From a virus, in IMG/VR virus record IMGVR_UViG_3300037483_001478, positions 71,989 through 135,988 of that record: a DNA stretch of 64,000 nt; one strand, given 5' to 3'. The translations under genes and the position numbers were made by a program. Positions within the stretch are counted from its first letter, which is position 1; every line of letters starts with the position of its first letter. Below are positions 1 to 64,000 of this stretch, one piece after another. The notes below the pieces were generated by a model. The model was not told the DNA's origin. It did not search any database and worked only from the letters and a program-made list of their open reading frames with translations.

Positions 1-453
1 AAAGCTAGGCCTTTGGTAGAAATTGCCAGGTCGACTCCGGGGTACGGAGGGAAAGCCAGAGAAGTGGCTCGAGAGTTGTCGAGGCGCGGCTGGACAGGCG
101 AAGGTAACGTTACGAAGTATCTTCCTGTAGGGTCAAAAGGGTTGGCAGCAACTTTTGCTGCGCCGGTAGTGGGCGACGTAGCCCGATCCCAGAAAGCGAC
201 GCCTACAGGGGAGGGTGGCGCGGTGGAAAACCTTCTAGGCGGGGTAGGTATGACTTTGGGAGGTATTGCTTCTACACGTTTAGGAGTGCTTCCTGGGCTT
301 GGAATGTTTACGCTGGGTAGTCAAGGGGGTAAGGGTCTTGGGAGGGTAATAGATCGCTTTCGCGCAGGCGCTTCTCCTTCTCAGGCATTGTTTGCTCCAT
401 CTCCTCAGGAAGCTGCTGAGCAGCTCCAAAACATCGGCCGGTACTACGGGTGA
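1..453 (+). CDS. Glycine-rich hypothetical virion protein, 5'-truncated by window edge
   Basis: Frame is open from base 1 (KARPL-VEIAR...); Gly-zipper-like segment GGVGMTLGGIASTRLGVLPGLG; stop 6 nt before the portal ATG. Confidence 0.6.
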   Translation, partial: KARPLVEIARSTPGYGGKAREVARELSRRGWTGEGNVTKYLPVGSKGLAATFAAPVVGDVARSQKATPTGEGGAVENLLGGVGMTLGGIASTRLGVLPGLGMFTLGSQGGKGLGRVIDRFRAGASPSQALFAPSPQEAAEQLQNIGRYYG

Positions 454-459
454 TAAAAC

Positions 460-3400
460 ATGAGCTCAGTTAACGCACTGGATTATGGCGCCTCGGGAGC
501 GCTGCGCTTTGCGCGCAACACAGGCAGGTCTTTGACCAGTGAATCGCTGGGTTCGATCCGCTACCCTTCGCCTTTCTTCGACATCGCCCACACGTATCTT
601 CCAACCTCGTTCAAGTCGATGCTGCGGTGGTGCCGCTACTACTTTCTGACACACCCCATCATCAATGCGGTGTGTTACAAGAAGGCGGAGTACCCTGTCA
701 CCGACCTGATCTTGGACGGAAAAGACGAGTCGCAACGAACACAGTGGGAATACCTATTCAACACGGTGTTCAACTACAAGAAGTTCGAGATCGAGGTGGG
801 CCTGGACACGGAGTGCTACGGTAACTCGTTCGTGTCGATCTCCTACCCGTTCCGAAAGCTGCTTATGTGTTCTTCCTGCCGGCGTATGGAGCAGGTAGAG
901 CGCGTAAAGTACGTCTTTCGCGACTTCAAATTTGTGGGAAAGTGCAGAAGCTGCGGGCACTACGGCGAGTTTGTGGTGCGAGACCACTATGTGCGTTCGG
1001 TGCGCGAACTTCGCCTCATTCGGTGGAACCCTGAGTACATCACGATTCAACACAACGAAGCTACCGCGGAGGACCGATACTACTACACGGTACCCGTCAC
1101 TTTGGCGAATGATATCCGCCTTGGCAAGCGCCACGTCATAGAACGAACTCCTCAAATCTTCATGGAGGCGTTGCGCCTCAACAAGTCTCTGCTGTTCAGT
1201 AAGGGGAACTTGTTCCACATTCGCCGGCCAACGATTGCCCAGAAGGACCGCGGCTGGGGAATGCCTGCAATCCTTCCGGTCCTCAAAGATGCGTTCTACT
1301 TGCAGGTCTTGCGGAAGAGTCAAGAAGCAATTTCGATCGAGCACATTGTCCCACTGCGTCTACTGTTCCCCCAGACGGCTTCCGGAAGTGCTGACGTATA
1401 TTGTGTGTCTCTCGACACCTTGGTGGAAACGAGTGAAGGGCTGCTTCCTGCAAGAGAAGTCAATGCAGGGTATTTGGTGAAGACACACTCCGGCAACTGG
1501 AAGGCGGTGGAAGCGGTAGCGGATCGCTTACTGGGTAAGTCGAAAGCTTACAAGCTTACAGCAGCAGGGCTTACAGCATTCCCTTCTATCTTGTCCGAAG
1601 AACACCCTGTTCTGGCGGCCAAGCGAGGGAAAAGGGGCGGATATGCCCAAGTGCAGGAGCCCGATTGGCTGAGGACTGAAGAGCTAGAAGTGGGAGACTA
1701 CGTTCTGTACCCCACGAAGCGCAGGGTGTGGGAAGGAACCGTCAGCGTAGACCTAGCAGATTGTGCGCCTGATCTTGCGCACACGGAAGAATACCTGTAC
1801 CGAAAGCTAGACCTCGAGAGCGCATGCATCTACGAATTTTTGGAGGCTGAAGGAAGTATTCCAGCCTTTGAGCGAGGACGCCGAGAAGCGTTCCTAGCAG
1901 AAAAAAATTGGAGCCTGGGTGCTTGGACCAACGCCCGACAAGCTTACCAATGCGGGGAAGTCGACCGCATACCTCGGCATGTCCCTGTAACCAAAGAACT
2001 GGCCTACGCCATTGGGATTTTCGTGGCGCGAGGGGGGGTCTCGGACAGCTCAGTCAATTTCGCAGTCCATCAATCCAGGGCCTATCTGGCGGACGTTCTT
2101 CAGGCAATATTCTCGCGCTTAGGCTTTCTGCGTAAAGGACCTTTGGAAGTGCGCCCTAATAGCGAGAATGGGATAACCATCAAGAGCTACGACACCTTGT
2201 TAGGGAATTTTCTGACGCATCTGTGCGGGCGCGGAGCGTTAAACAAGAGGCTTCCCAAGATCATACAAGAAGCTCCTGGTGAAATAGCCATGGAAGCGGT
2301 CCGTGGCTTGATGCAAGAGGACGGATCAAACATTCGCACGACAATGCGAAGAGTTGGTTTTTCCTCTATGAACCCAAACTTGGTCATGGGTGTTCGGCAG
2401 ATTCTTCTTTCAGAAGGGTTCATACCCGTAGTCTCCAAAGGAGAGCCTGCGGAAGAGAGCTATGGTCAGTGCGCTTCCTATAACCTCAACTTGAATGAAA
2501 AGCAGGCAGAATCCTTGGCGGCGCGGTTTGGCTGGGAACAAGCCGAAGGCTCTTGGGGAGGTAGTCAGGTTGGGTTCATTCGCGATGGCTATCTGTACCT
2601 TCGTGTGCGCGCCAAGGAGCAAGTACTTGGTGTTCCAATAGTGCGCGGATTCCAGGTAGAAGGCGACAAGAGTTTTTGCGTAGCAGGCGTCGCTACGCAC
2701 AACAGCTCAATGAATTTGCTACAATGGCGCGACAAAATCGAGCAGGAGATCATTCGTTGGCGTCTCGATAACAACTACATCCCCATCATGCCTGTTCCTG
2801 TTGGCCAACAGACTCTTGGAGGAGACGGGCGATCACTGATGCTCAATCAAGAGTATCGCGTATGGTCAGAACACATTGTTGTGGGGATGCACACCCCAGT
2901 AGAATTCGTGTTCGGGGGCGTGTCCTACAGTGCATCCAACGTGACCTTGCGCATGTTGGAGAACCATTTCCTCGAAGGACGATCTCAGCGCCTTAGCATG
3001 GTGCGGGACTTCATTATCCCCGGCGTATCTTCTTTCATGGGGTGGACTCCAATAAACGCGCGGTACAAGCGCTTTAAGATGGCAGACGATCTGCAACGGT
3101 CTGCTTTCAACCTACAGCTCAACCAGGGTGGTAAGCTTTCCGACTACTCGATGATGGAAGACCTCGATTGGGATGCTGAGGTCGAAGCTGAGCGCATTGC
3201 AAAGGAGCAGAAGAAGGTTCTAGAAAACCAGAGATCGCAGGCTACGGCGCAAGCTGCCATCCAAGGGGAGGCCCAGTTGGTGGGGGCCAAATATCAAATC
3301 CGCGCGCAGAAGTTTATGCAAGAGCAGATGCCGGCAGCGCCTATGATGCCCGGTGCGCCCGGTCAAGAAGAAACCCCAGAGGCGGGAATGCCTGCTGGCC

Positions 3401-3753
3401 AAGGAGAGGCCCCTGGACAAATGCCTCAGGCGCCGCAGATACCCGACTTAGCGGGTGAGCAAGGGCAGGGGTCGGACCCAATGGCTGCAGCTGTATCCCC
3501 TCTTGCCGCGCAGCAACAGCCTATGCAGCCAGACTTGTTGACGGTAGCACGCAAGATTGCCTCATGGTTGGATCAGCTACCTGACAATGAGAAGATGCAG
3601 AGCTTAGACCAGCTGCACCAACAGAATCCTCAGCTGCACCAGTTGGTTATTCAGTTCTTGGAGGCCAGCCGAGGGGCGGAACTAGACTCTTCCGCTGCTC
3701 CTTTACCGAACGAACGCGCGCCCCGTAGGGGGCCAGAAGCCACGATAGTCTAG
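460..3753 (+). CDS. Portal protein (intein-containing) with CxxC...CxxC insertion and Gln/Pro-rich C-terminal tail
   Basis: 1097 aa; extein sequence (YPSPFFDIAH, WCRYYFLTHPIINAV, GWGMPAILPVLKD, HIVPLRLLFP, GMHTPVEFVFGG) resembles large-phage portals; lies in the head module. Confidence 0.75.
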   Translation: MSSVNALDYGASGALRFARNTGRSLTSESLGSIRYPSPFFDIAHTYLPTSFKSMLRWCRYYFLTHPIINAVCYKKAEYPVTDLILDGKDESQRTQWEYLFNTVFNYKKFEIEVGLDTECYGNSFVSISYPFRKLLMCSSCRRMEQVERVKYVFRDFKFVGKCRSCGHYGEFVVRDHYVRSVRELRLIRWNPEYITIQHNEATAEDRYYYTVPVTLANDIRLGKRHVIERTPQIFMEALRLNKSLLFSKGNLFHIRRPTIAQKDRGWGMPAILPVLKDAFYLQVLRKSQEAISIEHIVPLRLLFPQTASGSADVYCVSLDTLVETSEGLLPAREVNAGYLVKTHSGNWKAVEAVADRLLGKSKAYKLTAAGLTAFPSILSEEHPVLAAKRGKRGGYAQVQEPDWLRTEELEVGDYVLYPTKRRVWEGTVSVDLADCAPDLAHTEEYLYRKLDLESACIYEFLEAEGSIPAFERGRREAFLAEKNWSLGAWTNARQAYQCGEVDRIPRHVPVTKELAYAIGIFVARGGVSDSSVNFAVHQSRAYLADVLQAIFSRLGFLRKGPLEVRPNSENGITIKSYDTLLGNFLTHLCGRGALNKRLPKIIQEAPGEIAMEAVRGLMQEDGSNIRTTMRRVGFSSMNPNLVMGVRQILLSEGFIPVVSKGEPAEESYGQCASYNLNLNEKQAESLAARFGWEQAEGSWGGSQVGFIRDGYLYLRVRAKEQVLGVPIVRGFQVEGDKSFCVAGVATHNSSMNLLQWRDKIEQEIIRWRLDNNYIPIMPVPVGQQTLGGDGRSLMLNQEYRVWSEHIVVGMHTPVEFVFGGVSYSASNVTLRMLENHFLEGRSQRLSMVRDFIIPGVSSFMGWTPINARYKRFKMADDLQRSAFNLQLNQGGKLSDYSMMEDLDWDAEVEAERIAKEQKKVLENQRSQATAQAAIQGEAQLVGAKYQIRAQKFMQEQMPAAPMMPGAPGQEETPEAGMPAGQGEAPGQMPQAPQIPDLAGEQGQGSDPMAAAVSPLAAQQQPMQPDLLTVARKIASWLDQLPDNEKMQSLDQLHQQNPQLHQLVIQFLEASRGAELDSSAAPLPNERAPRRGPEATIV
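1402..2703 (+). mobile_element. Intein (434 aa) in portal with degenerate LAGLIDADG endonuclease domain
   Basis: N-terminal block CVSLDTLVETSEG; C-terminal FCVAGVATHN followed by Ser +1; LAGLIDADG-like motifs YAIGIFVARGG and VRGLMQEDGS. Confidence 0.92.
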
Positions 3754-3755
3754 CT

Positions 3756-3778
3756 AAAAAGAGGGCCACAGCCCTCTT
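3756..3778 (-). terminator. Intrinsic terminator for the minus-strand ORFs
   Basis: 8-bp stem AAGAGGGC/GCCCTCTT with 4-nt loop and a T-tract on the minus strand, directly after the stop of ORF 3780-4103 and facing the portal stop. Confidence 0.7.
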
Positions 3779-3779
3779 G

Positions 3780-4103
3780 CTAGGTGATTCTTCGAACGCA
3801 CGCAGGGCAGATCTGCTTGTGCAACCAGTTGAACTCCCGGCGCACTTTTCTATCTATCTCCTTTTGAATAGCCTCGTCGAAAAAGTACAGTTGGAAGCAG
3901 TCCCAACTGCAAAAGTCTACCTCTTTCTTGAACGAGTTGGGGGTCGGAGGCCGGTAAGCCATGCTGACTTCTACCTTGCGTGGGTCTAAGTCAGCATGGC
4001 ATTGGTCGCAAAATACAGAACGTCGCAACCTCATCAAGACCACCCAGCAGGTACGTAGGGCCGAAGGTTTATGTTTAGGTCGGACTCTACGCAGATAAAG
4101 CAT
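3780..4103 (-). CDS. Small Cys-rich (putative Zn-binding) hypothetical protein
   Basis: CDQC, CSWDC, CPAC motifs; followed by a terminator. Confidence 0.55.
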   Translation of the reverse strand: MLYLRRVRPKHKPSALRTCWVVLMRLRRSVFCDQCHADLDPRKVEVSMAYRPPTPNSFKKEVDFCSWDCFQLYFFDEAIQKEIDRKVRREFNWLHKQICPACVRRIT

Positions 4104-4519
4104 AGATCTCCGCCGCGGCGCGGGCGAAATTTGGAAATTGGCACTTTGGCGTGTACCACAATTGAACCTATCTCCAAGTGCACAGCTAGGGACGCTGCAG
4201 GACTCGATGAAGGCTCAATGGATTGGCAACAGAGGGTGCACCACCCTTTAGATAGATTGTCTAGGTGGGAATCTAGGTCGAAGTAGTCATCTCGCGATAT
4301 GCCTAAGCGATCTGAACACTCCTCGCAGATATACAAAGCTAAATTGCCGTCGACGAGGCGCAGCGCGGAAAACTGCGGAATGTGGTCTCGGCTGTAGCTT
4401 ATCTCGCCTAGTTGGAGCCGGACCAGGTTTTCCCCAGCCCGGCCATTGCACTCAATACAGCGGAAACTAGCCCCCACTGCTCCCCGCCCACCGCTCAAGC
4501 ATCCGGCCCAGTCCGCCAA
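4034..4519 (-). CDS. Cys-rich (putative Zn-ribbon) hypothetical protein; true start may be a downstream GTG
   Basis: CIEC, CEEC, CTLCC, CFIC motifs. Confidence 0.5.
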   Translation of the reverse strand: MADWAGCLSGGRGAVGASFRCIECNGRAGENLVRLQLGEISYSRDHIPQFSALRLVDGNLALYICEECSDRLGISRDDYFDLDSHLDNLSKGWCTLCCQSIEPSSSPAASLAVHLEIGSIVVHAKVPISKFRPRRGGDLCFICVESDLNINLRPYVPAGWS

Positions 4520-4559
4520 TGAAGCCGGCTACGAACATCCACACAGCAACGGAAAACAT
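4467..4559 (-). CDS. Putative 30-aa hydrophobic micro-protein (MFSVAVWMFVAGFIGGLGRMLERWAGSSGG)
   Basis: ATG directly abuts the TGA of the upstream micro-ORF (TGAATG coupling); one hydrophobic helix. Confidence 0.35.
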   Translation of the reverse strand: MFSVAVWMFVAGFIGGLGRMLERWAGSSGG

Positions 4560-4649
4560 TCAATCATCCCCACTTTCTTGCTGAGGCTCTTCCTCTTCAG
4601 CCTCCGGGACGTCTGGCACGTCCTCAAACACATTCTCTAAATAGTCCAT
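4560..4649 (-). CDS. Putative 29-aa acidic micro-protein (MDYLENVFEDVPDVPEAEEEEPQQESGDD)
   Basis: ATG at 4649, TGA at 4560-4562; strongly acidic, protein-like composition; coupled to the next ORF. Confidence 0.35.
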   Translation of the reverse strand: MDYLENVFEDVPDVPEAEEEEPQQESGDD

Positions 4650-4747
4650 TGAATTAGTCCCCACTTTCAATGCCCCCTATCTACTAAGAGTGAGCTACCA
4701 GTAGCCACTCATAGTGCTTATACCGTAATAGTTGTTGGGTTTTATCA

Positions 4748-4776
4748 TTGACGCTATAGAGGCTCCTGCGTAGGAT
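4748..4776 (+). promoter_or_regulatory. Sigma70-like promoter upstream of the RNA polymerase gene
   Basis: TTGACG-17 nt-TAGGAT, 68 nt upstream of ATG 4844. Confidence 0.5.
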
Positions 4777-4843
4777 GTGGGGGATTACCCTGACTTCTGA
4801 GCCTAGGCAGTGAGCGCTGCCGGAAAAGCCGAGCGAGGTCACT

Positions 4844-7800
4844 ATGACGCTGTTCAGCCCTACTGAGGCGCACAACCAGCTGCGCGACCGTGTTGCCTCC
4901 ACTATCAAAAGCTACTTCCCGGTTTCTGGCAGGAATCTGGAGCTGCGTGCCAACAAGGTATGGGTGGCGGAGCCTGAGCCAGGGGAGGCAGAAGACGTAG
5001 AAGCTCAGCAAAATGCCAAGCTGAGGGGGCAGACATGGTCCGATAACGTCTATGCCGAGCTCGAGCTACGAGACAAGGCCACGGGGAAAGTAATAGATCG
5101 AAAGGCTGCCGTGGTAGGAGAAGTCCCAAAAATCACTCGGCGCTACAGCTACATAGTGGATGGCAACGAGAAACAGATCACCAATGTCCTTCGTTTGAAG
5201 CCAGGGGTGTACTCCCGCATAGCGGACGATGGAACACTCAAGGCGCAGTGGAACTTTGCTGGAAAAGCTTTTGACCTGAAGTTCGACCCTAGCTCTCACA
5301 AAATGCTTATCACTCCAGCAGGCACCACCAAGAACGTGCCGCTTTACCCCATTTTGAAAGCGTATGGTGTAGATGACGATACCTTAGAGAAGAAGTGGGG
5401 AAAGCAGATCCTCAGCGTTAACAAAGCGCAGGACTCAGAAAAGGCTCTGAAAGACTTCTACATGGCGTTCAAGGGCAAGGCGCCTCCTTCGAACAAGGAC
5501 CTAAAGGAAGGGATTCGCACATTCTTTGACTACGTAGATTTAAACCCGGACAGCACGAAGCTCACCCTAGGTAAGCCTTACACCAAGGTGGACGGGGCTA
5601 GTTTGACAGACAGTGCCACTAAGCTGCTCAGCATCTCGCGTAAGACGGCTGAGCCGGACGAGCGAGAAGGCCTACAGTTCAAGGAGATTGTGGGAATAGA
5701 AGACTTCGTAGCAGAGTCACTAAATTCTTTCAAATCCAAGAAGCGCATTCAGGGCAGGCTGCTTAACGCCTTACGGGACAAGAAGACGGCGAAGGTATCT
5801 TCCTTAGTTTCACCTAACCTATTTGGCCGCCCCATCAATGAGGTGTTCACGTCGTCCGTGGCGGAAAACGCGACCCAGACGAACCCACTGATGTTCATCT
5901 CCGGCCATCGTCAAACCACTTTAGTGGCGCCGGGGTACGGGGGCATTAGCAAAGACCAGCAGATCTCGATGGCGGATAAGTCTTTGCACTCCTCGCAGAT
6001 TGGGTTCCTAGACCCGCTCATGACTCCCGAAAGCCCACGCATCGGGGTCAATTTGCAGCTAGCTACTGCTACACGCAAGGAAGGCAAAGACCTCAAGACG
6101 CGCGTACGGGACGTCAAGACAGGGGAGCTCAAGTGGATCGACGCAGCAGAGGCCTCTGCGAGTAACGTAGCCTTCCCCGACCAATACCGCTCGAAGGGCG
6201 GCAAGCTGGTACCTGCTTCAGATAGCGTGAAAGTAGTAGACGGTAGAGGTAATATCAGATCGATTGCTCCTAAAGACGTCAAGTACATGTACGCCCACGC
6301 CTCGGGTATGTTTGACGTTGCCTCCAATCTCATCCCGTTTCTACAAAACAATCAGGGCAACCGCACAATGGTAGCTTCTCGCCAACTTGGGCAGGCTATA
6401 TCTCTGGTCGAGCGGGAAGAACCCCTTGTGCAAAACTATGGACCCAAAGTCTCAATAGAAAAGGGCGTTGGAGGATTTGCGGCTGCACGCACAGGGGCAG
6501 GAGGCACTGTCGAGAAGGTCACTCCAGACGCCATCATCATCCGCAAGGAGAACGGAGAGAAAGCGCAGGTACCTCTGTATAATAACTTTCCTCTGAATGA
6601 GCCTACAGGACACCTCAGCTCTAATCCGTTGGTAAAAGAGGGAGACAAAGTAAAAGCAGGGCAAGTCGTATCCGACACGAATTTTACGAAAAATGGTACG
6701 CTCGCTCTCGGCACCAACCTCAAGGTGGCCTACACTCCTTTTCGCGGCTACAACTTTGAAGATGGCATCGTCATCTCGGAAACTGCTGCGAAGAAACTTA
6801 CTAGCGATCATCTCTATCGAAAGGGCGCGGTTGCAGGGGAAGGGGCTATACTCGACAAGAAAAGGTTCTTGGCGCACACGGCAGGCAACCTAACGCTAGA
6901 CCAAGCGGCCAAGTTAGGGGATGACGCTATAATCAAGGTAGGCCAGGTCGTAAGACCTGGCGACGTTCTCATCGGCTTGTTGAAGAAAGAAACTACGCGC
7001 CCCGAAGACCAAAAGATAGCCCTACTATCCAAGAATATGCTGAATCCTGTACGCGCTCGTGAAGTGCGTTGGGAGCAAGACATTCCTGGAGAAGTGGTAC
7101 GAGTTCACAGGTTAGGGGATGAAGTAGCAGTACATGTTCGGGCCCTGGCTCCTGCACGCATTGGTGATAAGATAGTCGGCAGGCACGGCAACAAGGGTAT
7201 CATAAGTGCGGTCATCCCAGACCAAGAGATGCCTTCTACAAAAGATGGGCAGCCCATGGAGGTGCTTCTCAACCAGTCTGGCGTACCTTCCCGGATCAAC
7301 CTTGGGCAAGTGCTAGAAACAGTCGCATCTAAGATCGCAGACAAGACGGGCAAGCCCTACGTCGTCAACAATTTCGACCCCACCGTTCCGGATTATGCGC
7401 GCAAGGTAGCTGCGGAGCTAGAAGAGCACGGCTTGAGCGACACGGAGGCCTTATTCGACCCTAAAACGGGAAAGAAGATGGGTGATGTACTGACAGGCAA
7501 GCAGTACATTTTGAAGCTCCACCACACTGCGGACAAAGGGCTCATCGTGCGGTCTCGGGCAGGCTACAGCTCCGATCAAATTCCGCAGAAGGGCGGACCT
7601 CACGGCGGCCAGACCATGGACGCTATGGGCTTGTACTCCCTGCTAGCGCACGGAGCCAAAGAGAACATACGAGAATTTCAAGCGCTCAAGGGTACACGCA
7701 ACGACGACTTCTGGCATAAGCTGCAAGCAGGCGACCCCATTCCGCCGCCAGATATCCCATTCGCCTACAAAAAGCTTGAAGGGTTACTTCGAGGAATGGG

Positions 7801-10800
7801 GGTCGATACCGTAAAGACGGGCAATAGCCTGTTCCTTCGTCCGCTAACAGACAAGCGCACATTGGAAATGAGCAACGGAGAGCTCACAGACGCGGGTAGG
7901 GCGCTCAAAGCTAAGGACGCGAAGCCAGAAAAGGGCGGCATCTTTGACCCTAATGCGACAGGAACGACGTCTATAGAGCGCGGTTTGGGAGACAAGTGGA
8001 GTCACATCACCTTGCCCGCACGCACGCTTAACCCTGTATTCGAAAAGCCTGCGGCTACGTTGCTAGGGCTTACAGAATCGCAGTTGGAGAATGTGCTGCT
8101 AGGCAAGGAAAAGATCGGAGATATCTCGGGCCCTAGAGCAGTTGTAGATGCCTTGCGCAAGGTGGACGCCAGCAAGCGAGAGAAGGAGCTTAGAGACCAG
8201 CTCCCGACGATGCGCAAGACTGCACGCAACAAAGCAGTCAAGGAGTTGAAGTACCTGACTGCGCTTAAAGAAGCGGGACTAACCCCCAAAGATGCGTACA
8301 CGATGAAGCATTTGCCGGTGCTACCCCCGACAATGCGCCCGGCCACCGTCTTGGATAATGGGTCCATTCAATTTGATGACGTCAACCGACTCTACTCTTA
8401 TGTCGGTATGATGAAGTCTCAGCTCGACACAGCTGACGCCTCTACCCCCAAGGATTACTTGAACGACATGGAAAGCTCCATGTACGACATGGTGAAAGGT
8501 CTCAGCCTGCAGGGGTACAATAGTCGAGGAGAGTACGCCAACACTACGCAGCACCGCAGGAGCATCGCGGAACTTGTTACAGGCATACGAGGAAGGCAGC
8601 AGCCCAAAGATGGGTTTTTTCAGAACAAGGTGATTGGCAAACGGCAGGATATGTCCATGCGCGGAACTATCGTGCCGGAACCTTCTATGTCGTTAGATGA
8701 AGTCGGCATACCCCGCAAAGCGGCTGAGGAGCTTTACAAGCCTTTGGTGGTGCGGCGCATGGTACAGATGGGTATGACCACTTTGCAAGCGCAAGATGAG
8801 ATCAAGCGTGGCAGCACTCTGGCCAGGTCTGCCCTAGAAACAGAAGTAGCAGAGCGGCCCATACTTTTAAAGCGCGACCCCGTATTGCACAAATACGGTG
8901 TCCAGGCTTTTAGGCCGAAGCTTGTAGAGGGCAACATCATCAAAATCCACCCACTGGTCACACAGGGGTATTCTGCTGACTTCGACGGCGATAAAATGTC
9001 TGCATTCGTACCTATTAGCGACAAGGCAGTGGCCGAAGCGCACAAGATGCTTCCGTCCAACAATCTATTTAGCCCATCCACGGGGCTCCTTATGGCTAAA
9101 CCTCAGCAGGAGGCTATCGTCGGCTTATACGACCTTACCAAGATCAACCCTGGCAAAGCCCAGACGTTTGCTACTGCTAAAGAAGTGGTGGCTGCGTACA
9201 GCGCGGGAAAGCTGTCGGTTAAAGATCCCATCCATCTGAACAGTACAGACGGGGCGGCGCTGGACAACGTAAAGCTGGCTGCGGGTACACCCACTACGTT
9301 GGGCAGGATGCTCGTTTATCATGCACTACCTGAATATGCGCGCAACCAGGCGACGCTCACAGACCCTAATTTCCGATTAACTAAGGGCTCTGTGGGGGAT
9401 CTCCTCACTCAGGTAGCGGAAAAGGATAAGGGTAGTTTTGGGAAAGTTGCGGACCGTTTGAAAGACCTCGGCAACGACCAGTCAACAGGCATGTCTATCC
9501 GCCTTCGGGACTTCTTCTCTGACAAGGAGTCTAGAGACACTGAGGTAGCGAAAGCCGGTAAGCAAGAAGCCAAGATAAGATCGTCGAGCATGTCTGTGGC
9601 TGAGCAAAACAACGCTATCGTAGAGCTCTATAAGAAGACGGCTGACACGGTATTGGCCAAAGCTGAGAAGAAAATCAAAGCAAGTGACAACCTGATGTAC
9701 GACTGGGTGAGGTCTAACGCTCGAGGCAACTGGAATCAGTTTCGCCAGATTGCGGTAGCTCCTTTTCTAGTGGCAGACTCGCAGAATCGCCCAGTTCCGG
9801 TGCCTATCACAAAGTCGTACTCTGAAGGTTTGGACATCGGCTCTTACTGGGCCGCAATGCATGGAGCGCGCATGGGTACCATTGCGCGGGTGGAAGGTAC
9901 GGCGGAGCCGGGTGTCCTATCCAAGCGACTTATGCAGGCCACCATGAACCAAGTGGTGACTAAAAACGACTGTGGTACTCATAACGGCGTCACTCTGTCG
10001 GTTGAGGACAAAGACGCCCTCAACCGGTTTACTGCTCGCCCTATTCAGTTGGGGGCAAGGTCTGGACAGGACAAAGGAACAATACCGGCCAAGAGCCTAG
10101 TGACGCCGGATCTTGTAAATCGATTGCGTAACAACAAGGTGATGGAGGTGACGGTACGAAGCCCCTTGAAGTGCGAGTTATCCGAGGGTGTGTGCGCTAT
10201 CTGCTACGGCTACAACGAGAGTGGGCAGCTGTCAGACAAAGGAACCAACCTAGGGGTCATTGCTGCACACTCTTTGGGAGAGCCTGCTACTCAGCTAGCC
10301 ATGAAGGTGTTCCACGAAGGGGGTCTAGTAGGGTCAAAGGCCACAGAGTCGACGCATATGTTTGAGCGGCTCCAACAGCTTACCAGCATACCCGAGAAGC
10401 TGCCGGGAGTCGCTACGTTGGCCCATACGGAAGGTCCTGTGGAGAAGGTACAGCGAGACGCGGCAGGCGGTTGGTCAGTGTTTATTCAAGGGCGCAGACA
10501 CTACGTCCCTTCGTCGCGTGACCTGCTGGTGAGCAAAGGCACCATCGTCAAGAAGGGTGATCCTTTGTCATCAGGGCCTAAACACCCGCAGGAGGTTTTG
10601 CAACTGAATGGTATGCCTGCTGTCCAGCAGTACCTCACGGACTCGCTGTGGGATGTGTACAAAAACGAAGGACCGGTACAACGCAGGAATGTTGAGACCT
10701 TTGTGCGAGCTATGACAAACACTGCCAGGGTGGTCGATCCGGGTGACCACCCGGTTTGGATGCACAACGATACTGTACCTGCCACCGCAGTGGCTGCGTA

Positions 10801-11050
10801 CAACAAGAAACTTCCGGCGTCTGCTAAGCCGGTTATCGATGCCCCAGTCCTTAAGGGCGTGGAGCAACTACCCAAAGAGCTACAGTCCGACTGGTTGGCA
10901 CTGTTGCAGACCACGAAGTTGCGGTCTACGGTGGTAGACGCTGCTGCCCAGGGGTGGAAGAGCGTCCTTCATGGGACCCATCCAATCCCTGGTATGGCCT
11001 ATGCGAAAGAGTTCGGAGAGGGTACGCCAGAAGAGCCTTGGCTCTATTAG
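4844..11050 (+). CDS. rpoBC: Phage DNA-directed RNA polymerase, beta and beta' subunits fused in one 2068-aa polypeptide
   Basis: Beta motifs GYNFEDGIVIS and GDKIVGRHGNKG; beta' motifs VIGKRQDMSMRGTIVP, LKRDPVLHK, catalytic SADFDGD (8972-8992), trigger loop AAHSLGEPATQLAMKVFHEGG; no stop at the junction (~7800-7850). Confidence 0.95.
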   Translation: MTLFSPTEAHNQLRDRVASTIKSYFPVSGRNLELRANKVWVAEPEPGEAEDVEAQQNAKLRGQTWSDNVYAELELRDKATGKVIDRKAAVVGEVPKITRRYSYIVDGNEKQITNVLRLKPGVYSRIADDGTLKAQWNFAGKAFDLKFDPSSHKMLITPAGTTKNVPLYPILKAYGVDDDTLEKKWGKQILSVNKAQDSEKALKDFYMAFKGKAPPSNKDLKEGIRTFFDYVDLNPDSTKLTLGKPYTKVDGASLTDSATKLLSISRKTAEPDEREGLQFKEIVGIEDFVAESLNSFKSKKRIQGRLLNALRDKKTAKVSSLVSPNLFGRPINEVFTSSVAENATQTNPLMFISGHRQTTLVAPGYGGISKDQQISMADKSLHSSQIGFLDPLMTPESPRIGVNLQLATATRKEGKDLKTRVRDVKTGELKWIDAAEASASNVAFPDQYRSKGGKLVPASDSVKVVDGRGNIRSIAPKDVKYMYAHASGMFDVASNLIPFLQNNQGNRTMVASRQLGQAISLVEREEPLVQNYGPKVSIEKGVGGFAAARTGAGGTVEKVTPDAIIIRKENGEKAQVPLYNNFPLNEPTGHLSSNPLVKEGDKVKAGQVVSDTNFTKNGTLALGTNLKVAYTPFRGYNFEDGIVISETAAKKLTSDHLYRKGAVAGEGAILDKKRFLAHTAGNLTLDQAAKLGDDAIIKVGQVVRPGDVLIGLLKKETTRPEDQKIALLSKNMLNPVRAREVRWEQDIPGEVVRVHRLGDEVAVHVRALAPARIGDKIVGRHGNKGIISAVIPDQEMPSTKDGQPMEVLLNQSGVPSRINLGQVLETVASKIADKTGKPYVVNNFDPTVPDYARKVAAELEEHGLSDTEALFDPKTGKKMGDVLTGKQYILKLHHTADKGLIVRSRAGYSSDQIPQKGGPHGGQTMDAMGLYSLLAHGAKENIREFQALKGTRNDDFWHKLQAGDPIPPPDIPFAYKKLEGLLRGMGVDTVKTGNSLFLRPLTDKRTLEMSNGELTDAGRALKAKDAKPEKGGIFDPNATGTTSIERGLGDKWSHITLPARTLNPVFEKPAATLLGLTESQLENVLLGKEKIGDISGPRAVVDALRKVDASKREKELRDQLPTMRKTARNKAVKELKYLTALKEAGLTPKDAYTMKHLPVLPPTMRPATVLDNGSIQFDDVNRLYSYVGMMKSQLDTADASTPKDYLNDMESSMYDMVKGLSLQGYNSRGEYANTTQHRRSIAELVTGIRGRQQPKDGFFQNKVIGKRQDMSMRGTIVPEPSMSLDEVGIPRKAAEELYKPLVVRRMVQMGMTTLQAQDEIKRGSTLARSALETEVAERPILLKRDPVLHKYGVQAFRPKLVEGNIIKIHPLVTQGYSADFDGDKMSAFVPISDKAVAEAHKMLPSNNLFSPSTGLLMAKPQQEAIVGLYDLTKINPGKAQTFATAKEVVAAYSAGKLSVKDPIHLNSTDGAALDNVKLAAGTPTTLGRMLVYHALPEYARNQATLTDPNFRLTKGSVGDLLTQVAEKDKGSFGKVADRLKDLGNDQSTGMSIRLRDFFSDKESRDTEVAKAGKQEAKIRSSSMSVAEQNNAIVELYKKTADTVLAKAEKKIKASDNLMYDWVRSNARGNWNQFRQIAVAPFLVADSQNRPVPVPITKSYSEGLDIGSYWAAMHGARMGTIARVEGTAEPGVLSKRLMQATMNQVVTKNDCGTHNGVTLSVEDKDALNRFTARPIQLGARSGQDKGTIPAKSLVTPDLVNRLRNNKVMEVTVRSPLKCELSEGVCAICYGYNESGQLSDKGTNLGVIAAHSLGEPATQLAMKVFHEGGLVGSKATESTHMFERLQQLTSIPEKLPGVATLAHTEGPVEKVQRDAAGGWSVFIQGRRHYVPSSRDLLVSKGTIVKKGDPLSSGPKHPQEVLQLNGMPAVQQYLTDSLWDVYKNEGPVQRRNVETFVRAMTNTARVVDPGDHPVWMHNDTVPATAVAAYNKKLPASAKPVIDAPVLKGVEQLPKELQSDWLALLQTTKLRSTVVDAAAQGWKSVLHGTHPIPGMAYAKEFGEGTPEEPWLY

Positions 11051-11059
11051 GAGTTAGCC

Positions 11060-12172
11060 GTGCTTGGTATTCCTGAGAGCCGTTTCTTACCTGCCGTCGT
11101 GGAAACAGTGCGCATCATCAGCGTAAATGTGGAAACATGGACGGTAGACGCGATTTCCGAGTACGGTGAGAAGAAGTTCTACGCCATCCAAATCATGAGT
11201 CCCTACTTCCATTTTATGAACGGGGAAGGGATCTACACCATGCCAGAGGTGGGAGCGCTGGCATGGGTATGCAAGCCCAGCTCGGGCAGCAGGGCCGCCC
11301 CATTCCTTTTGGGGTTCCAAGCACCGTTTGATGAGACCAATGCTGGGTTTAGGGTAAATCGGCCGCCTATGAACCCGGGCGACATCATGATGCGCACCCG
11401 AGACGAAAATTTCATCACCCTTCGCCGCGGAGGGGTAGTTCAGATTGGGGCCAACCCCATTTCTCAGCGCATCTACCTTCCGATCCTCAACTACATCAAG
11501 GACTTCTGCGAGAACTACCAGCTATCTACTTTTGGGGGCGAGATCACTTGGACGACAGAAAGAGTCGACCAGTCGAGCGCAGGAGAAGTGGGTACCCGTT
11601 TTGCCCTCTTGGCTCGCGAGAAGGCCAGTGACCCCCAGCACATAGCCTCTTTGACGATTGGTTCTCATGGCGAGGATAGCGCTACTATACTGGACCTGAA
11701 GGTACTTGCGGCAGGAGCTCCGGGGGCCGTAGAGCAGGTGCGCCTTACCCTTGGCAAGGACGGGAACGTTACTTGGCAGGTTCAGGATTCTTGGGACCTA
11801 ACCGCGCAGGGGTCGGTAAGCGTAACAGCGCAAACTGGGAGCCTGAACCTCAGCAGCCCAGCGGGCGCTACGCAAATAGAGGCGGGAGAATCTGTAGACG
11901 TGAAAGCCGCTACCGACGTTTTGGTAGAAGCTGGAGGTACCAGCACCGACCGGGCCGCTCAGAAGATTGTTGATTCTCCGGTCATTCGATTGGGCAGTTC
12001 GGCGGCAAAGAATCCAGTAGTAAAGGGGTCTAACCTCGTAAGTTTTTTGGATCACCTCATTACAGCGATAGAGGCAATCCAAGCCCCCTCTGGTCCGGTA
12101 GTTGCTACTGCCGTAACGTTGTTGAGGGCCGAACTATCAACCTTGATTTCATCCGGTGTGTTCGTCGAGTAG
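11060..12172 (+). CDS. Baseplate central spike-like protein (gpV/gp5-type OB-fold plus beta-strand repeats)
   Basis: N-terminal OB-fold-like MPEVGALAWV...FLLGF; C-terminal short beta-repeats; ends with PVVKGSNL-type motif. Confidence 0.55.
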   Translation: MLGIPESRFLPAVVETVRIISVNVETWTVDAISEYGEKKFYAIQIMSPYFHFMNGEGIYTMPEVGALAWVCKPSSGSRAAPFLLGFQAPFDETNAGFRVNRPPMNPGDIMMRTRDENFITLRRGGVVQIGANPISQRIYLPILNYIKDFCENYQLSTFGGEITWTTERVDQSSAGEVGTRFALLAREKASDPQHIASLTIGSHGEDSATILDLKVLAAGAPGAVEQVRLTLGKDGNVTWQVQDSWDLTAQGSVSVTAQTGSLNLSSPAGATQIEAGESVDVKAATDVLVEAGGTSTDRAAQKIVDSPVIRLGSSAAKNPVVKGSNLVSFLDHLITAIEAIQAPSGPVVATAVTLLRAELSTLISSGVFVE

Positions 12173-12181
12173 GAGAGGTCA

Positions 12182-14167
12182 ATGCATTCTCAGCCTTTGT
12201 TTCTGGATTCTGCCCTGCTGTTCGAAGGGGCTGAAAAGCTGGCCGGTACTCTTACCCGGCTCAGTGACAATGTCGACACGTGGCCCCAAGAGGTTATTCA
12301 GGAGGCCTACAAGCAGGTACCTTACCTGAGCGACTTTGAGGCGAACGTCGTCCTCGACAAGATTGATGAGGAGCGCGGATTTGCTTTTGGGTCGGTCGAG
12401 GTGCGCCCCAAAACTGCCAAGACCCTCGAAGAGCAGCAGATGGCCGGAGGAGTCAAAGCGCACATCCCCATTATCGTCAAAGAACAGCTCCTGAGCCCCC
12501 TAGATGTGTTCATGGTGGGCAAGCAGTACCACCATCTCACTGAGGGCAAGCTGCGCTCGGCGCTGTTCCAGCCAGACTTCTTTGACGCAACGCGCATGCG
12601 GCCCTACGACCCTTCGCTTGTATACGACCTGCTACCTCCTACCAGGATGGGCGGCGGCATGGGCTCGGGGGTGAAGATGGGCTCGGCAGAGCTGCCCCTA
12701 CTGCCCATGCTGCATTACACCGTCAAGGCAGCGCACAGCGACCGTATGCGGGAGGCAATGCAGGACCCTTCAATCCTAGCGGCCGCTAGCGCTAGCCCTG
12801 AAGGAGTGAAGGCAGCGTTCTTGTCGGCAGCGGGTCTGCAGGTGTCTTCGCCCACAAAGATCGCCGAGGCTTTGTCTGAGCGAATCCGGCCCAATGTCGT
12901 CCAGATTACCAAGCTCGGTTCTCGGCGGGCCCTGGTCAAGTGGGCCAACACCGACATGTACGCGCCCCAGGAAGAGGAAATGCCTCTTTCCACAGCGATG
13001 GACATGATGGGGCAGGAAGACGAGGTCCAACAGCTCGATGCCGACGGCACGATTACCTTGTCCCCCAACCCTGTAGTCAAGAAGACGCTGGAGGCAGAAG
13101 AGGTTGATGTGGCCAAGTCCTTTGGCCTTTGGAAGGTACAAGACGTCACGGGAAATACGCTAGTAGGCTGGGTGTTCCCCAATCTCTTGTCGCTCGACAT
13201 GTCCTCCATGCCCCTGAGCTTATTCACCAATGGCTCTCAGTACGCCCTACAAGGCGACATAGCAGGAGTAGCCGCGGGCAAATCGACGGACATCCCAAAG
13301 GGCATACCGAGGGGGTACGGCGCGCTCTACTACATCGATCACGGTACAGCACGCTGCTTTGTGCCGATGACTGTCAACAACACGTACCGCGGCCCTGACG
13401 GCTTGGTGCGGTACATGGCTCAGACTGACCTCGGTGAGCACGTGATGTTCTCGTTTGCTGACGGCCTGAAGACCGTGGTCAAAACAGGAACAAATGAGTA
13501 CGCAGTACCTACTACCGTTAGCTGGCTGCCCCTTCGGGGACAAACCGAGCTCGTCGAGAACCCCATGGGGTTCTCGAAGGTGGCTAAGTTGACCAGTACG
13601 GTGGAGCTCATCAGCGATGGGGCAACTTGGTCGTACCGCGGGGCAGGGGTGGCGAAACTAGCCTCTTCTCAGACCAAGTTCCTTTCGCGACGCGACGCCG
13701 AGTTCATGGGAGCCTCCCTCGGAGTAGAGCGCTCCTTCTTGAAAGAAGCCCTAGATTCCTCCAAGCGCACAGGCCACCCGGTAGAGTTTGTGGGGGTACG
13801 CCCTATTACGCTGTTGCGGGACAAGCTGGCAGAGGCCAAGTTACAGGTGCAAGGTGACTTGGCCGACCTGCCGGTGCCCATCCACAACTACTTCCTGGTC
13901 AAGGAAGCTACGCTTCTCGATGACGCGCTTACCGCGGACAAGATCCTCGGCCTGGGCTTCATCAACGCCGAGAATGTGGGAACGTTTGTTGACATGCTGC
14001 CGGACCTCGAGCGCACTTCCACGAAGCTGGCGGAGCTCCTCATCGCAGTGCGTATCGGTTTGAAAGATGTCCCTGAAGTAGCGGTTGAGCGTATGCTCAA
14101 AGCCCTCGAGGATGTCATCGGGGGCTTGAGATCTTTGAAGCAACAAGAACAAGTGACCATGCAGTAG
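12182..14167 (+). CDS. Hypothetical virion-associated protein (661 aa)
   Basis: Long ORF with AGGAG RBS in the structural operon; contains EKLA and AKVAKL motifs. Confidence 0.75.
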   Translation: MHSQPLFLDSALLFEGAEKLAGTLTRLSDNVDTWPQEVIQEAYKQVPYLSDFEANVVLDKIDEERGFAFGSVEVRPKTAKTLEEQQMAGGVKAHIPIIVKEQLLSPLDVFMVGKQYHHLTEGKLRSALFQPDFFDATRMRPYDPSLVYDLLPPTRMGGGMGSGVKMGSAELPLLPMLHYTVKAAHSDRMREAMQDPSILAAASASPEGVKAAFLSAAGLQVSSPTKIAEALSERIRPNVVQITKLGSRRALVKWANTDMYAPQEEEMPLSTAMDMMGQEDEVQQLDADGTITLSPNPVVKKTLEAEEVDVAKSFGLWKVQDVTGNTLVGWVFPNLLSLDMSSMPLSLFTNGSQYALQGDIAGVAAGKSTDIPKGIPRGYGALYYIDHGTARCFVPMTVNNTYRGPDGLVRYMAQTDLGEHVMFSFADGLKTVVKTGTNEYAVPTTVSWLPLRGQTELVENPMGFSKVAKLTSTVELISDGATWSYRGAGVAKLASSQTKFLSRRDAEFMGASLGVERSFLKEALDSSKRTGHPVEFVGVRPITLLRDKLAEAKLQVQGDLADLPVPIHNYFLVKEATLLDDALTADKILGLGFINAENVGTFVDMLPDLERTSTKLAELLIAVRIGLKDVPEVAVERMLKALEDVIGGLRSLKQQEQVTMQ

Positions 14168-14176
14168 GAGTACCCT

Positions 14177-15100
14177 GTGGCCCACCCAAGCGAAAACTAC
14201 GTCAAGTACATGATCTTGCGCGGTTGGAGAGATCCTGAGCCCCCGGCACAGGATACTTTGTCGAGTAGCCTACAGTTGTTTGGCCTCCCTCCGCTCCTTG
14301 AGCACCAGTTTACAGCCCTCATGGCGAGTATGAAGCCGCCCGAGGACCTGGACCTTTCCGATCCCAAACACCGGGGTACCATCGACTACACCAAGCACTT
14401 GCGGATCTACTCGTTGTGGTTGCTAGATGAGGCGGCGACGCGGGTCCTCAAGGAGATCGTGGGTCATTCCCAGCTGATGCACATCATCAATGTCCTCTTG
14501 ATGGGGCGTCTTCCTTTGGACGTCATCTGCCAGAAGGTAGCTCTCAAGTTCCGACTGGTAGAGGAGGTCACTCCATCTATGCTGGAGGTATACCGCCACT
14601 ACTTTTGGAATTTTGACGCAGCAGGCTACCGCGAATGGGAGCAGATGCTGGCGGGCGACCCCTACAGGGATCGCTACCTCAGCAGCCTGTACTGCGGGGA
14701 AGACCAAGCCCTATTCCGCGCCGGGTTCACCCCTAAGGTCGACAACCTTGCGGCAATACGTGAGGCCTTTCGCCAGGTTTACTTCCGCTTGGAAGCGCTT
14801 CGAGGGCAGGATGATGAGGCCAGCGTCAGTCGCCTTGCCCGCTTGAGCCGGGAAGCCAGGGCGTTGTACGGCGTCTTGCAGGACAACGGCAGCGGGCTGA
14901 ACGAGCAGATGAAGGAGCTGAAACGCTTCTTGATGCTCAATCGGGTGCCTACCCTTGCTGAGATCGCTGCGATCGTCAACAAGGACATCGGGGGAAGCCA
15001 CAGCGGGGATTCTCAAGGGTCATACGTTATCCCCATGAAGGAGCTGGAGGACGACAATGAGCGGGATGAAGATACCGGAATGGGCCCGTACCTCACGTGA
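14177..15100 (+). CDS. Hypothetical protein (307 aa)
   Basis: GTG start with AGGAG RBS; co-linear in the operon. Confidence 0.75.
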   Translation: MAHPSENYVKYMILRGWRDPEPPAQDTLSSSLQLFGLPPLLEHQFTALMASMKPPEDLDLSDPKHRGTIDYTKHLRIYSLWLLDEAATRVLKEIVGHSQLMHIINVLLMGRLPLDVICQKVALKFRLVEEVTPSMLEVYRHYFWNFDAAGYREWEQMLAGDPYRDRYLSSLYCGEDQALFRAGFTPKVDNLAAIREAFRQVYFRLEALRGQDDEASVSRLARLSREARALYGVLQDNGSGLNEQMKELKRFLMLNRVPTLAEIAAIVNKDIGGSHSGDSQGSYVIPMKELEDDNERDEDTGMGPYLT

Positions 15101-15626
15101 CGATATGGTAGCGGCGGTCACAGGGTCGGCGGCGTGTGCCGTGGCGCGCGACCTCACTGCTGTGACCTGTTTCTCTACGCATTTTGCGGAGTACGAGGTA
15201 CGGGAGGATGACCTCTTGCTGCACTTTTTCCCCCGCAAAGGGGAAAACGACCGGTGGCGGGTAGGGCACTACACCAACCGGTGCCGCAATTGCCGGGCGG
15301 AGGTCTCCAAGCCTAGCAGCTCTAGGGAAATGAGAGCGTGCGACCGTTGTGGGCACATGGGGCTTGTTTATATCCCAGGCCGCAACGAAGAGCGCATCGA
15401 AGGGGCGTCGTTTCCTAAGAGCATGACTGCCCTCCTCAAGGCGGCGGTAGACACCGTATGGGCGGGCTCAGTGGCCATCGAGGAGGTTCCAGAAGTCAAG
15501 GCGTACGTTGTGCAGCTACAAGGAGCTCGTCGAGCAGCGGCGCTTGTGGGGTTGAGCACTTTCATAGATAACCTCTGCGAGGCGGTGGACCATGAGCTCG
15601 AATCCCACAGGAAAGTCAATGCCTAG
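15057..15626 (+). CDS. Hypothetical protein with CxxC...CxxC Zn ribbon
   Basis: CRNC and CDRC motifs; overlaps both neighbours. Confidence 0.65.
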   Translation: MSGMKIPEWARTSRDDMVAAVTGSAACAVARDLTAVTCFSTHFAEYEVREDDLLLHFFPRKGENDRWRVGHYTNRCRNCRAEVSKPSSSREMRACDRCGHMGLVYIPGRNEERIEGASFPKSMTALLKAAVDTVWAGSVAIEEVPEVKAYVVQLQGARRAAALVGLSTFIDNLCEAVDHELESHRKVNA

Positions 15627-17274
15627 CGAATTCTTTGCCCCCGGTCTGCCAGAGCGCAAGATTTCCCCTCTCCCGACAGTCAAGAAACCTCAGGTGTGGG
15701 AAATGTCGGCGCACCCCCATGAGGCTACGCGGGCAGGCCTTCACATCGATCTGCGGCTGGGGGACCCGGCCACAGGCATAGCCCACTCTTTCGTCTTGCC
15801 TAAGGCCGACGAGCTCCCCAAACCAGGGGAAGCCAAGCGAGTTATCCCTACCTACGACCACACCCTTCCGTATTTGGACTTCACAGGTCGTATCGAGTCA
15901 GAGTACGGGAAGGGGGTTGTGCGCGCGGGCAGGCGAGAGCAGGCTGATGTTTACCATGCTGACCCTACAGACCCTGCAAGCACCAAGCTGAGGTTCAATC
16001 TTTACGGCGGAACCAACCCGGAAGAGTTTGCAATCCGCAAAGACCAAAAAGGCCGGTGGTTTCTCCACAATAAAACCCAAACGCGAGAGAAGCGCCCAGA
16101 CCTGCCGGTGGGAAAGCCTACCTACAAGGAGACCGAGGTCGACAAGGTAGACCCTGATGACCCCGCCCAGGTGATGATGCCTAAGCTCGACGGCGCTCAC
16201 GTGCTGATCGACCTCAAAGCGGGCCGCTCACCTCGGGTCTTCTCGTACAGGGTAGCTAAAAAAGCCCCCACAGGTCTCATCGAGCACACGCACAAGCTCC
16301 CTGAGCTCCTGGAGAAGAAGGTACCCAAGGAGCTCGACGGACTTATTCTTCGGGGAGAGCTCCTTGGGATAGACAAGGACGGTAAGGCCATTCCTGCGGA
16401 GGTCATTGGGGGCTTGCTCAACTCGAAGGTGTGGGAGAGCCGGGACAAACAAAAGCGGGATGATATCAAGCTGCAGGTATTTCCTTTCAGCACGGTGAGT
16501 CGAAAGGGAGAGAACCTAGAGAATGCGGCGTACTCCGACAAGCTCAAGGTGTTGGAGTACGTCAGTAAGGTTCTTCCGGCCCTCAAAGTACCCGAGGTAG
16601 CCCGCACGCCGGAGCGCAAGAAGCAGTTGCTCGAGGAGATTGGGAAAGGGAAGCACCCTTTGACCACTGAAGGCGTGGTCCTAGTGGAACTCGACAAGCC
16701 CTCGACGCCCATCAAGGCCAAATACGCGCCCGACCACGATGTCTACATACGCGATGTGCACCCAGCCATCAGCGGCAAAACAGGGGAGCCGCACGGACGG
16801 GTAGGGTCTGTGAGCTACTCCTGGGGCCCCAATGGGCCTATCGTGGGGCAGTTTGGTGGCTTCAAGCACGACGTAGCTAAGGACATGCTCGAGAACCCCG
16901 ACAAGTATGTGGGCCGCGTGGCCAAAGTGAAGGCCATGAAGAAGTTTGAGAGCGGCGCCTTATTCCAGCCGCGCTTTGCTGGGTGGCATCTAGACAAGGG
17001 CGACTTGGAGAAAAACGCCATGTGGAAATCCTTTGAAGACGAGCTGCGGAAAATCGCGGCTCGCACTTACGGCCAAGACTTCCTGGGGGAAGAAGCTCTT
17101 GCAAGCATCAAAGGGTACAAAGGCTTGAAAGCCACAGGCGCTAGCCCTGAGGAGCTGCTGCAGGCTAAGAAGAATCTTGCAAAGGCATTTGGCACATACG
17201 CCTTGGGAGCGGCTTCGGACGTCATACCTGCTGCCGCGGCTTCTCGTGCCAAGCTCAAAGGATTAGCACGCTAG
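15619..17274 (+). CDS. ATP-dependent DNA ligase with N-terminal LigD-type 3'-phosphoesterase domain and an unrelated C-terminal tail
   Basis: HEATRAGLHIDLRL and AHSFVLPK (LigD PE-like); ligase motifs KLDG, LRGEL, EGVVL, KAK and OB-fold; ATG 15619 has an AGGAAAG RBS. Confidence 0.8.
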   Translation: MPSEFFAPGLPERKISPLPTVKKPQVWEMSAHPHEATRAGLHIDLRLGDPATGIAHSFVLPKADELPKPGEAKRVIPTYDHTLPYLDFTGRIESEYGKGVVRAGRREQADVYHADPTDPASTKLRFNLYGGTNPEEFAIRKDQKGRWFLHNKTQTREKRPDLPVGKPTYKETEVDKVDPDDPAQVMMPKLDGAHVLIDLKAGRSPRVFSYRVAKKAPTGLIEHTHKLPELLEKKVPKELDGLILRGELLGIDKDGKAIPAEVIGGLLNSKVWESRDKQKRDDIKLQVFPFSTVSRKGENLENAAYSDKLKVLEYVSKVLPALKVPEVARTPERKKQLLEEIGKGKHPLTTEGVVLVELDKPSTPIKAKYAPDHDVYIRDVHPAISGKTGEPHGRVGSVSYSWGPNGPIVGQFGGFKHDVAKDMLENPDKYVGRVAKVKAMKKFESGALFQPRFAGWHLDKGDLEKNAMWKSFEDELRKIAARTYGQDFLGEEALASIKGYKGLKATGASPEELLQAKKNLAKAFGTYALGAASDVIPAAAASRAKLKGLAR

Positions 17275-17283
17275 GAGAAGCGC

Positions 17284-19674
17284 ATGCCATTCAAATCTGA
17301 AGCCCAACGCAGGCTGTTCTACGCCAAGGCGTCCCGAGGCGAGATGCCCAAGAGCATGGTCAGCGAGTGGGAGCATGCGACCCCCAAGGGAAAGAAGTTG
17401 CCGGAGCAGGTGAAGAAAGCCGAAAAGCCTGTTGGGGGTTTGCGGCCTGACGTGGAGCTCTACCCTCATCAGCAAAAGGCTGTCGACAAGCTCGTCAAAC
17501 AAGACGGCAACCTATTGTTGAGCCACGGCACGGGGTCAGGAAAGACTCTTACGTCCATAGCGGGTTTTGAGAAGCTGCGGGAAGCGGGCAAGGCCGAGAG
17601 GGCCTTGGTCGTCACGCCTGCTTCTCTCCGCGTGAACTTCGCCGATAACGGCGTACGCAAGTTCACTGACGGCCGCGCAGCCATCTTCGGCAACAGCCAA
17701 GAAGTAGCCAACGGCATTGCTCGGCAGGTAGACAATCCAGATCCTGGGGCGCGGTACCACGTGGTGGGCTACGAGATGTACCGCAAGGACCCCAAGAAGT
17801 ACATCGAGGCTGCGGGGGCAGACACAGTCATTTACGATGAGCTCCACAAGATCAAGAATGAGGAAGGGGTCACGTCCAAGACGGTAAAGGACGCGCGCCC
17901 CTACCACAGCAACTTCATTGGCCTTACTGGGTCCATCATGAGCAATACACCAGCGGACCTCGTTCCGTTGGTGGACGCCATGACAAACGGCACGCACCGT
18001 CTTGGCAACAAGACTATGTTCGAACGCCGTTTCGTGAAGGAAGACGCCAAGGGCAACAAGACCATCACCAATCCACGCATGGTACGCGGACTATTGGCCC
18101 CATTTGTGGACCACTTTGAGACTAAGGATCTGAACAAAGAGAACGTGCCGAAGAAGCGGATCGAAGAAGTCAAGGTGATGATGAGTCCGCACCAGACGGA
18201 CCTCTACCGTTACACCATTGACCAACTCGACCCCGTGACGGCGCTCAAGTTTCGACTGGGCAAAGGCAAGCTAAAAGAGCGCGAGCTCAATGCGATGTTT
18301 GCCAAGATCATTCAGTCGCGCCAAGTGTCCAATTCGATCCACACCATCGACCGCACTGTAACGCCAGAGCAATCCGCAGAGCAAACCCCCAAGGTGAAGC
18401 AGCTCCTGGATGATGTTCAGGAGCACCTGGGGGAGACCACAGACGGACAGGCAGTCGTCTTCTCCAACCTCATTCATGGTGGAGTAGACGTGCTGACTGC
18501 CGGCCTGAAGGCCAGAGGCGTAGACCACGTCACGTTCATTGGGAAGGGCAATAAGGGCGTTACAGAAGAAAGTCGCCAGAAAGCGGTTCAGGACTTCAAC
18601 TCTGGCGGTAAGAAGGTCATCGTTATCTCCGGGGCAGGCGGGGAAGGTCTAGACCTCAAGAACGCTACGATGTTTGCTTCGCTGGATGGGCACTTCAACC
18701 CCGAGAAGATTCAGCAGGCTGAGGCAAGAGCGGTGCGCGCCGGCGGTCTGGCGCATCGTGACCCAGAAGAGCGCAAGGTGCTAATTCGGCGCTACGTGAG
18801 CGTTGTACCCAGGTCCTTCACTAGAACGGCGCTTGATGTGGCGAATCTTTTGTCGCCTACAGCGCTGGTGAACCGCATCGCAGACCCTGGAGCCCCCATT
18901 CTCTTCAACCCATTCAAGAGAGAGCAGTCTCCCGATGAATGGGTCTACGGGGTAGCAGAGCGCAAGGACAAGCTGAATGCGGCATTCCGGGACCAGCTCA
19001 AGACTTCATCTGCGGAGCCGCATTTTGTCACTACGGATGAGGTAGCAAAAGACCTTGAGAAGGTCGCCCTCAACTTGGTAAAGCATCTTGCTTTCCAAGA
19101 TGAGCTGGAGAAGGTTGCAGGTGTGCAGGACATCGCTCATCAGCCGTACAAGTACAACAAGTCAGACTCCCACATCATGGGGGCTTACTGGAAAGACTTT
19201 GGCGGGAACATCGAAGAGATGACAGATCCCGCCAAAGAGGAGCTCCCCTCAGAAAAAGATCAGTTGAAGGAACAGAAGTACATCGACAACCTGCGCTCAT
19301 ACTACAGGGAAGCTGCCAAAAACAAAGGCGGGGTCACTAAAGCGCCTGTACCCGACCGCAAGACACTGTTGGACGCGGCTCAGGTGTCTTTGATCTCGGG
19401 CGGCATAATGTCTGCCCCCACCACTGCGACCGTCGTCTTTGACCCTATGGTGCCTCCCAAAATAAAAGCTATTTTTGCGGGAGGAGGTTTAGCGCTTGGC
19501 TCAGCCTTGATAGCGGCTCCTACGCTTTACGCGGTCACGCACAATCCTACGTTCACAACTCCCAAAGCAAAAGCAAGCAAGATGTCTCGGTTCGACGACG
19601 AGCAGTTGCGCCAGTTGCTCCGAGGACTTCCCATCACCCAAGAAGTGGTAAAGCGCCAGGATTTCTATATTTGA
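17284..19674 (+). CDS. SNF2-family (SF2) helicase/ATPase with short N-terminal leader and C-terminal extension
   Basis: LYPHQQKAV, HGTGSGKT (Walker A), DELH, LTGS, GGEGLDL, QAEARAVR. Confidence 0.88.
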   Translation: MPFKSEAQRRLFYAKASRGEMPKSMVSEWEHATPKGKKLPEQVKKAEKPVGGLRPDVELYPHQQKAVDKLVKQDGNLLLSHGTGSGKTLTSIAGFEKLREAGKAERALVVTPASLRVNFADNGVRKFTDGRAAIFGNSQEVANGIARQVDNPDPGARYHVVGYEMYRKDPKKYIEAAGADTVIYDELHKIKNEEGVTSKTVKDARPYHSNFIGLTGSIMSNTPADLVPLVDAMTNGTHRLGNKTMFERRFVKEDAKGNKTITNPRMVRGLLAPFVDHFETKDLNKENVPKKRIEEVKVMMSPHQTDLYRYTIDQLDPVTALKFRLGKGKLKERELNAMFAKIIQSRQVSNSIHTIDRTVTPEQSAEQTPKVKQLLDDVQEHLGETTDGQAVVFSNLIHGGVDVLTAGLKARGVDHVTFIGKGNKGVTEESRQKAVQDFNSGGKKVIVISGAGGEGLDLKNATMFASLDGHFNPEKIQQAEARAVRAGGLAHRDPEERKVLIRRYVSVVPRSFTRTALDVANLLSPTALVNRIADPGAPILFNPFKREQSPDEWVYGVAERKDKLNAAFRDQLKTSSAEPHFVTTDEVAKDLEKVALNLVKHLAFQDELEKVAGVQDIAHQPYKYNKSDSHIMGAYWKDFGGNIEEMTDPAKEELPSEKDQLKEQKYIDNLRSYYREAAKNKGGVTKAPVPDRKTLLDAAQVSLISGGIMSAPTTATVVFDPMVPPKIKAIFAGGGLALGSALIAAPTLYAVTHNPTFTTPKAKASKMSRFDDEQLRQLLRGLPITQEVVKRQDFYI

Positions 19675-19681
19675 GGCACCC

Positions 19682-20485
19682 ATGAACTTTACGCTGCGCT
19701 CCTTTACAGACGAACTGTGCAAAATTGCTGGTGCAAAGGGCGAGGGTGAGTACAATTTTGATGTTCCTATCGGAACGGCTTCAGCCATAATGCCTAGTAG
19801 GATGTTAGGAGGATTAGGCGCTGGAGCTTTGTCCTCTCGAATAGTGGATTACCCGCAAGATGCTGTAACCCCGGAACTTGCAGAGGGCTTGCGGCGTAGA
19901 ATTGCGCCCCGTTATTCGAGTCCTATCGATTTGAGCTTAGAGAGCGGCAAGCAGTCTTTATTCTTACCAAGTAACCCTAGGTGGGCTAGGCTGCTAGAAA
20001 AGCATCCTCAACTATCTACGCTCCTTCCGCCTCACGTGACTGTTGAAGATGTGCGGAATGGCAAAATTCTGGCCTCTCCGCATGGGCAAGAATTTCTAGC
20101 GCATGAACTTGGTCATGCTTCTATGGGAAGAGTGCGCGCAGCAATAGGCAAACTTCGTATACCTTTGGCTGGGGCAGGACTACTGGGAGGGCTGGCCGCT
20201 TTAGGGTCTGACGACAATCGAGTGTCTAAGGTGGCTCCTTGGATTACAGCAGCGGGCTACGCGCCTACTTTAGGAGAAGAGGCCTTGGCCAGCATCAAGG
20301 GCTATCGCGGGATGAAATCTTTAGGCGCCAGCCCAGAGGTCCTAAGAGCTGCCAGGAGCAATTTGACGAAGGCATTTGGGACGTACGGGGCTATAGCCGC
20401 AGGAACAACCTTGCCAATTGCCGTGGCTGCGTACTTGAGAGGCAAGGACCGCGGAACTCGTACCAAGGTAGTTCAGGCGGATTGA
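19682..20485 (+). CDS. Putative zinc metallopeptidase / membrane-associated virion protein
   Basis: HELGH (HExxH) at 20102-20116 followed by hydrophobic Gly-rich helices; N-terminal DELCKIA motif. Confidence 0.6.
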   Translation: MNFTLRSFTDELCKIAGAKGEGEYNFDVPIGTASAIMPSRMLGGLGAGALSSRIVDYPQDAVTPELAEGLRRRIAPRYSSPIDLSLESGKQSLFLPSNPRWARLLEKHPQLSTLLPPHVTVEDVRNGKILASPHGQEFLAHELGHASMGRVRAAIGKLRIPLAGAGLLGGLAALGSDDNRVSKVAPWITAAGYAPTLGEEALASIKGYRGMKSLGASPEVLRAARSNLTKAFGTYGAIAAGTTLPIAVAAYLRGKDRGTRTKVVQAD

Positions 20486-21060
20486 AGTAGCTTCGTGAGG
20501 AAGCTCTTCCTGTGAAACGCACAAGGACCGTACTTCTTCAAGGCATCTGTGTGCTTTGACGTGCCGTACCCCGCGTTCTGCTCCCAGCCGTACAGCGGGT
20601 ACAAAGAGGCCATACTGGCCATTTCTGTGTCCCTAGCTACTTTGGCCACGACGCTGGCCGCGGATATCTGCCATACTTTTGCGTCACCCTTCACGATGGT
20701 TTCTTGTCTCCCTCGGTAAGATGCCACGTCTACGATCCCGTCTATCATTAGCTTGTCCACCGTGGGTGCCCGGAGCAGCGCATGCTCGCAGGCAGTTTGC
20801 CACGCGGCTCTCAGGCCGTGCGTGTCGATGCTTTGCGGGGAAGCCCACCCTATGCCCACGTAGGTTGCTGCCTCGAAGATAGCCTGGATGAGTTGAGCTC
20901 GCCGAGAGGGAGAAAGAGCTTTGGAGTCCCTTACCCCGGCAATAGGGGAAGCAGAGGTAGGAAATACAGCCACGGCTACTGTAACTGGCCCGGCGAGGCA
21001 GCCGGTGCCGCACTCGTCAAGGCCTGCGAGGAGCTTTCGGGATGAATTGTCCTTTGGCAT
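20473..21060 (-). CDS. rnhB: Ribonuclease HII
   Basis: AGLDECGTGCLAGPV, RDSKAL, IDG, VKGDAKVWQISAASVVAKVARD, YGWEQNAGYGT, FHRKSF motifs. Confidence 0.95.
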   Translation of the reverse strand: MPKDNSSRKLLAGLDECGTGCLAGPVTVAVAVFPTSASPIAGVRDSKALSPSRRAQLIQAIFEAATYVGIGWASPQSIDTHGLRAAWQTACEHALLRAPTVDKLMIDGIVDVASYRGRQETIVKGDAKVWQISAASVVAKVARDTEMASMASLYPLYGWEQNAGYGTSKHTDALKKYGPCAFHRKSFLTKLLQSA

Positions 21061-21355
21061 CTCGGTTCCACTCCATAGGTTGAAGTATTAGCTCCGCTTG
21101 CACCCATCTTTCAGTAATTCGTATGATAGGCAAGGAGCATTCTCCTTTTTTAGCCCAGCATCGCAAATAGGCGCGAAAAGGAGCCTCTGTTTGTTTGCTC
21201 ATAGGATGATTGAGATCTATTCGAAGGATAAGCTTTTGGGGGTCCACTGTGGATTGGACTTGAGACTTACCAATGGTATCTCCCATAGCTGATTGGAGAC
21301 CTCTATAGGCGTTAGGCAACCACGACAGCTTTTTCTTTAGTTGAGTAGCATTCAC
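21017..21355 (-). CDS. Hypothetical protein (112 aa)
   Basis: ATG with GAGG RBS; overlaps the rnhB start; divergent from terminase. Confidence 0.6.
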   Translation of the reverse strand: MNATQLKKKLSWLPNAYRGLQSAMGDTIGKSQVQSTVDPQKLILRIDLNHPMSKQTEAPFRAYLRCWAKKGECSLPIIRITERWVQAELILQPMEWNRDAKGQFIPKAPRRP

Positions 21356-21366
21356 TCGGAGACCTC

Positions 21367-24348
21367 ATGATCGTTAAGTTGGGCCCCACGCCCTCAGGTA
21401 AGGACTATTCGGACGATATCCCCAACCTTCCTGCAGAGGAGCGCTGGCAGGAGGACACGGCCGTTTACGTAGAGGACAAGCAAACAGAGCAGATACCTCT
21501 CCTGCCGTCCAATTTTGTGGAGTTTGCCTTCCGTATGCCTAAGGCGGGAAGGCTGGCCGACTTCACGTTCAAAAACCGCGAGTACCTGCGAACCATTTAT
21601 GACTCGCCTGCAAAGCGTAAGCTATTGATGGCGGGTAGGCAGGTTGAGAAATCGGTGTGCCTCCACACGCCCATTTTGATGGCAGACGGGAGTGAGAAGC
21701 CTGCAAAAGATATCCGGCTGGGGGACCGTGTTGCCACTATGTTGGCAGATGGCACAACGATTTCAGAACGCAAAGTGGTGTGGGTGTCGCAGCGCTACAC
21801 CAAGCCCTGCGTGCGCATCCATACAGATACGGGCAAGGTGTGTGACGTAGCAAAGACGCATCCTATGCGTCTTTGGGAGCGTTGGGCGGACGCAGGTAAT
21901 GTGCGACCTTCCCAGAAGGTCGCAGCAGCCCGCAGATCAGGGTCGTTTACGAAATGCCCTGTGCCAGCGGCTCGCGCGGTCCTTACCGCCTACTATCTTT
22001 GCGATGACGCCTTGTTACAAGGGTCGCGGCGAGAGGTTACGTCTGATCGGGTTTTCGAGGAGTTTAACCAATGCGCGCAGGGCCCCAAATCTTTGTGGGG
22101 GTTACCTGTAGGCAGCACCCAGTTAAGCGACTGGTTGGAAGCTGACGGGCTGCTAGGCAAGAAACCTGAAGAGATGGACGCCCCTACTTGGGCTTTTCAG
22201 CTATCGAAGAGCCTCACTGCCCTATTTCTGAACAAGTTGTGGGACGCCGCGGGTGAAGTCAGTCAAGAGATCACAGAAAGACCTTCTTTACGCCTCACCC
22301 TCGTTTCCTTGAAGCTGGCGAGTAGTGTTCAGAGACTGATGCTCAAGTTTGGCATTCCTACGAAGATAAAAAGCAAGCGGGTGCTGGAAGGCCGTTATGT
22401 GGGGGAATGGCGGTACTATGTGTACGTCGTGGGCAAAAAGGGAGTAGTCAACTTCTTCGACTGGGTGGGGCTGGCCCGCAAGAAGGCAAACTGCGGGCAT
22501 ATAGCTAGAATCACGCGGGGAGAGGACGACAGTCTTCCTAAGGAGTCTAGCAGGCTTATCCGCCGCATATTTTCTACCAAGAAGGCATTTCTCCAGAGGA
22601 GAGGCACGTGTTTTGAGAATCCTGCGGGCCCTTTTAGGAGGCCTCCGTCTCTTGAAGTCCTTCAAAACTACGCGGACTTCTTCGAAGCAGAACACTTTGA
22701 TCGGGAGCTCGTGGAATACCTGCGCAGGCACATAGAGTCAGATCTGTTTTGGGACAGAGTGAGCCGTGTGGAAGACCTAGGTGTTAGAGAGTGCGTAGAC
22801 TTCGAAGTTGAGGAGACGCACAACTTCATAGCTGGGGGTCTAATAACACATAACAGCACACTTTTAGGGAACATGTCCATATCTTACATGGCGCTTCAGC
22901 CATTTTTTCGCGTGGTATACGTGAGCCCTTCGCACACCCAGACGAAGGTATTTAGTCGCGACCGCATCAAGGAGCCAATCGATACCTCGCCTTTCTTGAA
23001 GCAGCTCACGAATTCGAAGCTCTTGGCAAATATTTTTGAGAAGAAGCTCATCAACCACTCTCAGATTACGATGCGGTTTGCTTTTTTGAACGCAGACCGC
23101 GTTCGGGGGAATCCTGCGGACAAGGTCATTGTCGACGAATTCCAGGATATCCTCCTCGACAATGTGCCCGTCATCGAGGAGTGCTGCTCTCACTCAGAGT
23201 ACAAGTTGTTTCTCTACGCCGGCACGCCGAAGTCCCTAGATAACGCCATCGAGCATTATTGGATGCGCTACTCCACGCAGAATGAGTGGGTGGTTCCTTG
23301 TGACCGCCATGGCACACCAAAGAACCCTGGTTCTTGGCATTGGAATATTCTCGATGAGACGAACATAGGAGAAGAGGGGCTCATCTGCGACAAGTGCGAA
23401 GCTCCCATACGGGCTGACGACCCTCGGGCTCAGTGGGCCTCACTCAACCCTGATCCCAAAGTAGAAAAGCCCTATGAGGGGTATCGTATACCTCAGTTGA
23501 TGGTCCCATGGATCGACTTCGAGGATATTCGCGACAAGCAGAAGAAGTACAGCCGAGCCAAGTTCTACAATGAAGTGCTAGGGCGCAGCTATGACTCAGG
23601 CACGCGCCCGCTAGTACGCTCAGACGTCCAGCGCAACTGTTGGAGTGAGCTGTCGATGACCTACTACAGAGAGGTCATTCAGTGGTCGTCGCAATACCCC
23701 ATCTTCATGGGGGTGGACTGGGGCTCGGGAGAAGGATCCTTCTCCGTGATGGTCATCGGAGGCTATCTGCCGATCGCACCGGATTTCATCACATGGTTTT
23801 ACGCCCATCGGTTTGAAGGAGTGGAAACAGAACCGCGTATTCAGCTCGATATTATAAAGAAGCACATTGTTGATTTCAACGTACGGCATGTAGGTGTTGA
23901 CTACGGCGGCGGTTTTTGGCCCAACGACATGCTCCTCCGCGAGTTTGGAGCGGAGCGCATCAAAAAGTACCAATGGGTGGGTAACATCAAGAAAAAGGTG
24001 CAGTTTGAGCCTCGTCTCGGGGTTCCCCGCTACCTATGTCACCGCACCGAGGTCATGTCCGACATCTTCAATGCCATCAAGCGAGCCAACGTCTACCGAT
24101 TCCCTCGGTGGGAGGAGTTTGAAGACCCTTACGCCATGGACATGCTCAACATATTCTCGGAGTATAACGACCGCATTCGGATGAACGTGTACCGGCATGC
24201 CCCCGGGTACCCAGACGATACCTTTCACGCGATAGCTTTCGGTACGCTAGCCTCCTTTTTCACTAAAGTGCGGCCTGACATCATCATACCTTCCAAAGAG
24301 GTCGACCGAGATCATTATGACCCTCACGAGGAGAATGACATCATCTAG
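21367..24348 (+). CDS. terL: Terminase large subunit (GpA-like), intein-containing
   Basis: Spliced Walker A region GRQVEK|STLL, Walker B VIVDEFQD, YAGTPK, nuclease-domain MGVDWG and GVDYG, C-terminal PDDTFHA. Confidence 0.92.
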   Translation: MIVKLGPTPSGKDYSDDIPNLPAEERWQEDTAVYVEDKQTEQIPLLPSNFVEFAFRMPKAGRLADFTFKNREYLRTIYDSPAKRKLLMAGRQVEKSVCLHTPILMADGSEKPAKDIRLGDRVATMLADGTTISERKVVWVSQRYTKPCVRIHTDTGKVCDVAKTHPMRLWERWADAGNVRPSQKVAAARRSGSFTKCPVPAARAVLTAYYLCDDALLQGSRREVTSDRVFEEFNQCAQGPKSLWGLPVGSTQLSDWLEADGLLGKKPEEMDAPTWAFQLSKSLTALFLNKLWDAAGEVSQEITERPSLRLTLVSLKLASSVQRLMLKFGIPTKIKSKRVLEGRYVGEWRYYVYVVGKKGVVNFFDWVGLARKKANCGHIARITRGEDDSLPKESSRLIRRIFSTKKAFLQRRGTCFENPAGPFRRPPSLEVLQNYADFFEAEHFDRELVEYLRRHIESDLFWDRVSRVEDLGVRECVDFEVEETHNFIAGGLITHNSTLLGNMSISYMALQPFFRVVYVSPSHTQTKVFSRDRIKEPIDTSPFLKQLTNSKLLANIFEKKLINHSQITMRFAFLNADRVRGNPADKVIVDEFQDILLDNVPVIEECCSHSEYKLFLYAGTPKSLDNAIEHYWMRYSTQNEWVVPCDRHGTPKNPGSWHWNILDETNIGEEGLICDKCEAPIRADDPRAQWASLNPDPKVEKPYEGYRIPQLMVPWIDFEDIRDKQKKYSRAKFYNEVLGRSYDSGTRPLVRSDVQRNCWSELSMTYYREVIQWSSQYPIFMGVDWGSGEGSFSVMVIGGYLPIAPDFITWFYAHRFEGVETEPRIQLDIIKKHIVDFNVRHVGVDYGGGFWPNDMLLREFGAERIKKYQWVGNIKKKVQFEPRLGVPRYLCHRTEVMSDIFNAIKRANVYRFPRWEEFEDPYAMDMLNIFSEYNDRIRMNVYRHAPGYPDDTFHAIAFGTLASFFTKVRPDIIIPSKEVDRDHYDPHEENDII
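21652..22854 (+). mobile_element. Intein (401 aa, Ser1) in terminase Walker A region with degenerate LAGLIDADG domain
   Basis: N-terminal block SVCLHTPILMADG aligns to C-x4-T-x-V-x3-DG when Ser is residue 1; ends HNFIAGGLITHN, with Ser +1. Confidence 0.9.
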
Positions 24349-24638
24349 GAGAATAGTCCTGGGTGTAGGCGCTCGAGCTCGCGTTGAATAGCGGGCTTGC
24401 TAGGGGCAGGGGCGACATCTTGCGCGGCTATGAGTTGCCGTTTGTTGGCACTGTAGGCTACTCTCACTTTGGCGACATCACTTTCTTCGAAGTAGGCTCG
24501 TTTGTCTCCAGGCAGCTTGATTCTTTGGAGGGCGCCGTCATTCATGAGCCTACTGAGGGTTCTGCGAGATATGGACAGCTTCTTCGTGACTTCTTCCGCA
24601 TCTAGCAGTACCTGGTTGCCGTGCACTTTCCTTCCCAC
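24345..24638 (-). CDS. Excisionase/MerR-like helix-turn-helix DNA-binding protein
   Basis: LLDAEEVTKKLSISRRTLSRLMNDGAL...RAYFEESDV. Confidence 0.75.
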   Translation of the reverse strand: MGRKVHGNQVLLDAEEVTKKLSISRRTLSRLMNDGALQRIKLPGDKRAYFEESDVAKVRVAYSANKRQLIAAQDVAPAPSKPAIQRELERLHPGLFS

Positions 24639-24708
24639 CTTTATGCCTCCGTGCTAGGGTTTTGAGGGAACTTCAGCCTATGCTACTTCCTACCCAGTGA
24701 GGTTTGAC

Positions 24709-25833
24709 GTGAACGATCTGCCAACGGGCCTGGCGGCCAAGACCACGTACGCATCTTTGAGTCCTGCAGACCTCGAATCAATCGGCAAGCGGGCAAGCCA
24801 AGAATACCTCAATAGCGGCATCTCGTTGAACGATGCCGTTGTCAAGCTGGCCCGCGAGTGCCCCAGCATTTCGCCCCATCAGGTCCGCCGCGTGGTGGAG
24901 TTTACCAACCGGGAGACCTTTCAGCGTCTCTTTGAGAAGCAGGCAGGGGATAAGGTCGTCGACTTCCCCATCGCGGACCCTCGGGTAGTTCTGTTGGACT
25001 TAGAATCTGGGGTCATTCCGCATTGCATGCAGCTTCCTGCGGACGAGTACGCGCTCCCCCCGGCCAAGCTTGCTTCGGCTGTCAGTACGGATGTCCTCAT
25101 TGCCCGCGAATTCGGGATGGACATCGCGGAAAAGATAGAGATGTCGGCGAGGGAAGCGGCACCGTTGGAGAAAGTCGCGGCAGTGGCTGACCGTATCATT
25201 GCGTCAACAGAGGACGGTACCGCAGGCACAAATGCTCCGCTCACCGTAGACGCAGCGCCTATTTCTGCCAAAAACGACCGCTACGAGGACGAGGATGTGG
25301 CCTCGGAAAAAGTGGCTGCTTGGGCGCGCAGTCGCGGGAAAAGCCCCTACCCCCAAGCCGAGCCCCACCTTGACTTGATTCAAGCTCGCGAGAAGATGGC
25401 AGCAACCTTGGACGCTTTGCGAGACATGGAACATCTCAACAATGCCTTCAAGAAAGAAGCCCGTCAGGGCTTTTGCCGTGCGGTGACGCAGCATGTCGCG
25501 GGAGGTGGAAGCCTCGGGGAAGTGGCCCATGTCATGGGGTCTGTAGACCCTAGCCCTGTATTTGCCAAGGTGGCTATGGCTTTCGTGATACCCCACTTGC
25601 AAAGGTTTGGGCTCAATGTGCCCGAACTTCAGGCAGAGACACTGACCTATGAGATGACCAAGGGGGCCTCGGCACGTCAGCCCAACCCCGAGAACTCGAT
25701 CGTTGTAGCGTACGCAGCTATGCTGAAGACGGCGCGGGAAACCCCTGTACTCCGCCGCGCAGTGCTAAGTGCGGAGCAGGCGTACAATGCCCTTGACCAA
25801 CAGTTCAAGAACATCGCACGAGGTGTAGCATGA
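24709..25833 (+). CDS. Hypothetical head-region protein
   Basis: Long ORF (track start 24697; GTG 24709 has a TGAGG RBS); several EK[QV]A motifs. Confidence 0.75.
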   Translation: MNDLPTGLAAKTTYASLSPADLESIGKRASQEYLNSGISLNDAVVKLARECPSISPHQVRRVVEFTNRETFQRLFEKQAGDKVVDFPIADPRVVLLDLESGVIPHCMQLPADEYALPPAKLASAVSTDVLIAREFGMDIAEKIEMSAREAAPLEKVAAVADRIIASTEDGTAGTNAPLTVDAAPISAKNDRYEDEDVASEKVAAWARSRGKSPYPQAEPHLDLIQAREKMAATLDALRDMEHLNNAFKKEARQGFCRAVTQHVAGGGSLGEVAHVMGSVDPSPVFAKVAMAFVIPHLQRFGLNVPELQAETLTYEMTKGASARQPNPENSIVVAYAAMLKTARETPVLRRAVLSAEQAYNALDQQFKNIARGVA

Positions 25834-26444
25834 GTGTTACCCAGAAGTTGGCTGCGGCCGGCCATTTGACTCCCGAGCAGGCTGCTCGGGTAACGGAACG
25901 CGTGCGTTCGTTCAAGACGGCTTTGGCGCACGACTCCAGCTTGCGAAAGCAAGCAGATGGCTTTTTCAGTCGGGTAGGTCAGAGGCTAGGCCCCACGGCG
26001 GAGCAAACTTTGGCTCATGCCATCGCTGCAGGGTCCCTAGGCCTCGGGGTATCCACGGGGGCCGCTGGCGTACAGGCAGTGATTGACCATGTGCGCAAGG
26101 CTCGCGCCTACAAGGCGATGATTGACGCCAATCCTGAGCTGGCTGATGCTAACCTGGATAGGGTTCAGGCGCTCCACAACAGCCTTTACCGGGTAAATCC
26201 TCAGTACGCCCGAGACCCTCTCATTGCGGGGGAGTTCGTTAAGGGTCTGATCAACCAGGCTCAAATACCGATGCAAGCGTTTACGAGTACTGCCTTACGG
26301 GAACACCCCAACCAAGCCCTAGAGTTTGCCACTAAGATGCTTGCCACCAAGGTTCCGGATAAGCCTCTGCCCACCTCGAGAAGAGGTAGCCCAGAAGACG
26401 CTCCTCTGGATCCGACCGCCGCTGCTTACCTTCGAGGGTACTGA
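25830..26444 (+). CDS. Hypothetical head-region protein with glycine-zipper segment
   Basis: ATGA overlap; QKLA/RKQA motifs; AGSLGLGVSTGAAG. Confidence 0.7.
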   Translation: MSVTQKLAAAGHLTPEQAARVTERVRSFKTALAHDSSLRKQADGFFSRVGQRLGPTAEQTLAHAIAAGSLGLGVSTGAAGVQAVIDHVRKARAYKAMIDANPELADANLDRVQALHNSLYRVNPQYARDPLIAGEFVKGLINQAQIPMQAFTSTALREHPNQALEFATKMLATKVPDKPLPTSRRGSPEDAPLDPTAAAYLRGY

Positions 26445-29344
26445 TGCTCACCAAGCTGGCCACTTTTTCTCCTTTCGCGCCCGACGGGGACCCGCTTGTG
26501 CGGGTTTTCCACAAGGGAGATTCAATTCAGAAGGTGGCTGGGCATATGCTGCCCGAGATCCGGGATTGGCTAAGCTGCTACACACCTCCCAAGAACAAGC
26601 TGGCGGTGCTCATCCACGCTTTGGGGGCCACAGAGTATTACGGCCAAAACTCGAACGGCGATGCGTTTTACGAGGACGCGCTCATCCACGACTGTCGGGG
26701 TCACAAGGAGCACGCGCACCCCATTGACGATTTCACCGGTAAGATCATCCCACCCTATGGCTATTGGACCTTCGAATTCGCGCACGCCTTTCAGCATCAC
26801 CGCAACAATGACCCTACCCGCGCATTCGGCAACGTACAGCTAGCTTGCTGGCATCCGTCCATGAAACGGGTCGAGCTCGTTGTGGAGATCGACCGCGACC
26901 TCGCAATGGCGCATGGGGCTCAAGGCGTAGTTGATCGCATAGATGCGGGCGAGCCTTCAGCAACATCGATGGGCTGCCGTGTTCCCTACGATGTGTGCCT
27001 TATCTGTGAGCACAAAGCCCGTACCAAAGACGAGTACTGCACCTGCGTAAAGCAGATTGGGATGGGGAAGATCCTCGATGACGGGCGGCAGATAGGTGTA
27101 GCCAACCCTCACCCGCGCTTTTTCGATATCAGCTTCGTCTTCGTCGGTGCAGACAAAACCTCATGGGCCACAGCTAAGCTGGCCAGTGCTGGGAACATCC
27201 CACAGTCAGTGCTTGACGCAGAGCTCCTGTATGGACCGCCAATCGCACAGGAAGGGCTGGTAAAGGCCGCCTCTTACGAGATGCCTACAGAGTCTCGGAC
27301 GTACGAGGTAGCCGGGCACCCGGATACTGTCAAGACCGTCGATAAATTCCTGCAAGTGGTCCAGCATTTGGGCAGTATCGGGGCGAGTAGATCTTTAGAG
27401 GTGTCGGTGGACGGAGACGGCCCCGAGCGCTTATCCGTAAAAGGCACAAAAACGCCCCTAGATCGCAATTCTTTGGAGTCTGCAGTAGATCAGGACACTG
27501 TGCCTCTTCGCGCGATAAAGAGCGCTGCATCCGTCTCGGAGTTCTCTGGGGAGTCTATTGAGGAGGGGACGGGTCTCCCTTTGCGCCACCAGCTCGTGTT
27601 TGGCGAAACCCGCGATGGCTCCGGCAGGGTTATCGTCACTCGCAAGGCCCCACCTCCCGAGGAAACCACAACTCTGCTCCTCGGCAAGCCAGACTACCAG
27701 GAGGACTATCCCGGCGATGAGGATAGCATTCTTCGCTTGACGCACCCTGACGACTACCGGAACAAGCAAAGTTCAGTGGACCTTACAGACCTCATCGAGC
27801 GCGCGAAGTACGTTAAGGTAGGCCCCCCTCCTACGCCCAATCGTAAGGAGTTCCCATTCGTGGGGGCCCTCAACTTCCGAGGACTGGAGGTCCATGTAGA
27901 GCAAAAGCAAGGGGATGTGCGCGAGGGTACTAGCTCGTCTGGCAAGAAATGGCGTACGGTGATGAACTTTCCATACGGAGAGTTCAAAGGGAGCCGTGGC
28001 ACAGATGGAGACAAGCTCGACGTTTACGTCGGGCCTTACCGTAATGCGCCGAATGTCTACATCGTGCACCAAAACCACCCTCGAGGCCACGGTAAGGCAG
28101 GACACTATGACGAAGACAAGGTGATGCTCGGCTTCCGCTCTCCTGAGGAAGCAAAGGCAGCATACCTATCTCAGTATTCCAACGACTCGTTTTTTCGATC
28201 TATCACCACAATGTCATTTAACCTTTTCAAGCGCGCACTTGAGCGCAAAGAGGTGCATGGGCAAAAGGTGGCAGGCTATCGGCAACTGATGACGAAGGTA
28301 GCGGAGGAGCTAGCTCTTGAAGACTTGTTTGCGCAGCCTTCGTTACAGCGCCAGCGCGTGTGGAGGTCTCTTGGCGGCAAAGAAGTTCGGGCGACAGGAT
28401 CGGGGCTGTCGAAGCTATCCTCCGCCCGAATAACGGCTCAAGAACTCTTGAAGTTGTCCGATGACAAGCTCGCGGATCTGCGCAAATGGGCGGACATCGT
28501 GAAGGAGATTGGCCCCAGTAAGGCAGTGGGTCAGGTAAGCCCTGCTCTGAGCGACGCGGAACCTGACTTGCCAAAAGAGCTGCTGAACGTCATGGGGAAG
28601 ATGCCTACGGCAGGAGCTCTTGCAACGCCTTCTTTGCTAGGCATGGTGCTGAAGCCCCGGGAGTTTCAGCGAGTGATGCTTACGGGCTGCGGCGAGCAAG
28701 AGCTTGCAGATGACCTGGACGCGCGCAATGCTCAGTTTGAGCCAGATCCCTTGACGGAGCATTGTCCTTGCCAGAGTTTGCAGAGTTCTGACCTGCTGCC
28801 CAAGCTCCTGTCTGTCCTGTTGCCTTTTATCGGGGACCGGTCGTACGCTACTCCTGTCGTACGCCGCCGCATCATCAACATCACTCTTTCGCCCACGGCG
28901 GCGAAAAATCCTTCATCTTTTGAAAAATCACCACTTCTCTCAAAAGTGGCAGCCGCCTACAATTGGTACCGCCGGGAGCAATTGAAGCTCGCAGCGGACA
29001 TGCCCAGAGTAATAGCAGCAGACCCTCAGATTTACAGTCGGATGTTCGGCATGGACCTTGAGGGTATGTTTGCGAAAGAAGCTATGACACGCGGCCAGCT
29101 TTACGGTACGTTAGGAGCGATTCCATTAACCCTCATGTATTCCGCTCACCAAAAGGAAAAGCGTATGCATGGGGTACCTCTTGGGGTTATCGATTCATTT
29201 GCGGCCGACCACCCTTGGGTGAGTTCTTTAGGAGCGGTAACAGGGATGAAGCATCTTCTTACCAGTCCCTCTACTGCAGTCATGAGAAAAGACTTGGGTG
29301 ATTTTGGCCGTAAACTATGGCATGGAGTAGGGCCGCAGGCATGA
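26444..29344 (+). CDS. Prohead (maturation) protease polyprotein with Zn-binding insert and an embedded inorganic pyrophosphatase (InPase) domain
   Basis: Assemblin/HK97-type protease-like motifs FQHH, ATSMGC, FDISFV; CLIC...CTC insert; InPase motifs YG...GTDGDKLDVYVGP and YDEDKVMLGF at 27851-28240. Confidence 0.72.
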   Translation: MLTKLATFSPFAPDGDPLVRVFHKGDSIQKVAGHMLPEIRDWLSCYTPPKNKLAVLIHALGATEYYGQNSNGDAFYEDALIHDCRGHKEHAHPIDDFTGKIIPPYGYWTFEFAHAFQHHRNNDPTRAFGNVQLACWHPSMKRVELVVEIDRDLAMAHGAQGVVDRIDAGEPSATSMGCRVPYDVCLICEHKARTKDEYCTCVKQIGMGKILDDGRQIGVANPHPRFFDISFVFVGADKTSWATAKLASAGNIPQSVLDAELLYGPPIAQEGLVKAASYEMPTESRTYEVAGHPDTVKTVDKFLQVVQHLGSIGASRSLEVSVDGDGPERLSVKGTKTPLDRNSLESAVDQDTVPLRAIKSAASVSEFSGESIEEGTGLPLRHQLVFGETRDGSGRVIVTRKAPPPEETTTLLLGKPDYQEDYPGDEDSILRLTHPDDYRNKQSSVDLTDLIERAKYVKVGPPPTPNRKEFPFVGALNFRGLEVHVEQKQGDVREGTSSSGKKWRTVMNFPYGEFKGSRGTDGDKLDVYVGPYRNAPNVYIVHQNHPRGHGKAGHYDEDKVMLGFRSPEEAKAAYLSQYSNDSFFRSITTMSFNLFKRALERKEVHGQKVAGYRQLMTKVAEELALEDLFAQPSLQRQRVWRSLGGKEVRATGSGLSKLSSARITAQELLKLSDDKLADLRKWADIVKEIGPSKAVGQVSPALSDAEPDLPKELLNVMGKMPTAGALATPSLLGMVLKPREFQRVMLTGCGEQELADDLDARNAQFEPDPLTEHCPCQSLQSSDLLPKLLSVLLPFIGDRSYATPVVRRRIINITLSPTAAKNPSSFEKSPLLSKVAAAYNWYRREQLKLAADMPRVIAADPQIYSRMFGMDLEGMFAKEAMTRGQLYGTLGAIPLTLMYSAHQKEKRMHGVPLGVIDSFAADHPWVSSLGAVTGMKHLLTSPSTAVMRKDLGDFGRKLWHGVGPQA

Positions 29345-29417
29345 GAGGACATTCATCCTTGGAGACGTGCCGAGCGCTAACGAACAAACGGAAAAAGCAT
29401 CCAAGGAGATTTGCATC

Positions 29418-30248
29418 ATGGGTATGAACCAATTCCTCGCTGAGCTTTACAGCACCCCCGAAACTGTCGGGGCGGACTCTTCTGACGTTGCGAAGCTGGC
29501 AGAAGCACAGATCCTCACCGACGCGTTGAGCGCCGAGGGCATCGACGTCAACCAGCTCCCCGCCGACGCCATTTTGAAGGTAGCCTACGAGTTGTTCGGC
29601 GACGACAGTGCTATCGTCAAGTCGGCGGCGGAAGCCGAGGGTGAGGGCGCTGAAGGCGAGGGCGGTGAGGGTGGCGAAGAGCCCAAAGACAAGAAGAAGG
29701 AAGACGAAGAAGAGTCGATGGAGGAGAAAGTCGCGCAGGCCGACTTCTTGGGCCGCGTGATGGCGCACTCCTTCGTACAGGAGCAAGGGCTCATCCAGAA
29801 GGAAGCCGGGGTAGCCGGCCTTCTTGCGAAGGGAAAAGGTTTGGCAGGAAAAGCCGTAGGCGCGGTCAAGGGAGCGCCTGCCCAACTCGCAGAAAAAGGC
29901 CGAGCTATGCAGGGAAGCTATCAGGGAGCGCGTCGTGGCGCCGAGTTCGGCATTGGCGGAGCGGCCCCGATGGGCAAAGTACGCTCGGCTCTCCAGGTCG
30001 CCAAAGAGCACCCCAAGACTGTGGGCGGTGCAGGCCTCGCCGCATTGGGTGGAGCCGCGGCCGCGGCAGCCGCCGCCAAAGGCTCCAAGAAGGAAGGTTC
30101 TGCCCTCGACGTGCTTGCGGAGCAGCGCGCTCTCGAGATCCTGCAGGAGCATGGCGTGGGTGTTCAGGATGAGCAGCAGAAGTTGGCCAGCGCCGTTGAG
30201 CAGCGCGCCTGGGAAATGCTGCAGCAGGCGGGGTACGTGGAGAGCTGA
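29418..30248 (+). CDS. Scaffold-like/internal head protein
   Basis: AAGGAG RBS before ATG 29418; acidic linker plus Ala/Gly/Lys-rich cassette; between protease and capsid genes. Confidence 0.65.
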   Translation: MGMNQFLAELYSTPETVGADSSDVAKLAEAQILTDALSAEGIDVNQLPADAILKVAYELFGDDSAIVKSAAEAEGEGAEGEGGEGGEEPKDKKKEDEEESMEEKVAQADFLGRVMAHSFVQEQGLIQKEAGVAGLLAKGKGLAGKAVGAVKGAPAQLAEKGRAMQGSYQGARRGAEFGIGGAAPMGKVRSALQVAKEHPKTVGGAGLAALGGAAAAAAAAKGSKKEGSALDVLAEQRALEILQEHGVGVQDEQQKLASAVEQRAWEMLQQAGYVES

Positions 30249-30526
30249 TGTTCCTCTTCTCGGACATGGTGGAGGGGTTTGCGGGCGAGCTTCGGGGCAT
30301 CGTGAAGCTCGCCCAGGCAAACTTCGTGGTCCCTACTCCCCGCGGTGTGGGCGGCCAGGGAGCTAACGTTGTTGCCAACCCCCTACCGAGTCCTGGTATC
30401 AAGTCCACGAATACTCCAAAAGTAAAGTCGACGAACTACTCAATGGTTCACGCAACTGCGCCAATGGCGGCACTCAACGCGGCTTCCGGTTCTAAATCGG
30501 TCCCGCCGCCGCCTGTGAGAACCTGA
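30248..30526 (+). CDS. Small hypothetical head-region protein
   Basis: TGATG overlap; FAGELRGIVKLA motif. Confidence 0.65.
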   Translation: MFLFSDMVEGFAGELRGIVKLAQANFVVPTPRGVGGQGANVVANPLPSPGIKSTNTPKVKSTNYSMVHATAPMAALNAASGSKSVPPPPVRT

Positions 30527-30538
30527 AGGAAAGGCCGC

Positions 30539-32467
30539 ATGAAAACCTCAGTTTTCGATATGGTCCGCCAGGTGCTTGCCGATTCTCGTGAGAAGGTAGC
30601 CAGTGCTGCTGCCCCGGCACCTATGCCAGCGAGCATCGCGAAGACCGCATCGGCGGCTCAACCCGACGCGACCCTCAAAGTCAAGACAGACCTTGGGGAG
30701 TTTTCGTATACAGACCTCGACAAGCTGGCTTCGGCTTGTGACTTCTTGGCGGGTAACCTGCACAGGGTAGTGGACCAGCGCACCCCGGCAGAAAAGCTGG
30801 CCGAGTACGCTGAGATCCACGACGCCTTGCTCAAGGAGGCAGTGGACGGTCCTGACTCGCAAACCACTCAAGCAAACCCCGACTCCCAGCCACCGGTGAG
30901 CCCGCCGACGGGGCCCGGCGTGGGCCCTGGCGGGCCCGACTCGGCAATGCAGGTCACCGAGACCAACACTCCTGGGACGTCGCTGGACGCCGGTCAGAGC
31001 GGAGAAGCCACGCCGGCCAACAAGGTTCCTACGGTGGTCCCGCCCAATGAGAGTGCCTATTCGACAGATGCGGGTAACGCGCTTGAGACCAACAAGGGCA
31101 TGATGATGCCCCCTCAGCCTGAGGACGTGCTCAAGCAGGCAGCACAGATGCTCAAACAAGCTTTTTTTACTGAGGCTGCAATAGGGGCACTAAACGCTCC
31201 CGAGGGGGCCAACAAATGGCATGGAGCAGCCCGAGGACTCGGCGGAGGCCTAGTCGGAGGCCTGGCTGGCGGAGCGGGCGGTGCAGGGCTTGGAGCGGGC
31301 GTAGGAGCTCTTGCTAGCCTAGCGTCTCGAGGACGTATTCCCTTGAGCACTGGAGCAGGCAGAGGAGCTCTTGTAGGATATGTACCGGGAGCGCTGGCTG
31401 GCGATATTTACGGCGCTTACCGCGGTGGAAAGGGCACTCCAGTTTCCAAAAGCAAGAAGGAAGAGGCGGCGCAGCAAGAAAAGACGAGCGCCATCGCCGG
31501 TAGCATCCGCAACGTGGCTCAAAGCCTTCGAGGCACCACTGCCGCGTCCCGACGCGCCGCGGCAGTGAAGGCAAGAGCTACGCCGCAGCTCTCACAAGCA
31601 GCTCGGGGAGCCACGCCCAAGATGAACCTGTCGCAGGCGTTCGCGCCTATCAAGGCAGCTGCCCTTTTGGAGAAAGCGGCCGAGCAGGGGATGTCAGTTC
31701 CGCATACCCTGCAGGTTCTGAGAACGACAGCGGACCCTGAGGTGTACGCGGCAGCGGTTGATGCGGTAAAGCAAGCAGAAGACGCTTTGTTCCCCGCTCA
31801 GATCTCGGCCGGTACCGAGCCTGTTCTCCAGTCGGCCGCCGGCGCGCCGAGCTGCCAATCCCAAGGAACCGAAGCAGGTGAGGGAACTCCGCGGGAGACC
31901 GCGCCCAACACCGGTGAAGGTTCAGGTCGGCAGTTTCTGTCCGACAATGACGCAGCACGCAACATGACCAAGGGCCAGGCCAAGTCCCAGAACAAAGGAC
32001 CTTTGGCAGAGCTCTTGACCGAGCCCGCCCTGTCGGCGGCACACGACACAGTGCTTCAGCAGTCGCTGGATAACACCTCCTCGGCAGGTGTGAAGATTTC
32101 TGCGGCTCGGGAGCTTATTCGGCGGCACATGGCAGCTTCGCCGTCCAACGCTCTGAAGGTGGCCAACCTCGTCAAGAAGGCCATGGGGGAAGAAGGCATC
32201 GAAGACACACCGGAAGCAGCACCGGTGCCCCCAGGAGACGAAGGTGGGGAAGACCTCCCCATGGAACCCCCGTCTGACGCGGCCATGGAAGCCGCCAGTG
32301 CTGGGGTAACACCGGAAGAGCTGGAAGCGGCGCAGATGTTGTTGGCCTCCGCCGGCGAGGAAGAAGAACCCGCCGAGGCCCCTCCTGCGGGAGAGGGCGA
32401 TATGTCGCTGGAGAGCCAGTTTGGAATGGGCCCCTCCGCGACACCAACCCCTGGCCCGATGATGTAA
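30539..32467 (+). CDS. Large low-complexity scaffold/internal head polyprotein
   Basis: GAAGGAAAGG RBS; Pro/Ala/Gly-rich; many K-x-A sites; glycine-zipper cassette ~31150-31490; acidic C-terminus. Confidence 0.7.
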   Translation: MKTSVFDMVRQVLADSREKVASAAAPAPMPASIAKTASAAQPDATLKVKTDLGEFSYTDLDKLASACDFLAGNLHRVVDQRTPAEKLAEYAEIHDALLKEAVDGPDSQTTQANPDSQPPVSPPTGPGVGPGGPDSAMQVTETNTPGTSLDAGQSGEATPANKVPTVVPPNESAYSTDAGNALETNKGMMMPPQPEDVLKQAAQMLKQAFFTEAAIGALNAPEGANKWHGAARGLGGGLVGGLAGGAGGAGLGAGVGALASLASRGRIPLSTGAGRGALVGYVPGALAGDIYGAYRGGKGTPVSKSKKEEAAQQEKTSAIAGSIRNVAQSLRGTTAASRRAAAVKARATPQLSQAARGATPKMNLSQAFAPIKAAALLEKAAEQGMSVPHTLQVLRTTADPEVYAAAVDAVKQAEDALFPAQISAGTEPVLQSAAGAPSCQSQGTEAGEGTPRETAPNTGEGSGRQFLSDNDAARNMTKGQAKSQNKGPLAELLTEPALSAAHDTVLQQSLDNTSSAGVKISAARELIRRHMAASPSNALKVANLVKKAMGEEGIEDTPEAAPVPPGDEGGEDLPMEPPSDAAMEAASAGVTPEELEAAQMLLASAGEEEEPAEAPPAGEGDMSLESQFGMGPSATPTPGPMM

Positions 32468-32498
32468 GCGGCAAACGTCAGAGAAAGGATCAGCCAAA

Positions 32499-32858
32499 AT
32501 GCAAAAGATCAGCTCTCAGGACGCGGCTACCCTTCTCAAGCAAGCGGGGGCCGCTATTCGCGCACTGAAGGCGGAAAACAGCGGTCTCCGTGAGAAGGTA
32601 GCCTCTGGTGAGCGAGAGAAGCGGGTGGAGAAGATCGCACGCGAGATGGAAGAGAAGGGCTTGAGCTCTGACCTTTCCTTCGAGCAGAAGATCGCTGCCG
32701 TCCGCAAGGCGCCCAATTTGGAAGTCACTGAGGAGGCCATCAAACTGGCTGCCCCTCAGGGCAACTTCTTCGGGCAGATCAACGACGAGGACGGCCCCAG
32801 CGGGGTCGGTCTGAGTGCGTTCGAGCAGTACATCATCACGGGCGAGGAAATTGGGTAA
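32499..32858 (+). CDS. Coiled-coil scaffolding-like protein
   Basis: AAAGGA RBS; heptad-like LKQAGAAIRALKAENSGLREKVAS; upstream of decoration and capsid genes. Confidence 0.65.
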   Translation: MQKISSQDAATLLKQAGAAIRALKAENSGLREKVASGEREKRVEKIAREMEEKGLSSDLSFEQKIAAVRKAPNLEVTEEAIKLAAPQGNFFGQINDEDGPSGVGLSAFEQYIITGEEIG

Positions 32859-32906
32859 CCAGCATCCCTGAGTCAAAAACACGTAGTACGAGGAGCGGAT
32901 TGAAAC

Positions 32907-33362
32907 ATGGCAACCAACAACTTCAAACTGACCAGTGAATTCCAAACGCTCGGCCGCCGCTCGTTCCCGTTGGCGGATCCGACCATTCTCAACCCCACCA
33001 ACGCCCAACCTCTGGTCGACGGTGAGTGGCTGCAGTTGAACACCTCCTACCAAATGGCTCGAGGCACCGTGAACCCGGCGATCGTTCCGAGCTTCGCGTA
33101 CTTCGCCGAGCAAGGGCGCTACGAGACCCAAGCTTTGGGTAAGGGGCCTTTCCTCTACCTGAATAGCTACGAGGCCGACACCCTGATCATGGACGCCACC
33201 GGCCTCGTGGTCGGCGACGCGTTGGAAGTGGCCGACGTCACTATCGGTGGCATCGTGCGCCGCGCCCTGCAGGAGTACACCTCTGGCCTCATCGTGGGCT
33301 ACGTGACGCGCCTGCCCGCGAACAACAACAACTACCTGCGTTTCTTCAAGACGCTTGGCTGA
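32907..33362 (+). CDS. Probable capsid decoration (cement) protein
   Basis: 151-aa beta-rich protein directly upstream of the major capsid protein; GAGGAG RBS. Confidence 0.55.
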   Translation: MATNNFKLTSEFQTLGRRSFPLADPTILNPTNAQPLVDGEWLQLNTSYQMARGTVNPAIVPSFAYFAEQGRYETQALGKGPFLYLNSYEADTLIMDATGLVVGDALEVADVTIGGIVRRALQEYTSGLIVGYVTRLPANNNNYLRFFKTLG

Positions 33363-33418
33363 TAGGTGCCGATGGCGGCCCTAGAACATTCTGAAAGGCA
33401 CAAGGAGCAAGAAAAGTC

Positions 33419-34543
33419 ATGAGTATGGTTCAAGCAACCCTGGAAATGTTCAGCCAGCGCCTCGATACCCCCGAGGGTAGGACGAAGACCGCAGAGTACG
33501 CGGGCTCGTGGATCCGAGACAAGCTGCGCGAGGTATCGTTCTGGCGCAACGTGATTCCACCGGAAAACGTGACCAAGAACGAATGCCAGCGGTCGGTCAA
33601 TCACGACACGTTGCTCAAGATCGTCGACATCGAGCCCCGAAGCCGGGCGATGGCCATCGATTTCCGCTCGCAGCCGACGGCGCGCATCATCGACGGCAAG
33701 CGCTACGAAATCCCGTTCTTCACGATCGCCTCGGAGAAGTTCGAGAAGCCGGAGCAAGAGCTGCTGGCCTATGAGATGCCCATCACCAAGATCATCGAGG
33801 ACAACTCGGTGAAGGATATGCAGGAGATCGAGGATCGGGAAGGCCTGCGGCACACCGAGTCGTCCGTCCAGGCGATGCAGACCGAGACCAACACGGTCAC
33901 TACCACAGAGTACAACGCCACCAACATCCTTGCGGCGGCGGCCAGCACGACGGCGGTGTCGATCATCAAGGGCGAGCTCGCTCTTGCCGGCGGCGGCGTG
34001 GACTTTGCAGTGCGCCCCGTCCAGCGCCCAGATTTTGTGAACCTCTTCAAGGTCCTCGACGGGCGTCGCCTGCGCTCCGAGCGCGTCCTCATCACCGAAG
34101 TTGACCACGACGACGTGCTGCAGTGGACCGTTGAAGACTTTGGCGACAAGATCCAGTCCGAGACCGTGGTCGACGGCTACAAGTACAACACCCTGTTGGG
34201 CCGCAAGGTGATCCGCACCATCAAGACGGACATCCTGCGTGCGGGCAATGTGTACTGCTTCACGGCTCCGCAGTTCTTCGGGAAGTTCTACATCCTGAAC
34301 AACACGAAGTTCTACATCGACAAGATTGCCAACATCATCACCTGGATGAGCTGGGAAGACATCGGCACGGGCATCGGCAACATCGCAGCATGTGCCAAGC
34401 TTGAGCTCTACCGCGGTTCTGTCCGCCCAACGGCGACAGACACCGGCTTCGAAGCGCGCATTCCGGCCGAGGAAGAGGCGCTGGGGGCGGAGAACAACAG
34501 GTTGGCCACTGGCCTACGGTTCCCGCAGGTCTCCCAGTACTAG
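33419..34543 (+). CDS. Major capsid protein (HK97-fold)
   Basis: 374 aa; strongest C/G-ending codon bias in the window; AAGGAG RBS; position after protease/scaffold/decoration; followed by a long hairpin. Confidence 0.75.
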   Translation: MSMVQATLEMFSQRLDTPEGRTKTAEYAGSWIRDKLREVSFWRNVIPPENVTKNECQRSVNHDTLLKIVDIEPRSRAMAIDFRSQPTARIIDGKRYEIPFFTIASEKFEKPEQELLAYEMPITKIIEDNSVKDMQEIEDREGLRHTESSVQAMQTETNTVTTTEYNATNILAAAASTTAVSIIKGELALAGGGVDFAVRPVQRPDFVNLFKVLDGRRLRSERVLITEVDHDDVLQWTVEDFGDKIQSETVVDGYKYNTLLGRKVIRTIKTDILRAGNVYCFTAPQFFGKFYILNNTKFYIDKIANIITWMSWEDIGTGIGNIAACAKLELYRGSVRPTATDTGFEARIPAEEEALGAENNRLATGLRFPQVSQY

Positions 34544-34575
34544 GTCTTGTGTTGGCCGAGTACACCTGTTCCTAG

Positions 34576-34609
34576 GAAGCCCCTTGGCGTAACGGCGCCA
34601 AGGGGCTTC
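34576..34609 (+). terminator. 14-bp perfect hairpin after capsid gene (no U-tract; terminator or mRNA 3' stabiliser)
   Basis: GAAGCCCCTTGGCG / CGCCAAGGGGCTTC. Confidence 0.55.
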
Positions 34610-34627
34610 ACTCGCAAGGAGACCAAC

Positions 34628-35239
34628 ATGGCAATCCAATACGTCCTTGTGCGGCACATGGCGCGCCATGCCAGCACACGCACGGCTCGCGCTTTGCGTA
34701 TCGGTTCACGCAAGCAGCGATTCATGCTTGCGGACGGTACAAGTATTCGGCGAAAAGGACGGCGCTACTCGCAAATCCTGCTGGATCAGGCGAGAGCCGA
34801 GCTCCCTAAGCTCATCAAGGCCATCGAAGAAGGCTACCTAGCCTTCTACCACCCCGACACCGAAGCCCTTTTGACGGTAGAGGAACTGACGGCTCTTGTA
34901 GGATCCCCGTCGGCATCCGAGCCCACAAAAGGTAAGATCGAAAAAGCTCCCGAAGACTCTTCAAAAGCTCCCGAAGAACCCTCGCTAGGCACGAAGGAGC
35001 CCGACGAGGGTTCTTCGCCCGCTCTCGGTAAAGAGGGAAGTTCGCCAGAGGCTGGGGAGGCCGAGGCAGCTGAGGGCTTGGAAGAGACGGAAGACGGCTT
35101 CTCTCGGGATGACCTGATGGCCATGAAGCGCCCGGAGCTCGACACCATTGCGCGCGAATGCGGTATTACGAGCCCCGAAAAGTTGCCTACCAAAGGCGCG
35201 GTGGTGGATGCGATCTTTGCAACCGCTGCCGAAGACTAG
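34628..35239 (+). CDS. Hypothetical protein with C-terminal Rho-N/HeH-like motif
   Basis: AAGGAG RBS; C-terminal SRDDLMAMKRPELDTIARECGI...KGAVVDAI; such genes are common after phage capsid genes. Confidence 0.6.
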   Translation: MAIQYVLVRHMARHASTRTARALRIGSRKQRFMLADGTSIRRKGRRYSQILLDQARAELPKLIKAIEEGYLAFYHPDTEALLTVEELTALVGSPSASEPTKGKIEKAPEDSSKAPEEPSLGTKEPDEGSSPALGKEGSSPEAGEAEAAEGLEETEDGFSRDDLMAMKRPELDTIARECGITSPEKLPTKGAVVDAIFATAAED

Positions 35240-35248
35240 GAGCAATTC

Positions 35249-35653
35249 ATGCCTTTTCAGCGTATTTGGAACCTGACCGATGACCCCTCGCGGAGCAAAG
35301 AGCCTCTGTCGATTATGGTCTTGGGGAAGGTCCTTCACCCAGGAGGCGCGTTGGAAGTCGACGCTACCCGCCTGAAGAGTGCCAAGAAGGTGCTCAAAGA
35401 CGTAGAGGTGGGCAGGCTATATCTGGGAATGGCCCCGCCCCTCAGCTATCTTACGCGCAAGCGCCGGCCCGGTAAGACGAGGCTGCCAGCCGGGGTGACC
35501 CGATCCCACGGCGAGGGCAAAGAGTCTGTAAAACCAGAGGCACCCAAGGTCGAGGTAGCAGAGCTGCCTGAGGATTTGCCTTTAGCAGCCTACGGCAGCT
35601 CTCACATTCCCAGTTTTGCTGGGGAGTCCAAAGGGAAAAAGAAGAAGGGTTAG
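35249..35653 (+). CDS. Hypothetical protein
   Basis: AGGAG RBS; basic C-terminus. Confidence 0.65.
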   Translation: MPFQRIWNLTDDPSRSKEPLSIMVLGKVLHPGGALEVDATRLKSAKKVLKDVEVGRLYLGMAPPLSYLTRKRRPGKTRLPAGVTRSHGEGKESVKPEAPKVEVAELPEDLPLAAYGSSHIPSFAGESKGKKKKG

Positions 35654-35656
35654 GCC

Positions 35657-36178
35657 ATGTCCAGCTTGAGCGGGTCCGATTCTCAAGGCGGTATTCCCGA
35701 CCTGAATGACCCGCTTCTGCGGAAGGTGGCGGAGTACGTACGGGAATACCTTCGCGATTACCCTGAACTCAATCGACTCACCGCGGGCATGGACCATAGT
35801 CCGCGGTTCCTTGTCTGGGCTGTTCTTGATACTTTGAGCGACTGGTCTGCTACGCCTCCTTTCATCGGACAGAATCTGCAGCTCATCATCTCTCGCAATT
35901 GGATCAGTCTGTTTGCGCGGGGAGTGGCTATCACAGCCATGGAATCCCTAGGGATTCTGCACATGCGCAATTACTTGGCGTACTCCGACGGCGGAGTGAA
36001 CGTGCAGACTGAGAATCCTCAGATGATCAACGCTTGGCTTCAGATGATGAAGGCCGAATACGAGACAAAAAAACAGCGGGTCCTCATTGCTCTCAACATT
36101 GAGGGCCTATTGAATGTGGGGGTAGGAGGCGTAGCCTCGGAATACTTCTACTTGAACTCTTTTTTTGGGCAGTATTAA
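35657..36178 (+). CDS. Putative head-tail adaptor (neck) protein
   Basis: 173-aa helical protein in the neck position; YSDGGVNV motif. Confidence 0.5.
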   Translation: MSSLSGSDSQGGIPDLNDPLLRKVAEYVREYLRDYPELNRLTAGMDHSPRFLVWAVLDTLSDWSATPPFIGQNLQLIISRNWISLFARGVAITAMESLGILHMRNYLAYSDGGVNVQTENPQMINAWLQMMKAEYETKKQRVLIALNIEGLLNVGVGGVASEYFYLNSFFGQY

Positions 36179-36203
36179 GTACGCCAATAGCACTGGAGCT
36201 GGC

Positions 36204-37010
36204 ATGTCTGAGCTAGACGGGGCACTGCGCATCGCCTTGAAGGCACGGCAGGCTTTGGCGGCAAGCCAAAGAGTGCTGGGGAAGCCTCAATCTTCGCCCC
36301 ACCTAGGAAAGCGCGACATGAAGAAAGTCGACAGGGCCACTACAGCTTTGCGCGCTCTGACGTCGTTACGCCCAAGCCACATCAAAAGCGCTTCTGCACG
36401 CTACTTCTACGAGCTTCAGGCGCCTTCTACGGAAGAGCTTCTCGGCAAGCCCTTCTGCAAGCTTGCGGGATCTATGGGCCGAGACCCCTGGGAACTGGCA
36501 GAAGAAGTAGTTTGCTGCCTTGATAGGTTTGAGGGTCTGGGTAAGACCGCTTCAGACCCTCGGGCGCGGGAGTTGGCGCAGTTTTACTGTGTTTGGGGGG
36601 AAGACCTCGAAAAGCAAGCGGCTAACTGGTTTTCAGGGCTCAAGGCTGTAGGTAAGAACCTGCTTAGCAAGGCTGCGCCCGCCAGCCAATTGGCGAGCAA
36701 AGGGGTCATAAAGAGCGAGCTTCCTTCTGCAAGGACGGCCTTTCGCCAAGCGGTTCCGTATAAAGTAGCACCCAAAGCAGCGCCTACGGCTGGCCCGCGT
36801 TCTGCGGGCCAGCTCGTACGTCAGATGGCGCCGCCTGCGTCAGCAGGTAAGGCACCCAAGCAGATTGCCAAGAAAAAAGGTCCAGGGTGGTTTAGGGTAG
36901 GAGCAGGGGCAGCTGCGGTAGGAGTACCCCTGCACCATTTCTTGACCGCCAAGACCCCACAACCGCAGTACGGCCCAGGGATGGGCGCTCAATACGGAGG
37001 CTACGCCTGA
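36204..37010 (+). CDS. Hypothetical virion protein
   Basis: GGAG RBS before ATG 36204; IKSA, GKTA, EKQA motifs; C-terminal hydrophobic segment. Confidence 0.65.
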   Translation: MSELDGALRIALKARQALAASQRVLGKPQSSPHLGKRDMKKVDRATTALRALTSLRPSHIKSASARYFYELQAPSTEELLGKPFCKLAGSMGRDPWELAEEVVCCLDRFEGLGKTASDPRARELAQFYCVWGEDLEKQAANWFSGLKAVGKNLLSKAAPASQLASKGVIKSELPSARTAFRQAVPYKVAPKAAPTAGPRSAGQLVRQMAPPASAGKAPKQIAKKKGPGWFRVGAGAAAVGVPLHHFLTAKTPQPQYGPGMGAQYGGYA

Positions 37011-37867
37011 TGCTGAACCAGTACCTTGAGAAAATGGCGAGCCAAGCCCGCCAAGCTAACGAGATGGCCTCTATGTCTGCGGCTACTCTTGCCAAGATGG
37101 CTGGGGTCAAGCTGTCCGAGGGCGTATGCCCCAACTGCGCGGCGGGGATGGAGAAGTCCGCAGGCCAGTACAAGTGTGCTTCTTGCGGCATGACCAAAGC
37201 CGCTAAGAGGGACATGCCTTCCTTCGCGAAGCAGGACCGCCCCGCCAAGGTGAAAGAGGTCTACAAGGCCATCAAACGGGATCACCCCAACATGCCTGCC
37301 GAGGTCAAGGCGCGTATTGCTTCACGCAAGGGTAAGGCGAGCCCACAGGCGCGTAAGCCTCCAGAAACGGGCGGCCCCGCGTACAAGGCCCCCTTGGGCT
37401 ACACGCGGAGCAAGGGCAAGTACGTCAAGTCCGCGGCCGCCTTGTTGCCCATTGGGTACGAGGCAGGGCGTGCCATTGCCAAAATGGCTTCTATAGCCAA
37501 AACGGCCCAAGATGAGGGCCCCCAGCTAGATCCCGAGAATTTCCGTGAGGCCTACGAAGAAGCGATGGCCCGCGAAGACATCGGCAACCGTATGCGCCGT
37601 GGAGGCATTCTCGGAGGTATTGGAGGCACTGCTTTGGGGGCAGGCCTTGGGTCAGTTCCTGGCGCACTGATGGGCAGCCGCCTTGGCGCAGGAGCAGGGG
37701 CTCTCCTCGGAGGGGCTGGAGGTGCCTATCTGGGGCACCGGATGGGTTCGCAGTTCCAAGGTCGCGAGGCTTTGGCAGACCGGGCCGTCCAAATGGCTCG
37801 AGCAATCAACGCTTATCGTGCGGGGAGGGAAAGGGGGGCGCAATCCCCTTTCTACCCAGGACGTTGA
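37010..37867 (+). CDS. Hypothetical virion polyprotein with Zn ribbon and glycine zipper
   Basis: CPNC...CASC; GGILGGIGGTALGAGLG...GAGAGALLGGAGGAYLG; K-x-A sites. Confidence 0.65.
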   Translation: MLNQYLEKMASQARQANEMASMSAATLAKMAGVKLSEGVCPNCAAGMEKSAGQYKCASCGMTKAAKRDMPSFAKQDRPAKVKEVYKAIKRDHPNMPAEVKARIASRKGKASPQARKPPETGGPAYKAPLGYTRSKGKYVKSAAALLPIGYEAGRAIAKMASIAKTAQDEGPQLDPENFREAYEEAMAREDIGNRMRRGGILGGIGGTALGAGLGSVPGALMGSRLGAGAGALLGGAGGAYLGHRMGSQFQGREALADRAVQMARAINAYRAGRERGAQSPFYPGR

Positions 37868-38283
37868 CAAAAGAGGGTGGGCTCCCTGAGGGGCTCGTCA
37901 ACGTCTTGAAGCACCCAGTATCTGTTGGCATTGGTGCCGGATCCCTCCTCGGCGCCGGCGGCGGGTACTATTCTGCAATGGACGAGGATCCTGCTCTGCG
38001 CCGTCGCGCGACTCTTCTGGGAGGTCTCACCGGTGCCACACTGGGCGGCCTCACGGGCGCACTGAGTCGCAGTGGGCAAGAGGCAGATGAGTTTATCTCA
38101 CATGCGCACACTCAGGGGCTTGAGTCAGGAATGCGTACGGGGGTGGAGGCGGGAACGGCAGGAATGCAGGACCTGCTACGCACCCGCCCTGAAGTGCTCA
38201 AACAGTTCCTGCAAGAGTCCACGCCTGAGCAGCGCTCTGCGGTCATGGCAGACGTCATTGAAAGCGTCATTCGCAGCCGGTAA
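37864..38283 (+). CDS. Glycine-zipper hypothetical protein
   Basis: TTG start overlapping the previous stop; GIGAGSLLGAGGG and LLGGLTGATLGGLTG. Confidence 0.6.
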   Translation: MTKEGGLPEGLVNVLKHPVSVGIGAGSLLGAGGGYYSAMDEDPALRRRATLLGGLTGATLGGLTGALSRSGQEADEFISHAHTQGLESGMRTGVEAGTAGMQDLLRTRPEVLKQFLQESTPEQRSAVMADVIESVIRSR

Positions 38284-38289
38284 GGTGCA

Positions 38290-39168
38290 ATGCTCACAGT
38301 TACCTCAATCAAGGTTCTGAGCTTCGACCTCGACTACCTCGACGTGTTTTGGGAGCTGCAAGATACAGCAGAGGAGGTGGAGAGGTACGACTTCTACATA
38401 CTGCGCAGCGTAGATGGTATGGCTGGCCCTTACGAGGAGCTAGCAGGCCCGTTCTACAACACCTTTCTGTTTCGCGACTCCAATGTCCGACGCTTTCACT
38501 TGTGGCGGAACTACTTCTACAAGCTGAGGATCGTAGAGCGGGCCAGTGGAGACGAGCGTAGCTTCGGGCCAGCCTGGTTGCAGGCTCCTCCTGATCTCAT
38601 CGCAATGGAAATACGACGGCGAGAGGCGCTTTTGTTCAAGGAGTTCGCAGGGCGGTTGTTGCTCTATTACCCAGTTATTACTTCTGGGCAGCGCTGCGGC
38701 AATTGCTGGGATTTGGGGACGCGAGGTAACACCATCGGGCGCCCGGTGCAGCAAAACTGTGTTACGTGCTTCGGCACGACCTTCGTCAAGGGATTTTCTT
38801 CCCCTTTCCCTGTGTTTGCTCAGATAGACCCTTCAGCCAAGTTGACTCAGCGCACCGAGCTCGAGGAGCAGCAATTCGTAGAAACTACCGGGAGAACTAC
38901 CGCCTTCCCACCAATGAAGTCGAAAGATATGCTGATCGAAGGAGAGAACATCCGTTGGCGCGTGAAGCAGGTGACTCCAACGGAAAAAGGACGAGCTATC
39001 GTACGTCAAGAGTTGGTGCTTCGTCGCTACCCTCAGGACGATGTGAAGTACAAAGTACCCGTGAACTTTGACGTTCTCACTGAGTTCTCGCCGGCGCGAG
39101 AAAGGTCCCGCCCAATGACCCTGGCAATCCCTGCACACGAGCAGGTTGATGACCTTACGGAGTCCTGA
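38290..39168 (+). CDS. Putative head-closure/neck protein
   Basis: 292 aa; CGNC...CVTCFGT motif; WRV..VT..EK..IVRQEL pattern of neck proteins; position before tail genes. Confidence 0.5.
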   Translation: MLTVTSIKVLSFDLDYLDVFWELQDTAEEVERYDFYILRSVDGMAGPYEELAGPFYNTFLFRDSNVRRFHLWRNYFYKLRIVERASGDERSFGPAWLQAPPDLIAMEIRRREALLFKEFAGRLLLYYPVITSGQRCGNCWDLGTRGNTIGRPVQQNCVTCFGTTFVKGFSSPFPVFAQIDPSAKLTQRTELEEQQFVETTGRTTAFPPMKSKDMLIEGENIRWRVKQVTPTEKGRAIVRQELVLRRYPQDDVKYKVPVNFDVLTEFSPARERSRPMTLAIPAHEQVDDLTES

Positions 39169-39533
39169 TGTCTGCACTAATGTATCGATCTTTGCTCGAC
39201 GAGCTCTCGCTTATCAAGCAAGCTCAAGAGGGGCCTACTCAGGAGCCCGAAAGTGCTGGAGGCATAGGTCGCTTGCTGGCTAGAGGACTTCTCGGCGCAG
39301 GTGTTGGTGGTCTGGCTATGGGCGCAGGACTTGGCGTAGGGCAGATGTTGCTGGACAGGCCCCGCATCCAGGCGTTGTGGGAGCGGCTACCTCCTAGGGC
39401 ACAAATGGGAATTCTAGCAGGTACGGGACTTCTGTCAGGCGTGACGGGAATGATGGGTGCAGACGCCTACCACAATTGGGTAAACAAGCCCCCGCCGAGG
39501 ATGACGGATGAGCAACAACAGCCCGAGCAGTAA
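39168..39533 (+). CDS. Small glycine-zipper membrane-like protein
   Basis: TGATG overlap; LLDELSLIKQA leader; two Gly-rich hydrophobic segments. Confidence 0.65.
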   Translation: MSALMYRSLLDELSLIKQAQEGPTQEPESAGGIGRLLARGLLGAGVGGLAMGAGLGVGQMLLDRPRIQALWERLPPRAQMGILAGTGLLSGVTGMMGADAYHNWVNKPPPRMTDEQQQPEQ

Positions 39534-40296
39534 GATACGGGCATTCAGCCCTGGCACAGAAGACCCAGGATTGGACAACGACCCTGTACTGCACCTGACT
39601 AGGGTATTCGTTTATTTTCTACAGAACCTCTTTCGGGACTACCCGGAAGGGTGCGGCATGCGTTGGCGCCCTGACGAGGAAAATACTGAGATTGTCATCA
39701 CTGCGGAAAAGCCTACGCAGGAAGCCATCAAGCGCAAGCCACACATTACATGCGTTCTGGGAGCGTCTCGATGGGCTGGCGTCTCGTTAGACCAGCTTGT
39801 GCACAGTCGGGCATCTGATGGGCGACGCATCCACACAGACTTGATGCCCTGCACTATGGCGTACCACTGCATGGCACGGGAAGGCTTGCAGGCGCGCCGC
39901 ATCGCGTGGAACGCTTCGTTCTACACCAACGTGCTTCGTCGTGTGATCATACGGGCGGGCGGGCTTCACCAAGTCGGCATGACGCATGATATCAGCGCGG
40001 AATCTTCTGCGGCTGCGTACACAGGCCCTACCACAGAAGACGAGATCGTCGGTGTTGTGGTGAATGTGCCGTTCTATTGGCAACCTCAGTGGCGTATAAC
40101 TAAGCCTGCGACTGTGTGGCGCCAAATGAGGATGACCATGAACGTGAATGCACAGCAGCCCTTCTACAGTGCGGGCCGGGCTTCTGTGCGCAGTGTTACT
40201 GTTCAGGGCGTCCCTGTTCAAACTGTACCGCTGGACCCGAAGCCACCGGGTATCGTCCAAGAAGTTAGGGCTACCAAATTTGTTGGAGAGGAGTAG
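39508..40296 (+). CDS. Putative tail terminator/completion protein
   Basis: 262 aa, immediately upstream of the sheath gene. Confidence 0.5.
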   Translation: MSNNSPSSKIRAFSPGTEDPGLDNDPVLHLTRVFVYFLQNLFRDYPEGCGMRWRPDEENTEIVITAEKPTQEAIKRKPHITCVLGASRWAGVSLDQLVHSRASDGRRIHTDLMPCTMAYHCMAREGLQARRIAWNASFYTNVLRRVIIRAGGLHQVGMTHDISAESSAAAYTGPTTEDEIVGVVVNVPFYWQPQWRITKPATVWRQMRMTMNVNAQQPFYSAGRASVRSVTVQGVPVQTVPLDPKPPGIVQEVRATKFVGEE

Positions 40297-40302
40297 GTCA
40301 CC

Positions 40303-43300
40303 ATGGCTACCGAGCTTCCCCGTCCGGGCGTAGAAGTTGTTCAGCAGTTTCAGTCAGCGTCCCCGACCATCGTCAGCCCCACACTCGTTCCCTGCGTAGT
40401 GGCGCCCTTCTTCGAGATCATCGAAGCGCTGAACAGCGATGGTACGGTCAACGACTCCGCCAAGCTGGCTAGCAATTACCAGCAACTCAAGTTGACGGTA
40501 GCTCAATCATCGTTCCCGTCTCCTCGAGGCAACATCGACGAAGTGGACGTTCTGGAAGAAACTATCCGAGGTTTCTTCCAATTCGGCGGGGATCTCATCG
40601 AGGTATCTCAGTCTTCAGCGTTCCTTCGTGGCTACTTGGACCCGTCCTACTCTACGCAGCCCTACGTTGACGGCACGACCGCCGAGCCTGTGGGCGGCTA
40701 TGCCATCGACGGTCGCACACTCATTTTCCAGTTCGACAGCCATACCTCTGTGGTTCCTGGCGCGGCGCACCTGCCTGTGTCTGCCAATATCACGATCACC
40801 TTTGCTGCAGCGGTCGCTGGGGGCAACTTGACCCTGGCTGAGGTGATTGCCCAGATCAACGCAGTCGTGCCTGGGGTTGCCCTCAACAGCGGCAGTGACG
40901 AGTTGCGCCTCAGGTCCACCAACTACGGCTCGCAAGCTTCTGTTGTGGTGCGCAAAGAAGGTTCTGCAAATGCGGTAGCGGACGGCCTGGGCTTCAGCGC
41001 GGCGGACGACACCCTTTCCGTGGGTGGCGGCTTGTACGCAAGCGACGACAGTGACAGTGATCTCACAAGCCCGCGGCTCAAGTTTTCGGGGGGCTCTCAG
41101 CAAGTTCTGCTGGCCTCGTACCCAGGCACTGTATGGTTCGTAGCTCCCAATTTCATTTCAGACGCCATCGAAGTTGGCGACAATGTGATTGCCGATGGCG
41201 TGAACATTGGCCAGGTAGCCACGGTAGAGAGTGACACGCTCACCATGGAGGTAGAGCAAAACCTCCACTCTCACGACAACACTTTTGCGCCACGACGTGT
41301 GTGGGTGCAGGCCAACAACCTGTCCTACCCAGCGCCGGCAGCCAGCGCGGCGGCTACGGTCACGGGTACTCAAGCTGTGGCGGCAGAGAGCTCGGCTTTC
41401 ATTGTAGCTCAAGCTGTGGGTACGTTTGCCATTGGGGCCAGCGAGACGTTTGACGTCAACATCGTCAAGGATGGCGTTGCACTGGCTACGCAAACAGTGA
41501 GCTCTGGAGCGGGCTGGGCAGACCTGGCCGAGGCCATTACGGGCATCAACGCCACTGTCGGCATCGAATTCGAGGCCTACTACTCCAACGATGTGGGGGA
41601 CGAGATCGATGCAGTTTTTGCTGCAGCAAATCCGACCCTTGCCTACGTAGGCCTACGCACTTTGGCGGATAACCGAGGCAGTGATGCCTCGATTTCCTTG
41701 GTGGACCAGACAGTGGGCATGACGCTTGGCTTCTCCTCGCTGCCTGTAGCGGACATTGGAGAGAACAAGCGGTACCTGCCTGGAACGTATGCCATTGCCA
41801 CTACCTCCGCGCCTTTGTCCTCTACTGCAGGTACGGAAACGGTAATCTACGCCCCCACGGTAAAGGGTGTGGTCAAATCGGCGGAAACAGTGGCGTTGGG
41901 GGTAAATGCCACTCTTGCGGCAATTGTGGCGGATTGGAACACCAAGGCGGCCTACACGGAGGCGTACAAGTCTACGGTAGCGGGGGTGGAATCGGCCTCG
42001 GGTACCTACCTGTCAATACGTTCTCGTGGGGAGAACGTCGGTACGACTGCGGTCATCGACATTACCACGGATGCCACCCCTGTTTTTGGGGTGGCATCCC
42101 ACGCAGGAGCCAACACCTCGCTTGTTGGCGAGAATTTCAAATGGTCCACAGACCTCAACCCGCGAGAGTACGAGATCCTTTTCATTGCGGATGAGGACGA
42201 CGGGGGCGTGTCACTACAGCAAGTCATCGACAAGATCAATGCGCTCACCCCGAATGTTGCTTCTGAGAGCAGCTCCTCACCTCCAGAGCTCAAGCTCACT
42301 AGCCAAAAGGTGGGCGTGGCCTCTGAAATAGAGATCCTCGACGCCAGTGACGCGAACACTGCTCTTGGGTTCACGGACGACACTGCGTACACGGGGTCAG
42401 GGCGCCCCGATCCCGATATGGCTGTTGACATCACTGGCGCGGTAGTTTGGCAGGGCCAGCTGTTGCGTGATGGGCTCACGGGCTTACCCTTCAACCCTGG
42501 GTTTGCCCCTGCACTCATCACCTACAAGGGGCTGCGCTTGGATCTCAGCCCTGAAGCGGACAACCCGGGCTTGGTGACTTTTGACGACGTGACCTCTCTG
42601 GAAGCGGCTGCTGGTCCTATCAGTTCGGACAACCCGGGCGCGGCCTTGGCGTACTTGGCGCTGCTCAATGCGCCGACAGTCTCCGTTTCTGCCATCGGCG
42701 TTCCCGAAGTGTCAGCAGACGCTCCTGACGGGACGCCAGCTGGCTACACTGTCTGCGCTGAATACCTGGAGAACAAGGAGGTCTATGCGCTGGCGACGGC
42801 TTCCCAAAATCCTGTCGTGCACCAGACCTTCTTGACGCACGTCAACGCGATGAGCGCTCCTGAGCAAAAGGGTGAGCGCATCTACTTTTTCAACGCAGTG
42901 ACTCCGGATCGGGCAAACCCGACGTTGGTGGCGTCAGGCACCGACGCCAACTCAACGGCCAACGCCAATGAGGTCACGGTCGAGGTCAATCTTGCTGCGG
43001 CTCTTATCGCCAACGGCATCGACCCCAATGTAGCGATCAACCCCACCACCGGCGAGATCGTGGAAGAGGTGTACTTTGACCGAGCTGGTGACGACAAAAA
43101 GTACCTGGTGCAAGCGGTCAGTGGCGGCACTACGATCCAGCTGCGCACCAGCTTTGCGAGCGGGGATGGCAACGATGACGCGTTTTTCAGCGATGAGGCC
43201 CTCCCATCGGGTGTGATCAGCGATTCTTGGACGGTGTATATTCGAGGCCAAGCCCTCTTGGTGCCCGGCACGACCACCCCGGACAAGAATGCCATTGCTG

Positions 43301-43923
43301 AGACGATGCAGGTCGCTGCACAGGCCTACGGGTTCCGTCGAGGCTTCTGGGTGTTCCCTGATCAGGTCGGCATCAACATCACGGGCCTAGAGCAGCTCGT
43401 CGAAGGCTACTACGCTACCAGTGCCATTGCTGGCATGGTAGGCCAGCAGCCTCCTCAGCAGGGCTTCACCAATTTCCCTATTGCCGGCCTCACCAAGGTT
43501 CAGGGGTCAAACGACCGGTTTACCAACAGCCAACTCAATGTGATAGCGGCGGGCGGAGTGTACATCCTTGTGCAGGATGCGGTCGGCGCGCCTATTGTGG
43601 CTCGGCACCAGTTGTCGACGGACACTACGTCGATTGAAGCGCGGGAGTTGTCGATCACGAAGGCAGTGGACTACTGCGCAAAGTTTATTCGAGTCGGCAT
43701 GCGCAACTTCATGGGCCGGTCCAACATCACTCAAGCCTTTTTGGACAATCTCGCTGGAGTACTAGAAGGCCTGCTGGCTTTCTTGGTGGACAACGGAGCA
43801 GTTATTGGGGCAAGTCCCAACAACCTCATTCAAGATGCAGACAACCCGGACAGCATCCTAGTAGACGTGACCCTTGACGTCGCTTATCCAGCGAATTTCC
43901 TCAGAGTGGTGCTGATCGTGTGA
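40303..43923 (+). CDS. Contractile tail sheath protein (1206 aa, large internal insertions)
   Basis: N-terminal LPRPGVEVVQQF; C-terminal AIAGMVGQQPPQQGFTN, ELSITKAVD, VDVTLDVAYPANFLRV sheath motifs. Confidence 0.85.
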   Translation: MATELPRPGVEVVQQFQSASPTIVSPTLVPCVVAPFFEIIEALNSDGTVNDSAKLASNYQQLKLTVAQSSFPSPRGNIDEVDVLEETIRGFFQFGGDLIEVSQSSAFLRGYLDPSYSTQPYVDGTTAEPVGGYAIDGRTLIFQFDSHTSVVPGAAHLPVSANITITFAAAVAGGNLTLAEVIAQINAVVPGVALNSGSDELRLRSTNYGSQASVVVRKEGSANAVADGLGFSAADDTLSVGGGLYASDDSDSDLTSPRLKFSGGSQQVLLASYPGTVWFVAPNFISDAIEVGDNVIADGVNIGQVATVESDTLTMEVEQNLHSHDNTFAPRRVWVQANNLSYPAPAASAAATVTGTQAVAAESSAFIVAQAVGTFAIGASETFDVNIVKDGVALATQTVSSGAGWADLAEAITGINATVGIEFEAYYSNDVGDEIDAVFAAANPTLAYVGLRTLADNRGSDASISLVDQTVGMTLGFSSLPVADIGENKRYLPGTYAIATTSAPLSSTAGTETVIYAPTVKGVVKSAETVALGVNATLAAIVADWNTKAAYTEAYKSTVAGVESASGTYLSIRSRGENVGTTAVIDITTDATPVFGVASHAGANTSLVGENFKWSTDLNPREYEILFIADEDDGGVSLQQVIDKINALTPNVASESSSSPPELKLTSQKVGVASEIEILDASDANTALGFTDDTAYTGSGRPDPDMAVDITGAVVWQGQLLRDGLTGLPFNPGFAPALITYKGLRLDLSPEADNPGLVTFDDVTSLEAAAGPISSDNPGAALAYLALLNAPTVSVSAIGVPEVSADAPDGTPAGYTVCAEYLENKEVYALATASQNPVVHQTFLTHVNAMSAPEQKGERIYFFNAVTPDRANPTLVASGTDANSTANANEVTVEVNLAAALIANGIDPNVAINPTTGEIVEEVYFDRAGDDKKYLVQAVSGGTTIQLRTSFASGDGNDDAFFSDEALPSGVISDSWTVYIRGQALLVPGTTTPDKNAIAETMQVAAQAYGFRRGFWVFPDQVGINITGLEQLVEGYYATSAIAGMVGQQPPQQGFTNFPIAGLTKVQGSNDRFTNSQLNVIAAGGVYILVQDAVGAPIVARHQLSTDTTSIEARELSITKAVDYCAKFIRVGMRNFMGRSNITQAFLDNLAGVLEGLLAFLVDNGAVIGASPNNLIQDADNPDSILVDVTLDVAYPANFLRVVLIV

Positions 43924-43963
43924 CGAGCGTTTAGGTAAACCGTAGCTTTAGGAGAAAACAAAC

Positions 43964-45271
43964 ATGGCATCCCGATCTTTTGGGACCGAGTCCCCTGTCA
44001 TACCTCACTTGTCCAAGAATGAGCTTGCCGATCTCCGAGGGGACGTCGAGGCCGCTTTCCTCGTCTTGGAGGCTAAGACCGGGTTCCCTACGGTTGATCG
44101 GTCGACTCGGCTGCTGCTGTCGGATCTCCCCGGCCATTCCAGTAGCGTGGGCTCGGCGGTCACGCTGGTGGGGAGAGCTCTGCTACAGGGCCAGACCACT
44201 GCTACGCTGCAGCTGGGCACCGGAACGGCCCAACTCAATTTCACGGCCAATCGACCGGGAACCCCCGGAAACGATTTGTCGGTAGAGATCGTTCAAGGCG
44301 ACGGCGCGCTGGCAGTCAGCGTCCTTGGCAACGTCATCACGATCACTTTGGCTGTTGGCGGTAGCACCGCGGCTCAAGTGGTGACGGCCTACAACCTTGT
44401 GGCCGCCGCGGTACGTCTTGCCCAGATCGCGCACGACGGTGTGGCCGGCGCAGGTACAGTCCTCGTGGCTGCCGAGACCAACCTTGCAGGGGGTGTGGGA
44501 AGCGGCTTGACTGTGCTCCTCGGAGGAGTCGAGCAAGACGTGGTGGCAGTGGTGACTGATACCAGTATCTCCATGCTGGTAGTCGACGTGGGGTCTTACG
44601 GCCTTGGGGACTTTTTGGCCTTGGCGGTAGAGTCCAACGGAGTGCTTACGGATGAGCTCTCTGTGGAGATTGTGGCGGATCCCCCGCTACTCTATTTGGC
44701 GACGGGCGCAATCGACTTGAACGACGACCCCAGTGCCGTTGCTCTTCAGGGGGAAAGCTTGCTCGAGGGACAAGCGACCGCAGCTCTCACCTTGGGCACC
44801 GGTACAGCCTCTTTGGCCTTCACTGCCAACCGCCCAGGCACGCCGGGCAATGACATCACGGTGGCCATTGCCCAAGGGGCTGGTGCTCTTGCCGTAGCTG
44901 TTGATGGCACTGACATCACAGTCACGTTGGCGGTTGGCGGCAGCACTGCGACTGAGGTCAAGAGCGCCTATGACTTGGTGGCAGAGGCAGTGGCTCTGGC
45001 CCAGGTCGCGGTCTCTGGTGGAGGCGGGGGCACCGTCTTGATCACAGAAGACGAAGCGGCAGTGCCCCTTGAAGGCGGCATTGGTGCAGGATTCGCCGTC
45101 TATGTGGCCGGCGTAGCCCAAAGCATCACTGATGTCGTCACAGATACGGCTATCGCAATGTCCGTGGACGACTTCACAGGGCTCACTGCCGGAGACGCAG
45201 CAGGTGTGTACGCAGTGTCGAATGGGGTCACTTCCAGCCTTGTGAGCATGGTGGTGGTCAATACGGCCTGA
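43964..45271 (+). CDS. Tail-associated protein with two copies of a ~140-aa beta-rich domain
   Basis: AGGAG RBS; repeats LL[QE]GQ.TA.L.LGTGTA.L.FTANRPGTPGND. Confidence 0.7.
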   Translation: MASRSFGTESPVIPHLSKNELADLRGDVEAAFLVLEAKTGFPTVDRSTRLLLSDLPGHSSSVGSAVTLVGRALLQGQTTATLQLGTGTAQLNFTANRPGTPGNDLSVEIVQGDGALAVSVLGNVITITLAVGGSTAAQVVTAYNLVAAAVRLAQIAHDGVAGAGTVLVAAETNLAGGVGSGLTVLLGGVEQDVVAVVTDTSISMLVVDVGSYGLGDFLALAVESNGVLTDELSVEIVADPPLLYLATGAIDLNDDPSAVALQGESLLEGQATAALTLGTGTASLAFTANRPGTPGNDITVAIAQGAGALAVAVDGTDITVTLAVGGSTATEVKSAYDLVAEAVALAQVAVSGGGGGTVLITEDEAAVPLEGGIGAGFAVYVAGVAQSITDVVTDTAIAMSVDDFTGLTAGDAAGVYAVSNGVTSSLVSMVVVNTA

Positions 45272-45328
45272 TAGGATCTCGGTGAGCGCCGGCCCTTGAG
45301 CGTTGTTACTCATTTGAGGAGAAAAGGT

Positions 45329-46027
45329 ATGGCATCCAGATCTTTTGGTTCTCAGGGGCCGAGCGTCCCACATCTTTCCAAGAATCAGCTTAGCGATCTG
45401 CGGGCAGACGTTGAGGCAGGCTTTACGGCCCTCGAGGGCCGCGCGGACTTTCCCAAAATCTCTCGCGTTGTTGGAGGCACCGCTGTTTCCCTTGCAGCAT
45501 TGCCGGTGGCCGCAGCAGTGGTTGGTGTCGATCTTCTGCAGGGTCAGATCAAGGCTTCGTTGGTTTTGGGCACTGGTACCAGTGCCTTGACGTTTACGGC
45601 CAACCGCCCGGGTACTCCTGGGAACGACATCTCTGTCGAGATCGTCGACAGCGAAGGCGGAGGGCTCGCTGTTGCTGTCGACGCGGGCGTCATTACCATC
45701 GATCTTGGCGGCGATACCTCTAGCGCCAATCAGGTGAAGACAGCGGTTGACAGCGACACCGACGCTACTGCGTTGGTACAGGTCGTATCGGGTGGCGCTG
45801 GCACTGTGGTCGTGGCCGCTGAAGAGAATCTTTCAGGAGGCGTCGGCGTCGGCTTGTTGGCGATGGTCAATGGCATCAGCCAAGACATCGTCGGGTCGGC
45901 GACTGAAACTTCAATTCCCATGTCTATTTCCGCCCTCACCGGCGCAGCCAACGGCGACGCTGCCGTACTTCAGATTGTTTCCAATGGTGTCTGGTCCGAC
46001 CCCATCACCCTGGGTGTTGTGACCTGA
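45329..46027 (+). CDS. Paralog of 43964-45271 with one copy of the same domain
   Basis: Shared N-terminus MASRSFG..P..PHLSKN.L.DLR.DVEA.F; GAGGAG RBS. Confidence 0.75.
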   Translation: MASRSFGSQGPSVPHLSKNQLSDLRADVEAGFTALEGRADFPKISRVVGGTAVSLAALPVAAAVVGVDLLQGQIKASLVLGTGTSALTFTANRPGTPGNDISVEIVDSEGGGLAVAVDAGVITIDLGGDTSSANQVKTAVDSDTDATALVQVVSGGAGTVVVAAEENLSGGVGVGLLAMVNGISQDIVGSATETSIPMSISALTGAANGDAAVLQIVSNGVWSDPITLGVVT

Positions 46028-46083
46028 TCTAGGGTTTCGCCAGGGAGTATGGTAGTTTGGTTCGTGTTGAAGGAGGTATTCAG

Positions 46084-47070
46084 ATGGCTCGTATGTCAAC
46101 TTGGAGTCCTTATCAGCGCTATGTGCAAGCAGGGCTGGTTGACGGTCGAATTGGCCCCCAACTCGGGTAACTGAGTTGGTGCACTGGGTGAATTGCTGGA
46201 ACCCTCAGCGCGTTATGGCGGTGGGAATCAGCAGCCGAGCTGCAGGAAGCGACTTGAGTACTGCAGAAGGTTCAGAGACTAGAGCGGTGAGCATCGCAAG
46301 CAATAACCTGCTCCACGAGCGCCCGGCGTCCTACGGGACGAAGATATAGTCCGACACCCGAGGGAAACCTTGGGAGAGAGTCTAAACAGCTCTCGTAACG
46401 GTTGCAGTTCCTCAATGCATCGTTCACCTTGTTGGCGGCGGGGCCTCCTCGCCTGGCCAACATCGGCAGCCTCACGTTTGCTTCGGACGCTTTGGCGAGC
46501 GGGGCAGGGGATGACATTGTTTTCCCCATTGGCATCGTGCAGAACTTCAACCTGAGCCACAACCGCCAGTTCAACAGGATCTGGGAGGTGGGCTCAGAGC
46601 GATCGTTCTTCATCGCCGGCCGAACGGTAGGTCAGGTGGGGCTGAGCCGGATCATGTACCATGGTCCGTCGCTGCTCCGCGTGTTGTACGCCTACTACCA
46701 GGACTTGCAGCCTCCAACCTTGGTACCGTCGGTCATTGGGGCTTTCAACGTGGGCGCTCTCACGGTGGCCAATCCCCATGATGTCAAGATCGCTCCTGGG
46801 TACGAAAACCTGTACCTCAACCTGGCCTCGGACTTGTTCAACCAGCCAATCGGGCTGATGGCGTATTTCCGGGACAGCAATGAAGATACAGTGGGCTCTA
46901 TCTACTTGGAGAGCTGCTACGTCCCGAACCACACGCTGGCGACAGACGCGCAGGGCACGATCCTGCAAGAGAGCGCAGCGATCCAATTCGAGCGGGCGGT
47001 GCCTGTGGCAGTAAGCGCACTGGCACTAGTCGACCTCAGCGCCTCTGATTCTGCGTTGGCAGGCCTGTAA
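46084..47070 (+). CDS. Tail tube protein, spliced: exon 1 46084-46146, exon 2 46405-47070 (242 aa)
   Basis: AGGAGG RBS 7 nt before ATG 46084; exon join gives ...AGLVDG|QFLNASFTLLAAGPPRL...; tube-like motifs PIGIVQNFNL, RIWEVGSER, YLESCYV..H; follows the sheath. Confidence 0.85.
46147..46404 (+). ncRNA. Group I self-splicing intron (258 nt, no ORF) in the tail tube gene
   Basis: P AATTGCTGGAA (46191), Q AATCAGCAGC (46226), R GTTCAGAGACTAGA (46270), S AAGATATAGTCC (46341); P7 GACTA/TAGTC; P1 U-G splice pair; P10 GAATTG/CAGTTC; terminal G; GNRA loops in L2 (GTAA) and L9 (GAAA). Confidence 0.93.
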
Positions 47071-47285
47071 TGTCGGCTTCTGGGCGCATACTGACGCTGG
47101 CCAAGCTGGCGGCCAATGTGCCTTCACTCCCGGGCCTTACGGGGCCTGGGTCTGCCACGCTCATCCCTACCAATCCCCACGGCACTGACGGGCGCTTGCA
47201 GCGTCTTACAGCTATCCGAGCGAAGATCCAAAAGAGCCAAGGCCCCCGGGCACTCGCTCCAAGAATCGCTTCCCCATCTCCTTAG
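47070..47285 (+). CDS. Small basic hypothetical protein
   Basis: TAATG overlap with the tube stop; LAKLAA motif. Confidence 0.55.
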   Translation: MSASGRILTLAKLAANVPSLPGLTGPGSATLIPTNPHGTDGRLQRLTAIRAKIQKSQGPRALAPRIASPSP

Positions 47286-47302
47286 TCTGGGCCTGCCACC
47301 CA

Positions 47303-47334
47303 AGAGGTGCCTACGCAGCCACGTAGGCACCTCT
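47303..47334 (+). terminator. 13-bp perfect hairpin at the end of the structural operon
   Basis: AGAGGTGCCTACG / CGTAGGCACCTCT, 6-nt loop, no U-tract. Confidence 0.55.
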
Positions 47335-47413
47335 ATGTCCTGAAAAAATGATAGATCTTGCGTTATAGGAAAGATGTAACCTTGACCCGCTCTAGCTATC
47401 ACATTACGGAGTG

Positions 47414-47764
47414 ATGATGAACACTGACGCTCCTGCTCCTCCAGAAGACATCACAGACGAAAACCTAGATCGCCCAGACGTCCGCTTTTACCTAGGCACG
47501 CTTGCAGCCAAAGCCCTTCGTGACGTGGGCCAGGTAACCTTCGTGAAGCGCCTCGATGGTGGGGTGGCTTGGGCCAATCATGTTCATGTATTTATCCATC
47601 CTCAGGCCGTTCCTGACCCTACCTTGATGGCTTCCCAGTACCGGCTGGTGCGGCCGGTACTGGGAGACGGCCGGCCGCAGTTTGTAGCATGGCAAGATGG
47701 CGTGCTTTGGGAGATCGAATTCCTAGAACCAGAAAGGGGCTCTGATGCAAGCAATAGCGAATAG
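47414..47764 (+). CDS. Hypothetical protein
   Basis: GGAG RBS; first gene after the hairpin. Confidence 0.6.
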   Translation: MMNTDAPAPPEDITDENLDRPDVRFYLGTLAAKALRDVGQVTFVKRLDGGVAWANHVHVFIHPQAVPDPTLMASQYRLVRPVLGDGRPQFVAWQDGVLWEIEFLEPERGSDASNSE

Positions 47765-48677
47765 CCCACACGGGCTACGCATGTACCCTGACTACCCTTT
47801 GAACAGTATTCTGGTTGAGCCTGGATTCAACAACCGAAAGAGTAACAAGCCGGATGCCGCCCTTTTAGAAAGCATTCGCCGCATTGGTGTAAAAGAAGCG
47901 TTGCACGTGCGCAGCAAGCCTGAGACGCGCGACGCAGTCTACTTGGTAGAGGGCCACCGCAGATACCATGCCTTGCGCATGCTAGGCATTGGAGCAGCTC
48001 CGGTCATTCACCATGGGGAGTTGTCGGACAAGGCGGCGCAGACCTTGAGCGTTGTCCTCAATGCCAGCAGAACAAAGAAGCTCTTCACCAAGAAGGAACG
48101 GTGCGAAGCTTTCGCTGCTATGCACGAGAATGGGTACGATGTGGGGTATATATCTCAGGTGACAGGGTACCCCACTCATACGGTTGCCGAGCACATACGC
48201 GCCTTTTCGACCGTTCCCGAGATCCAGGAAGCTTTAGCCAAAGATATGCAAGAGGGCGGTATTTCTTCTCGCGTAGCTTCGAGGGCTGCGGACCTGAGCC
48301 CCTTAGCACAGCGTCGCATCGTCCCGCTACTCAAGGGCGCGCCTCGCCAGAAAGGATTAGAGATCGTGCGTCAAGCAAAGGCAGCGGAAGGTAGGGCATC
48401 TCGAGGCCGTAAGGCCACAGTGCGGTTACCCCTTTCTGCAGAAGAGGAAGCAGAAATCTACCGCGTGGCTTCTGATTACAGAGAGCGCTGCCAGGCCATG
48501 GAGGCTATTCTTCGCCGACGCATCAATGCTGGGGCCAAGAACCCCATCTACGCTGCGCAGCTCGACATCATCAAAGTGATCCGAGGGCAAAAGAAGGTCT
48601 CTGATGTATTTCCCGACACAATAGGCAACTATGACGAACCGCGGAAGAATAACTACCTCCCACCCCACATGGTGTAG
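47745..48677 (+). CDS. ParB/Srx-like N-terminal domain protein with HTH region
   Basis: FNNRK, LLESIRRIGVKEALHV, LVEGHRRYHAL. Confidence 0.8.
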   Translation: MQAIANSPHGLRMYPDYPLNSILVEPGFNNRKSNKPDAALLESIRRIGVKEALHVRSKPETRDAVYLVEGHRRYHALRMLGIGAAPVIHHGELSDKAAQTLSVVLNASRTKKLFTKKERCEAFAAMHENGYDVGYISQVTGYPTHTVAEHIRAFSTVPEIQEALAKDMQEGGISSRVASRAADLSPLAQRRIVPLLKGAPRQKGLEIVRQAKAAEGRASRGRKATVRLPLSAEEEAEIYRVASDYRERCQAMEAILRRRINAGAKNPIYAAQLDIIKVIRGQKKVSDVFPDTIGNYDEPRKNNYLPPHMV

Positions 48678-48679
48678 CT

Positions 48680-49336
48680 ATGCGGCATCTTGGCATCTTT
48701 CTTTCGCGCTATTGGACCTTTGTGCTGATAGCAACGATCTCGAGCGCTCTTGTTGCGTACGCGATGTTGGCTGCGGTTGAGCCTATACCTTTAGCAGCGC
48801 AAGCACTTCTTTGCGCGGTTCCTGGCTTCATTTGGCTGTTCCTTCTAGAAGAGGTGATTCGGTGGTGGAAACAGGCACCTGACATCATTACGGGCCTGGG
48901 CGTACAGGCTTGGCTAGCTCCAGGAGTCGTAGTCCTGGAGAAACAAGTAGAGGCTTTCTACGATTGTATCTTTGAGGACATAGCAGACCTCATTTCCTAC
49001 GTGAGCAGCAAGCAAGCAGGGTCGGATTGGCCTCTTAGCCCTACTGCTATCCAGGATAAAACCTACGAGATGGTTAGTAGGACTAAGCTCATGTTTGAAG
49101 CGGAGCCCTTGCAACTTCCGGATAAGCCTGGAGAGACCTTCGCAGGCCTATGCTACGGCAACACTTTAGTGGTGGAGTGGACAGGACGTTTGGGGGCAAC
49201 AGCTTTACCCCACGAGACAGCGCACCAAGTATGTCGATTCATCACAGGAAAAGGGGACGCAGACCACGAAGACACCTATATCTGGAGTTCCTGGTTGAAT
49301 CGCGTGAGGCAAAAACTGGCAAAGGAGATGCTGTAA
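48680..49336 (+). CDS. Membrane-anchored putative zinc metallopeptidase
   Basis: Two N-terminal hydrophobic helices; LPHETAH (HExxH). Confidence 0.6.
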   Translation: MRHLGIFLSRYWTFVLIATISSALVAYAMLAAVEPIPLAAQALLCAVPGFIWLFLLEEVIRWWKQAPDIITGLGVQAWLAPGVVVLEKQVEAFYDCIFEDIADLISYVSSKQAGSDWPLSPTAIQDKTYEMVSRTKLMFEAEPLQLPDKPGETFAGLCYGNTLVVEWTGRLGATALPHETAHQVCRFITGKGDADHEDTYIWSSWLNRVRQKLAKEML

Positions 49337-49722
49337 TGGCTGGAAATACCAAGTTGATAGGGTTTGGGTCGGGCAAAGTGTTTCTTGAGAGGTGGGGAGA
49401 ACGGACAGAGGTCGAGCTTCCTTCTTCCTCGGTAGCTTCCTTGGTGGGGGCTTGTAGGGAGCAGCTACCGAGTGCCCCTAACAGGCAACCTCGTTCAGGG
49501 TCTACGAGCCTGAGCTACGATGGCCATTTTGGAGTCATCCGAGCGTTTATTTCCCCTCAGGACTGCGAGTCTATTGGAAAGCTATTAGAGCTCGTGGCGA
49601 ACCACCACGAGCCTACCGACTCTCAATACGAGACGGCCAAGGCTTGGGCTGAGGAACTGCTTGGACTGGCCCAAGAGCACAAAGATTACCTCAACACTGA
49701 CAACGAGCCGGGGGTGTCATGA
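49336..49722 (+). CDS. Hypothetical protein
   Basis: TAATG overlap with AAGGAG RBS (track start 49150 is likely too far upstream). Confidence 0.6.
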   Translation: MAGNTKLIGFGSGKVFLERWGERTEVELPSSSVASLVGACREQLPSAPNRQPRSGSTSLSYDGHFGVIRAFISPQDCESIGKLLELVANHHEPTDSQYETAKAWAEELLGLAQEHKDYLNTDNEPGVS

Positions 49723-50243
49723 TAGTTGGGCTGTTTGACGTAGATGGGGTAGCCGCAGCCTTTGTCAACCATTTGCTTGACGAGATCGGTAGTAAGTTGG
49801 CGCCGTCAGACATCAAGCGCTGGAACATTCGCGGGTGCCTTCCTCCCGACGAGGTGGACCGCGCTGATGAGGTACTCTCGGACCCCCATTTTTGGATGAC
49901 CCTGCCTCCTGTGCCTGGATCCCAAGAAGCTATAGAGGCCTTACAGGCCGCAGGGCACGACATCCACTGGGTTACCTCCCCCTACGACCTGCATGGCTGG
50001 GACGCCATTAGGCGGTCTTGGTTGAGGCGCAACTTTGACACTCCGCCAGACCATGTCACCATCACCGCGGCAAAATACCTTGTAGACGGCGATTACTTCG
50101 TGGACGACAAGCTGGTTCACGTTCAGAGATGGGCAGCCTGTCGCCACAAGCCACAACGTGCGTTTCTTTTTGAAACGCCTTACACCTGTTTGGAGCTCTG
50201 GGAGCCCAAAATCTCATGGGAGAAGATCAAGTCATGGGTATAG
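49719..50243 (+). CDS. 5'(3')-deoxyribonucleotidase, HAD/NT5C family
   Basis: FDVDGV (DxDG), FWMTLPPVPGS, WVTSP, W..RNF, FVDDK. Confidence 0.85.
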   Translation: MIVGLFDVDGVAAAFVNHLLDEIGSKLAPSDIKRWNIRGCLPPDEVDRADEVLSDPHFWMTLPPVPGSQEAIEALQAAGHDIHWVTSPYDLHGWDAIRRSWLRRNFDTPPDHVTITAAKYLVDGDYFVDDKLVHVQRWAACRHKPQRAFLFETPYTCLELWEPKISWEKIKSWV

Positions 50244-50773
50244 TGAATGTGCTCAATTTGGAAAAGATCCAGGAAGAGCAGAAGGCTTGGGTAGCTCACA
50301 ATTTTGCAGGCCGTCACAGTCATCAGCCATACCTGGGCATCATCGAGGAGCTCAACGAGCTCCTCGATGTGTCGCGCACGGGGCCCGAGGCAGAGATCAT
50401 CGACGCGGTGGGCGACACGATGATTTACCTTCTGGACTACTGCTCGGTGCATGATTGGCCTGTAAGCACCGTGATGAAGGTATCTGCTCACGCGGTGCCT
50501 TCAGACTCTTACCCATCCTCGTGGGTGGATGCCGCACTGCGCCAGTGCGCCCGTGTTGCCCACTACCAGCTGAAACACGAGCAAGGGATCCGCGGAATGG
50601 ACGGCAAGGTCGCGTTTGCGCAGGCAGCGCAGCCGCTTGTGGCGAGCATCGTCAATTGCCTCAACCGCTACTGCAATTCAGTGGGCCTTGACCTCAACCA
50701 CGCAGTGACTGTCACTTGGGAATCTGTCAGCCAGCGCGATTGGAAGCGCAATCCAACCACCGGGGTCGCCTGA
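50234..50773 (+). CDS. MazG-like nucleotide pyrophosphohydrolase
   Basis: GIIEELNEL...EIIDAVGDTMIYLLDYC; C-terminal TWESVSQRDW. Confidence 0.7.
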   Translation: MGIVNVLNLEKIQEEQKAWVAHNFAGRHSHQPYLGIIEELNELLDVSRTGPEAEIIDAVGDTMIYLLDYCSVHDWPVSTVMKVSAHAVPSDSYPSSWVDAALRQCARVAHYQLKHEQGIRGMDGKVAFAQAAQPLVASIVNCLNRYCNSVGLDLNHAVTVTWESVSQRDWKRNPTTGVA

Positions 50774-50793
50774 CCCCAATTACGGAGACCGAC

Positions 50794-51897
50794 ATGTTGA
50801 TGCACCACAGTGCGGAGAGCTACAAAACAGCCTCCAAGAAGGCAGCGGACTACGCAACCAAGCAGCTTGAGCAGATCATCCGCCAGGGGGCGGAGAAGCT
50901 CGGCCAAGTCCACCAGAAGATGCAGGATGAGACCCCGGCTGACATCATTGCTCCCGTGAGCAAGATCCGCTTTCAGCCCAAAAACCAAAAACTTACCATG
51001 GAGGTAAACAGGGACCTCTACGGCCTGCACCCACACGCACTCAACCAAGTAGCCGAGCGCGCGGGCGTACCCTTCCCCAAGAAGTTCGTTGATTGGTTCT
51101 CGAGCCAAGAGGACTGGGGAATTTCGGACCTGTCGATGGTCTTCAACCATGCCTACAGCAACCAGGACGCCCGCTACCTCATTCGGTCCGTGGGAACCCA
51201 GACCCGAGGGTTCTTGAGCGACCGCTATCGGCGTATGGACTCAGGGCCCATGATTGATGCCTTCATAACGGCCGCAACAGCTTTTGGTGCGGTTCCTTCT
51301 ACTTCTGCAGCCACCGACACCAAGTTCTACATGAAGTTTGTGCTACCGCACATCTTCGAGCCGATCCCCAATGAGGTCATGCTCTTCGGGCTACAGCTTC
51401 AGAATAGTGACTACGCTGACGGAGCCCTTTCTTTGAAAGGGTTTGTTCACCGGCTACGTTGCACCAACCTCATGCTCACCGAAGACGGGTTTCGTAAGGT
51501 ACATATCGGCGCTCGTCTTGGGGACGACATCAGCTACAGCCAACAGACCTACGATCTCGATGCTCGAGCAATGGCCTCGGCAGTGCGTGACGTTGTGGGG
51601 GAGATCTTCTCCCCTACCTATGTGGACGCCAAGTTCGAGGCCATACAGGAGGTGGCGTCCAAGGAGGTTGACACCGACGCGGTCCTCAAGGGCCTCAAGC
51701 GCCGCAACAGGGTAACTGTAGGAGAAGAGAAGAAGATCGCGGAGGCTTTTAACAGCGCTGAGGTCGAGCGGCTGCCTCCTGGAAATACGATGTGGCGGCT
51801 GGCCAATGCTGTGTCTTTGGTGGCGCAGCAGGCCACCAAAGACCGAGAACTCGACCTCGAGCAACTCGCGGGAGAACTAGGCGGCTTGGTAAAGTAA
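50794..51897 (+). CDS. DUF932-like phage protein
   Basis: RGFLSDRYRRMD, LQLQNSD, RLRCTNLM, H.G pattern typical of DUF932/DUF945 proteins. Confidence 0.65.
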   Translation: MLMHHSAESYKTASKKAADYATKQLEQIIRQGAEKLGQVHQKMQDETPADIIAPVSKIRFQPKNQKLTMEVNRDLYGLHPHALNQVAERAGVPFPKKFVDWFSSQEDWGISDLSMVFNHAYSNQDARYLIRSVGTQTRGFLSDRYRRMDSGPMIDAFITAATAFGAVPSTSAATDTKFYMKFVLPHIFEPIPNEVMLFGLQLQNSDYADGALSLKGFVHRLRCTNLMLTEDGFRKVHIGARLGDDISYSQQTYDLDARAMASAVRDVVGEIFSPTYVDAKFEAIQEVASKEVDTDAVLKGLKRRNRVTVGEEKKIAEAFNSAEVERLPPGNTMWRLANAVSLVAQQATKDRELDLEQLAGELGGLVK

Positions 51898-51959
51898 CAT
51901 CTACTTGACCCTACTACCCAATCTTGGGATAGATAGGCTAACTTACCCGGAGGCTATTT

Positions 51960-52157
51960 ATGGCAGACGAAACCACTGAAAGAGCAAAATCCTTTGTTGT
52001 AGAATCTCGCATGCGTGCTTTCCTCAAAGAGCACGAAATGAACACCGACGTCCATCTGGCCGACGCGCTCTCGCAAGAGGTTCAGGGCGTCCTTGAGACG
52101 GCAGTGGTGCGCGCGAAAGAGAACAACCGCAAGACGGTTCGTCCTATCGACTTGTAG
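51960..52157 (+). CDS. Bacterial-type histone-fold protein (Bd0055-like)
   Basis: 65 aa; VVESRMRAFLKEHEMNT...DALSQEVQGVLETAVVRAKENNRKTVRPIDL; GGAGG RBS. Confidence 0.85.
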   Translation: MADETTERAKSFVVESRMRAFLKEHEMNTDVHLADALSQEVQGVLETAVVRAKENNRKTVRPIDL

Positions 52158-52172
52158 CGCACCCCACGCCCG

Positions 52173-52203
52173 GGTGGAGACGGCCCGCTGCGCCGTCTCC
52201 ACC
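52173..52203 (+). terminator. 12-bp perfect hairpin after the histone gene
   Basis: GGTGGAGACGGC / GCCGTCTCCACC, no U-tract. Confidence 0.5.
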
Positions 52204-52221
52204 TCACCACCGGAGAACCTC

Positions 52222-54195
52222 ATGATCGACAAGATTTTCGGGGACGGGGGATGGTTGTCCGCCGTGTTCCCAGGGTACCGCCTGCGGGAAGGCCAGGTGG
52301 AGCTTGCTCGGCAAGTAGAGAAATGCATCAAAAATGGCGGAGTTCTTTTGTCCGAAGCGAAGACCGGCGTAGGAAAATCGCTCGCCTATGGCCTTCCTTC
52401 CGCAGTGCACGCCCTCACCCAAGGCAAGGCCGTGGTCATTGCCACAGCCAACATCGCTTTGCAAGAGCAGCTCTTCTACAAAGACTTTCCGACGATATCC
52501 GACGTCCTCGCTGACAAGCCTTTGGGCGGCGGGCCCACCAAACCCTTGAAGTACGCCTCGGTCAAGGGTCTCTCCAATTACCTGTGCCTCCGCAAGTTTG
52601 ATGAGGTGCATAGCACCATGGACGCTTTTGAGCCGTGGTTCAAAGAGATCAAGGCTTGGCAGAAGGATACCAAGCTCGGCGACAAGAGTGAGCTCTCTGA
52701 GGTCTATGCCCCGGCCGTGTGGGGAAAGCTGTCCTCTACCCCCGATGAGTGCATCAAGGGGGAGTGCCCGATGTACGACGAGTGCTACGGACTCGCAGCG
52801 CGGCGGGTCGACGATGGCTGCCTCATCGTCACCAATTACCATATGCTGTTTGCAGATGCCGAGGTGCGTCAGGCTACAGAGGGGGCAGCCGGTATTCTGC
52901 CAGACTACGATGTGCTTGTGTTGGATGAGGCCCACAAGGCAGCAGATATCGCTATGGACTTCCACGGCTTCGACTACAGCGCATCGAGCATTTTGTGGTC
53001 TTCCCGGTGCTTGTCGAACATCCAAGAGGATGACGCACGTACCGTTCAGGATGCCCTGAGGGCGTCAGTGGCAGCTTTCTTTGCGGATCTGGAGGCTTAC
53101 TCAAGGAAGAATGATAGCATTCTCTCGAAACCTCTGGGGTGGGACTGCAACGTGGTGGCGGCGTTGCGGTCTGCTTCCTTGTACCTGCAATCCAGGGCAA
53201 AGCGTGCAGAAGCTGGTGAGGTGCAAGAGACCCCTCCAAAGATTGCTTACCTTAAGAGGATGTCGCTGGTTTTTGAGCGACAGTCCTATGCTTTGGAGGA
53301 TGTGGCTTTTGGAGATGGAGAGAGCGGCGAGCTCCCATCAGGTCGTGTTTACTTTATTGAGCTCTCCCCCAAAGGAGAGGCCCATCTCCGCTGCAAGGCG
53401 GTGGACGTCCGAGATTTCTTTCAAATGCTTTTCGAGGAGAAGGCCGTGGTGGCTACGTCAGCCACCCTTGCCACCCATGGTAACTTCTCTTTTGCTGCAC
53501 GTGAGTTTGGTTTGGGGTCGGGGGGCTATGCCTCGACGATTGTTGAAAGCCCTTTTGCAGCAGACCGCGTGCTTGTCGTGATCCCAGACATGCCCCCGCC
53601 TCAGCGCCAGGATGAGCACGACAAAGCCCTTTCGGACATTGCGGCTACTGTCGTCGGCGACCTTGGGGGAAAGACCATGGTGCTGTTCACGAGCCATGGC
53701 GCGCTGCGTCGAGTTTCTCAGATGCTCCGGCCCCGGTTGCGAGACACAAGGATGTACGTGCAAGGGGAGCTTCCTAAGCGCCGTATCATCGACGAGTTCA
53801 AGGAGGCCAAAAATGGCCTCATTCTGGCTACAGCATCATTCTGGGAGGGGGTGGACATACCGGGGGAGGCTCTCAGCTGTGTGGTGATCCAAAAGTTGCC
53901 GTTCGTCCCGCCCACAGACCCTGTACTTCGCTATCTGGAGGCTAGCTTATCTGCTTACGGCAAGTCGGCTTTCTTTGAGTACAGCGTTCCCAAAGCTATG
54001 ATAGCTTTGAAGCAAGCGGTGGGCCGACTCATTCGCTCCGAGAAGGATTGTGGTGCCATCATACTCTGCGATCCTCGGGTTAAAACTGCAGGCTATGGGA
54101 AGGCATTCAATGCCGCATTCCCTACTGGTTGTTTCTATTCGGAGGACCCTTCGGATGTTGCACTCTTCATTGAGGACATTCGTAGTTCTTCCTAG
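52222..54195 (+). CDS. dinG: DinG/YoaA-family Fe-S helicase
   Basis: EAKTGVGKS, KGLSNYLC, four-Cys Fe-S pattern (CLRK...ECIKGECPMYDEC), DEAH, SATL, SFWEGVD, KQAVGRLIRSEKD. Confidence 0.9.
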   Translation: MIDKIFGDGGWLSAVFPGYRLREGQVELARQVEKCIKNGGVLLSEAKTGVGKSLAYGLPSAVHALTQGKAVVIATANIALQEQLFYKDFPTISDVLADKPLGGGPTKPLKYASVKGLSNYLCLRKFDEVHSTMDAFEPWFKEIKAWQKDTKLGDKSELSEVYAPAVWGKLSSTPDECIKGECPMYDECYGLAARRVDDGCLIVTNYHMLFADAEVRQATEGAAGILPDYDVLVLDEAHKAADIAMDFHGFDYSASSILWSSRCLSNIQEDDARTVQDALRASVAAFFADLEAYSRKNDSILSKPLGWDCNVVAALRSASLYLQSRAKRAEAGEVQETPPKIAYLKRMSLVFERQSYALEDVAFGDGESGELPSGRVYFIELSPKGEAHLRCKAVDVRDFFQMLFEEKAVVATSATLATHGNFSFAAREFGLGSGGYASTIVESPFAADRVLVVIPDMPPPQRQDEHDKALSDIAATVVGDLGGKTMVLFTSHGALRRVSQMLRPRLRDTRMYVQGELPKRRIIDEFKEAKNGLILATASFWEGVDIPGEALSCVVIQKLPFVPPTDPVLRYLEASLSAYGKSAFFEYSVPKAMIALKQAVGRLIRSEKDCGAIILCDPRVKTAGYGKAFNAAFPTGCFYSEDPSDVALFIEDIRSSS

Positions 54196-54203
54196 GAGGA
54201 CGC

Positions 54204-54446
54204 ATGAGTGAGCCATCCAAAGAAGTGTGGGATCTAGTAGCTAGGAGAGAAACTGCAATAGAAGACGCGCTGCACCATCTTGTGCGCGTCATTGGCATAT
54301 GCCAGATACCTCATGAAAAATGGACGGACGAGGAAATAACGGCGTTCACTAATGCGCGCCGCTTTGCTCAGGCCTATAGGGAAAGACATGAAAGCAAAAG
54401 AGCGGAAGGAGATTCAGCAGATGCTGGTAGCGCTGTCAGGGCGTAG
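54204..54446 (+). CDS. Hypothetical protein
   Basis: AGGAGG RBS. Confidence 0.6.
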   Translation: MSEPSKEVWDLVARRETAIEDALHHLVRVIGICQIPHEKWTDEEITAFTNARRFAQAYRERHESKRAEGDSADAGSAVRA

Positions 54447-54564
54447 CCGTAAGGCTGCTCGTCTACTTGAGAAGCTCAACCAGACGCAGACTTTGTCCAA
54501 ACGGGAAGTGAAGATAGCTCGTGGGCTATCTTCTCCTCAAACGAGCCCGAATGCTCCCCGGTAG
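54388..54564 (+). CDS. Small basic hypothetical protein (overlaps previous ORF)
   Basis: ATG 54388 after a purine-rich tract; 59-nt overlap lowers confidence. Confidence 0.35.
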   Translation: MKAKERKEIQQMLVALSGRSRKAARLLEKLNQTQTLSKREVKIARGLSSPQTSPNAPR

Positions 54565-54937
54565 GGCAAGCGAGTTTCGCGGTGCCGACTTTGCACGACA
54601 GGACAGCCGCTCAGTTGTGACCTTGCATAGACAGCCGTAGCTTCTTGGCTGTCGCCCCACGCGATGATTGAACCCCAAAAATATCCTCTACAACGCTGGC
54701 GCAGGCGGTGCTCGTACGGGTAACCTGCGCCTGGTAATGGTTAGCTCTCGTGAGCATGCGGCGTCACGCCGCATGCTCACCCTCTTGGATTGCGTTAGCC
54801 AGGGTGAAAGATGGCGCAGGCCAGTTTTGAATTTGCAGCCGCAGCGCCGGCGCGTACAATAGCACGATAACCTAGCAATAAAGGCGGGTTTTGGCTCTAA
54901 GCGCTCGAACTACCCCAAAGGGAAAGAGGTATAGGCA

Positions 54938-55444
54938 ATGGTCCAAAGGATTCTGTTAGCGCTCATCTTGTTTGCAGCCTTCCCTGCTCGAGCCGCCGGC
55001 ACAGGAGCGGTCGGTACAGGGGCTAACCTCGAGTACATTGGGAGAAAGCTCGTCAGCGCCACTGTGGCCGACGCGTGCCAGGCCAATGCTCAGGCTTTGG
55101 CCACCTCTGCTTTGGATTGCGCGGCTTTCGAGTTGGATACGCTTCTGTACTCCAAAGTTTGGTTTGTGGTGGAGTTCACCTATGTTGCGGCTACGGAGCT
55201 CCAGGTCTACGTCGACCACGGAGTTGCTCCTTCGCCGCCTTGGGGGAGGATGATTGCTGGAGATGCTTCTAGTCCTCCTGTGGTGGTCTTTGGAGAGCAG
55301 CAAGGCCAGATCCCGACGGGTTCTGCGAGCAACGTGTGGACGATAGGGTTCAACGTCTTCTTCCCCTCCACGCGTTGGCGCTGGACTAGCAGTGGTGGTA
55401 CTACCGACACCATCACCGTTACGGCTTTTGGGATCAGGAGGTAA
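54938..55444 (+). CDS. Signal-peptide beta-sandwich protein
   Basis: MVQRILLALILFAAFPARA-A (A-x-A cleavage); GAGGT RBS. Confidence 0.7.
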   Translation: MVQRILLALILFAAFPARAAGTGAVGTGANLEYIGRKLVSATVADACQANAQALATSALDCAAFELDTLLYSKVWFVVEFTYVAATELQVYVDHGVAPSPPWGRMIAGDASSPPVVVFGEQQGQIPTGSASNVWTIGFNVFFPSTRWRWTSSGGTTDTITVTAFGIRR

Positions 55445-55450
55445 TAAACC

Positions 55451-58400
55451 ATGGGCGCCCTACTCGCGTTTCTCATAGCTACCATGCCGGTAGCCCAAGT
55501 AGCCGAAGGCTCATTCGACAACCCAGTATACGGCGGCGGTGGTGGAGGCAGTAGTTCATCTACCACAGCAACCGAGGTGGGTACGTGCGAAGATGGCGCC
55601 GTTCTGTACAATATCAACGGCATCCAGAGTTGCGGCCTAGGAGCGGATACAGCAGCAGCCGACAAGGAGCTCCAACCAGGGCAGGACGCCTGGGAGTTTG
55701 CTACCACCAACACCACAGGCGGCGACTCAGTACTTTCAGGCGGCCTAGGCACCCATCGCCTAAACGACGTGACAGACGCTAGCTGCGATTCCGGGGTCGA
55801 TACCATTACCTACACTGTGGACGGTACCCCCTATGTGCGGACAGCCGGAACGTCGTGGACTGTTGGGGTGTCGGATGCTGATACATGCGCGAACATCGCA
55901 GCGGATGCAGCCGCGAATGTCCCTGGGCTTGAGGACTCTACGTGTGTGGGCACCGATGTAGGCCTAACCGGCAGTGCCCACACCCTTGATGTACAAAGTA
56001 GCGACAACGCCTGCGCTCAGGAAGTGAATGGGACGGATGGGAGCGTGGTTGTGCGCTCGAAACAGCTAGTAGCCCCTTCGGGGAATTCATCCGGTAACAT
56101 AGGTCTACTTATGGGTCCAGGGTCTACCGCGGGTATTTCACAGACTGCTGACGCGTTGCACTTTTATGCAAGCGGGTCACTAAGAGCTACTCTTGGTTCT
56201 TCTTGGGCTCTAGGGAACAATATTGATCTCACACAATCGGGCTCCTCGGCATACCTCGGAAACCTGACCACAGCGTTGTGCCTCGACAATGGGAACTGCG
56301 CGGCCAGTACCCACGCACTCGGCGCGGGTGATGTACTGGCAGGACAATCATTGGAGGTTGATGGGGACATCTACGCTGACGGAGACATAGTACTGCCCAC
56401 AGGCCAAAGAGTGTACTTAGACGGCGCAGCAAGTGCAAATTACGTCTACAGTGACGGCACAAGTATCTACATGCAATCACCCACTACTTTTCTCCGTGTC
56501 GGGGCCAATGCCATTTTCACGAATTCCAACGTAAGCACAACGTTACAGGGCAACTCAGACAATATCCAACTTACACAGTACACAGCAACAGCAACAACCC
56601 CAGGTGATACAGTAGCCACACTTACTCATCGAGGCTACAACGGAAGCGCGACTAGGGAACTGTTCCAATTGATTACGTATGCCGACGATTCGACACCGGC
56701 AAGCGAAGAATCCCACACTACTTTTAGTGTTTACGAAAATGGTGTTCAGACGGAGTATTTACGATTGGATGGTAGTGATAGTTCTCAGGCGATTCTTGCT
56801 TCAAGGCCAGTCCAATTTGGAAGTGGCGCGTATATTATTGGTGCCAACGGTGAGACGATCGACAACGCGACGGACGGTAAATGGACGTTCACGGGAACTG
56901 GTGGTGCCAACAACGAAGTACTGGTCATAGACCTAGAGACTACGTCGAATACGGCAGCGTTTAGCTCCCCTACAGGTATCTCCCTCTATACGTTTGACCA
57001 GACGTTGTTCGCCTCTGGCAATGTGATTTCAACAGGGTACGTACGCGCGGGACCTGCAGCCAATATTTGGTGGAATACACGCAGTGAAATGCAGTCAAAA
57101 GAGGACGGTCAATGGTCTGTTGAGAACGCGGCTAATACCGCGGGTGCTACTCTGGATATAGATGACTACCCAGATACCTTTGTAGTAAAAGACCAAGCGG
57201 GCACTGGAGACGGTAATCTTGTCACCACAGGGTACACTCAGTTCGGTACAGGGGCTCAGTTGTTGGAGGGAACAACGACATCTTCTGTTATATTGCAACA
57301 GTCCGACAGTCCAACAAATAACGTTTGCCTCAACACAAATGGGGATACCCTTCGTGTGTACACGGGCACATGTTCAACGTTCACACAAGTGCTTATGGGA
57401 AACGGCTATTTCAGCAATGCCACAGGTGGGCTAATAGAACTGTGGCGAGCGGATGGTACACCGAACAATGACGATGTTGTAGGAACTCTCCAGATGAACA
57501 GTTATGACTCAGGCTTAGCGAGTCAGAACTACGCGACCGTATCGGCAAATATTGAGGAAGTAACAGCAGGGGATGAAGACGGGTCTTTGGTATTTTCTGT
57601 CTTCGACAACGGCTCCCTCACGGAGTACCTGCGTCTTGATGCCACGGATGGAGTTGAATCGATCGTTGCGAGTAAGCCTATAGCACTACTTCAGGGCGAC
57701 GCTATTGTCTTCGATAGGGATTTCGAGAGTAACGATTTCATCCACGCAAGTGCGAACAACATCATCACACTGAGAACAAACGGGACCATAACGTACCAGA
57801 CTTCCGCAACCCAACTCTGGGTTCGCCAGGACCTGCAAATAGAAGACTCAAAGGCTATCAGGGGAGAGGCCGCCAAGATCAACATTGGCGGTACTGCTGC
57901 GAGTACCCATGCGTTGGGGGATGACGATCTTCATATCAATACCAACACCGAAGTAGATGGGTTCCTCTACACAGACGACCAGGTATTAGCGCAGGATGGG
58001 ACTGCGGCACTGCCTTCGTATTCGTTTTCTAGCGACCCGAATACCGGTATGTTCAGCGTTGCCGCAGACAATTTACGATTTGTGGCCGGTGGTACCTATA
58101 AGATGGGGGTCAATACTGCTGGTCCCTACATGGGCGCAAATGTAAACATGCAAGCGTTTGCGCTACAAGGCGCGACTCAGATAGTTACCAACTACACAGA
58201 GGCGTCTAGCCCTGTTGCGCTGAACCAGTTCTCCAGTGGAAGCAACTTCACTAATACTGGGGCGACGGCAGAGGTTGAATTTCAGCCAGCCGGCGCCAAC
58301 CCCGTAGGGACGTGGTTTGACTTCTCGGTAATTGATACAGACGGCATTCAGGTGACGGCTGCGGCGGGGGAGACTATACAGATCGGCGCTTTGGGAGGCG

Positions 58401-58516
58401 CTGGGGCCTGCATTGCCAGCACGGAGATTGGGGCGACAGCACATTGTGTGGCAGTGACTGCGACTCAAATCTTTTGCACCATTGAGGGTACCTGGACAGT
58501 GGACGTGGGGTGCTGA
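55451..58516 (+). CDS. 1021-aa tail-fibre/adhesin-like protein with N-terminal hydrophobic leader and internal repeats
   Basis: AGGAGG RBS; Thr/Gly/Ser/Asp-rich; fibre-type motif DGTAALPSYSFSSDPNTGMF; duplicated ASTHALG and TEYLRLD blocks. Confidence 0.7.
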   Translation: MGALLAFLIATMPVAQVAEGSFDNPVYGGGGGGSSSSTTATEVGTCEDGAVLYNINGIQSCGLGADTAAADKELQPGQDAWEFATTNTTGGDSVLSGGLGTHRLNDVTDASCDSGVDTITYTVDGTPYVRTAGTSWTVGVSDADTCANIAADAAANVPGLEDSTCVGTDVGLTGSAHTLDVQSSDNACAQEVNGTDGSVVVRSKQLVAPSGNSSGNIGLLMGPGSTAGISQTADALHFYASGSLRATLGSSWALGNNIDLTQSGSSAYLGNLTTALCLDNGNCAASTHALGAGDVLAGQSLEVDGDIYADGDIVLPTGQRVYLDGAASANYVYSDGTSIYMQSPTTFLRVGANAIFTNSNVSTTLQGNSDNIQLTQYTATATTPGDTVATLTHRGYNGSATRELFQLITYADDSTPASEESHTTFSVYENGVQTEYLRLDGSDSSQAILASRPVQFGSGAYIIGANGETIDNATDGKWTFTGTGGANNEVLVIDLETTSNTAAFSSPTGISLYTFDQTLFASGNVISTGYVRAGPAANIWWNTRSEMQSKEDGQWSVENAANTAGATLDIDDYPDTFVVKDQAGTGDGNLVTTGYTQFGTGAQLLEGTTTSSVILQQSDSPTNNVCLNTNGDTLRVYTGTCSTFTQVLMGNGYFSNATGGLIELWRADGTPNNDDVVGTLQMNSYDSGLASQNYATVSANIEEVTAGDEDGSLVFSVFDNGSLTEYLRLDATDGVESIVASKPIALLQGDAIVFDRDFESNDFIHASANNIITLRTNGTITYQTSATQLWVRQDLQIEDSKAIRGEAAKINIGGTAASTHALGDDDLHINTNTEVDGFLYTDDQVLAQDGTAALPSYSFSSDPNTGMFSVAADNLRFVAGGTYKMGVNTAGPYMGANVNMQAFALQGATQIVTNYTEASSPVALNQFSSGSNFTNTGATAEVEFQPAGANPVGTWFDFSVIDTDGIQVTAAAGETIQIGALGGAGACIASTEIGATAHCVAVTATQIFCTIEGTWTVDVGC

Positions 58517-58518
58517 GC

Positions 58519-59784
58519 ATGAACAAAACACTACGAATCATAGGTTGGCTGACCATCTGCGCCGCCCTGGCCGCCCCTACTGTGTACGGAGAATGGCAGC
58601 AAGGCCAAGCCATGCGACTCATCGACCACAATGGTCGAGAGGCACTGAACACGACGTTCGGTGACCGCATAATGACACTGCGCCATCCCGAGATCGAGGT
58701 GCAGTTCCAGTATAACATTGCTACATACGACGCCACCATCACCAATGTGGGTAGCGGGTCTGCGACACAATCCAACGCGTCTGCCGTATTGGCTACGACT
58801 ACAGCGGCGGGTAGCAGTCTCGTTGAGAGCAATCGAACGATACGCTACGCCCCAGGGTACGAAGGTATTGTTTTGTTCACAGCCGCATTCACTTCGACGG
58901 TACCCGCCGATGGGTATAGTCGTATCGGCCTGGGCAACGCTGGTAACGGTTTCTACGTGGAGCGCACATCCACGGGTTGGGGGGTGTGTCGCCGACATGC
59001 GACTACCGATTCCTGCGTCGATATTGCGTCGGCAGACCCTGGCCTACCTGAAGGATGTTCAGTTTCTATCGAGAATCTGAACCTCTTTCGTGTTTCGTAC
59101 GGATGGCTTGGTATAGCACCCATATCGTACGCTGTGTGGTGTGGTGGTACGGTAGGTTGGGGGACATTCCACGTCATTGACCTTCACGGCGCACAGGCCG
59201 GCCCTCATACCACAAATCCTGTTCTACCGATGTTCGCAGAGGTCAGTAATGGTGCTACAGAATCAGTTGTGACCCTCCAGACTAGTTCGTGGAGCGCGTC
59301 TATCGCTGATGGGGCTGGCGCAACTGTCAATCATTGTCCGATTGGGAGCCGGTCGTTTTCCCACACGGATACCATTACAGCCAGTACCACAGAGAACAGT
59401 GTCTTCGGCCTATTGAACCAAACCACCTTTCAATCGATTGATAACCAAGTCACGTGGAGACTACTGTCTATCGGAGGCATCAAAGACGGCACGTCGGGGC
59501 TGTTTTGGCAGATCCATCGGAATGCGACCGTGACAAGTGCTAGCTACACGACAGATGTGGATGCGGTAAACAGTACTGCTGCTGCCGATACGGCGGGTAC
59601 CACATTCGCAACCCAAGGGATTGTTGAACTAGGAGGGGGTCTTAGTGGCAATTCTGGGGACTTTAGTGACATATCCTCACAAGACATACGCGTACGGCCA
59701 GGGGAGAATGTCGACATAGGACTGACAACCTCGGCGGGTACAGGGGTATCCACAATCACCTTGCGGTGGTGTGAGCTATTCTAA
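58519..59784 (+). CDS. Signal-peptide lectin/ConA-like protein
   Basis: MNKTLRIIGWLTICAALAAPTVYG leader; RYAPG...FTAAF...RIGL...NGF...YGWLG motif series seen in phage lectin-like structural proteins. Confidence 0.65.
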   Translation: MNKTLRIIGWLTICAALAAPTVYGEWQQGQAMRLIDHNGREALNTTFGDRIMTLRHPEIEVQFQYNIATYDATITNVGSGSATQSNASAVLATTTAAGSSLVESNRTIRYAPGYEGIVLFTAAFTSTVPADGYSRIGLGNAGNGFYVERTSTGWGVCRRHATTDSCVDIASADPGLPEGCSVSIENLNLFRVSYGWLGIAPISYAVWCGGTVGWGTFHVIDLHGAQAGPHTTNPVLPMFAEVSNGATESVVTLQTSSWSASIADGAGATVNHCPIGSRSFSHTDTITASTTENSVFGLLNQTTFQSIDNQVTWRLLSIGGIKDGTSGLFWQIHRNATVTSASYTTDVDAVNSTAAADTAGTTFATQGIVELGGGLSGNSGDFSDISSQDIRVRPGENVDIGLTTSAGTGVSTITLRWCELF

Positions 59785-59815
59785 GATCGCTGTTCAGCAC
59801 AAAAAGGAGATGTTG

Positions 59816-60454
59816 ATGAAGAGGTTTTGTAAAGCAGTATTGGCACTATCTTTGATTGTTGTGTGCGCCCGCGACGCTCGCGCTGCCCCTGGAGACCCGC
59901 TCATCCCAACAGATCGTGGAGAAGTCCAGTTGACTGGACCACAAGCCACACAGGTTGGCGCTCTGGTGACGACTCTGTTCCCGGATGTACCTCTGGCCAA
60001 CATTCAGCGGTTCCTTTGCTGGCCTGTGGGCCCCATGGCTCCTGTGGAGGTCGATGGACAACAAGTGGAGAACGGCGACATGAACTGCCGGGTGGAGGAC
60101 AACCGGCGCGTGACTGCCGCCCAGCTGGTAACCGCTCTAGCCGCGGGAAAGAAGGTCAGCAAAACCGATGTGACCCCTGTAGATGGACAGCCCGGGCAGT
60201 ACGACGTACTTGTACGTAGTCAGCCGGCCGCTCTATCTGTGGCGCAAAGGAACGGGGTCCTGAACGCAGGTACTGCGTGGCTATCCGTAGCCACAGGCAC
60301 CAACCTACTCCTGTTTGACGTATACCGGGTGGATGACGGAGAGGGTGGTACGGATATCATGGCGCGCGCTACGGAGAAGGTGCCTCAGTCCGCGGACTCA
60401 TGGATCTTGAATTGGCTGGCAGACCTCGCACAGGGTATCGTTGGGGTCGAGTGA
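59816..60454 (+). CDS. Signal-peptide hypothetical protein
   Basis: AAGGAG RBS; MKRFCKAVLALSLIVVCARDARA-A. Confidence 0.7.
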   Translation: MKRFCKAVLALSLIVVCARDARAAPGDPLIPTDRGEVQLTGPQATQVGALVTTLFPDVPLANIQRFLCWPVGPMAPVEVDGQQVENGDMNCRVEDNRRVTAAQLVTALAAGKKVSKTDVTPVDGQPGQYDVLVRSQPAALSVAQRNGVLNAGTAWLSVATGTNLLLFDVYRVDDGEGGTDIMARATEKVPQSADSWILNWLADLAQGIVGVE

Positions 60455-60897
60455 TGAAACAGATAACCACTGCAGGTCTTCTAGGAGCCCTGGCCGGGGC
60501 CACCCTTACTGGGGTCGTCCTTCAACCCTCGGAGGCCCCCGTCGTGGCTCCTCAAGAAGCCCGCACGTTCGAGATATCCGACACATGGGCAGGGTCCCCT
60601 GTAGCCGTAGGTTGGCCTCTAGAGTGGAGTACAGGGGCCTGTACTCGAGAAAGCAAGGTACTCGACGGCAAGCCTGGCCTGGTTTGTGATGCTTGTGCAC
60701 CCGACGGCTCGTGCAAGAAGTACACAAGACCTTTGTCGGTGCTGGCGGTCAGCCAGCCATTCAACAAGGCCACATGCATGCTCAAACCTGGGCTGGTGGA
60801 TGGAGCGGCTGGTAAAGTTCTCCAGTGCACCTTATTCAAGAAGACCTCCCTGACCTCCTTGAAAGACCTACCCACCGGTGTGGTGATAGTCCATTGA
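60454..60897 (+). CDS. Signal-peptide/anchor, Cys-rich hypothetical protein
   Basis: TGATG overlap; MKQITTAGLLGALAGATLTGVVL; six Cys. Confidence 0.65.
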   Translation: MKQITTAGLLGALAGATLTGVVLQPSEAPVVAPQEARTFEISDTWAGSPVAVGWPLEWSTGACTRESKVLDGKPGLVCDACAPDGSCKKYTRPLSVLAVSQPFNKATCMLKPGLVDGAAGKVLQCTLFKKTSLTSLKDLPTGVVIVH

Positions 60898-61047
60898 CTG
60901 AGGCCGACTAAGCTCGTAGAGGGCAAACCCCGTAAATACAGCTTTTCTGATATCTCCTCGGTAAAAGCTGTCAATCTGAGCATTTGCCACTGAGGCAACT
61001 TGGTGGTTTTTCTGAGCCTACCTCGAGTAGGTGGCTTTGGTATAGTT

Positions 61048-61419
61048 ATGCCTGGTAAAGTAGTTCATTTGTCAGATAGCGTTCACCGAGAGCTACAAGC
61101 CTACTGCGAGCAAAAAAGTACGTCTATGCGTACGGTAGTGACTCAGTTGGTGCAAGCCCATCTTAGAAACGAAGCAGAGGAGGCCCGCAAACGCAAAACT
61201 GCGGTGGTAGCTCGAAAGCAGCTAATAGAGTTGCCCCAAGAGGAGGAAGAGAGCTATAAGCCTTGGGAAAGACCCGCCTTTTATGAGAGGCCTGGAGGAA
61301 ATTATGAAGAGCAAGATCGCTATCAAGGCAAAGGACCCTCTGGTGGGTCTAGAACAGGTTCGGGCGGGTCTGGTGGAGAAGCAGACCCGCCTTGCAGAGA
61401 TAATCCACAAAGTGGATGA
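61048..61419 (+). CDS. Putative ribbon-helix-helix DNA-binding protein
   Basis: KVVHLSDSVHRELQAYC...SMRTVVTQLV pattern; 3' part overlaps the next ORF. Confidence 0.5.
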   Translation: MPGKVVHLSDSVHRELQAYCEQKSTSMRTVVTQLVQAHLRNEAEEARKRKTAVVARKQLIELPQEEEESYKPWERPAFYERPGGNYEEQDRYQGKGPSGGSRTGSGGSGGEADPPCRDNPQSG

Positions 61420-61633
61420 GCTCATCAGCGGCATCAAGGATGTTGGGGATGTCGAGGCGTCGGTTCTTTCTTCTGTGCAAGCAAAAGGCCAAAAGAAACG
61501 TATGAAAGGTCAGCGAGCCTGGACTGACGACCAGCGAAGAGAAGCCGCTATACGCATGAAGAAGTTTTGGCGAGACCGCAAAGGCGCGTCTTCAGGGAGT
61601 CAGGAACGTTCAGAGAACACCGCTGCGGCCTGA
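61304..61633 (+). CDS. Coiled-coil protein with basic C-terminal DNA-binding-like tail
   Basis: GGAGG RBS; KKRMKGQRAWTDDQRREAAIRMKKFW. Confidence 0.6.
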   Translation: MKSKIAIKAKDPLVGLEQVRAGLVEKQTRLAEIIHKVDELISGIKDVGDVEASVLSSVQAKGQKKRMKGQRAWTDDQRREAAIRMKKFWRDRKGASSGSQERSENTAAA

Positions 61634-61735
61634 GCGACAACGAACTATAGGTGGGGAGAAGGGGGCTTGGTGCTACTAGGTGGTACCAAGCCCTTTTCTT
61701 TTGGGGCGCAACTCACGTTTAACAGGGGACTAGCT

Positions 61736-62122
61736 ATGACCAGTGAAGAGATCATAGAGCAGGGACTCAATGCTCTGGGAGAGGAGGCAGAAGAGACTCG
61801 CGCGGCTTTAGAGTCTTTGCGCATTGACCCAAACAGCGAAGCAGGCCTGCAGCTTTCTAGATTTTGGGCCAAACTGACTGCGGTATCGGAATCCATCGAG
61901 TCTGCTACAGCGGCTATGGCCTCGGACCTTGAAAGGGAAGAGGATGCGGCGGAAGAGCTCAAAGAGGATTACGAGGGCCGCCAGGAGCTTTTGAAGGCCG
62001 TGATGTCTCTGCTCGACTACCTAGACCGTAATTCTGATTGGCGAGAGGCGCTTGGCCTCAAAGACGGGTATGATGGTCTTTTACTCCACCGGCTGGAGGA
62101 AGAGCTTCGAGGGGTCGCATGA
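61736..62122 (+). CDS. Acidic coiled-coil hypothetical protein
   Basis: AGGGG RBS before ATG 61736. Confidence 0.6.
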   Translation: MTSEEIIEQGLNALGEEAEETRAALESLRIDPNSEAGLQLSRFWAKLTAVSESIESATAAMASDLEREEDAAEELKEDYEGRQELLKAVMSLLDYLDRNSDWREALGLKDGYDGLLLHRLEEELRGVA

Positions 62123-62610
62123 ACTTTCTACTCGCGCTGTCCGTGCTCTGGCAATTGCCCGCCATCCTTGTGGTGTGGCTTTTCTACATCCTTCCTTTCT
62201 GGGCCTTGGGCTACATAGCCTTTCGGGGCTCAATGCCCCTCAAGAGCACTGGGGCAAAGTGGACGGCCTGGTTCGAAGTAGTGTTGGGCGGGTCATGGTA
62301 TGGGAGCGCTTGGCGCAGTTGGTGGGGTTGGGCGGGCCCTTTGGTGGTCATTACGGCCCCTGACCTACCCCACCCAGCTCTACAGCGCACTTTGAAGCAC
62401 GAGATGAGACACGTACAGCAGAACATGGTGTGCGGTACTTTGTTCTACCCTATTTACGGCCTCGTGGCTCTCTTCATCTACATGTTCCAGAAGGAGAAGC
62501 ACTCCTACTTGGACCATCCTTTGGAGAAGGACGCGCGCAGGGCTGCAGGGCAGTTTGTGGAGATCCCTAACAATCTGCGCGTCCAATTAGACCGCTGGCC
62601 GTGGTGGTGA
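62119..62610 (+). CDS. Membrane protein with HExxH motif (putative zinc peptidase)
   Basis: ATGA overlap; hydrophobic N-terminus; LKHEMRHVQQ; HPLEKDAR. Confidence 0.65.
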   Translation: MNFLLALSVLWQLPAILVVWLFYILPFWALGYIAFRGSMPLKSTGAKWTAWFEVVLGGSWYGSAWRSWWGWAGPLVVITAPDLPHPALQRTLKHEMRHVQQNMVCGTLFYPIYGLVALFIYMFQKEKHSYLDHPLEKDARRAAGQFVEIPNNLRVQLDRWPWW

Positions 62611-62648
62611 ATGTGTGGTGAAGCGGTCGTTTGAGGTATAGTAAAATG

Positions 62649-62750
62649 GTACGTGGGTCACAGCGCATCGGGAAGCCGAGCTCTTAGGAGTGTGCTGCCA
62701 CGTCGGTCTCCGGTTGGTCCCCGCAGGTAACGTGCCTGCGGGGACTACCC
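62649..62750 (+). ncRNA. Candidate structured non-coding RNA
   Basis: Nested stems ACGTGG/CCACGT and CAGCGC/GTGCTG enclosing two hairpins, then an 11-bp hairpin GTCCCCGCAGG/CCTGCGGGGAC; TATAGT -10-like element at 62637-62642. Confidence 0.4.
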
Positions 62751-62779
62751 ATAGGAATCATTTTTGTTAGCTTGAGTGC

Positions 62780-62992
62780 ATGGAACCTGACGCAATCCGC
62801 CGCCATCTTCGTTACACCTACCGCCCTATTTGCTCTACCGACCCTGTGACAGGGGCGGTGGTCCATCGATTTGACAATGTGGAGAGGCGTTGCCGTTGCG
62901 GGCTGCTCGAGGTCGTAGACCCTCAAAGGCGGGCAGGGCGCCCTCGTAAAATACCTAAGCTAAAAGAGGAGTCTGAAATGGGGTCAGGCTAG
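62780..62992 (+). CDS. Small hypothetical protein (Cys/His motifs, GRPRK AT-hook-like motif)
   Basis: 70 aa; C..D...H...CRCG; RRAGRPRK. Confidence 0.5.
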   Translation: MEPDAIRRHLRYTYRPICSTDPVTGAVVHRFDNVERRCRCGLLEVVDPQRRAGRPRKIPKLKEESEMGSG

Positions 62993-63042
62993 TCACCCCA
63001 TTTGCTGGAGCGACTAGCCTGACATTGGGTTGTGGTCTGGGT

Positions 63043-63285
63043 TCAGCATGCGAGGGCGAGCTCCTCTAGCGTGTTTCCAGCGTAGAGGGCGTCGCCCAAG
63101 CGCACGCGAGCGCGCCATGGGGTGTTCTCCATCACGGTCAAGGCCCGCAACAGAACAACGGTGAAATCGTCATCTCGAAGCCACACTTCCCAGGCGGTGC
63201 GGCCTCCTTCTTTCTTCAGCACTTCCAATGCCCACACGATAGACCTCCAGGTGACTAGCCACCTTTTAGTATACGGGTCTTTCAC
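63043..63285 (-). CDS. Hypothetical protein
   Basis: 80 aa, convergent with 62780-62992. Confidence 0.5.
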   Translation of the reverse strand: MKDPYTKRWLVTWRSIVWALEVLKKEGGRTAWEVWLRDDDFTVVLLRALTVMENTPWRARVRLGDALYAGNTLEELALAC

Positions 63286-63331
63286 GTTTTGTAAAGTGCT
63301 GATCTCTGGGGACTTTTGTGACAGATGCTCG

Positions 63332-63757
63332 TCACACCAAGCCTTTTTCCACAGCCACCCTTTCCCGCACGCTCAATGTAGCAGATTCTCCAATCAAATC
63401 AGTGACATCCGGATCTTCCATTTGACTCTTTGGAATCCATATTTGCTCCTCGTCAAAGAGAACAAATACAGCTTCTTCTGTTTCGGCGAGCACCTCGTCC
63501 ACTTCCACTTCTACGAAGCTACCGGCTCCCTTAGGCATTGCATCTCCTCTTTCTATCAGTCGCAGCTTGTCCAGCAGGCTGTTTGCAAACAATCGGGCGT
63601 TAACTGGGTCCAGCACGAGGTGGCTTATTTTGGACCCAAAGGTCATGAGGATATTGCCGTCCGACACGCCTACCCCCAGCACTACGTGCGGGGAAGAATA
63701 GGCAGATTCTACCTTTCCGATGCGCTTGCGCGCCTTCGTTAGCTGTGTTTTCATCAC
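63332..63757 (-). CDS. Hypothetical protein; C-terminal small beta domain (alternative start ATG 63538)
   Basis: AETEEAVFVLFDEEQIWIPKSQ motif common in small phage proteins; GAGGAG RBS before ATG 63538. Confidence 0.55.
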   Translation of the reverse strand: MMKTQLTKARKRIGKVESAYSSPHVVLGVGVSDGNILMTFGSKISHLVLDPVNARLFANSLLDKLRLIERGDAMPKGAGSFVEVEVDEVLAETEEAVFVLFDEEQIWIPKSQMEDPDVTDLIGESATLSVRERVAVEKGLV

Positions 63758-63760
63758 TCT

Positions 63761-63985
63761 GTGGATCCTGAAGTCTTGTATGACCGCATGAAAGTGCTCC
63801 CGCGCGAAGAAGCACTGCGCCTATTGCGGCACGAGCTCGCGCGAGAGCGCCGACGGGTCTACGCTGATGTGATAACGCGCCTGCGGGATGCAGGCGCGTC
63901 AGTGGCCTCGACGTGGGTAGCAGGCCTGATGCACGGGGAGATCCCTATACCTTCGGCCTCCGTATCAAGGATTGAAGACCGCTAG
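63761..63985 (+). CDS. Hypothetical helical protein
   Basis: 74 aa with protein-like composition; no room for a divergent promoter. Confidence 0.4.
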   Translation: MDPEVLYDRMKVLPREEALRLLRHELARERRRVYADVITRLRDAGASVASTWVAGLMHGEIPIPSASVSRIEDR

Positions 63986-64000
63986 CTTCGTCCTCGGCCT

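Follow-up and report, generated by a model that had tools for sequence, protein, structure and literature searches.

Organization of the Polymerase Gene

The window analysed here is a 64,000-nt stretch (positions 71,989 to 135,988) of IMG/VR record IMGVR_UViG_3300037483_001478, the genome of an uncultured 177-kb sediment phage. The polymerase gene and its neighbours are arranged as follows.

460–3753, + strand: upstream portal gene that exceeds its relatives in length; matches portal gp204 of phage Arash at 32% (E = 1e-55)
4844–11050, + strand: fused beta-beta' RNA polymerase gene, a single open frame of 2068 aa
4844–7828, + strand: beta half (aa 1 to about 995); the lineage insertions of E. 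coli (about 225–343 and 938–1040) are missing
7802–7843, + strand: beta/beta' junction; the model shows a beta-hairpin whose turn has 2 residues (strands aa 987–992 and 995–1000)
11060–12172, + strand: Gp5/VgrG-like spike gene downstream, with Phage_base_V neighbours at 0.95

Pfam domains of beta were found at aa 13–909 of the polymerase frame and those of beta' at aa 1122–1845. Relative to Salmonella RpoB and RpoC (E. coli numbering), the end of beta passes through the 2-residue turn directly to about residue 18 of beta'. In Foldseek, the model matched the bacterial beta' fold (E = 6e-28, probability 1.0). The layout is common to 119 homologues (42–57% identity), and a contig from a second study bridges the junction, spanning 7321–8189 with zero differences. 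An assembly artefact is refuted by this independent contig, and the single uninterrupted ORF reported in the initial annotation is borne out by ORF calls, Pfam, the second contig and the homologues. The gene thus encodes a one-chain beta-beta' product.

Catalytic Residues and Zinc-Binding Sites

Three sites in the beta' half were examined.

7934–8002, + strand: short loop in place of the beta' N-terminal zinc-binding domain, from alignment to bacterial beta'
8972–8992, + strand: SADFDGD active site, aa 1377–1383; equivalent to N458S, three Asp intact
9971–10204, + strand: second (C-terminal) zinc site with four Cys (C1710, C1777, C1784, C1787)

The catalytic beta' residues (three aspartates, R425, Q929 and H936) are kept, as are E813/D814, K1065, K1073, R1106 and H1237 of beta. 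The rifampicin pocket in the beta half is altered (D516T, H526G, R529Q, S531T), and the polymerase is predicted to be insensitive to rifampicin.

The SADFDGD motif highlighted in the initial annotation is present but is not a trait of this enzyme type. NADFDGD occurs in 114 of 120 family sequences and SADFDGD in 3, with Ser, Gly, Ala and Thr all found at the Asn position among relatives. In E. coli, N458S has mild effects only, binding selectivity falling just 4-fold. A family signature or a substrate switch was ruled out on these grounds; the Asn-to-Ser change is incidental, a private substitution that is probably tolerated. Since the sole coverage of this codon comes from the possible source run, the Ser could also be a sequence error.

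Compared with Salmonella RpoC (E. coli numbering), beta' residues 64–95, including C70, C72, C85 and C88, are reduced to about 10 residues. C70, C72 and C88 were gapped in 36/36 family rows, and C85 in 35, with Gly in the remaining one; all four were kept in 17/17 bacteria and 6/6 unfused phage enzymes. The Cys residues of the second site are the only four in the whole 2068-aa protein. The Salmonella alignment and the family rows therefore agree with the earlier reading that the N-terminal zinc finger is absent and the second site present. The beta' zinc domain has been reported to aid the opening of promoters with weak −35 contacts (10.1101/2020.01.02.893370).

Phylogeny and Comparison with Known Polymerases

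Both the fusion and the loss of the zinc domain characterise the family: they occur in the 119 homologues and also in two cultured phages, Arash and Vibrio D69. The 22-row core of the Arash/D69-like family, which includes this enzyme, was supported at SH-aLRT 100. Eleven bacteria from nine phyla grouped together at a support of 100, separately from the family, in a tree without an archaeal outgroup, Helicobacter or Wolbachia, where long-branch attraction is possible. The polymerase is not nested within the sampled Bacteria; this position, together with the loss of the zinc domain, sustains the earlier view of a streamlined phage enzyme. When GTDB genomes were searched for fused-family members as a clue to the host, the matches listed (at least 80 loci) were ordinary bacterial rpoC.

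Helicobacter and Wolbachia carry RpoBC fusions in which beta is joined to beta' in the same order; these retain the complete bacterial make-up, including alpha, omega and the zinc domain. Capture of such a gene would fit the closest solved relatives of the polymerase, which are bacterial subunits at about 30% identity. However, the fusion is spread over 119 diverged homologues, the Bacteria form a separate clade, the zinc domain was lost in every family member, and alpha and omega genes were not found in this genome; the enzyme also falls about 680 aa short of the combined length of Salmonella beta and beta'. Taken together, capture and artefact are extremely improbable.

The nearest systems are those of Salmonella phage Arash (Gp206 + Gp216, sigma Gp10; OQ632216; PMC10585845) and Vibrio phages D69, D148 and D181. 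In Arash and D69, as here, beta is fused to the N-terminal part of beta', the zinc domain is missing and the gene lies behind the portal. They also share the clade, homologous sigma, portal, capsid, terminase and protease, the same promoter-like motif and Lys-x-Ala-rich head proteins. Unlike here, the Arash/D69 gene is split at aa 1465/1485 and the active site reads AADYDGD; identity is about 31%. Arash has a second annotated sigma, Gp196, for which no counterpart was found in this genome. Gp206 was labelled merely as beta, and the fusion was not described (PMC10585845). Our literature searches found no description of a fused beta-beta' phage family.

The mReC phages (Weinheimer and Aylward 2020, PMC7481178) are likewise tailed, with beta and beta' that are alignable to cellular subunits and lie outside Bacteria. 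In the mReC rows of two parts of Supplementary Data 2, beta and beta' are always listed as separate proteins, and NADxDGD was a requirement of the screen (PMC7481178); here we found a single ORF with SADFDGD. In place of the mReC capsid PF07068 and terminase PF03237, the capsid protein has no Pfam match and the terminase matches PF05876. Unfused mReC-sized phage enzymes (L192, L194) keep the zinc domain and branch apart, in a tree that does not include the published mReC sequences. The Arash/D69-like polymerases are a family that the mReC survey missed.

As in the phiKZ and AR9 systems (PMC7598289, PMC8287921, PMC9209446), no alpha or omega gene was found, and in those systems beta' is split after the catalytic barrel. 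The phiKZ/AR9 enzymes lack alpha and omega, and one set is packed in the virion (PMC7598289, PMC8287921, PMC9209446). These phages carry two enzymes, each built from four or five core chains and far more diverged than the one enzyme and one chain found here, and their sigma-like subunit is unrecognisable by sequence, whereas the sigma described below is ordinary-looking.

The crAss-like, YonO and P23-45 polymerases are also single-chain two-barrel phage enzymes, some of them virion-packed. They are barely alignable to cellular subunits, in contrast to the identity of about 30% to bacterial subunits over most of the length here. None of these enzymes is known to rely on a sigma70-family factor.

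Sigma Factor, Alpha and Omega

The initial annotation listed no alpha, omega or sigma gene. For the window this agrees with the searches, but the same genome carries a sigma70-family gene some 45 kb upstream of it (26312–27079 in G000), within the structural operon. One polymerase and one sigma were found in the genome. Homologues of the sigma were detected in 21 of 25 relatives, including 15 of the 16 near-complete ones, and it is homologous to Arash Gp10 (E = 6e-13). The Sigma70_r2 search gave no match, so Pfam alone under-calls the sigma of this phage; word-based searches were mostly unsuccessful in finding its homologues.

The polymerase-sigma complex model scored 0.77 against 0.01 for the best control, with the clamp-helix, lid and flap-tip contacts of canonical docking. 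At least 81% of contacts agreed between runs, and partner pLDDT was at least 77. The mark applied was reached by 58 of 80 solved pairs and 2 of 110 mismatched pairs, and since solved holoenzymes exist, passing it may reflect likeness.

Alpha gave no match in this genome or in 25 relatives, and neither an alpha nor an omega gene was found in this genome. Separately, a conserved small upstream gene was considered as an alpha/omega substitute and rejected, the plus-strand ORFs there being unrelated frames. Independence from alpha is plausible, given that none of the 26 genomes yielded an alpha gene and that phiKZ and AR9 provide a precedent.

Retention at the presumed alpha-contact positions (0.39) was close to background (0.43), so loss is not shown overall. 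This background-level retention, and the conservation of structural Gly/Val positions in the alpha-facing hairpins, would suit an enzyme that borrows host alpha (and omega) after injection. Yet K1057, E1083, D1084, G1215 and beta' K370, W409 and D410, which we take to be bacteria-invariant polar or aromatic alpha contacts, persist in no more than 11% of the family rows. The phiKZ and AR9 enzymes function without alpha, and the AR9 beta' is split near the alpha-II face. We consider a hybrid core with host subunits improbable.

Gene Neighbourhood and Likely Virion Packaging

The match to Arash gp204 and the spike-like Phage_base_V neighbours confirm that the polymerase gene lies between portal and spike genes, and all relatives examined have it behind the portal, as part of the head module. 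In Arash virion preparations, 3516 spectra were assigned to Gp206, 1210 to Gp216 and 467 to the sigma Gp10 (PMC10585845). Because this homologue, Gp206, had the most spectra of any protein in purified particles (PMC10585845), packaging of the polymerase in the virion, at which the initial annotation had hinted, is likely. No RNA holder was listed.

Primase and ribonucleotide reductase were among the 116 proteins of the Arash preparation, for which the authors consider carry-over possible (PMC10585845). With so impure a proteome, the polymerase might be present by carry-over, in which case the gene would be transcribed by the host sigma70 polymerase once infection has begun, and the enzyme made from it would go on to read middle genes. 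The sigma70-like promoter upstream of the gene, here and in close relatives, fits such a course. A non-virion enzyme sits poorly with the top rank of Gp206 in the spectra, with a gene position constant among relatives, with a sigma gene in the structural operon and with a head-protein motif inside the enzyme, and we regard a non-virion role as improbable too.

Candidate Promoters

Two promoter candidates precede the polymerase gene.

4706–4743, − strand: phage-type promoter candidate directed away from the polymerase gene; AAA, about 16 nt, GGTATAAG, then TG
4748–4776, + strand: sigma70-like promoter candidate 5' of the polymerase gene, TTGACG-17-TAGGAT; 1 found versus 0.6 expected, weak alone

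Similar sigma70-like sites were found upstream in 13 of 83 relatives, compared with 0/83 in coding controls. No genome-wide late promoter resembling this site was found.

The bipartite phage-type motif has 20 sites in the genome, 17 of them on the minus strand, ahead of non-structural genes; the matrix was trained on 8 of the genome's own sites, so this count is partly circular. The AAA box lies beyond the trained window and was present at 15 of 18 sites, versus 1 of 18 in the adjacent window. Arash contains 19 exact motif sites and D69 contains 13; the reversed pattern has 1 and 2 sites there, respectively.

Proposed Mode of Action

Overall, we assign a probability of about 0.68 to the reading set out here as a whole, in which this is the sole, predicted active, minimal two-barrel polymerase of an Arash/D69-like phage family. 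It would be the only RNA polymerase of the phage, with activity predicted from the intact catalytic residues. It would work with the phage's own sigma70-family factor, as the complex model supports, and most likely without alpha or omega. Judging from the Arash proteomics, polymerase and sigma would be packed into the head and then injected. The injected enzyme may transcribe non-structural genes from the family-specific bipartite promoter, as the position and conservation of the motif suggest.

If true, this would make it the simplest known polymerase of bacterial type that uses sigma70, offering a natural test of the need for alpha, omega and the beta' zinc domain. Such a test is feasible now, since the cultured, high-burst Arash has the same enzyme, sigma and promoter motif. 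With its predicted rifampicin insensitivity and its own promoter, the polymerase could also be an orthogonal expression tool.

Lys-x-Ala Loop and Predicted Head-Protease Cut

Two features bear on possible processing of the chain.

9239–9295, + strand: inserted loop with K1477-L-A (aa 1466–1484), a probable prohead-protease site
26444–29344, + strand: probable prohead protease polyprotein, the candidate cutter; nearest named clusters Peptidase_S78/S77 at 0.91–0.92, a lead

The internal VKLAA site pointed out earlier proved to be a real signal. The strict motif was present in 41 of 47 inserts at this hairpin (shuffle mean 11.5, maximum 23), followed by Ala in 29 of the 41, and a Lys-x-Ala signal in 45/47. 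The consensus in the loop is that of the head proteins, and pLDDT falls below 50 at aa 1477–1479 of the model. The loop occupies the beta' hairpin at which the gene is divided in Arash, D69 and other branches, a split seen in three separately supported branches. Because the two coincide, the mature enzyme may not be one chain. The protease polyprotein has 10 Lys-x-Ala sites versus 1.9 expected, its own sites flanking the protease domain (26444–27250).

Given a head-protein signal in nearly all inserts, cleavage of the chain inside the capsid is probable. The head protease of this branch would act at aa 1477–1479 and leave fragments of about 1480 and 590 aa, which correspond to Gp206 and Gp216 of Arash. 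We judge such a cut somewhat better supported than an even chance. In half of the close homologues, the position is taken by a plain turn with no Lys-x-Ala site, so cutting is not needed family-wide.

T4 gp21, phiKZ gp175 and SPN3US gp245 similarly use a three-residue P3-x-P1 code (A-x-E in SPN3US) on head proteins and the protease. In this phage, by contrast, the code reads Lys-x-Ala, and the site is internal to the polymerase, not behind an N-terminal propeptide. All mapped SPN3US cuts, the protease's own excepted, remove N-terminal propeptides.

The virion enzyme could instead stay whole, with the loop serving as a scaffold- or protease-bound packaging tag or persisting as a flexible relic. 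The motif does mark scaffold-like head proteins (1–2.4 sites per 100 aa), many SPN3US head proteins remain uncut, and the hairpin varies in length in bacteria too (14 to 38 aa). Against an uncut chain, small residues flank the site where a cut predicts them, the site falls at a natural split point where the fold tolerates a break, and the protease domain is flanked by the same motif; a pure relic would not retain the motif in so many variable inserts. An intact chain thus appears rather unlikely, and cleavage at the loop is preferred.

The combined picture is more tentative and falls somewhat short of even odds: a capsid-packed two-protein holoenzyme (alpha-less, zinc-domain-less beta-beta' plus a sigma70-family factor) with its own bipartite promoter, matured by the protease at the loop, the genetic and proteolytic splits being independent at the same hairpin. 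That the same hairpin is split repeatedly, and possibly cut as well, bears on how a large enzyme is assembled without alpha and passes through the phage tail.

Other Lys-x-Ala candidates, whether at the beta/beta' junction or elsewhere (near aa 431, 836, 997, 1094 and 1255), were rejected as Lys-x-Gly turns or conserved core; under the stricter motif only the site at about aa 1472 stands out.

Architecture of the Fused RNA Polymerase

The window lies in a single virus record of 176,864 bp (92% complete according to CheckV) from sediment metagenomes, and the phage encodes tailed-phage homologues of portal, terminase, capsid and spike proteins. Coordinates below are window positions unless the whole record (G000) is named. 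The polymerase occupies a single frame:

4844–11050, + strand, fused beta-beta' RNA polymerase, 2068 aa

The initial annotation had described one ORF carrying both subunits, and beta domains were indeed located at aa 13–909 and beta' domains at aa 1122–1845. In an alignment to Salmonella RpoB and RpoC, the beta C-terminus runs on into approximately residue 18 of beta'; in the predicted structure model, the join is a hairpin with a two-residue turn. The same alignment bore out the proposed loss of the N-terminal four-Cys zinc domain (beta' 64–95), replaced by about 10 residues, and the retention of the C-terminal zinc site. The full set of catalytic residues was found. A contig from a second study covers 7321–8189, bridging the junction with zero differences; the fused gene is therefore real and not the assembly artefact considered earlier.

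Polymerase Family and Phylogeny

The best 119 homologues share 42–57% identity with the polymerase, are mostly 2030–2120 aa long and are fused in 119 of 119 cases. Cultured relatives are Salmonella phage Arash and Vibrio phages D69, D148 and D181, and the gene order portal-polymerase-spike is kept among close relatives. The zinc-domain cysteines are present in 0/36 family rows versus 17/17 bacteria and 6/6 unfused phage enzymes. Two family members, P0066 and P0071, contain zero cysteines, so that both zinc sites are gone. Many family polymerases carry inteins (for example, P0004, P0013 and P0039); the polymerase studied here has none, and an intein is present in the terminase at 21367–24348.

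In a quick-search LG+C20 tree (38 rows, 1199 columns), Bacteria formed one clade (support 100), and a family core of 22 rows including Arash and D69 (support 100) was separate from the unfused phage enzymes. Nesting within a bacterial clade was thus not found among the sampled phyla. Recent capture from these phyla is excluded; the origin is not dated, because the tree has long branches and no archaeal outgroup.

The polymerase belongs to the Arash/D69 family. By membership tests, it is neither a cellular RpoBC fusion nor a phiKZ-type enzyme, and it differs from the mReC group (Weinheimer and Aylward 2020) in the published criteria. Its architecture resembles the bacterial holoenzyme, and its proposed alpha-less, packed mode of working resembles the phiKZ virion polymerase. 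No description of a fused beta-beta' phage family was found in the literature searched.

A Putative Protease-Type Site Inserted at a Recurrent Gene-Split Position

The new point offered by this polymerase is an inserted protease-type site that coincides with a recurrent gene-split point of its family:

9239–9295, + strand, loop at aa 1466–1484 with Lys-x-Ala at K1477-L-A

Across the family, this segment has three states: a tight turn (most members), a gene split or an insert. Of the two genes in Arash and D69, the first corresponds to aa 3–1465 and the second to aa 1485–2060. Splits around the turn occur on three branches among fused relatives, each with its own support (Arash/D69, L162 and L184/186/191). 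The beta' split of AR9 lies near the alpha-II face, and the jumbo-phage split likewise follows the catalytic barrel, an exact hairpin match not being implied. Locus L158 (3740–9172) is in at least three pieces, yet unsplit at the hairpin; in L180 and L182, beta is also split, and the C-terminal pieces are very long (1670 and 1453 aa).

Inserts in the polymerase's own branch are 14–39 aa long and variable in sequence. Lys-x-(Ala/Gly/Ser) occurs in 45 of 47 inserts and the strict motif in 41 of 47, versus a shuffle mean of 11.5, which upholds the internal VKLAA site noted initially. The 47 inserts are not independent cases, since two changes account for the insert on a tree of 94 rows. In the structure model, aa 1477–1479 lie in a loop with pLDDT < 50. 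Five head-region proteins show enrichment of the Lys-x-Ala code (p = 0.003); one of them is a probable prohead protease, with the code on either side of its domain. The same code marks head proteins of Arash and D69, and SPN3US has an analogous protease code, A-x-E.

By analogy with the SPN3US code, the simplest reading is that a protease-type cut in the loop would divide the one-chain polymerase into the same two pieces that Arash makes from separate genes, Gp206 and Gp216. A possible alternative is that the Lys-x-Ala loop acts as a packaging tag on a chain that stays uncut.

Arash Gp206 (L021 19971–24548) and D69 0261 (L022 14962–19545) have their own 36-aa Lys-x-Ala insert in the clamp region, at about aa 1095 in our numbering; Arash has a further such insert near aa 1988.

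Arash Virion Proteins and Other Genes of the Window

In Arash particles, Gp206 gave 3516 spectra, the most of all, Gp216 gave 1210 and Gp10 467; carry-over is possible according to its authors (PMC10585845). Three further genes of the window:

12182–14167, 661-aa Lys-x-Ala-rich protein, of no known family, found at 63 loci close to the polymerase gene
17284–19674, SNF2-family helicase with two Lys-x-Ala sites
26444–29344, probable prohead protease polyprotein with an inorganic pyrophosphatase domain (PF18823) inside

The 661-aa protein is a candidate partner or inner-head protein, and the helicase is possibly an injected RapA-like helper. Its homologue in Arash is Gp217, which is encoded next to Gp216 and is well represented among the virion proteins (1148 spectra). 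A pyrophosphatase is also found in Arash particles.

Active Site and Rifampicin Pocket

The SADFDGD motif reported initially is present; it does not mark the enzyme type, and the Asn-to-Ser substitution is incidental. Among 120 proteins, NADFDGD was found in 114, SADFDGD in three and GADFDGD in two; Arash and D69 have AADYDGD. The equivalent E. coli substitution, beta' N458S, brings a 4-fold drop in selectivity at the binding step, and in processive transcription with 2'dGTP the mutant can mostly not be told apart from wild type (PMC7862312). In the phage polymerase, the main selector, R425, is retained. Further variants are GADNDGD (L166), NADNDGD (L188) and TADFDGD (L148). Substitutions D516T, H526G, R529Q and S531T remodel the rifampicin pocket, and insensitivity to the drug is predicted from them.

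Sigma, Alpha and Omega

A sigma gene lies outside the window:

G000 26312–27079, sigma factor of 255 aa, above the Sigma70_r3 cut-off

Its family hits the SigB/F/G and FliA models, though not above their cut-offs, and SigA structures with E = 7e-19. Homologues are present in 21 of 25 related records and include Arash Gp10. A complex model of polymerase aa 620–1340 with sigma scored 0.77 versus 0.01 for the best control (the mark used was reached by 58/80 solved and 2/110 mismatched pairs). Contacts, to the clamp helices, lid and flap tip, agreed to at least 81%, with partner pLDDT of at least 77. Because solved holoenzymes exist, the model speaks for likeness more than binding.

No match to alpha was found in the phage genome or 25 relatives, and none to omega in the phage genome. 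Overall retention of alpha contacts equals background (0.39 versus 0.43), and several of the bacteria-invariant contacts are gone family-wide. The phiKZ and AR9 enzymes function without alpha, and the polymerase is likely alpha-independent.

Candidate Promoters

A bipartite motif, GG(T/G/C)ATAAG followed by TG five bases on, has 20 sites in the genome (17 on the minus strand), many 40–80 bp ahead of non-structural genes and none inside structural operons. An AAA box lies 20–22 bp upstream, beyond the trained window, at 15 of 18 sites. Arash has 19 copies of the motif and D69 has 13, almost all of them on a single strand, versus one and two occurrences of the reversed pattern. The motif is thus shared by phages with different hosts, which points to phage proteins as its readers. 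Palindromic sites with ATAAG on both strands lie in gene-poor stretches at G000 144732 and 149585, outside the window.

The polymerase gene has a candidate of its own, facing away from an adjoining motif site:

4748–4776, + strand, sigma70-like promoter candidate

Within 4706–4776, the upstream boxes of the minus-strand phage-type and plus-strand sigma70-like promoter candidates are a few bases apart. Of 82 relatives, 35 have a minus-strand motif site above 10 bits at the start of the polymerase gene. The two promoters could occlude each other and in this way regulate that gene.

Follow-up and report, generated by a model that had tools for sequence, protein, structure and literature searches.

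The gp245 protein of phage SPN3US cuts after AXE, removing propeptides of 20-254 residues that contain several sites (PMC10052503). In herpesviruses, UL26 is a protease-scaffold fusion, and the pseudorabies assemblin formed in vivo ends with Ala225, at the release site (PMC4498786). The catalytic residues of T4 gp21 are H85 and S140 (PMC12991175). We analysed a 64,000-nucleotide stretch (the window) of a 177-kb uncultured phage, taking positions 12182-47285 as the head region and the remaining genome as the comparison set; all features below lie on the + strand. A sequence-only reading had proposed K-x-A as the prohead-protease site of this phage and DEL-x-K-[IV]-A as a separate capsid-targeting tag. 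Our results suggest that K-[LVITQM]-A, followed by S, A or G, is probably the sequence that the prohead maturation protease encoded by the phage itself recognizes and cuts.

Enrichment of K-x-A in head-region proteins

We scanned 351 a-x-b residue pairs against per-protein shuffles, which control for composition. K-x-A ranked first of the 351 in the head region (115 observed vs 62.4 expected, z 7.7), and was not enriched outside it (207 vs 194 expected, z 1.0). The whole excess was accounted for by K-[LVITQM]-A (68 vs 19.3 expected, z 12); K-x-A with the other middle residues, taken together, stayed close to the shuffles (47 vs 43.6). The residue after K-[LVITQM]-A was usually S, A or G (K-[LVITQM]-A-[SAG], 34 vs 5.2 expected), and that at -2 usually L, M, I or F ([LIMF]-x-K-x-A, 51 vs 11.2). 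None of K-x-S, K-x-G, R-x-A, A-x-K, K-A and K-x-x-A exceeded the head-region shuffles, and the lack of excess of reversed and shifted pairs speaks against an effect of helix composition. As a positive control, a blind scan of T4 gp67, gp68, gp21 and gp22 returned I-x-E first and L-x-E second, the known gp21 cleavage motif.

The motifs quoted in the sequence-only reading all translate as given (17038-17058, 19051-19119, 19709-19729, 39198-39224, 30284, 36600 and the 47070 ORF), but they do not represent two distinct signals. The K-x-A logo reads [DE]-[DE]-[LMIF]-x-K-[LVTI]-A-[SA], so that DEL-x-K-I-A is the full-consensus form of K-x-A; the genome has six copies of F-x-[DE]-E-[LM]-x-K-[IV]-A, with about none expected. 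Particular ORFs bear the excess (12182, 24697, 26444, 29367, 30539, 32499, 36165 and 37010); neither the ligase nor the SNF2 helicase is enriched, and each holds a DEL-type copy only. One further enriched carrier, a 377-aa protein, lies immediately 5' of the window.

A protease of the gp21/assemblin fold opens a cargo-bearing polyprotein

The 26444 ORF (26444-29344) encodes a 966-aa polyprotein in the order protease, variable insert, InPase and conserved C-terminal domain. On the basis of an AF2 model (pLDDT 90.8, from a 75-sequence alignment), its N-terminal ~250 residues (domain aa 1-255, 26444-27208) are a serine protease of the T4 gp21/herpesvirus assemblin fold. The best PDB match of the model is T4 gp21 (5jbl_A; Z 9.9, rmsd 2.9 over 130 aa), followed by the VZV, HCMV and KSHV assemblins (Z 8.1, 6.2 and 5.2), and its BFVD structure matches include entries named prohead protease. 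The domain has no sequence match in Pfam, NCBIfam or the PDB; the sole local hhalign match, not significant by itself, aligns S175 with gp21 S140. H119 (codon 26798-26800), S175 (codon 26966-26968), M176 and G177 are invariant in 75/75 family sequences, placing the serine within TSMGC as had been proposed, and the His-Ser spacing is 56 residues compared with 55 in gp21. Inteins in relatives are inserted between SMG and C of this sequence. The family comprises ~4,000 clusters and is without a Pfam or NCBIfam model.

Three predicted autoprocessing sites accompany the protease domain: K30-V-A32 (26531-26539), whose A32 never varies and K30 hardly varies over 75 diverged members; K245-L-A247 (27176-27184), whose K245 is invariant in close relatives; and K274-A-A276 (27263-27271), past the domain end. 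The MLTKLA at the protease start, also suggested as a site, is probably none: Lys4 is invariant, but position 6 is S, L, A, T or C.

The InPase domain (aa 474-599, 27863-28240; Pfam PF18823, E 3.3e-36) is followed by two K-V-A sites (28265-28273 and 28295-28303). Its proposed bracketing by the motif holds downstream; the upstream border is K-Q-S in this phage (27764-27772), though K-x-A stands there in 6/7 relatives with an InPase anchor. The C-terminal domain (aa 620-966, 28301-29341) is found in all orthologues whatever their upstream content and has no Pfam or NCBIfam match. It is always preceded by e-K-[VT]-A and then ..LEDLF, with a K-x-A just upstream in 13/13 relatives with a locatable domain start. 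Further K-x-A sites lie within it (28943-28951, 28985-28993 and 29075-29083), and its K848-L-A is kept in 9/10 cases. By likeness to herpesvirus UL26, this domain may be a scaffold or capsid-binding part. InPase is absent from two orthologues (L024 and L025). The idea of mix-and-match cargo does not hold as stated: inteins account for much of the length variation of the polyprotein, and no other cargo is nearly as common as InPase.

Motif-rich head proteins and N-terminal leaders

Several head proteins carry many copies of the motif (a slash marks the predicted cut). The 378-aa protein between terminase and protease (24697-25833) has 11 sites where 2.7 are expected (p 1e-4), including eight K-[LVITQM]-A (0.8 expected); its orthologues are enriched 3.4x, and we predict that it is a prohead-core substrate. 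The 661-aa protein (12182-14167; leader ..GAEKLA/G) has 12 (3.3 expected, p 2e-4), seven of them K-[LVITQM]-A (1.2 expected). In the acidic, helical, scaffold-like 119-aa protein (32499-32858; family enriched 4.2x), five sites (32538, 32595, 32631, 32688 and 32742; 1.3 expected) occupy identical columns in 17-19/19 relatives, and in the acidic, Gly/Ala-rich 293-aa protein (29367-30248; family enriched 2.05x) six of seven are kept in 12-14/15 relatives. The Ala-rich 642-aa protein (30539-32467; 12 K-x-A, leader ..REKVA/S) bears, after K-Q-A (31133-31162), a Gly-zipper cassette common to a 285-aa and a 121-aa protein. That 285-aa protein and a 281-aa one (36165-37867) are themselves rich in K-x-A, with an internal GEDLEKQA (36600-36620), a leader MLNQYLEKMA/S and a Gly-zipper; their orthologues vary in length between 200 and 858 aa, and in two relatives (L014 and L017) one ORF matches both. 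The 204-aa protein (25830-26444; leader MSVTQKLA/A) has three K-[LVITQM]-A (0.5 expected); K6-L-A is kept in 6/8 relatives, and its homologue, Arash gp221, is annotated as a structural protein.

The motif also gathers near N-termini: it occurs within the first 30 residues of 12/29 head-module proteins (4.2 expected, p<0.001), with no such excess in the rest of the genome (21 vs 21.2 expected). The major capsid protein (MCP; 33419-34543, phrog_2522 major head protein) has a predicted 25-aa propeptide ending in K23-T-A25 (33485-33493), which is kept in 19/22 relatives, and the Arash protein has ..GLVKEA/G at the same place.

The fused RNA polymerase carries N-V-K-L-A/A-G (aa 1475-1481, 9266-9286) in a variable linker, at the point where the Arash polymerase is split into gp206 and gp216. 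Relatives have K-K-A, K-Q-A, K-L-S or K-L-G there, or a deletion, and the PSSM score of N-V-K-L-A/A-G is low (-0.8); it is a possible, weak candidate for a processing site.

Conservation of the motif and module borders

Pooled relatives contained 1238 K-x-A where 609 were expected (z 30), and each of 11 relatives taken singly gave a z of 8-13. Motif K and A show higher conservation (0.59) than other K (0.36, p 2e-5) and other A (0.33, p 3e-9), and the sites form conserved islands (0.63 vs 0.36 in flanks, p 7e-8). Among 150 protease-family representatives, clustered at 50% identity, K-x-A outranked every other pair outside the protease part in all four rank bins (z 13-21). The same pattern appeared in the cultured Salmonella phage Arash, whose proteins share 26-38% identity with those of this phage: K-x-A was the top pair in its head proteins (46 vs 21). 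Together with the enrichment and the T4 control, these conserved sites support the view that K-x-A behaves like a prohead-protease site. Conserved copies also lie within folded domains (MCP K302-I-A304, InPase K571 and protease K52), where cleavage is unlikely; thus, the motif alone is not sufficient.

Gain, loss, fusion and fission of modules map to K-x-A sites in relatives, as at the InPase and C-terminal domain flanks. In L027 a single fused gene joins ligase to SNF2 at ..KKKA/ and the SNF2 leader module is missing, and in L028 that leader is a separate 154-aa ORF ending in ..VKHA/, with SNF2 starting MRKLA/. Insertion borders lay within 12 residues of K-x-A in 194/353 cases vs 113 expected, a statistic drawn from related, non-independent proteins and from BLAST segments, which tend to stop at conserved residues.

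The DEL helix in enzymes and small basic proteins

In the ligase, DELRKIA (17038-17058) lies 13 residues past the core-end K-N-A (17011-17019) and is followed by a tail (17059-17271), whose aa 498-557 share 60% identity with aa 197-258 of the HExxH protein of 267 aa; the L027 fusion is without both tail and DEL motif. SNF2 begins with a 46-aa leader module (17284-17421) ending in V-K-K-A (17410-17421) and carries DLEKVA and F-Q-DELEKVA in its C-terminal region (19051-19119), beyond which lies a tail of 185 aa that includes a hydrophobic segment. Its orthologues have K-[VM]-A and then F-x-EELEKI-[SG], with the final Ala replaced by S or G. Cleavage alone does not explain why this helix is kept; the helix is conserved in its own right, making a targeting role plausible.

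The 267-aa protein (19682-20485; HELGH 20102-20116) has the leader ..SFTDELCKIA/G (19709-19729). It matched nothing in Pfam, PHROG or NCBIfam, resembles zinc peptidases only weakly in structure, and was not found in the complete relatives G001-G003 or in Arash. The 92-aa protein (30248-30526) combines a degenerate DEL leader (30284-30313) with a basic mature part (pI 11.2); its orthologues start M...MLASF-x-DEL-x-KI-[AGS], eight residues past the first Met. The 121-aa Gly-zipper protein (39168-39533) has the leader ..SLLDELSLIKQA/Q (39198-39224), with SFFDELTKIA and AFTDELLKIA in orthologues.

Only two of the enzymes are recorded in virions of Arash, a distant relative: the RNA polymerase and a homologue of the helicase, the latter with 1148 spectra (PMC10585845). 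The Arash helicase is in virions although it has neither leader nor tail, which counts against loading and cleavage through these elements.

Alternative explanations

The retention of the SNF2 helix with a final S or G would also fit an uncut binding motif: K-phi-A, and above all F-x-DEL-x-K-I, might dock onto the capsid interior, portal, scaffold or DNA. Conserved islands are typical of any linear motif, copies do occur within folded domains, and the spacing of F, L, I and A (i, i+4, i+7, i+8), as read from the sequence, puts them on one face of a helix. We nevertheless consider this explanation unlikely. The strict Ala and small next residue fit a protease subsite pattern, the close-set copies in scaffold-like proteins fit protease sites, and K-x-A brackets domains, terminates leaders and is near-invariant at both ends of the protease domain; moreover, the same method recovered a true cleavage motif from T4. 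Binding and cleavage are also compatible, as the T4 capsid-targeting sequence does both.

Cutting by another enzyme, either the HExxH protein in the style of a polyvalent-protein metallopeptidase or a host protease, is less probable still. The host protease Prp trims capsid and scaffold leaders of staphylococcal phage 80alpha. Zincin peptidases have been proposed to process polyvalent proteins (Iyer et al. 2017, PMC5512222). Here the HExxH gene adjoins those for ligase and SNF2, and its product has a DEL leader. However, this protein matches no peptidase family model, the three complete relatives and Arash are K-x-A-enriched although it was not found in them, and the motif follows the gp21-fold family over 150 diverged representatives.

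That K-x-A is functionless, a by-product of helices rich in Lys and Ala, of repeats within the proteins or of their common descent, is scarcely credible: several carriers are Ala-rich and helical and some share modules (the Gly-zipper cassette, the ligase/HExxH tail), but per-protein shuffles, the flat counts for A-x-K, K-A, K-x-x-A and R-x-A, a self-BLAST without general paralogy among carriers, the conservation of motif residues above other K/A and flanks, and the recurrence over 150 representatives and in Arash already contradict it.

A proposed processing scheme and its precedents

We favor processing by the phage's own protease. Together with the rest of the motif-rich proteins, the polyprotein would assemble within the prohead, where the protease would release itself at K30-V-A32 and at either K245-L-A247 or K274-A-A276. 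The full consensus would be [DE]-[DE]-[LMIF]-x-K-phi-A/[SAG], the cut being placed after Ala solely from the pattern of Ala followed by a small residue. Cuts at flanking sites would free InPase and the C-terminal domain; others would fragment the scaffold-like proteins of 119 and 293 aa as well as those of 378, 642 and 661 aa; and leaders of 6-26 residues would be trimmed off ~12 proteins, including the 25-residue MCP leader. For F-x-DEL-x-K-I-A we envisage an amphipathic helix with the cut site at its end. Most likely akin to the T4 capsid-targeting sequence, it would carry small basic proteins and enzyme tails into the prohead before being cut off; cargo so loaded might be injected. Fusions, fissions and domain insertions would accumulate at K-x-A because the site tolerates any neighbour.

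The N-terminal leaders of this phage resemble T4 capsid-targeting leaders, and the polyprotein layout resembles protease, linker and scaffold of herpesvirus UL26. To call this a new system was an overstatement, as the same logic underlies T4 gp21 and its capsid-targeting sequence, AXE processing in phiKZ and SPN3US, UL26 and polyvalent proteins. The mechanism is already known from T4, phiKZ and herpesviruses; what is new is the probable K-x-A specificity and a large, uncatalogued protease family.

A K-x-A motif is enriched in the head module

The sequence-only reading took K-x-A for the cleavage site of this phage's prohead protease and DEL-x-K-[IV]-A for a second, capsid-targeting signal; each of the peptides that it quoted was found in place upon translation. 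To quantify the motif, we counted all a-x-b residue pairs and set the totals against shuffles of each protein. We found that K-x-A ranked first among 351 pairs in the head module (12182-47285), with 115 copies versus 62.4 expected (z 7.7), and the enrichment predicted for this region over the rest of the genome was thus borne out: by the same shuffle test, the other 188 proteins contained an unremarkable 207 copies versus 194 expected. The whole excess is carried by K-[LVITQM]-A, here termed K-phi-A (68 versus 19.3; other middle residues, 47 versus 43.6), and is sharpened by S/A/G after the motif (34 versus 5.2) and by L/I/M/F at -2 (51 versus 11.2). The excess cannot be attributed to the Lys/Ala composition of helices, as the shuffle test found no excess of K-x-S, K-x-G, R-x-A, A-x-K, K-A or K-x-x-A. 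As a control for the method, we scanned T4 gp67, gp68, gp21 and gp22 blindly; I-x-E and L-x-E took the first two places, in agreement with the motif established by experiment for gp21.

The enriched proteins comprise those of 661 aa (gene at 12182), 378 aa (24697), 966 aa (26444), 293 aa (29367), 642 aa (30539), 119 aa (32499), and 281 and 285 aa (36165 and 37010), together with a 377-aa protein encoded directly 5' of the window. Tested protein by protein, the LigD_N plus ATP-dependent ligase (15592) and the SNF2 helicase (17284) exhibited no K-x-A enrichment. A test for depletion in the RNA polymerase and portal lacked power, and the polymerase was mildly enriched (10 versus 5.1).

The division into two separate signals did not survive this analysis. 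Here and in relatives, the sites converge on one logo, [DE]-[DE]-[LMIF]-[EV]-K-[LVTI]-A-[SA]-A, which indicates that DEL-x-K-I-A is the full-consensus form of K-x-A. A position matrix built from the relatives found 23 sites of at least 4 bits, versus 2 expected.

The sites are conserved among relatives with the same head module

The window spans bases 71989-135988 of a 176,864-bp virus contig, and nearly all of its genes lie on the + strand. They include the portal (460-3753; weak PHROG support), a single-chain beta/beta' RNA polymerase of 2068 aa (4844-11050), a 267-aa HExxH protein (19682), a large terminase with an intein (21367), the major capsid protein (33419) and a weakly matched tail sheath (43964). 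In the head module, the order is terminase, 378-aa protein, 204-aa protein, the 26444 product, scaffold-like proteins and capsid protein, and this order is identical in Salmonella phage Arash (OQ632216.1), a cultured, distant and syntenic relative labelled 'orphan'. Its portal (33%), polymerase, helicase, protease and capsid proteins share 26-38% identity with their counterparts here. The capsid protein is common to 25 uncultured relatives (58-78% identity), and Vibrio phages D181, D148 and D69, matched via the protease domain only, are further cultured, distant relatives. A blastn search with 26444-34400 against cultured phages gave no DNA-level match. Both contig ends (1-60 and 176805-176864) carry the same short repeat (..CAATGGCCATGGCCATTGAAACGCCCACCGAACGT..), which may be a tandem repeat at the termini or have arisen from wrap-around in the assembly.

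K-x-A is enriched throughout these relatives: 1238 copies were observed versus 609 expected in the pooled set (z 30), and each of 11 relatives tested singly gave z 8-13. Within the same proteins, the K and A of the motif are conserved at 0.59, versus 0.36 for other K and 0.33 for other A, and the sites form conserved islands (0.63 versus 0.36 in their flanks). In the 119-aa scaffold-like protein, all five sites are kept in 17-19 of 19 relatives, with a variable middle residue; of the seven sites in the 293-aa protein, six persist in 12-14 of 15, and K23-T-A25 of the capsid protein persists in 19 of 22.

The 26444 product begins with a predicted gp21-fold protease

The 26444 gene lies 5' of the scaffold-like and capsid genes, and the first 255 residues of its product are highly conserved. 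An AlphaFold (AF2) model of this domain, built with a 75-sequence alignment, reached pLDDT 90.8; it supersedes a model from 11 sequences, which reached pLDDT 57 and gave meaningless Foldseek hits. In an exhaustive structural search, the model matched T4 gp21 first (5jbl_A; Z 9.9, rmsd 2.9 Å over 130 residues), followed by the assemblins of VZV, HCMV and KSHV (1vzv, Z 8.1; 8j3s, Z 6.2; 1fl1, Z 5.2), with unrelated folds at Z 5.4 or below. Foldseek against the PDB found nothing at E 1e-3 (gp21 appeared at E 0.08), and the BFVD library of viral models returned phage G gp19, phiRSL1, PaBG and many 'prohead protease' entries at E 1e-5 to 1e-6. His119 and Ser175 (TSMGC) are invariant in the 75 sequences and lie 56 residues apart; in gp21, His85 and Ser140 are separated by 55 (PMC12991175). 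The sole local match in an hhalign comparison with T4 gp21 pairs Ser175 with Ser140, and is not significant alone. Based on the model, we place the domain in the herpesvirus-protease/gp21 fold. At the sequence level, neither the domain nor 10 family representatives matched Pfam (S77, S78, S21) or NCBIfam, and profile searches of PDB sequences with the protease found nothing.

The protease family is very large: a total of 3,991 representatives reached E <=1e-3 (about 4,000 clusters at 50% identity). When the 150 best of these were divided by rank into four bins and scanned outside the protease domain, K-x-A came out as the top pair in every bin (z 13-21). Within the family, K30-x-A32 is near-invariant and K-x-A sites close the protease domain, a pattern that reads as one of autoprocessing. 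The family alignment gave no support to MLTKLA at the start of the protease, which had also been put forward as a site, and we reject it.

Inteins with LAGLIDADG domains interrupt the head protease exactly between SMG and C in 24 of 38 long family members (including L001:93-6188, from a relative), a position expected for an active site. The protease of the window has no intein, although its terminase does.

The gp21-fold protease is the conserved partner of the motif

Another candidate for the cutting enzyme was the HExxH protein, encoded nearby as a separate 267-aa gene. It has no family match, is missing from most relatives, and was not detected in three complete relatives or in phage Arash. 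These four genomes are still K-x-A-enriched despite the lack of a detectable HExxH protein, which rules it out as the conserved processing enzyme and indicates that the gp21-fold protease is the conserved partner of the motif.

Computation supports well the reading of K-x-A as a cleavage site. Our confidence in this reading taken alone is higher than in the whole model, in which K-phi-A is the predicted site of the phage's own prohead protease and is used with leaders and cargo; the latter we nonetheless consider fairly probable. In the literature, we found no described K-x-A prohead-protease motif or specificity.

Sites lie at the borders of variable modules

The 26444 polyprotein consists of the protease domain, a variable insert, an InPase domain and a conserved C-domain (aa 620-966). 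Its orthologues range from 586 to 2031 aa and have the N-terminal protease and the C-terminal domain in common; inserts vary, and the InPase is missing from two. Cargo other than InPase is rare, with DUF5661, cupin and GNAT domains in other family members. K-x-A copies lie directly 5' of the C-domain in every relative where its start was locatable: regardless of the upstream content, the domain begins just after e-K-[VT]-A, then ..LEDLF. The C-domain is present in all orthologues and has sites near its end; no similarity to any scaffold was detected.

The sequence-only reading predicted that modules would be gained and lost at K-x-A borders. Consistent with this, 194 of 353 insertion borders in 62 family members fall within 12 residues of a site, versus 113 expected, a count in which borders are not independent and inteins explain much of the length variation. 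Fusions and splits occur at such sites as well. In relative G005 (L027:34-3831), ligase and SNF2 form one 1265-aa ORF with the junction ..KKKA↓ (↓, predicted cut); the fusion starts with a new leader, MGLLLFSKQA↓S, and has neither the ligase tail nor the SNF2 leader. In another relative (L028), a separate ORF of 154 aa begins with the 46-aa SNF2 leader and ends ..VKHA↓, and SNF2 starts MRKLA↓.

The 46-aa N-terminal module of SNF2 (17284-17421; MPFKSEAQRRLF...KKLP..VKKA) is mobile, and in a third relative (L029) it forms the start of a 76-aa ORF whose end is SFLDELSKIAALH. The ligase C-terminal tail (17083-17262) and the C-terminus of the HExxH protein (20270-20455) have a 62-aa segment in common, at 60% identity. 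A Gly-zipper-like hydrophobic cassette occurs in the 642-, 285- and 121-aa proteins (31250-31430, 37600-37765 and 39225-39470), in each directly after a K-x-A site, and similar hydrophobic Gly/Ala segments are present in the SNF2 tail, the HExxH protein and a 139-aa protein. These proteins may be membrane-inserting ejection proteins.

The RNA polymerase contains N-V-K-L-A↓A-G (9266-9286) in a variable linker, at exactly the point that separates the two genes of the Arash polymerase; in relatives, this position reads K-K-A, K-Q-A, K-L-S or K-L-G, or is deleted. The linker motif is a possible processing site of the polymerase.

Leaders and the DEL helix

K-x-A occurs in the first 30 residues of 12 of the 29 head-module proteins, versus 4.2 expected (p<0.001); the corresponding count for the rest of the genome is 21 versus 21.2. 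The leader-bearing proteins include the capsid protein, the scaffold-like protein and the Gly-zipper proteins, and the predicted mature parts of the small ones are mostly basic, like the internal proteins of T4. Arash has comparable leaders, with K-x-A at residues 23-35 of gp220, gp221, gp222, gp223 and the capsid protein.

The strict form F-x-[DE]-E-[LM]-x-K-[IV]-A is present in six copies, versus approximately 0 expected. Four are N-terminal in small proteins (75, 155, 157 and 267 aa), and in the ligase and in SNF2 one copy each lies close to the C-terminal end of the core. Clean DEL leaders also open the orthologues of the 92-aa and 121-aa proteins. The DEL helix may be a targeting signal, and the enzymes that carry it may be injected. 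In the Arash virion proteome, in a study listing 116 proteins, the polymerase subunits and the homologous helicase have high spectral counts (PMC10585845); the text and supplements of that paper contained no peptide-level data or peptide termini (PMC10585845).

Several small genes carry such leaders elsewhere. The 155-aa protein (genome 25084-25551; L031:9084-9551) has a perfect leader, ..AFSDELCKIA↓G, followed by a basic body with a SWIM-like C-x-C...C-x-H motif. The 75-aa protein beside it and the distant 157-aa protein (L034) have the same DEL leader, outside the head module. Pfam searches of the large upstream proteins near other DEL-leader genes were uninformative. A 71-aa candidate ORF (47070-47285) opens where the tail-tube gene stops, with ..LTLAKLA↓AN near its N-terminus.

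A possible head-loading system

A broader and more doubtful proposal is that the uncatalogued gp21/assemblin-fold family of some 4,000 clusters uses the Lys-phi-Ala code generally, that its sites are recombination-tolerant joints, and that FxDELxKIA is a delivery tag, together forming a general head-loading system. The joints would let phages insert or swap cargo (InPase, ligase, SNF2, GNAT, cupin) between the protease head and a capsid-binding tail, and the portable F-x-DEL-x-K-I-A helix would be attached as a capsid-delivery tag. If so, the system would be a general and engineerable means of loading proteins into heads.

The K-phi-A model itself suggests a route by which virion-delivered enzymes are loaded and exchanged, and offers a candidate tag for packaging foreign proteins. 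K-phi-A would be a third distinct cleavage code among head proteases of tailed phages, where L/I-x-E (T4) and S/A/G-x-E (phiKZ) are the other two, and would be closer to the Ala↓Ser rule of herpesviruses. The model gives a very abundant unannotated protein family a predicted function, and for uncultured phages of approximately 60 to 200 kb the code predicts where dozens of mature head proteins begin or end. Because cultured relatives exist (Arash and Vibrio phages D181, D148 and D69), the K-phi-A model is directly testable.

Comparison with known systems

One close parallel is T4, whose prohead protease gp21 cuts after L/I-x-E and strips capsid-targeting leaders; T4 internal proteins carry a capsid-targeting sequence (Mullaney and Black 1996, cited in PMC12991175). 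The window protease shares with gp21 the modelled fold (Z 9.9) and a Ser/His pair at matching spacing. In both phages, a short motif, here a cut site predicted from sequence, recurs among scaffold, core, capsid and internal proteins; unrelated proteins, often small and basic, begin with short leaders that end in such a site, again a predicted one here; and one enrichment scan recovers the motif of each. The systems differ in the motif itself, K-phi-A followed by a small residue rather than L/I-x-E, and in that the window protease lacks sequence-level similarity to gp21 and a Pfam S77 match and heads a polyprotein of 586-2031 aa with enzyme cargo. The tag, moreover, is also found internally and near C-termini.

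In phiKZ and SPN3US, gp175 and gp245, respectively, process head and ejection proteins at (S/A/G)-X-E (PMC10052503, PMC5694885); SPN3US gp245 is self-cleaving, cuts after AXE and removes propeptides of 20-254 residues that contain several sites (PMC10052503). These are likewise large myophages with a virion RNA polymerase and many processed head proteins (predicted here), and several sites per propeptide and a self-cleaving protease are both predicted from sequence for the present phage. Here, in contrast, the motif is another one, the RNA polymerase is fused into one chain, and cargo is attached to the protease itself.

Herpesvirus assemblins follow the consensus V/L/I-X-A↓S. The UL26 assemblin-scaffold fusion is cut after Ala at its R and M sites (PMC4498786), and in vivo the C-terminal residue of pseudorabies assemblin is Ala225 (PMC4498786). 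The 26444 product resembles UL26 in its N-terminal protease of the same predicted fold (Z 5.2-8.1), its conserved C-terminal domain, its sites between these domains and close to the C-terminus, and in Ala before and Ser or a small residue after the predicted cut. It differs in that Lys at P3 is the dominant determinant, that an InPase domain lies between protease and C-domain, and that a scaffold role of the C-domain is putative.

Finally, Iyer et al. (2017) described InPase-bearing polyvalent proteins in phages and conjugative elements, with domains that, in their proposal, are freed by a protease (PMC5512222). The present phage likewise has a polyvalent-type InPase in a late, virion-module multidomain protein, several effector domains per chain (protease, InPase and C-domain; the 1265-aa ligase-SNF2 ORF of L027), adjacent SNF2, ligase and HExxH genes with ligase and SNF2 fused in one relative, and the same idea of domains freed by a protease. 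Here, however, the processing role is proposed for a prohead serine protease with a defined motif instead of a zincin peptidase embedded in the chain, and the window has no MuF, DarB or N4-polymerase core. The present case combines a predicted gp21-fold protease, Ala before the predicted cut with Lys at P3, cargo within the polyprotein, and a portable helical leader.

Follow-up and report, generated by a model that had tools for sequence, protein, structure and literature searches.

A putative face-to-face histone encoded by a large uncultured tailed phage

The histone gene, its neighbours and the phage genome

The window, by which we mean the whole stretch of 64,000 nucleotides analysed here, contains a short gene for a histone-like protein within a group of genes for DNA and nucleotide metabolism (Table 1). 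The open reading frame runs from ATG to TAG and carries the motifs quoted in the earlier note, which had described it as a 65-aa protein with a strong ribosome-binding site; an identical 65-aa product was obtained by an independent gene caller from a Logan contig of SRR12684493. The GGAGG element that had been reported is present, and GGAG or GGAGG is found upstream of the histone gene in all 10 relatives too. An open frame on the opposite strand of the gene was unsupported and was taken to be a shadow. The DNA-handling cluster proposed for this region was borne out, since the ParB-like, DUF932-like, and DinG/YoaA helicase neighbours were all recovered. The DUF932-like gene gave no direct Pfam match and was linked through the ESM Atlas (0.98; TM 0.92) to a cluster in which 18% of the members are DUF932 proteins. 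A 700-aa form of the helicase starting from the TTG at 52093 would overlap the histone gene and was considered unlikely.

Table 1. Features at the histone locus and elsewhere in the phage genome. Positions are those of the window unless an L number is given.
Feature	Position	Strand	Remarks
Face-to-face (alpha3-truncated) histone gene, 65 aa (predicted type)	51960..52157	+	ORF, PDB matches, models; short acidic N-terminal tail, ~residues 1-9; histone fold, 10-65
GGAGG Shine-Dalgarno	51949..51953	+	6 nt before histone ATG
GC-rich hairpin	52172..52204	+	13 pairs (12 Watson-Crick, 1 G-U), 7-nt loop, no U-tract
DUF932-like gene (phrog_1362), 367 aa	50794..51897	+	Upstream of histone, likewise in three relatives
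DinG/YoaA-family helicase, 657 aa	52222..54195	+	Downstream of histone
Remaining DNA/nucleotide block	47745..50773	+	
ParB-like protein	47745-48677	+	Within the block
Two genes of no assigned function	within 47745..50773	+	
NT5C-type nucleotidase	49719-50243	+	Within the block
MazG-like pyrophosphatase	ends 50773	+	Within the block
Single-chain fused beta-beta' RNA polymerase, 2068 aa	4844-11050	+	
Large terminase	21367-24348	+	Intein containing a LAGLIDADG domain
Head-region protein, 966 aa	26444-29344	+	InPase domain (Pfam E = 3e-36)
IS605-type TnpB gene	L005:3078-4313	+	Best relatives 72-78%
Single tRNA-Tyr	L005 near 12099-12187		

The 12-bp hairpin that had been noticed downstream of the gene proved to contain 12 Watson-Crick pairs and an additional G-U pair. 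Its folding energy was -27.5 kcal/mol (z = -2.96), and one of 200 shuffled sequences was equally stable. A classical intrinsic terminator was rejected, as the stem has no U-tract and was not called by terminator prediction; we regard the hairpin as a candidate 3' mRNA stabiliser or a processing/termination signal. Stems of at least 13 pairs were present within 80 bases downstream of 7 of the 11 clade histone genes, two of these seven being near-copies, compared with stems of at least 12 pairs after 4.5% of 179 other genes in this genome. Because long hairpins trail so many of the clade's histone genes, it is plausible that the histone mRNA is abundant and stabilised, and the conservation of the ribosome-binding site and the hairpin would fit a small, highly expressed gene. 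Promoter prediction called no sigma70 promoter directly upstream of the histone gene. In three relatives (L134, L135, L136), the extended -10-like sequence GGTATA(A/G)G was found ~35-50 bases before the histone start, and several relatives have short GC-rich hairpins immediately ahead of the ribosome-binding site, which suggests an own promoter and a 5' stabiliser in those relatives.

The source virus record of this uncultured, 177-kb phage comprises 176,864 bases. Its first 100 bases recur at the end, with a terminal overlap of ~117 bases, so the phage genome is probably complete. Genes for a large terminase and a baseplate wedge protein, together with weak matches to portal and tail-sheath proteins, place the histone carrier among the Caudoviricetes; it is a tailed phage, and its tail is probably contractile. 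Replication genes include DNA polymerase A, DnaB, DnaG, RecA, and an SNF2-type helicase. Other Pfam matches among its open reading frames are Cpn10, a sigma70 region-3 protein, an amidase, RNase HII, thymidylate kinase, and a pyrimidine-dimer glycosylase. The single-chain RNA polymerase was common to 18 of the 20 relatives tested (41-56% identity) and was ~30% identical to those of Vibrio phages D181/D148/D69 and Salmonella phage Arash, making it a good marker for the clade. The phage falls within an uncultured clade of tailed phages, 180-200 kb in size, that encode a beta-beta' RNA polymerase of their own.

Fold and subfamily of the protein

The product had been described as a phage-encoded bacterial-type histone, and the fold was upheld by PDB matches, an AlphaFold2 model, and Foldseek. 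In a phmmer search of the PDB, the protein matched HLp (E = 3.5e-5), HTkC (1.2e-3), and Bd0055/HBb (2e-3). The AlphaFold2 model (pLDDT 91) consisted of helices at residues 15-24 and 33-54 and a single turn at 62-64, and Foldseek ranked HLp first (rmsd 0.7 Å over 56 residues), HTkC second, and Bd0055 fourth. Because phmmer, AlphaFold2, and Foldseek agree, the histone fold is not a chance resemblance; Pfam alone remained below its cut-off (CBFD_NFYB_HMF, E = 0.05). The three-helix fold expected earlier held in one part, the histone fold itself, and failed in the other, the third helix being a single turn instead of a full helix. Together with the ungapped match to HLp, the model corresponds to the alpha3 histones, in which alpha3 is cut to 3-4 residues and alpha2 is shortened. 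An archaeal nucleosomal (HMf) type was rejected, because it needs a 10-residue alpha3, and comparisons with that type were weak (HPhA, rmsd 3.1 Å, E = 0.24; NF043032, 13.6 bits where the cut-off is 50).

Schwab et al. (2024) distinguish face-to-face (FtF) histones from bacterial dimers by two residues that lock the dimer-dimer interface, an Asn and an Arg that pairs with the C-terminal carboxyl; the Bd0055-type "bacterial dimers" are defined by the absence of R48 and N52 of the FtF profile (PMC11390915). The FtF tetramer signature is kept in the phage histone as R51-x3-N55-x-R57-x-T59-x4-D64-L65(COOH): R51 and N55 occupy the R48/N52 positions, the chain ends after Asp with L65-COOH, and R57, T59, and D64 form the RxTxxxxD motif (the RD clamp and the L2 threonine). 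In alpha1, the basic residue R19 stands at profile position 16 (Arg in 13 of 51 homologues), with R17 at position 14, K23 at position 20, and Glu (E15) at position 12. The HLp tetramer residues R49/N53/R55 and its RD clamp R55-D62 correspond without gaps, at an offset of +2, to R51/N55/R57 and R57-D64. In HTkC, mutation of the residue equivalent to R51 (R45A) converts the tetramer to a dimer (10.64898/2025.12.06.692711).

A four-copy ESMFold2 model of the phage histone scored 0.87, compared with 0.01 for the best control, with a contact agreement between runs of at least 98% and a partner pLDDT of at least 87. The model contained the dimer interface plus dimer-dimer contacts at residues 50-51, 54-55, 57, 61, and 63-64, which is the FtF interface, so that a tetramer joined by alpha3 and the last part of alpha2 is confidently predicted. 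In a calibration on two copies, which carries over to four copies only roughly, 20 of 30 solved homo-pairs passed the scoring mark, as did 1 of 23 single chains. Given this calibration and the existence of solved FtF tetramers, the result shows likeness rather than binding, and it may reflect memory of the solved 9F2C/9QT0.

The earlier assignment to a Bd0055-like subfamily was overturned by these data: R51 and N55 are present where Bd0055 has Ser and Asp, the chain ends at L65, and HLp (0.7 Å) and HTkC outrank Bd0055. The protein also departs from the bacterial dimers in that a tetramer interface is confidently modelled for it. A Bd0055/HBb-type dimer that bends or coats DNA would account for the 34-35% identity to Bd0055/HBb, the rmsd of 0.9 Å, and the RKTVxxxD loop in common, but the presence of R51 and N55, which are absent from bacterial dimers, the FtF-like stop of the chain right after D64-L65, the higher rank of HLp and HTkC in both sequence and fold, and the FtF dimer-dimer interface built by the model make it highly improbable. 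Sequence and models thus identify the protein as an alpha3 histone of the FtF (HLp) type, not the Bd0055 type, and tetramer wrapping is a better model than dimer bending or coating because of R51, N55, and the L65 end.

The closest known system is HLp of Leptospira perolatii (PDB 9QT0/9QT1/9QT2; Hu et al. 2025, PMC12701072), which aligns ungapped over residues 10-64 and shares the tetramer residues, the RD clamp, the chain end, the five main DNA-binding positions, and a short N-terminal tail. The phage histone differs in being phage-encoded, 28% identical in the structural alignment, and net acidic, with A13 changed to E, G29 to V, and K54 to N. HTkC of Thermococcus kodakarensis (PDB 9F2C; PMC11390915; 10.64898/2025.12.06.692711) has the FtF fold (rmsd 1.1 Å) and the Arg-to-carboxyl tetramer lock; in contrast to the phage histone, it is archaeal, tailless, and cellular. 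Bd0055/HBb of Bdellovibrio bacteriovorus (PDB 8FVX, 8CMP, 9EZZ) and the viral BBVH class likewise have the alpha3-truncated fold, but they are dimers and lack the R-x3-N pair. The "phage histones" of Schwab et al. 2024 (A0A2E7QIQ9; VTTH of Liu et al.) are likewise phage-encoded with an alpha3 fold, but they carry a C-terminal tetramerisation helix and no RxTxxxD, whereas the histone described here has the motif and no C-terminal extension.

Liu et al. (hLife 2025, PMC13681535) described 84 bacterial-like histone-fold proteins in Caudoviricetes and defined the viral face-to-face and Bd0055-like classes from predictions only. Their viral FtF class is likewise encoded by Caudoviricetes from IMG/VR-type data and predicted to form tetramers, with N-terminal tails of 5-40 residues; the tails are described as lysine-rich, whereas the tail here is ~9-10 aa long and acidic. 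The phage histone is a further member of the viral FtF class and not a new kind of protein. What is added here is the phage clade context, the gene slot, and the distribution of HU, which the passages of Liu et al. considered here do not tie to viral FtF histones.

Distribution of histone and HU genes, and the host

A word-indexed protein search returned nothing beyond the histone itself, and an exhaustive search gave 85 other matches with a best single-domain identity of 48%. There was no match in 50,697 GenBank phage records. A pattern search of IMG/VR yielded six loci, all from phages sharing genes with this genome, and marker searches independent of the histone added ~25 further relatives of up to 202 kb. 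The FtF histone was found in 10 of 29 records. Five of nine near-complete genomes, this genome counted, encode it, three of the nine having entered the set through the histone; among the seven near-complete genomes reached through markers, three carry it. Since it is missing from four of the nine, the histone gene is dispensable at the clade level. Each of the two main subclades in the marker tree includes histone carriers. In this genome and three relatives, the gene follows the DUF932-like gene, either as its immediate neighbour or with one gene in between. DinG comes next after the histone slot in G001, and G002 and G025 have the equivalent slot without a histone. In G028/G029 the histone follows RecA, and other carriers hold it elsewhere. 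The full FtF motif is present in 10 of the 11 clade histones, which are mostly 21-55% identical, and its retention at such identities indicates selection on tetramer formation.

Proteins of the HU/IHF family were encoded by seven of the nine near-complete genomes. No HU was found in this genome, which together with G012 makes up the HU-free pair, and both carry a histone. The four near-complete genomes without a normal histone all encode HU, and three genomes hold both, so that all nine have a histone, HU, or both. This complementarity was not significant (hypergeometric 10/36 = 0.28, calculated by hand, with genomes sampled in part through the histone) and is suggestive only, a lead and not a result. 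In relatives G001, G002, G009, G017, G018, and G022 (L143-L148), HU/IHF genes often lie beside DNA polymerase A and RecA; between these two genes, this genome has a 58-aa Cys/His-containing open reading frame (L004:5719-5895, minus).

The earlier suggestion that the gene hints at a histone-encoding host lineage could not be sustained, as every route to the host failed. The best cellular matches (GTDB, 80 best matches) came from Peribacteria and DPANN archaea with 38-55% identity, none exceeding 55%, and such identity across 55 residues says little about the host. Histone trees on 60 columns gave no resolution of host affinity, and a single origin of the clade histones was neither shown nor rejected (AU p = 0.063). 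The relatives of TnpB (best 72-78%) gave no host indication. The HU of G002 was 55-65% identical to proteins of Nitrospirota, Myxococcales, Caldithrix, and others, and 6 of 201 Myxococcota genomes had a histone match (34-41%). Among the 80 best GTDB matches (L018-L097), FtF-type histones were frequent in Candidatus Peribacteria/Peregrinibacteria MAGs. The top-scoring database matches (L038, L063; P0003-P0007) were proteins of 118-150 aa built of two FtF-like histone domains in tandem; some come from Actinomycetota (Nitriliruptorales), and all rank high because the two domains add up.

DNA-binding surface and possible role in infection

Five HLp residues, R59, K21, K15, S14, and K17, account for 52% of the simulated binding energy (PMC12701072). 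The corresponding residues R61, K23, R17, S16, and R19 are kept or conservatively changed in the phage histone. Three HLp DNA-contact positions from the crystal or the simulation are altered (A13 to E15, G29 to V31, and K54 to N56), and Asn at the site of N56 is common (8 of 51 homologues). The protein has a net charge of -2 (core -1, pI 5.6), compared with a homologue median of +3 (n = 51), and its core is the third most acidic among 51 aligned homologues. The N-terminal tail of ~9-10 aa is acidic, with four D/E, one R, and one K in residues 1-10; the tails of most clade orthologs are lysine-rich, and two orthologs are tailless. Judged from the sequence, DNA binding is likely; because of the contact changes and the acidic chain, it may be weaker than that of HLp despite the five kept positions. 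Two more histones with Glu15 (L008, L011) were found on short contigs with phage-like genes, namely a PD-(D/E)XK nuclease and AAA_24, and a dCMP deaminase and peptidase M15, implying that the acidic variant may recur in phages.

We consider it likely that the protein acts as a homotetramer that wraps ~50-60 bp non-specifically and organises phage DNA in the infected cell. Two head-to-tail dimers would close into a toroidal homotetramer via R51, N55, R57, and the free carboxyl at the end of the chain, on L65. Contacts to the DNA backbone, with no sequence preference, would be made by the basic rim (S16, R17, R19, K23, K58, T59, and R61), and the tetramer would wrap ~50-60 bp, as demonstrated for HLp and HTkC. 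The histone would be made in quantity through strong translation and a probably hairpin-stabilised message, and would serve as the phage's own DNA-architectural protein in intracellular replication, recombination, and transcription; in relatives, HU-like proteins may take the architectural role. The analysis establishes the gene, its modelled fold, the conserved residues, and the distribution of the histone; we infer tetramer formation and DNA wrapping from the homologues HLp and HTkC, and can only infer the role of the histone during infection.

The same tetramer might be mainly defensive, either shielding incoming or replicating phage DNA from restriction/CRISPR nucleases or compacting and silencing the host nucleoid. 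This explanation is compatible with DNA organisation by a wrapping tetramer, the patchy presence in the clade fits an accessory, host-dependent gene, and HLp is reported to protect ~60 bp and, on expression in E. coli, to rearrange the nucleoid (PMC12701072). However, the gene lies in a replication/repair block (DinG, ParB-like; RecA in G028/G029) and not among small early host-takeover genes, and a non-specific wrapper cannot alone distinguish phage from host DNA, so we consider a mainly defensive function unlikely.

The acidity of the protein raises another explanation, namely a decoy subunit that co-assembles with a host FtF histone, weakens host chromatin, and binds DNA poorly itself. Its net charge of -2 and its acidic tail, where viral FtF histones have been described with lysine-rich ones, would be consistent with this, as would E15 and V31 at DNA-contact sites beside fully kept oligomer residues, and two relatives encode frankly acidic histone-fold paralogs. 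Yet the protein retains the five main DNA-binding residues, most orthologs in the clade carry a net positive charge (+1 to +6), cellular-type homologues also reach net -1 to -3, and nothing points to a histone in the host; we therefore regard a decoy as quite unlikely. If it were true, the phage would have built an anti-chromatin weapon from a histone, with the acidic paralogs of the two relatives as its extreme form.

These acidic proteins with a long loop 1 insertion occur in 2 of 23 records, G001 (L139:1369-1686, +) and G026 (L138:1384-1647, +), and not in this genome, where a second histone-fold partner was sought and not found. They have no R-x3-N pair, and their best PDB match is HTkC (E = 0.12, weak). 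In G001, the protein bears a D/E tail and accompanies a normal FtF histone; in G026, no other histone-like gene was found. Judged from sequence, they could possibly be decoys or partners.

Structural genes lie on either side of the DNA block (tail sheath at 43964, virion protein at 58510), as might be expected if the histone were a virion core protein condensing DNA in the capsid. Terminase-driven packaging, however, translocates bare DNA, and the protein lacks K-x-A/S, a proposed head-protease motif whose longer form occurs in five other open reading frames. A virion core function is thus very improbable.

Phage FtF histones have already been catalogued, and none of the papers found reports an experimental test of one. 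With its histone present, absent, or accompanied by HU, the clade offers a natural comparison panel for two questions: do large phages that encode an RNA polymerase use a histone to organise their DNA, and can histone and HU replace each other?
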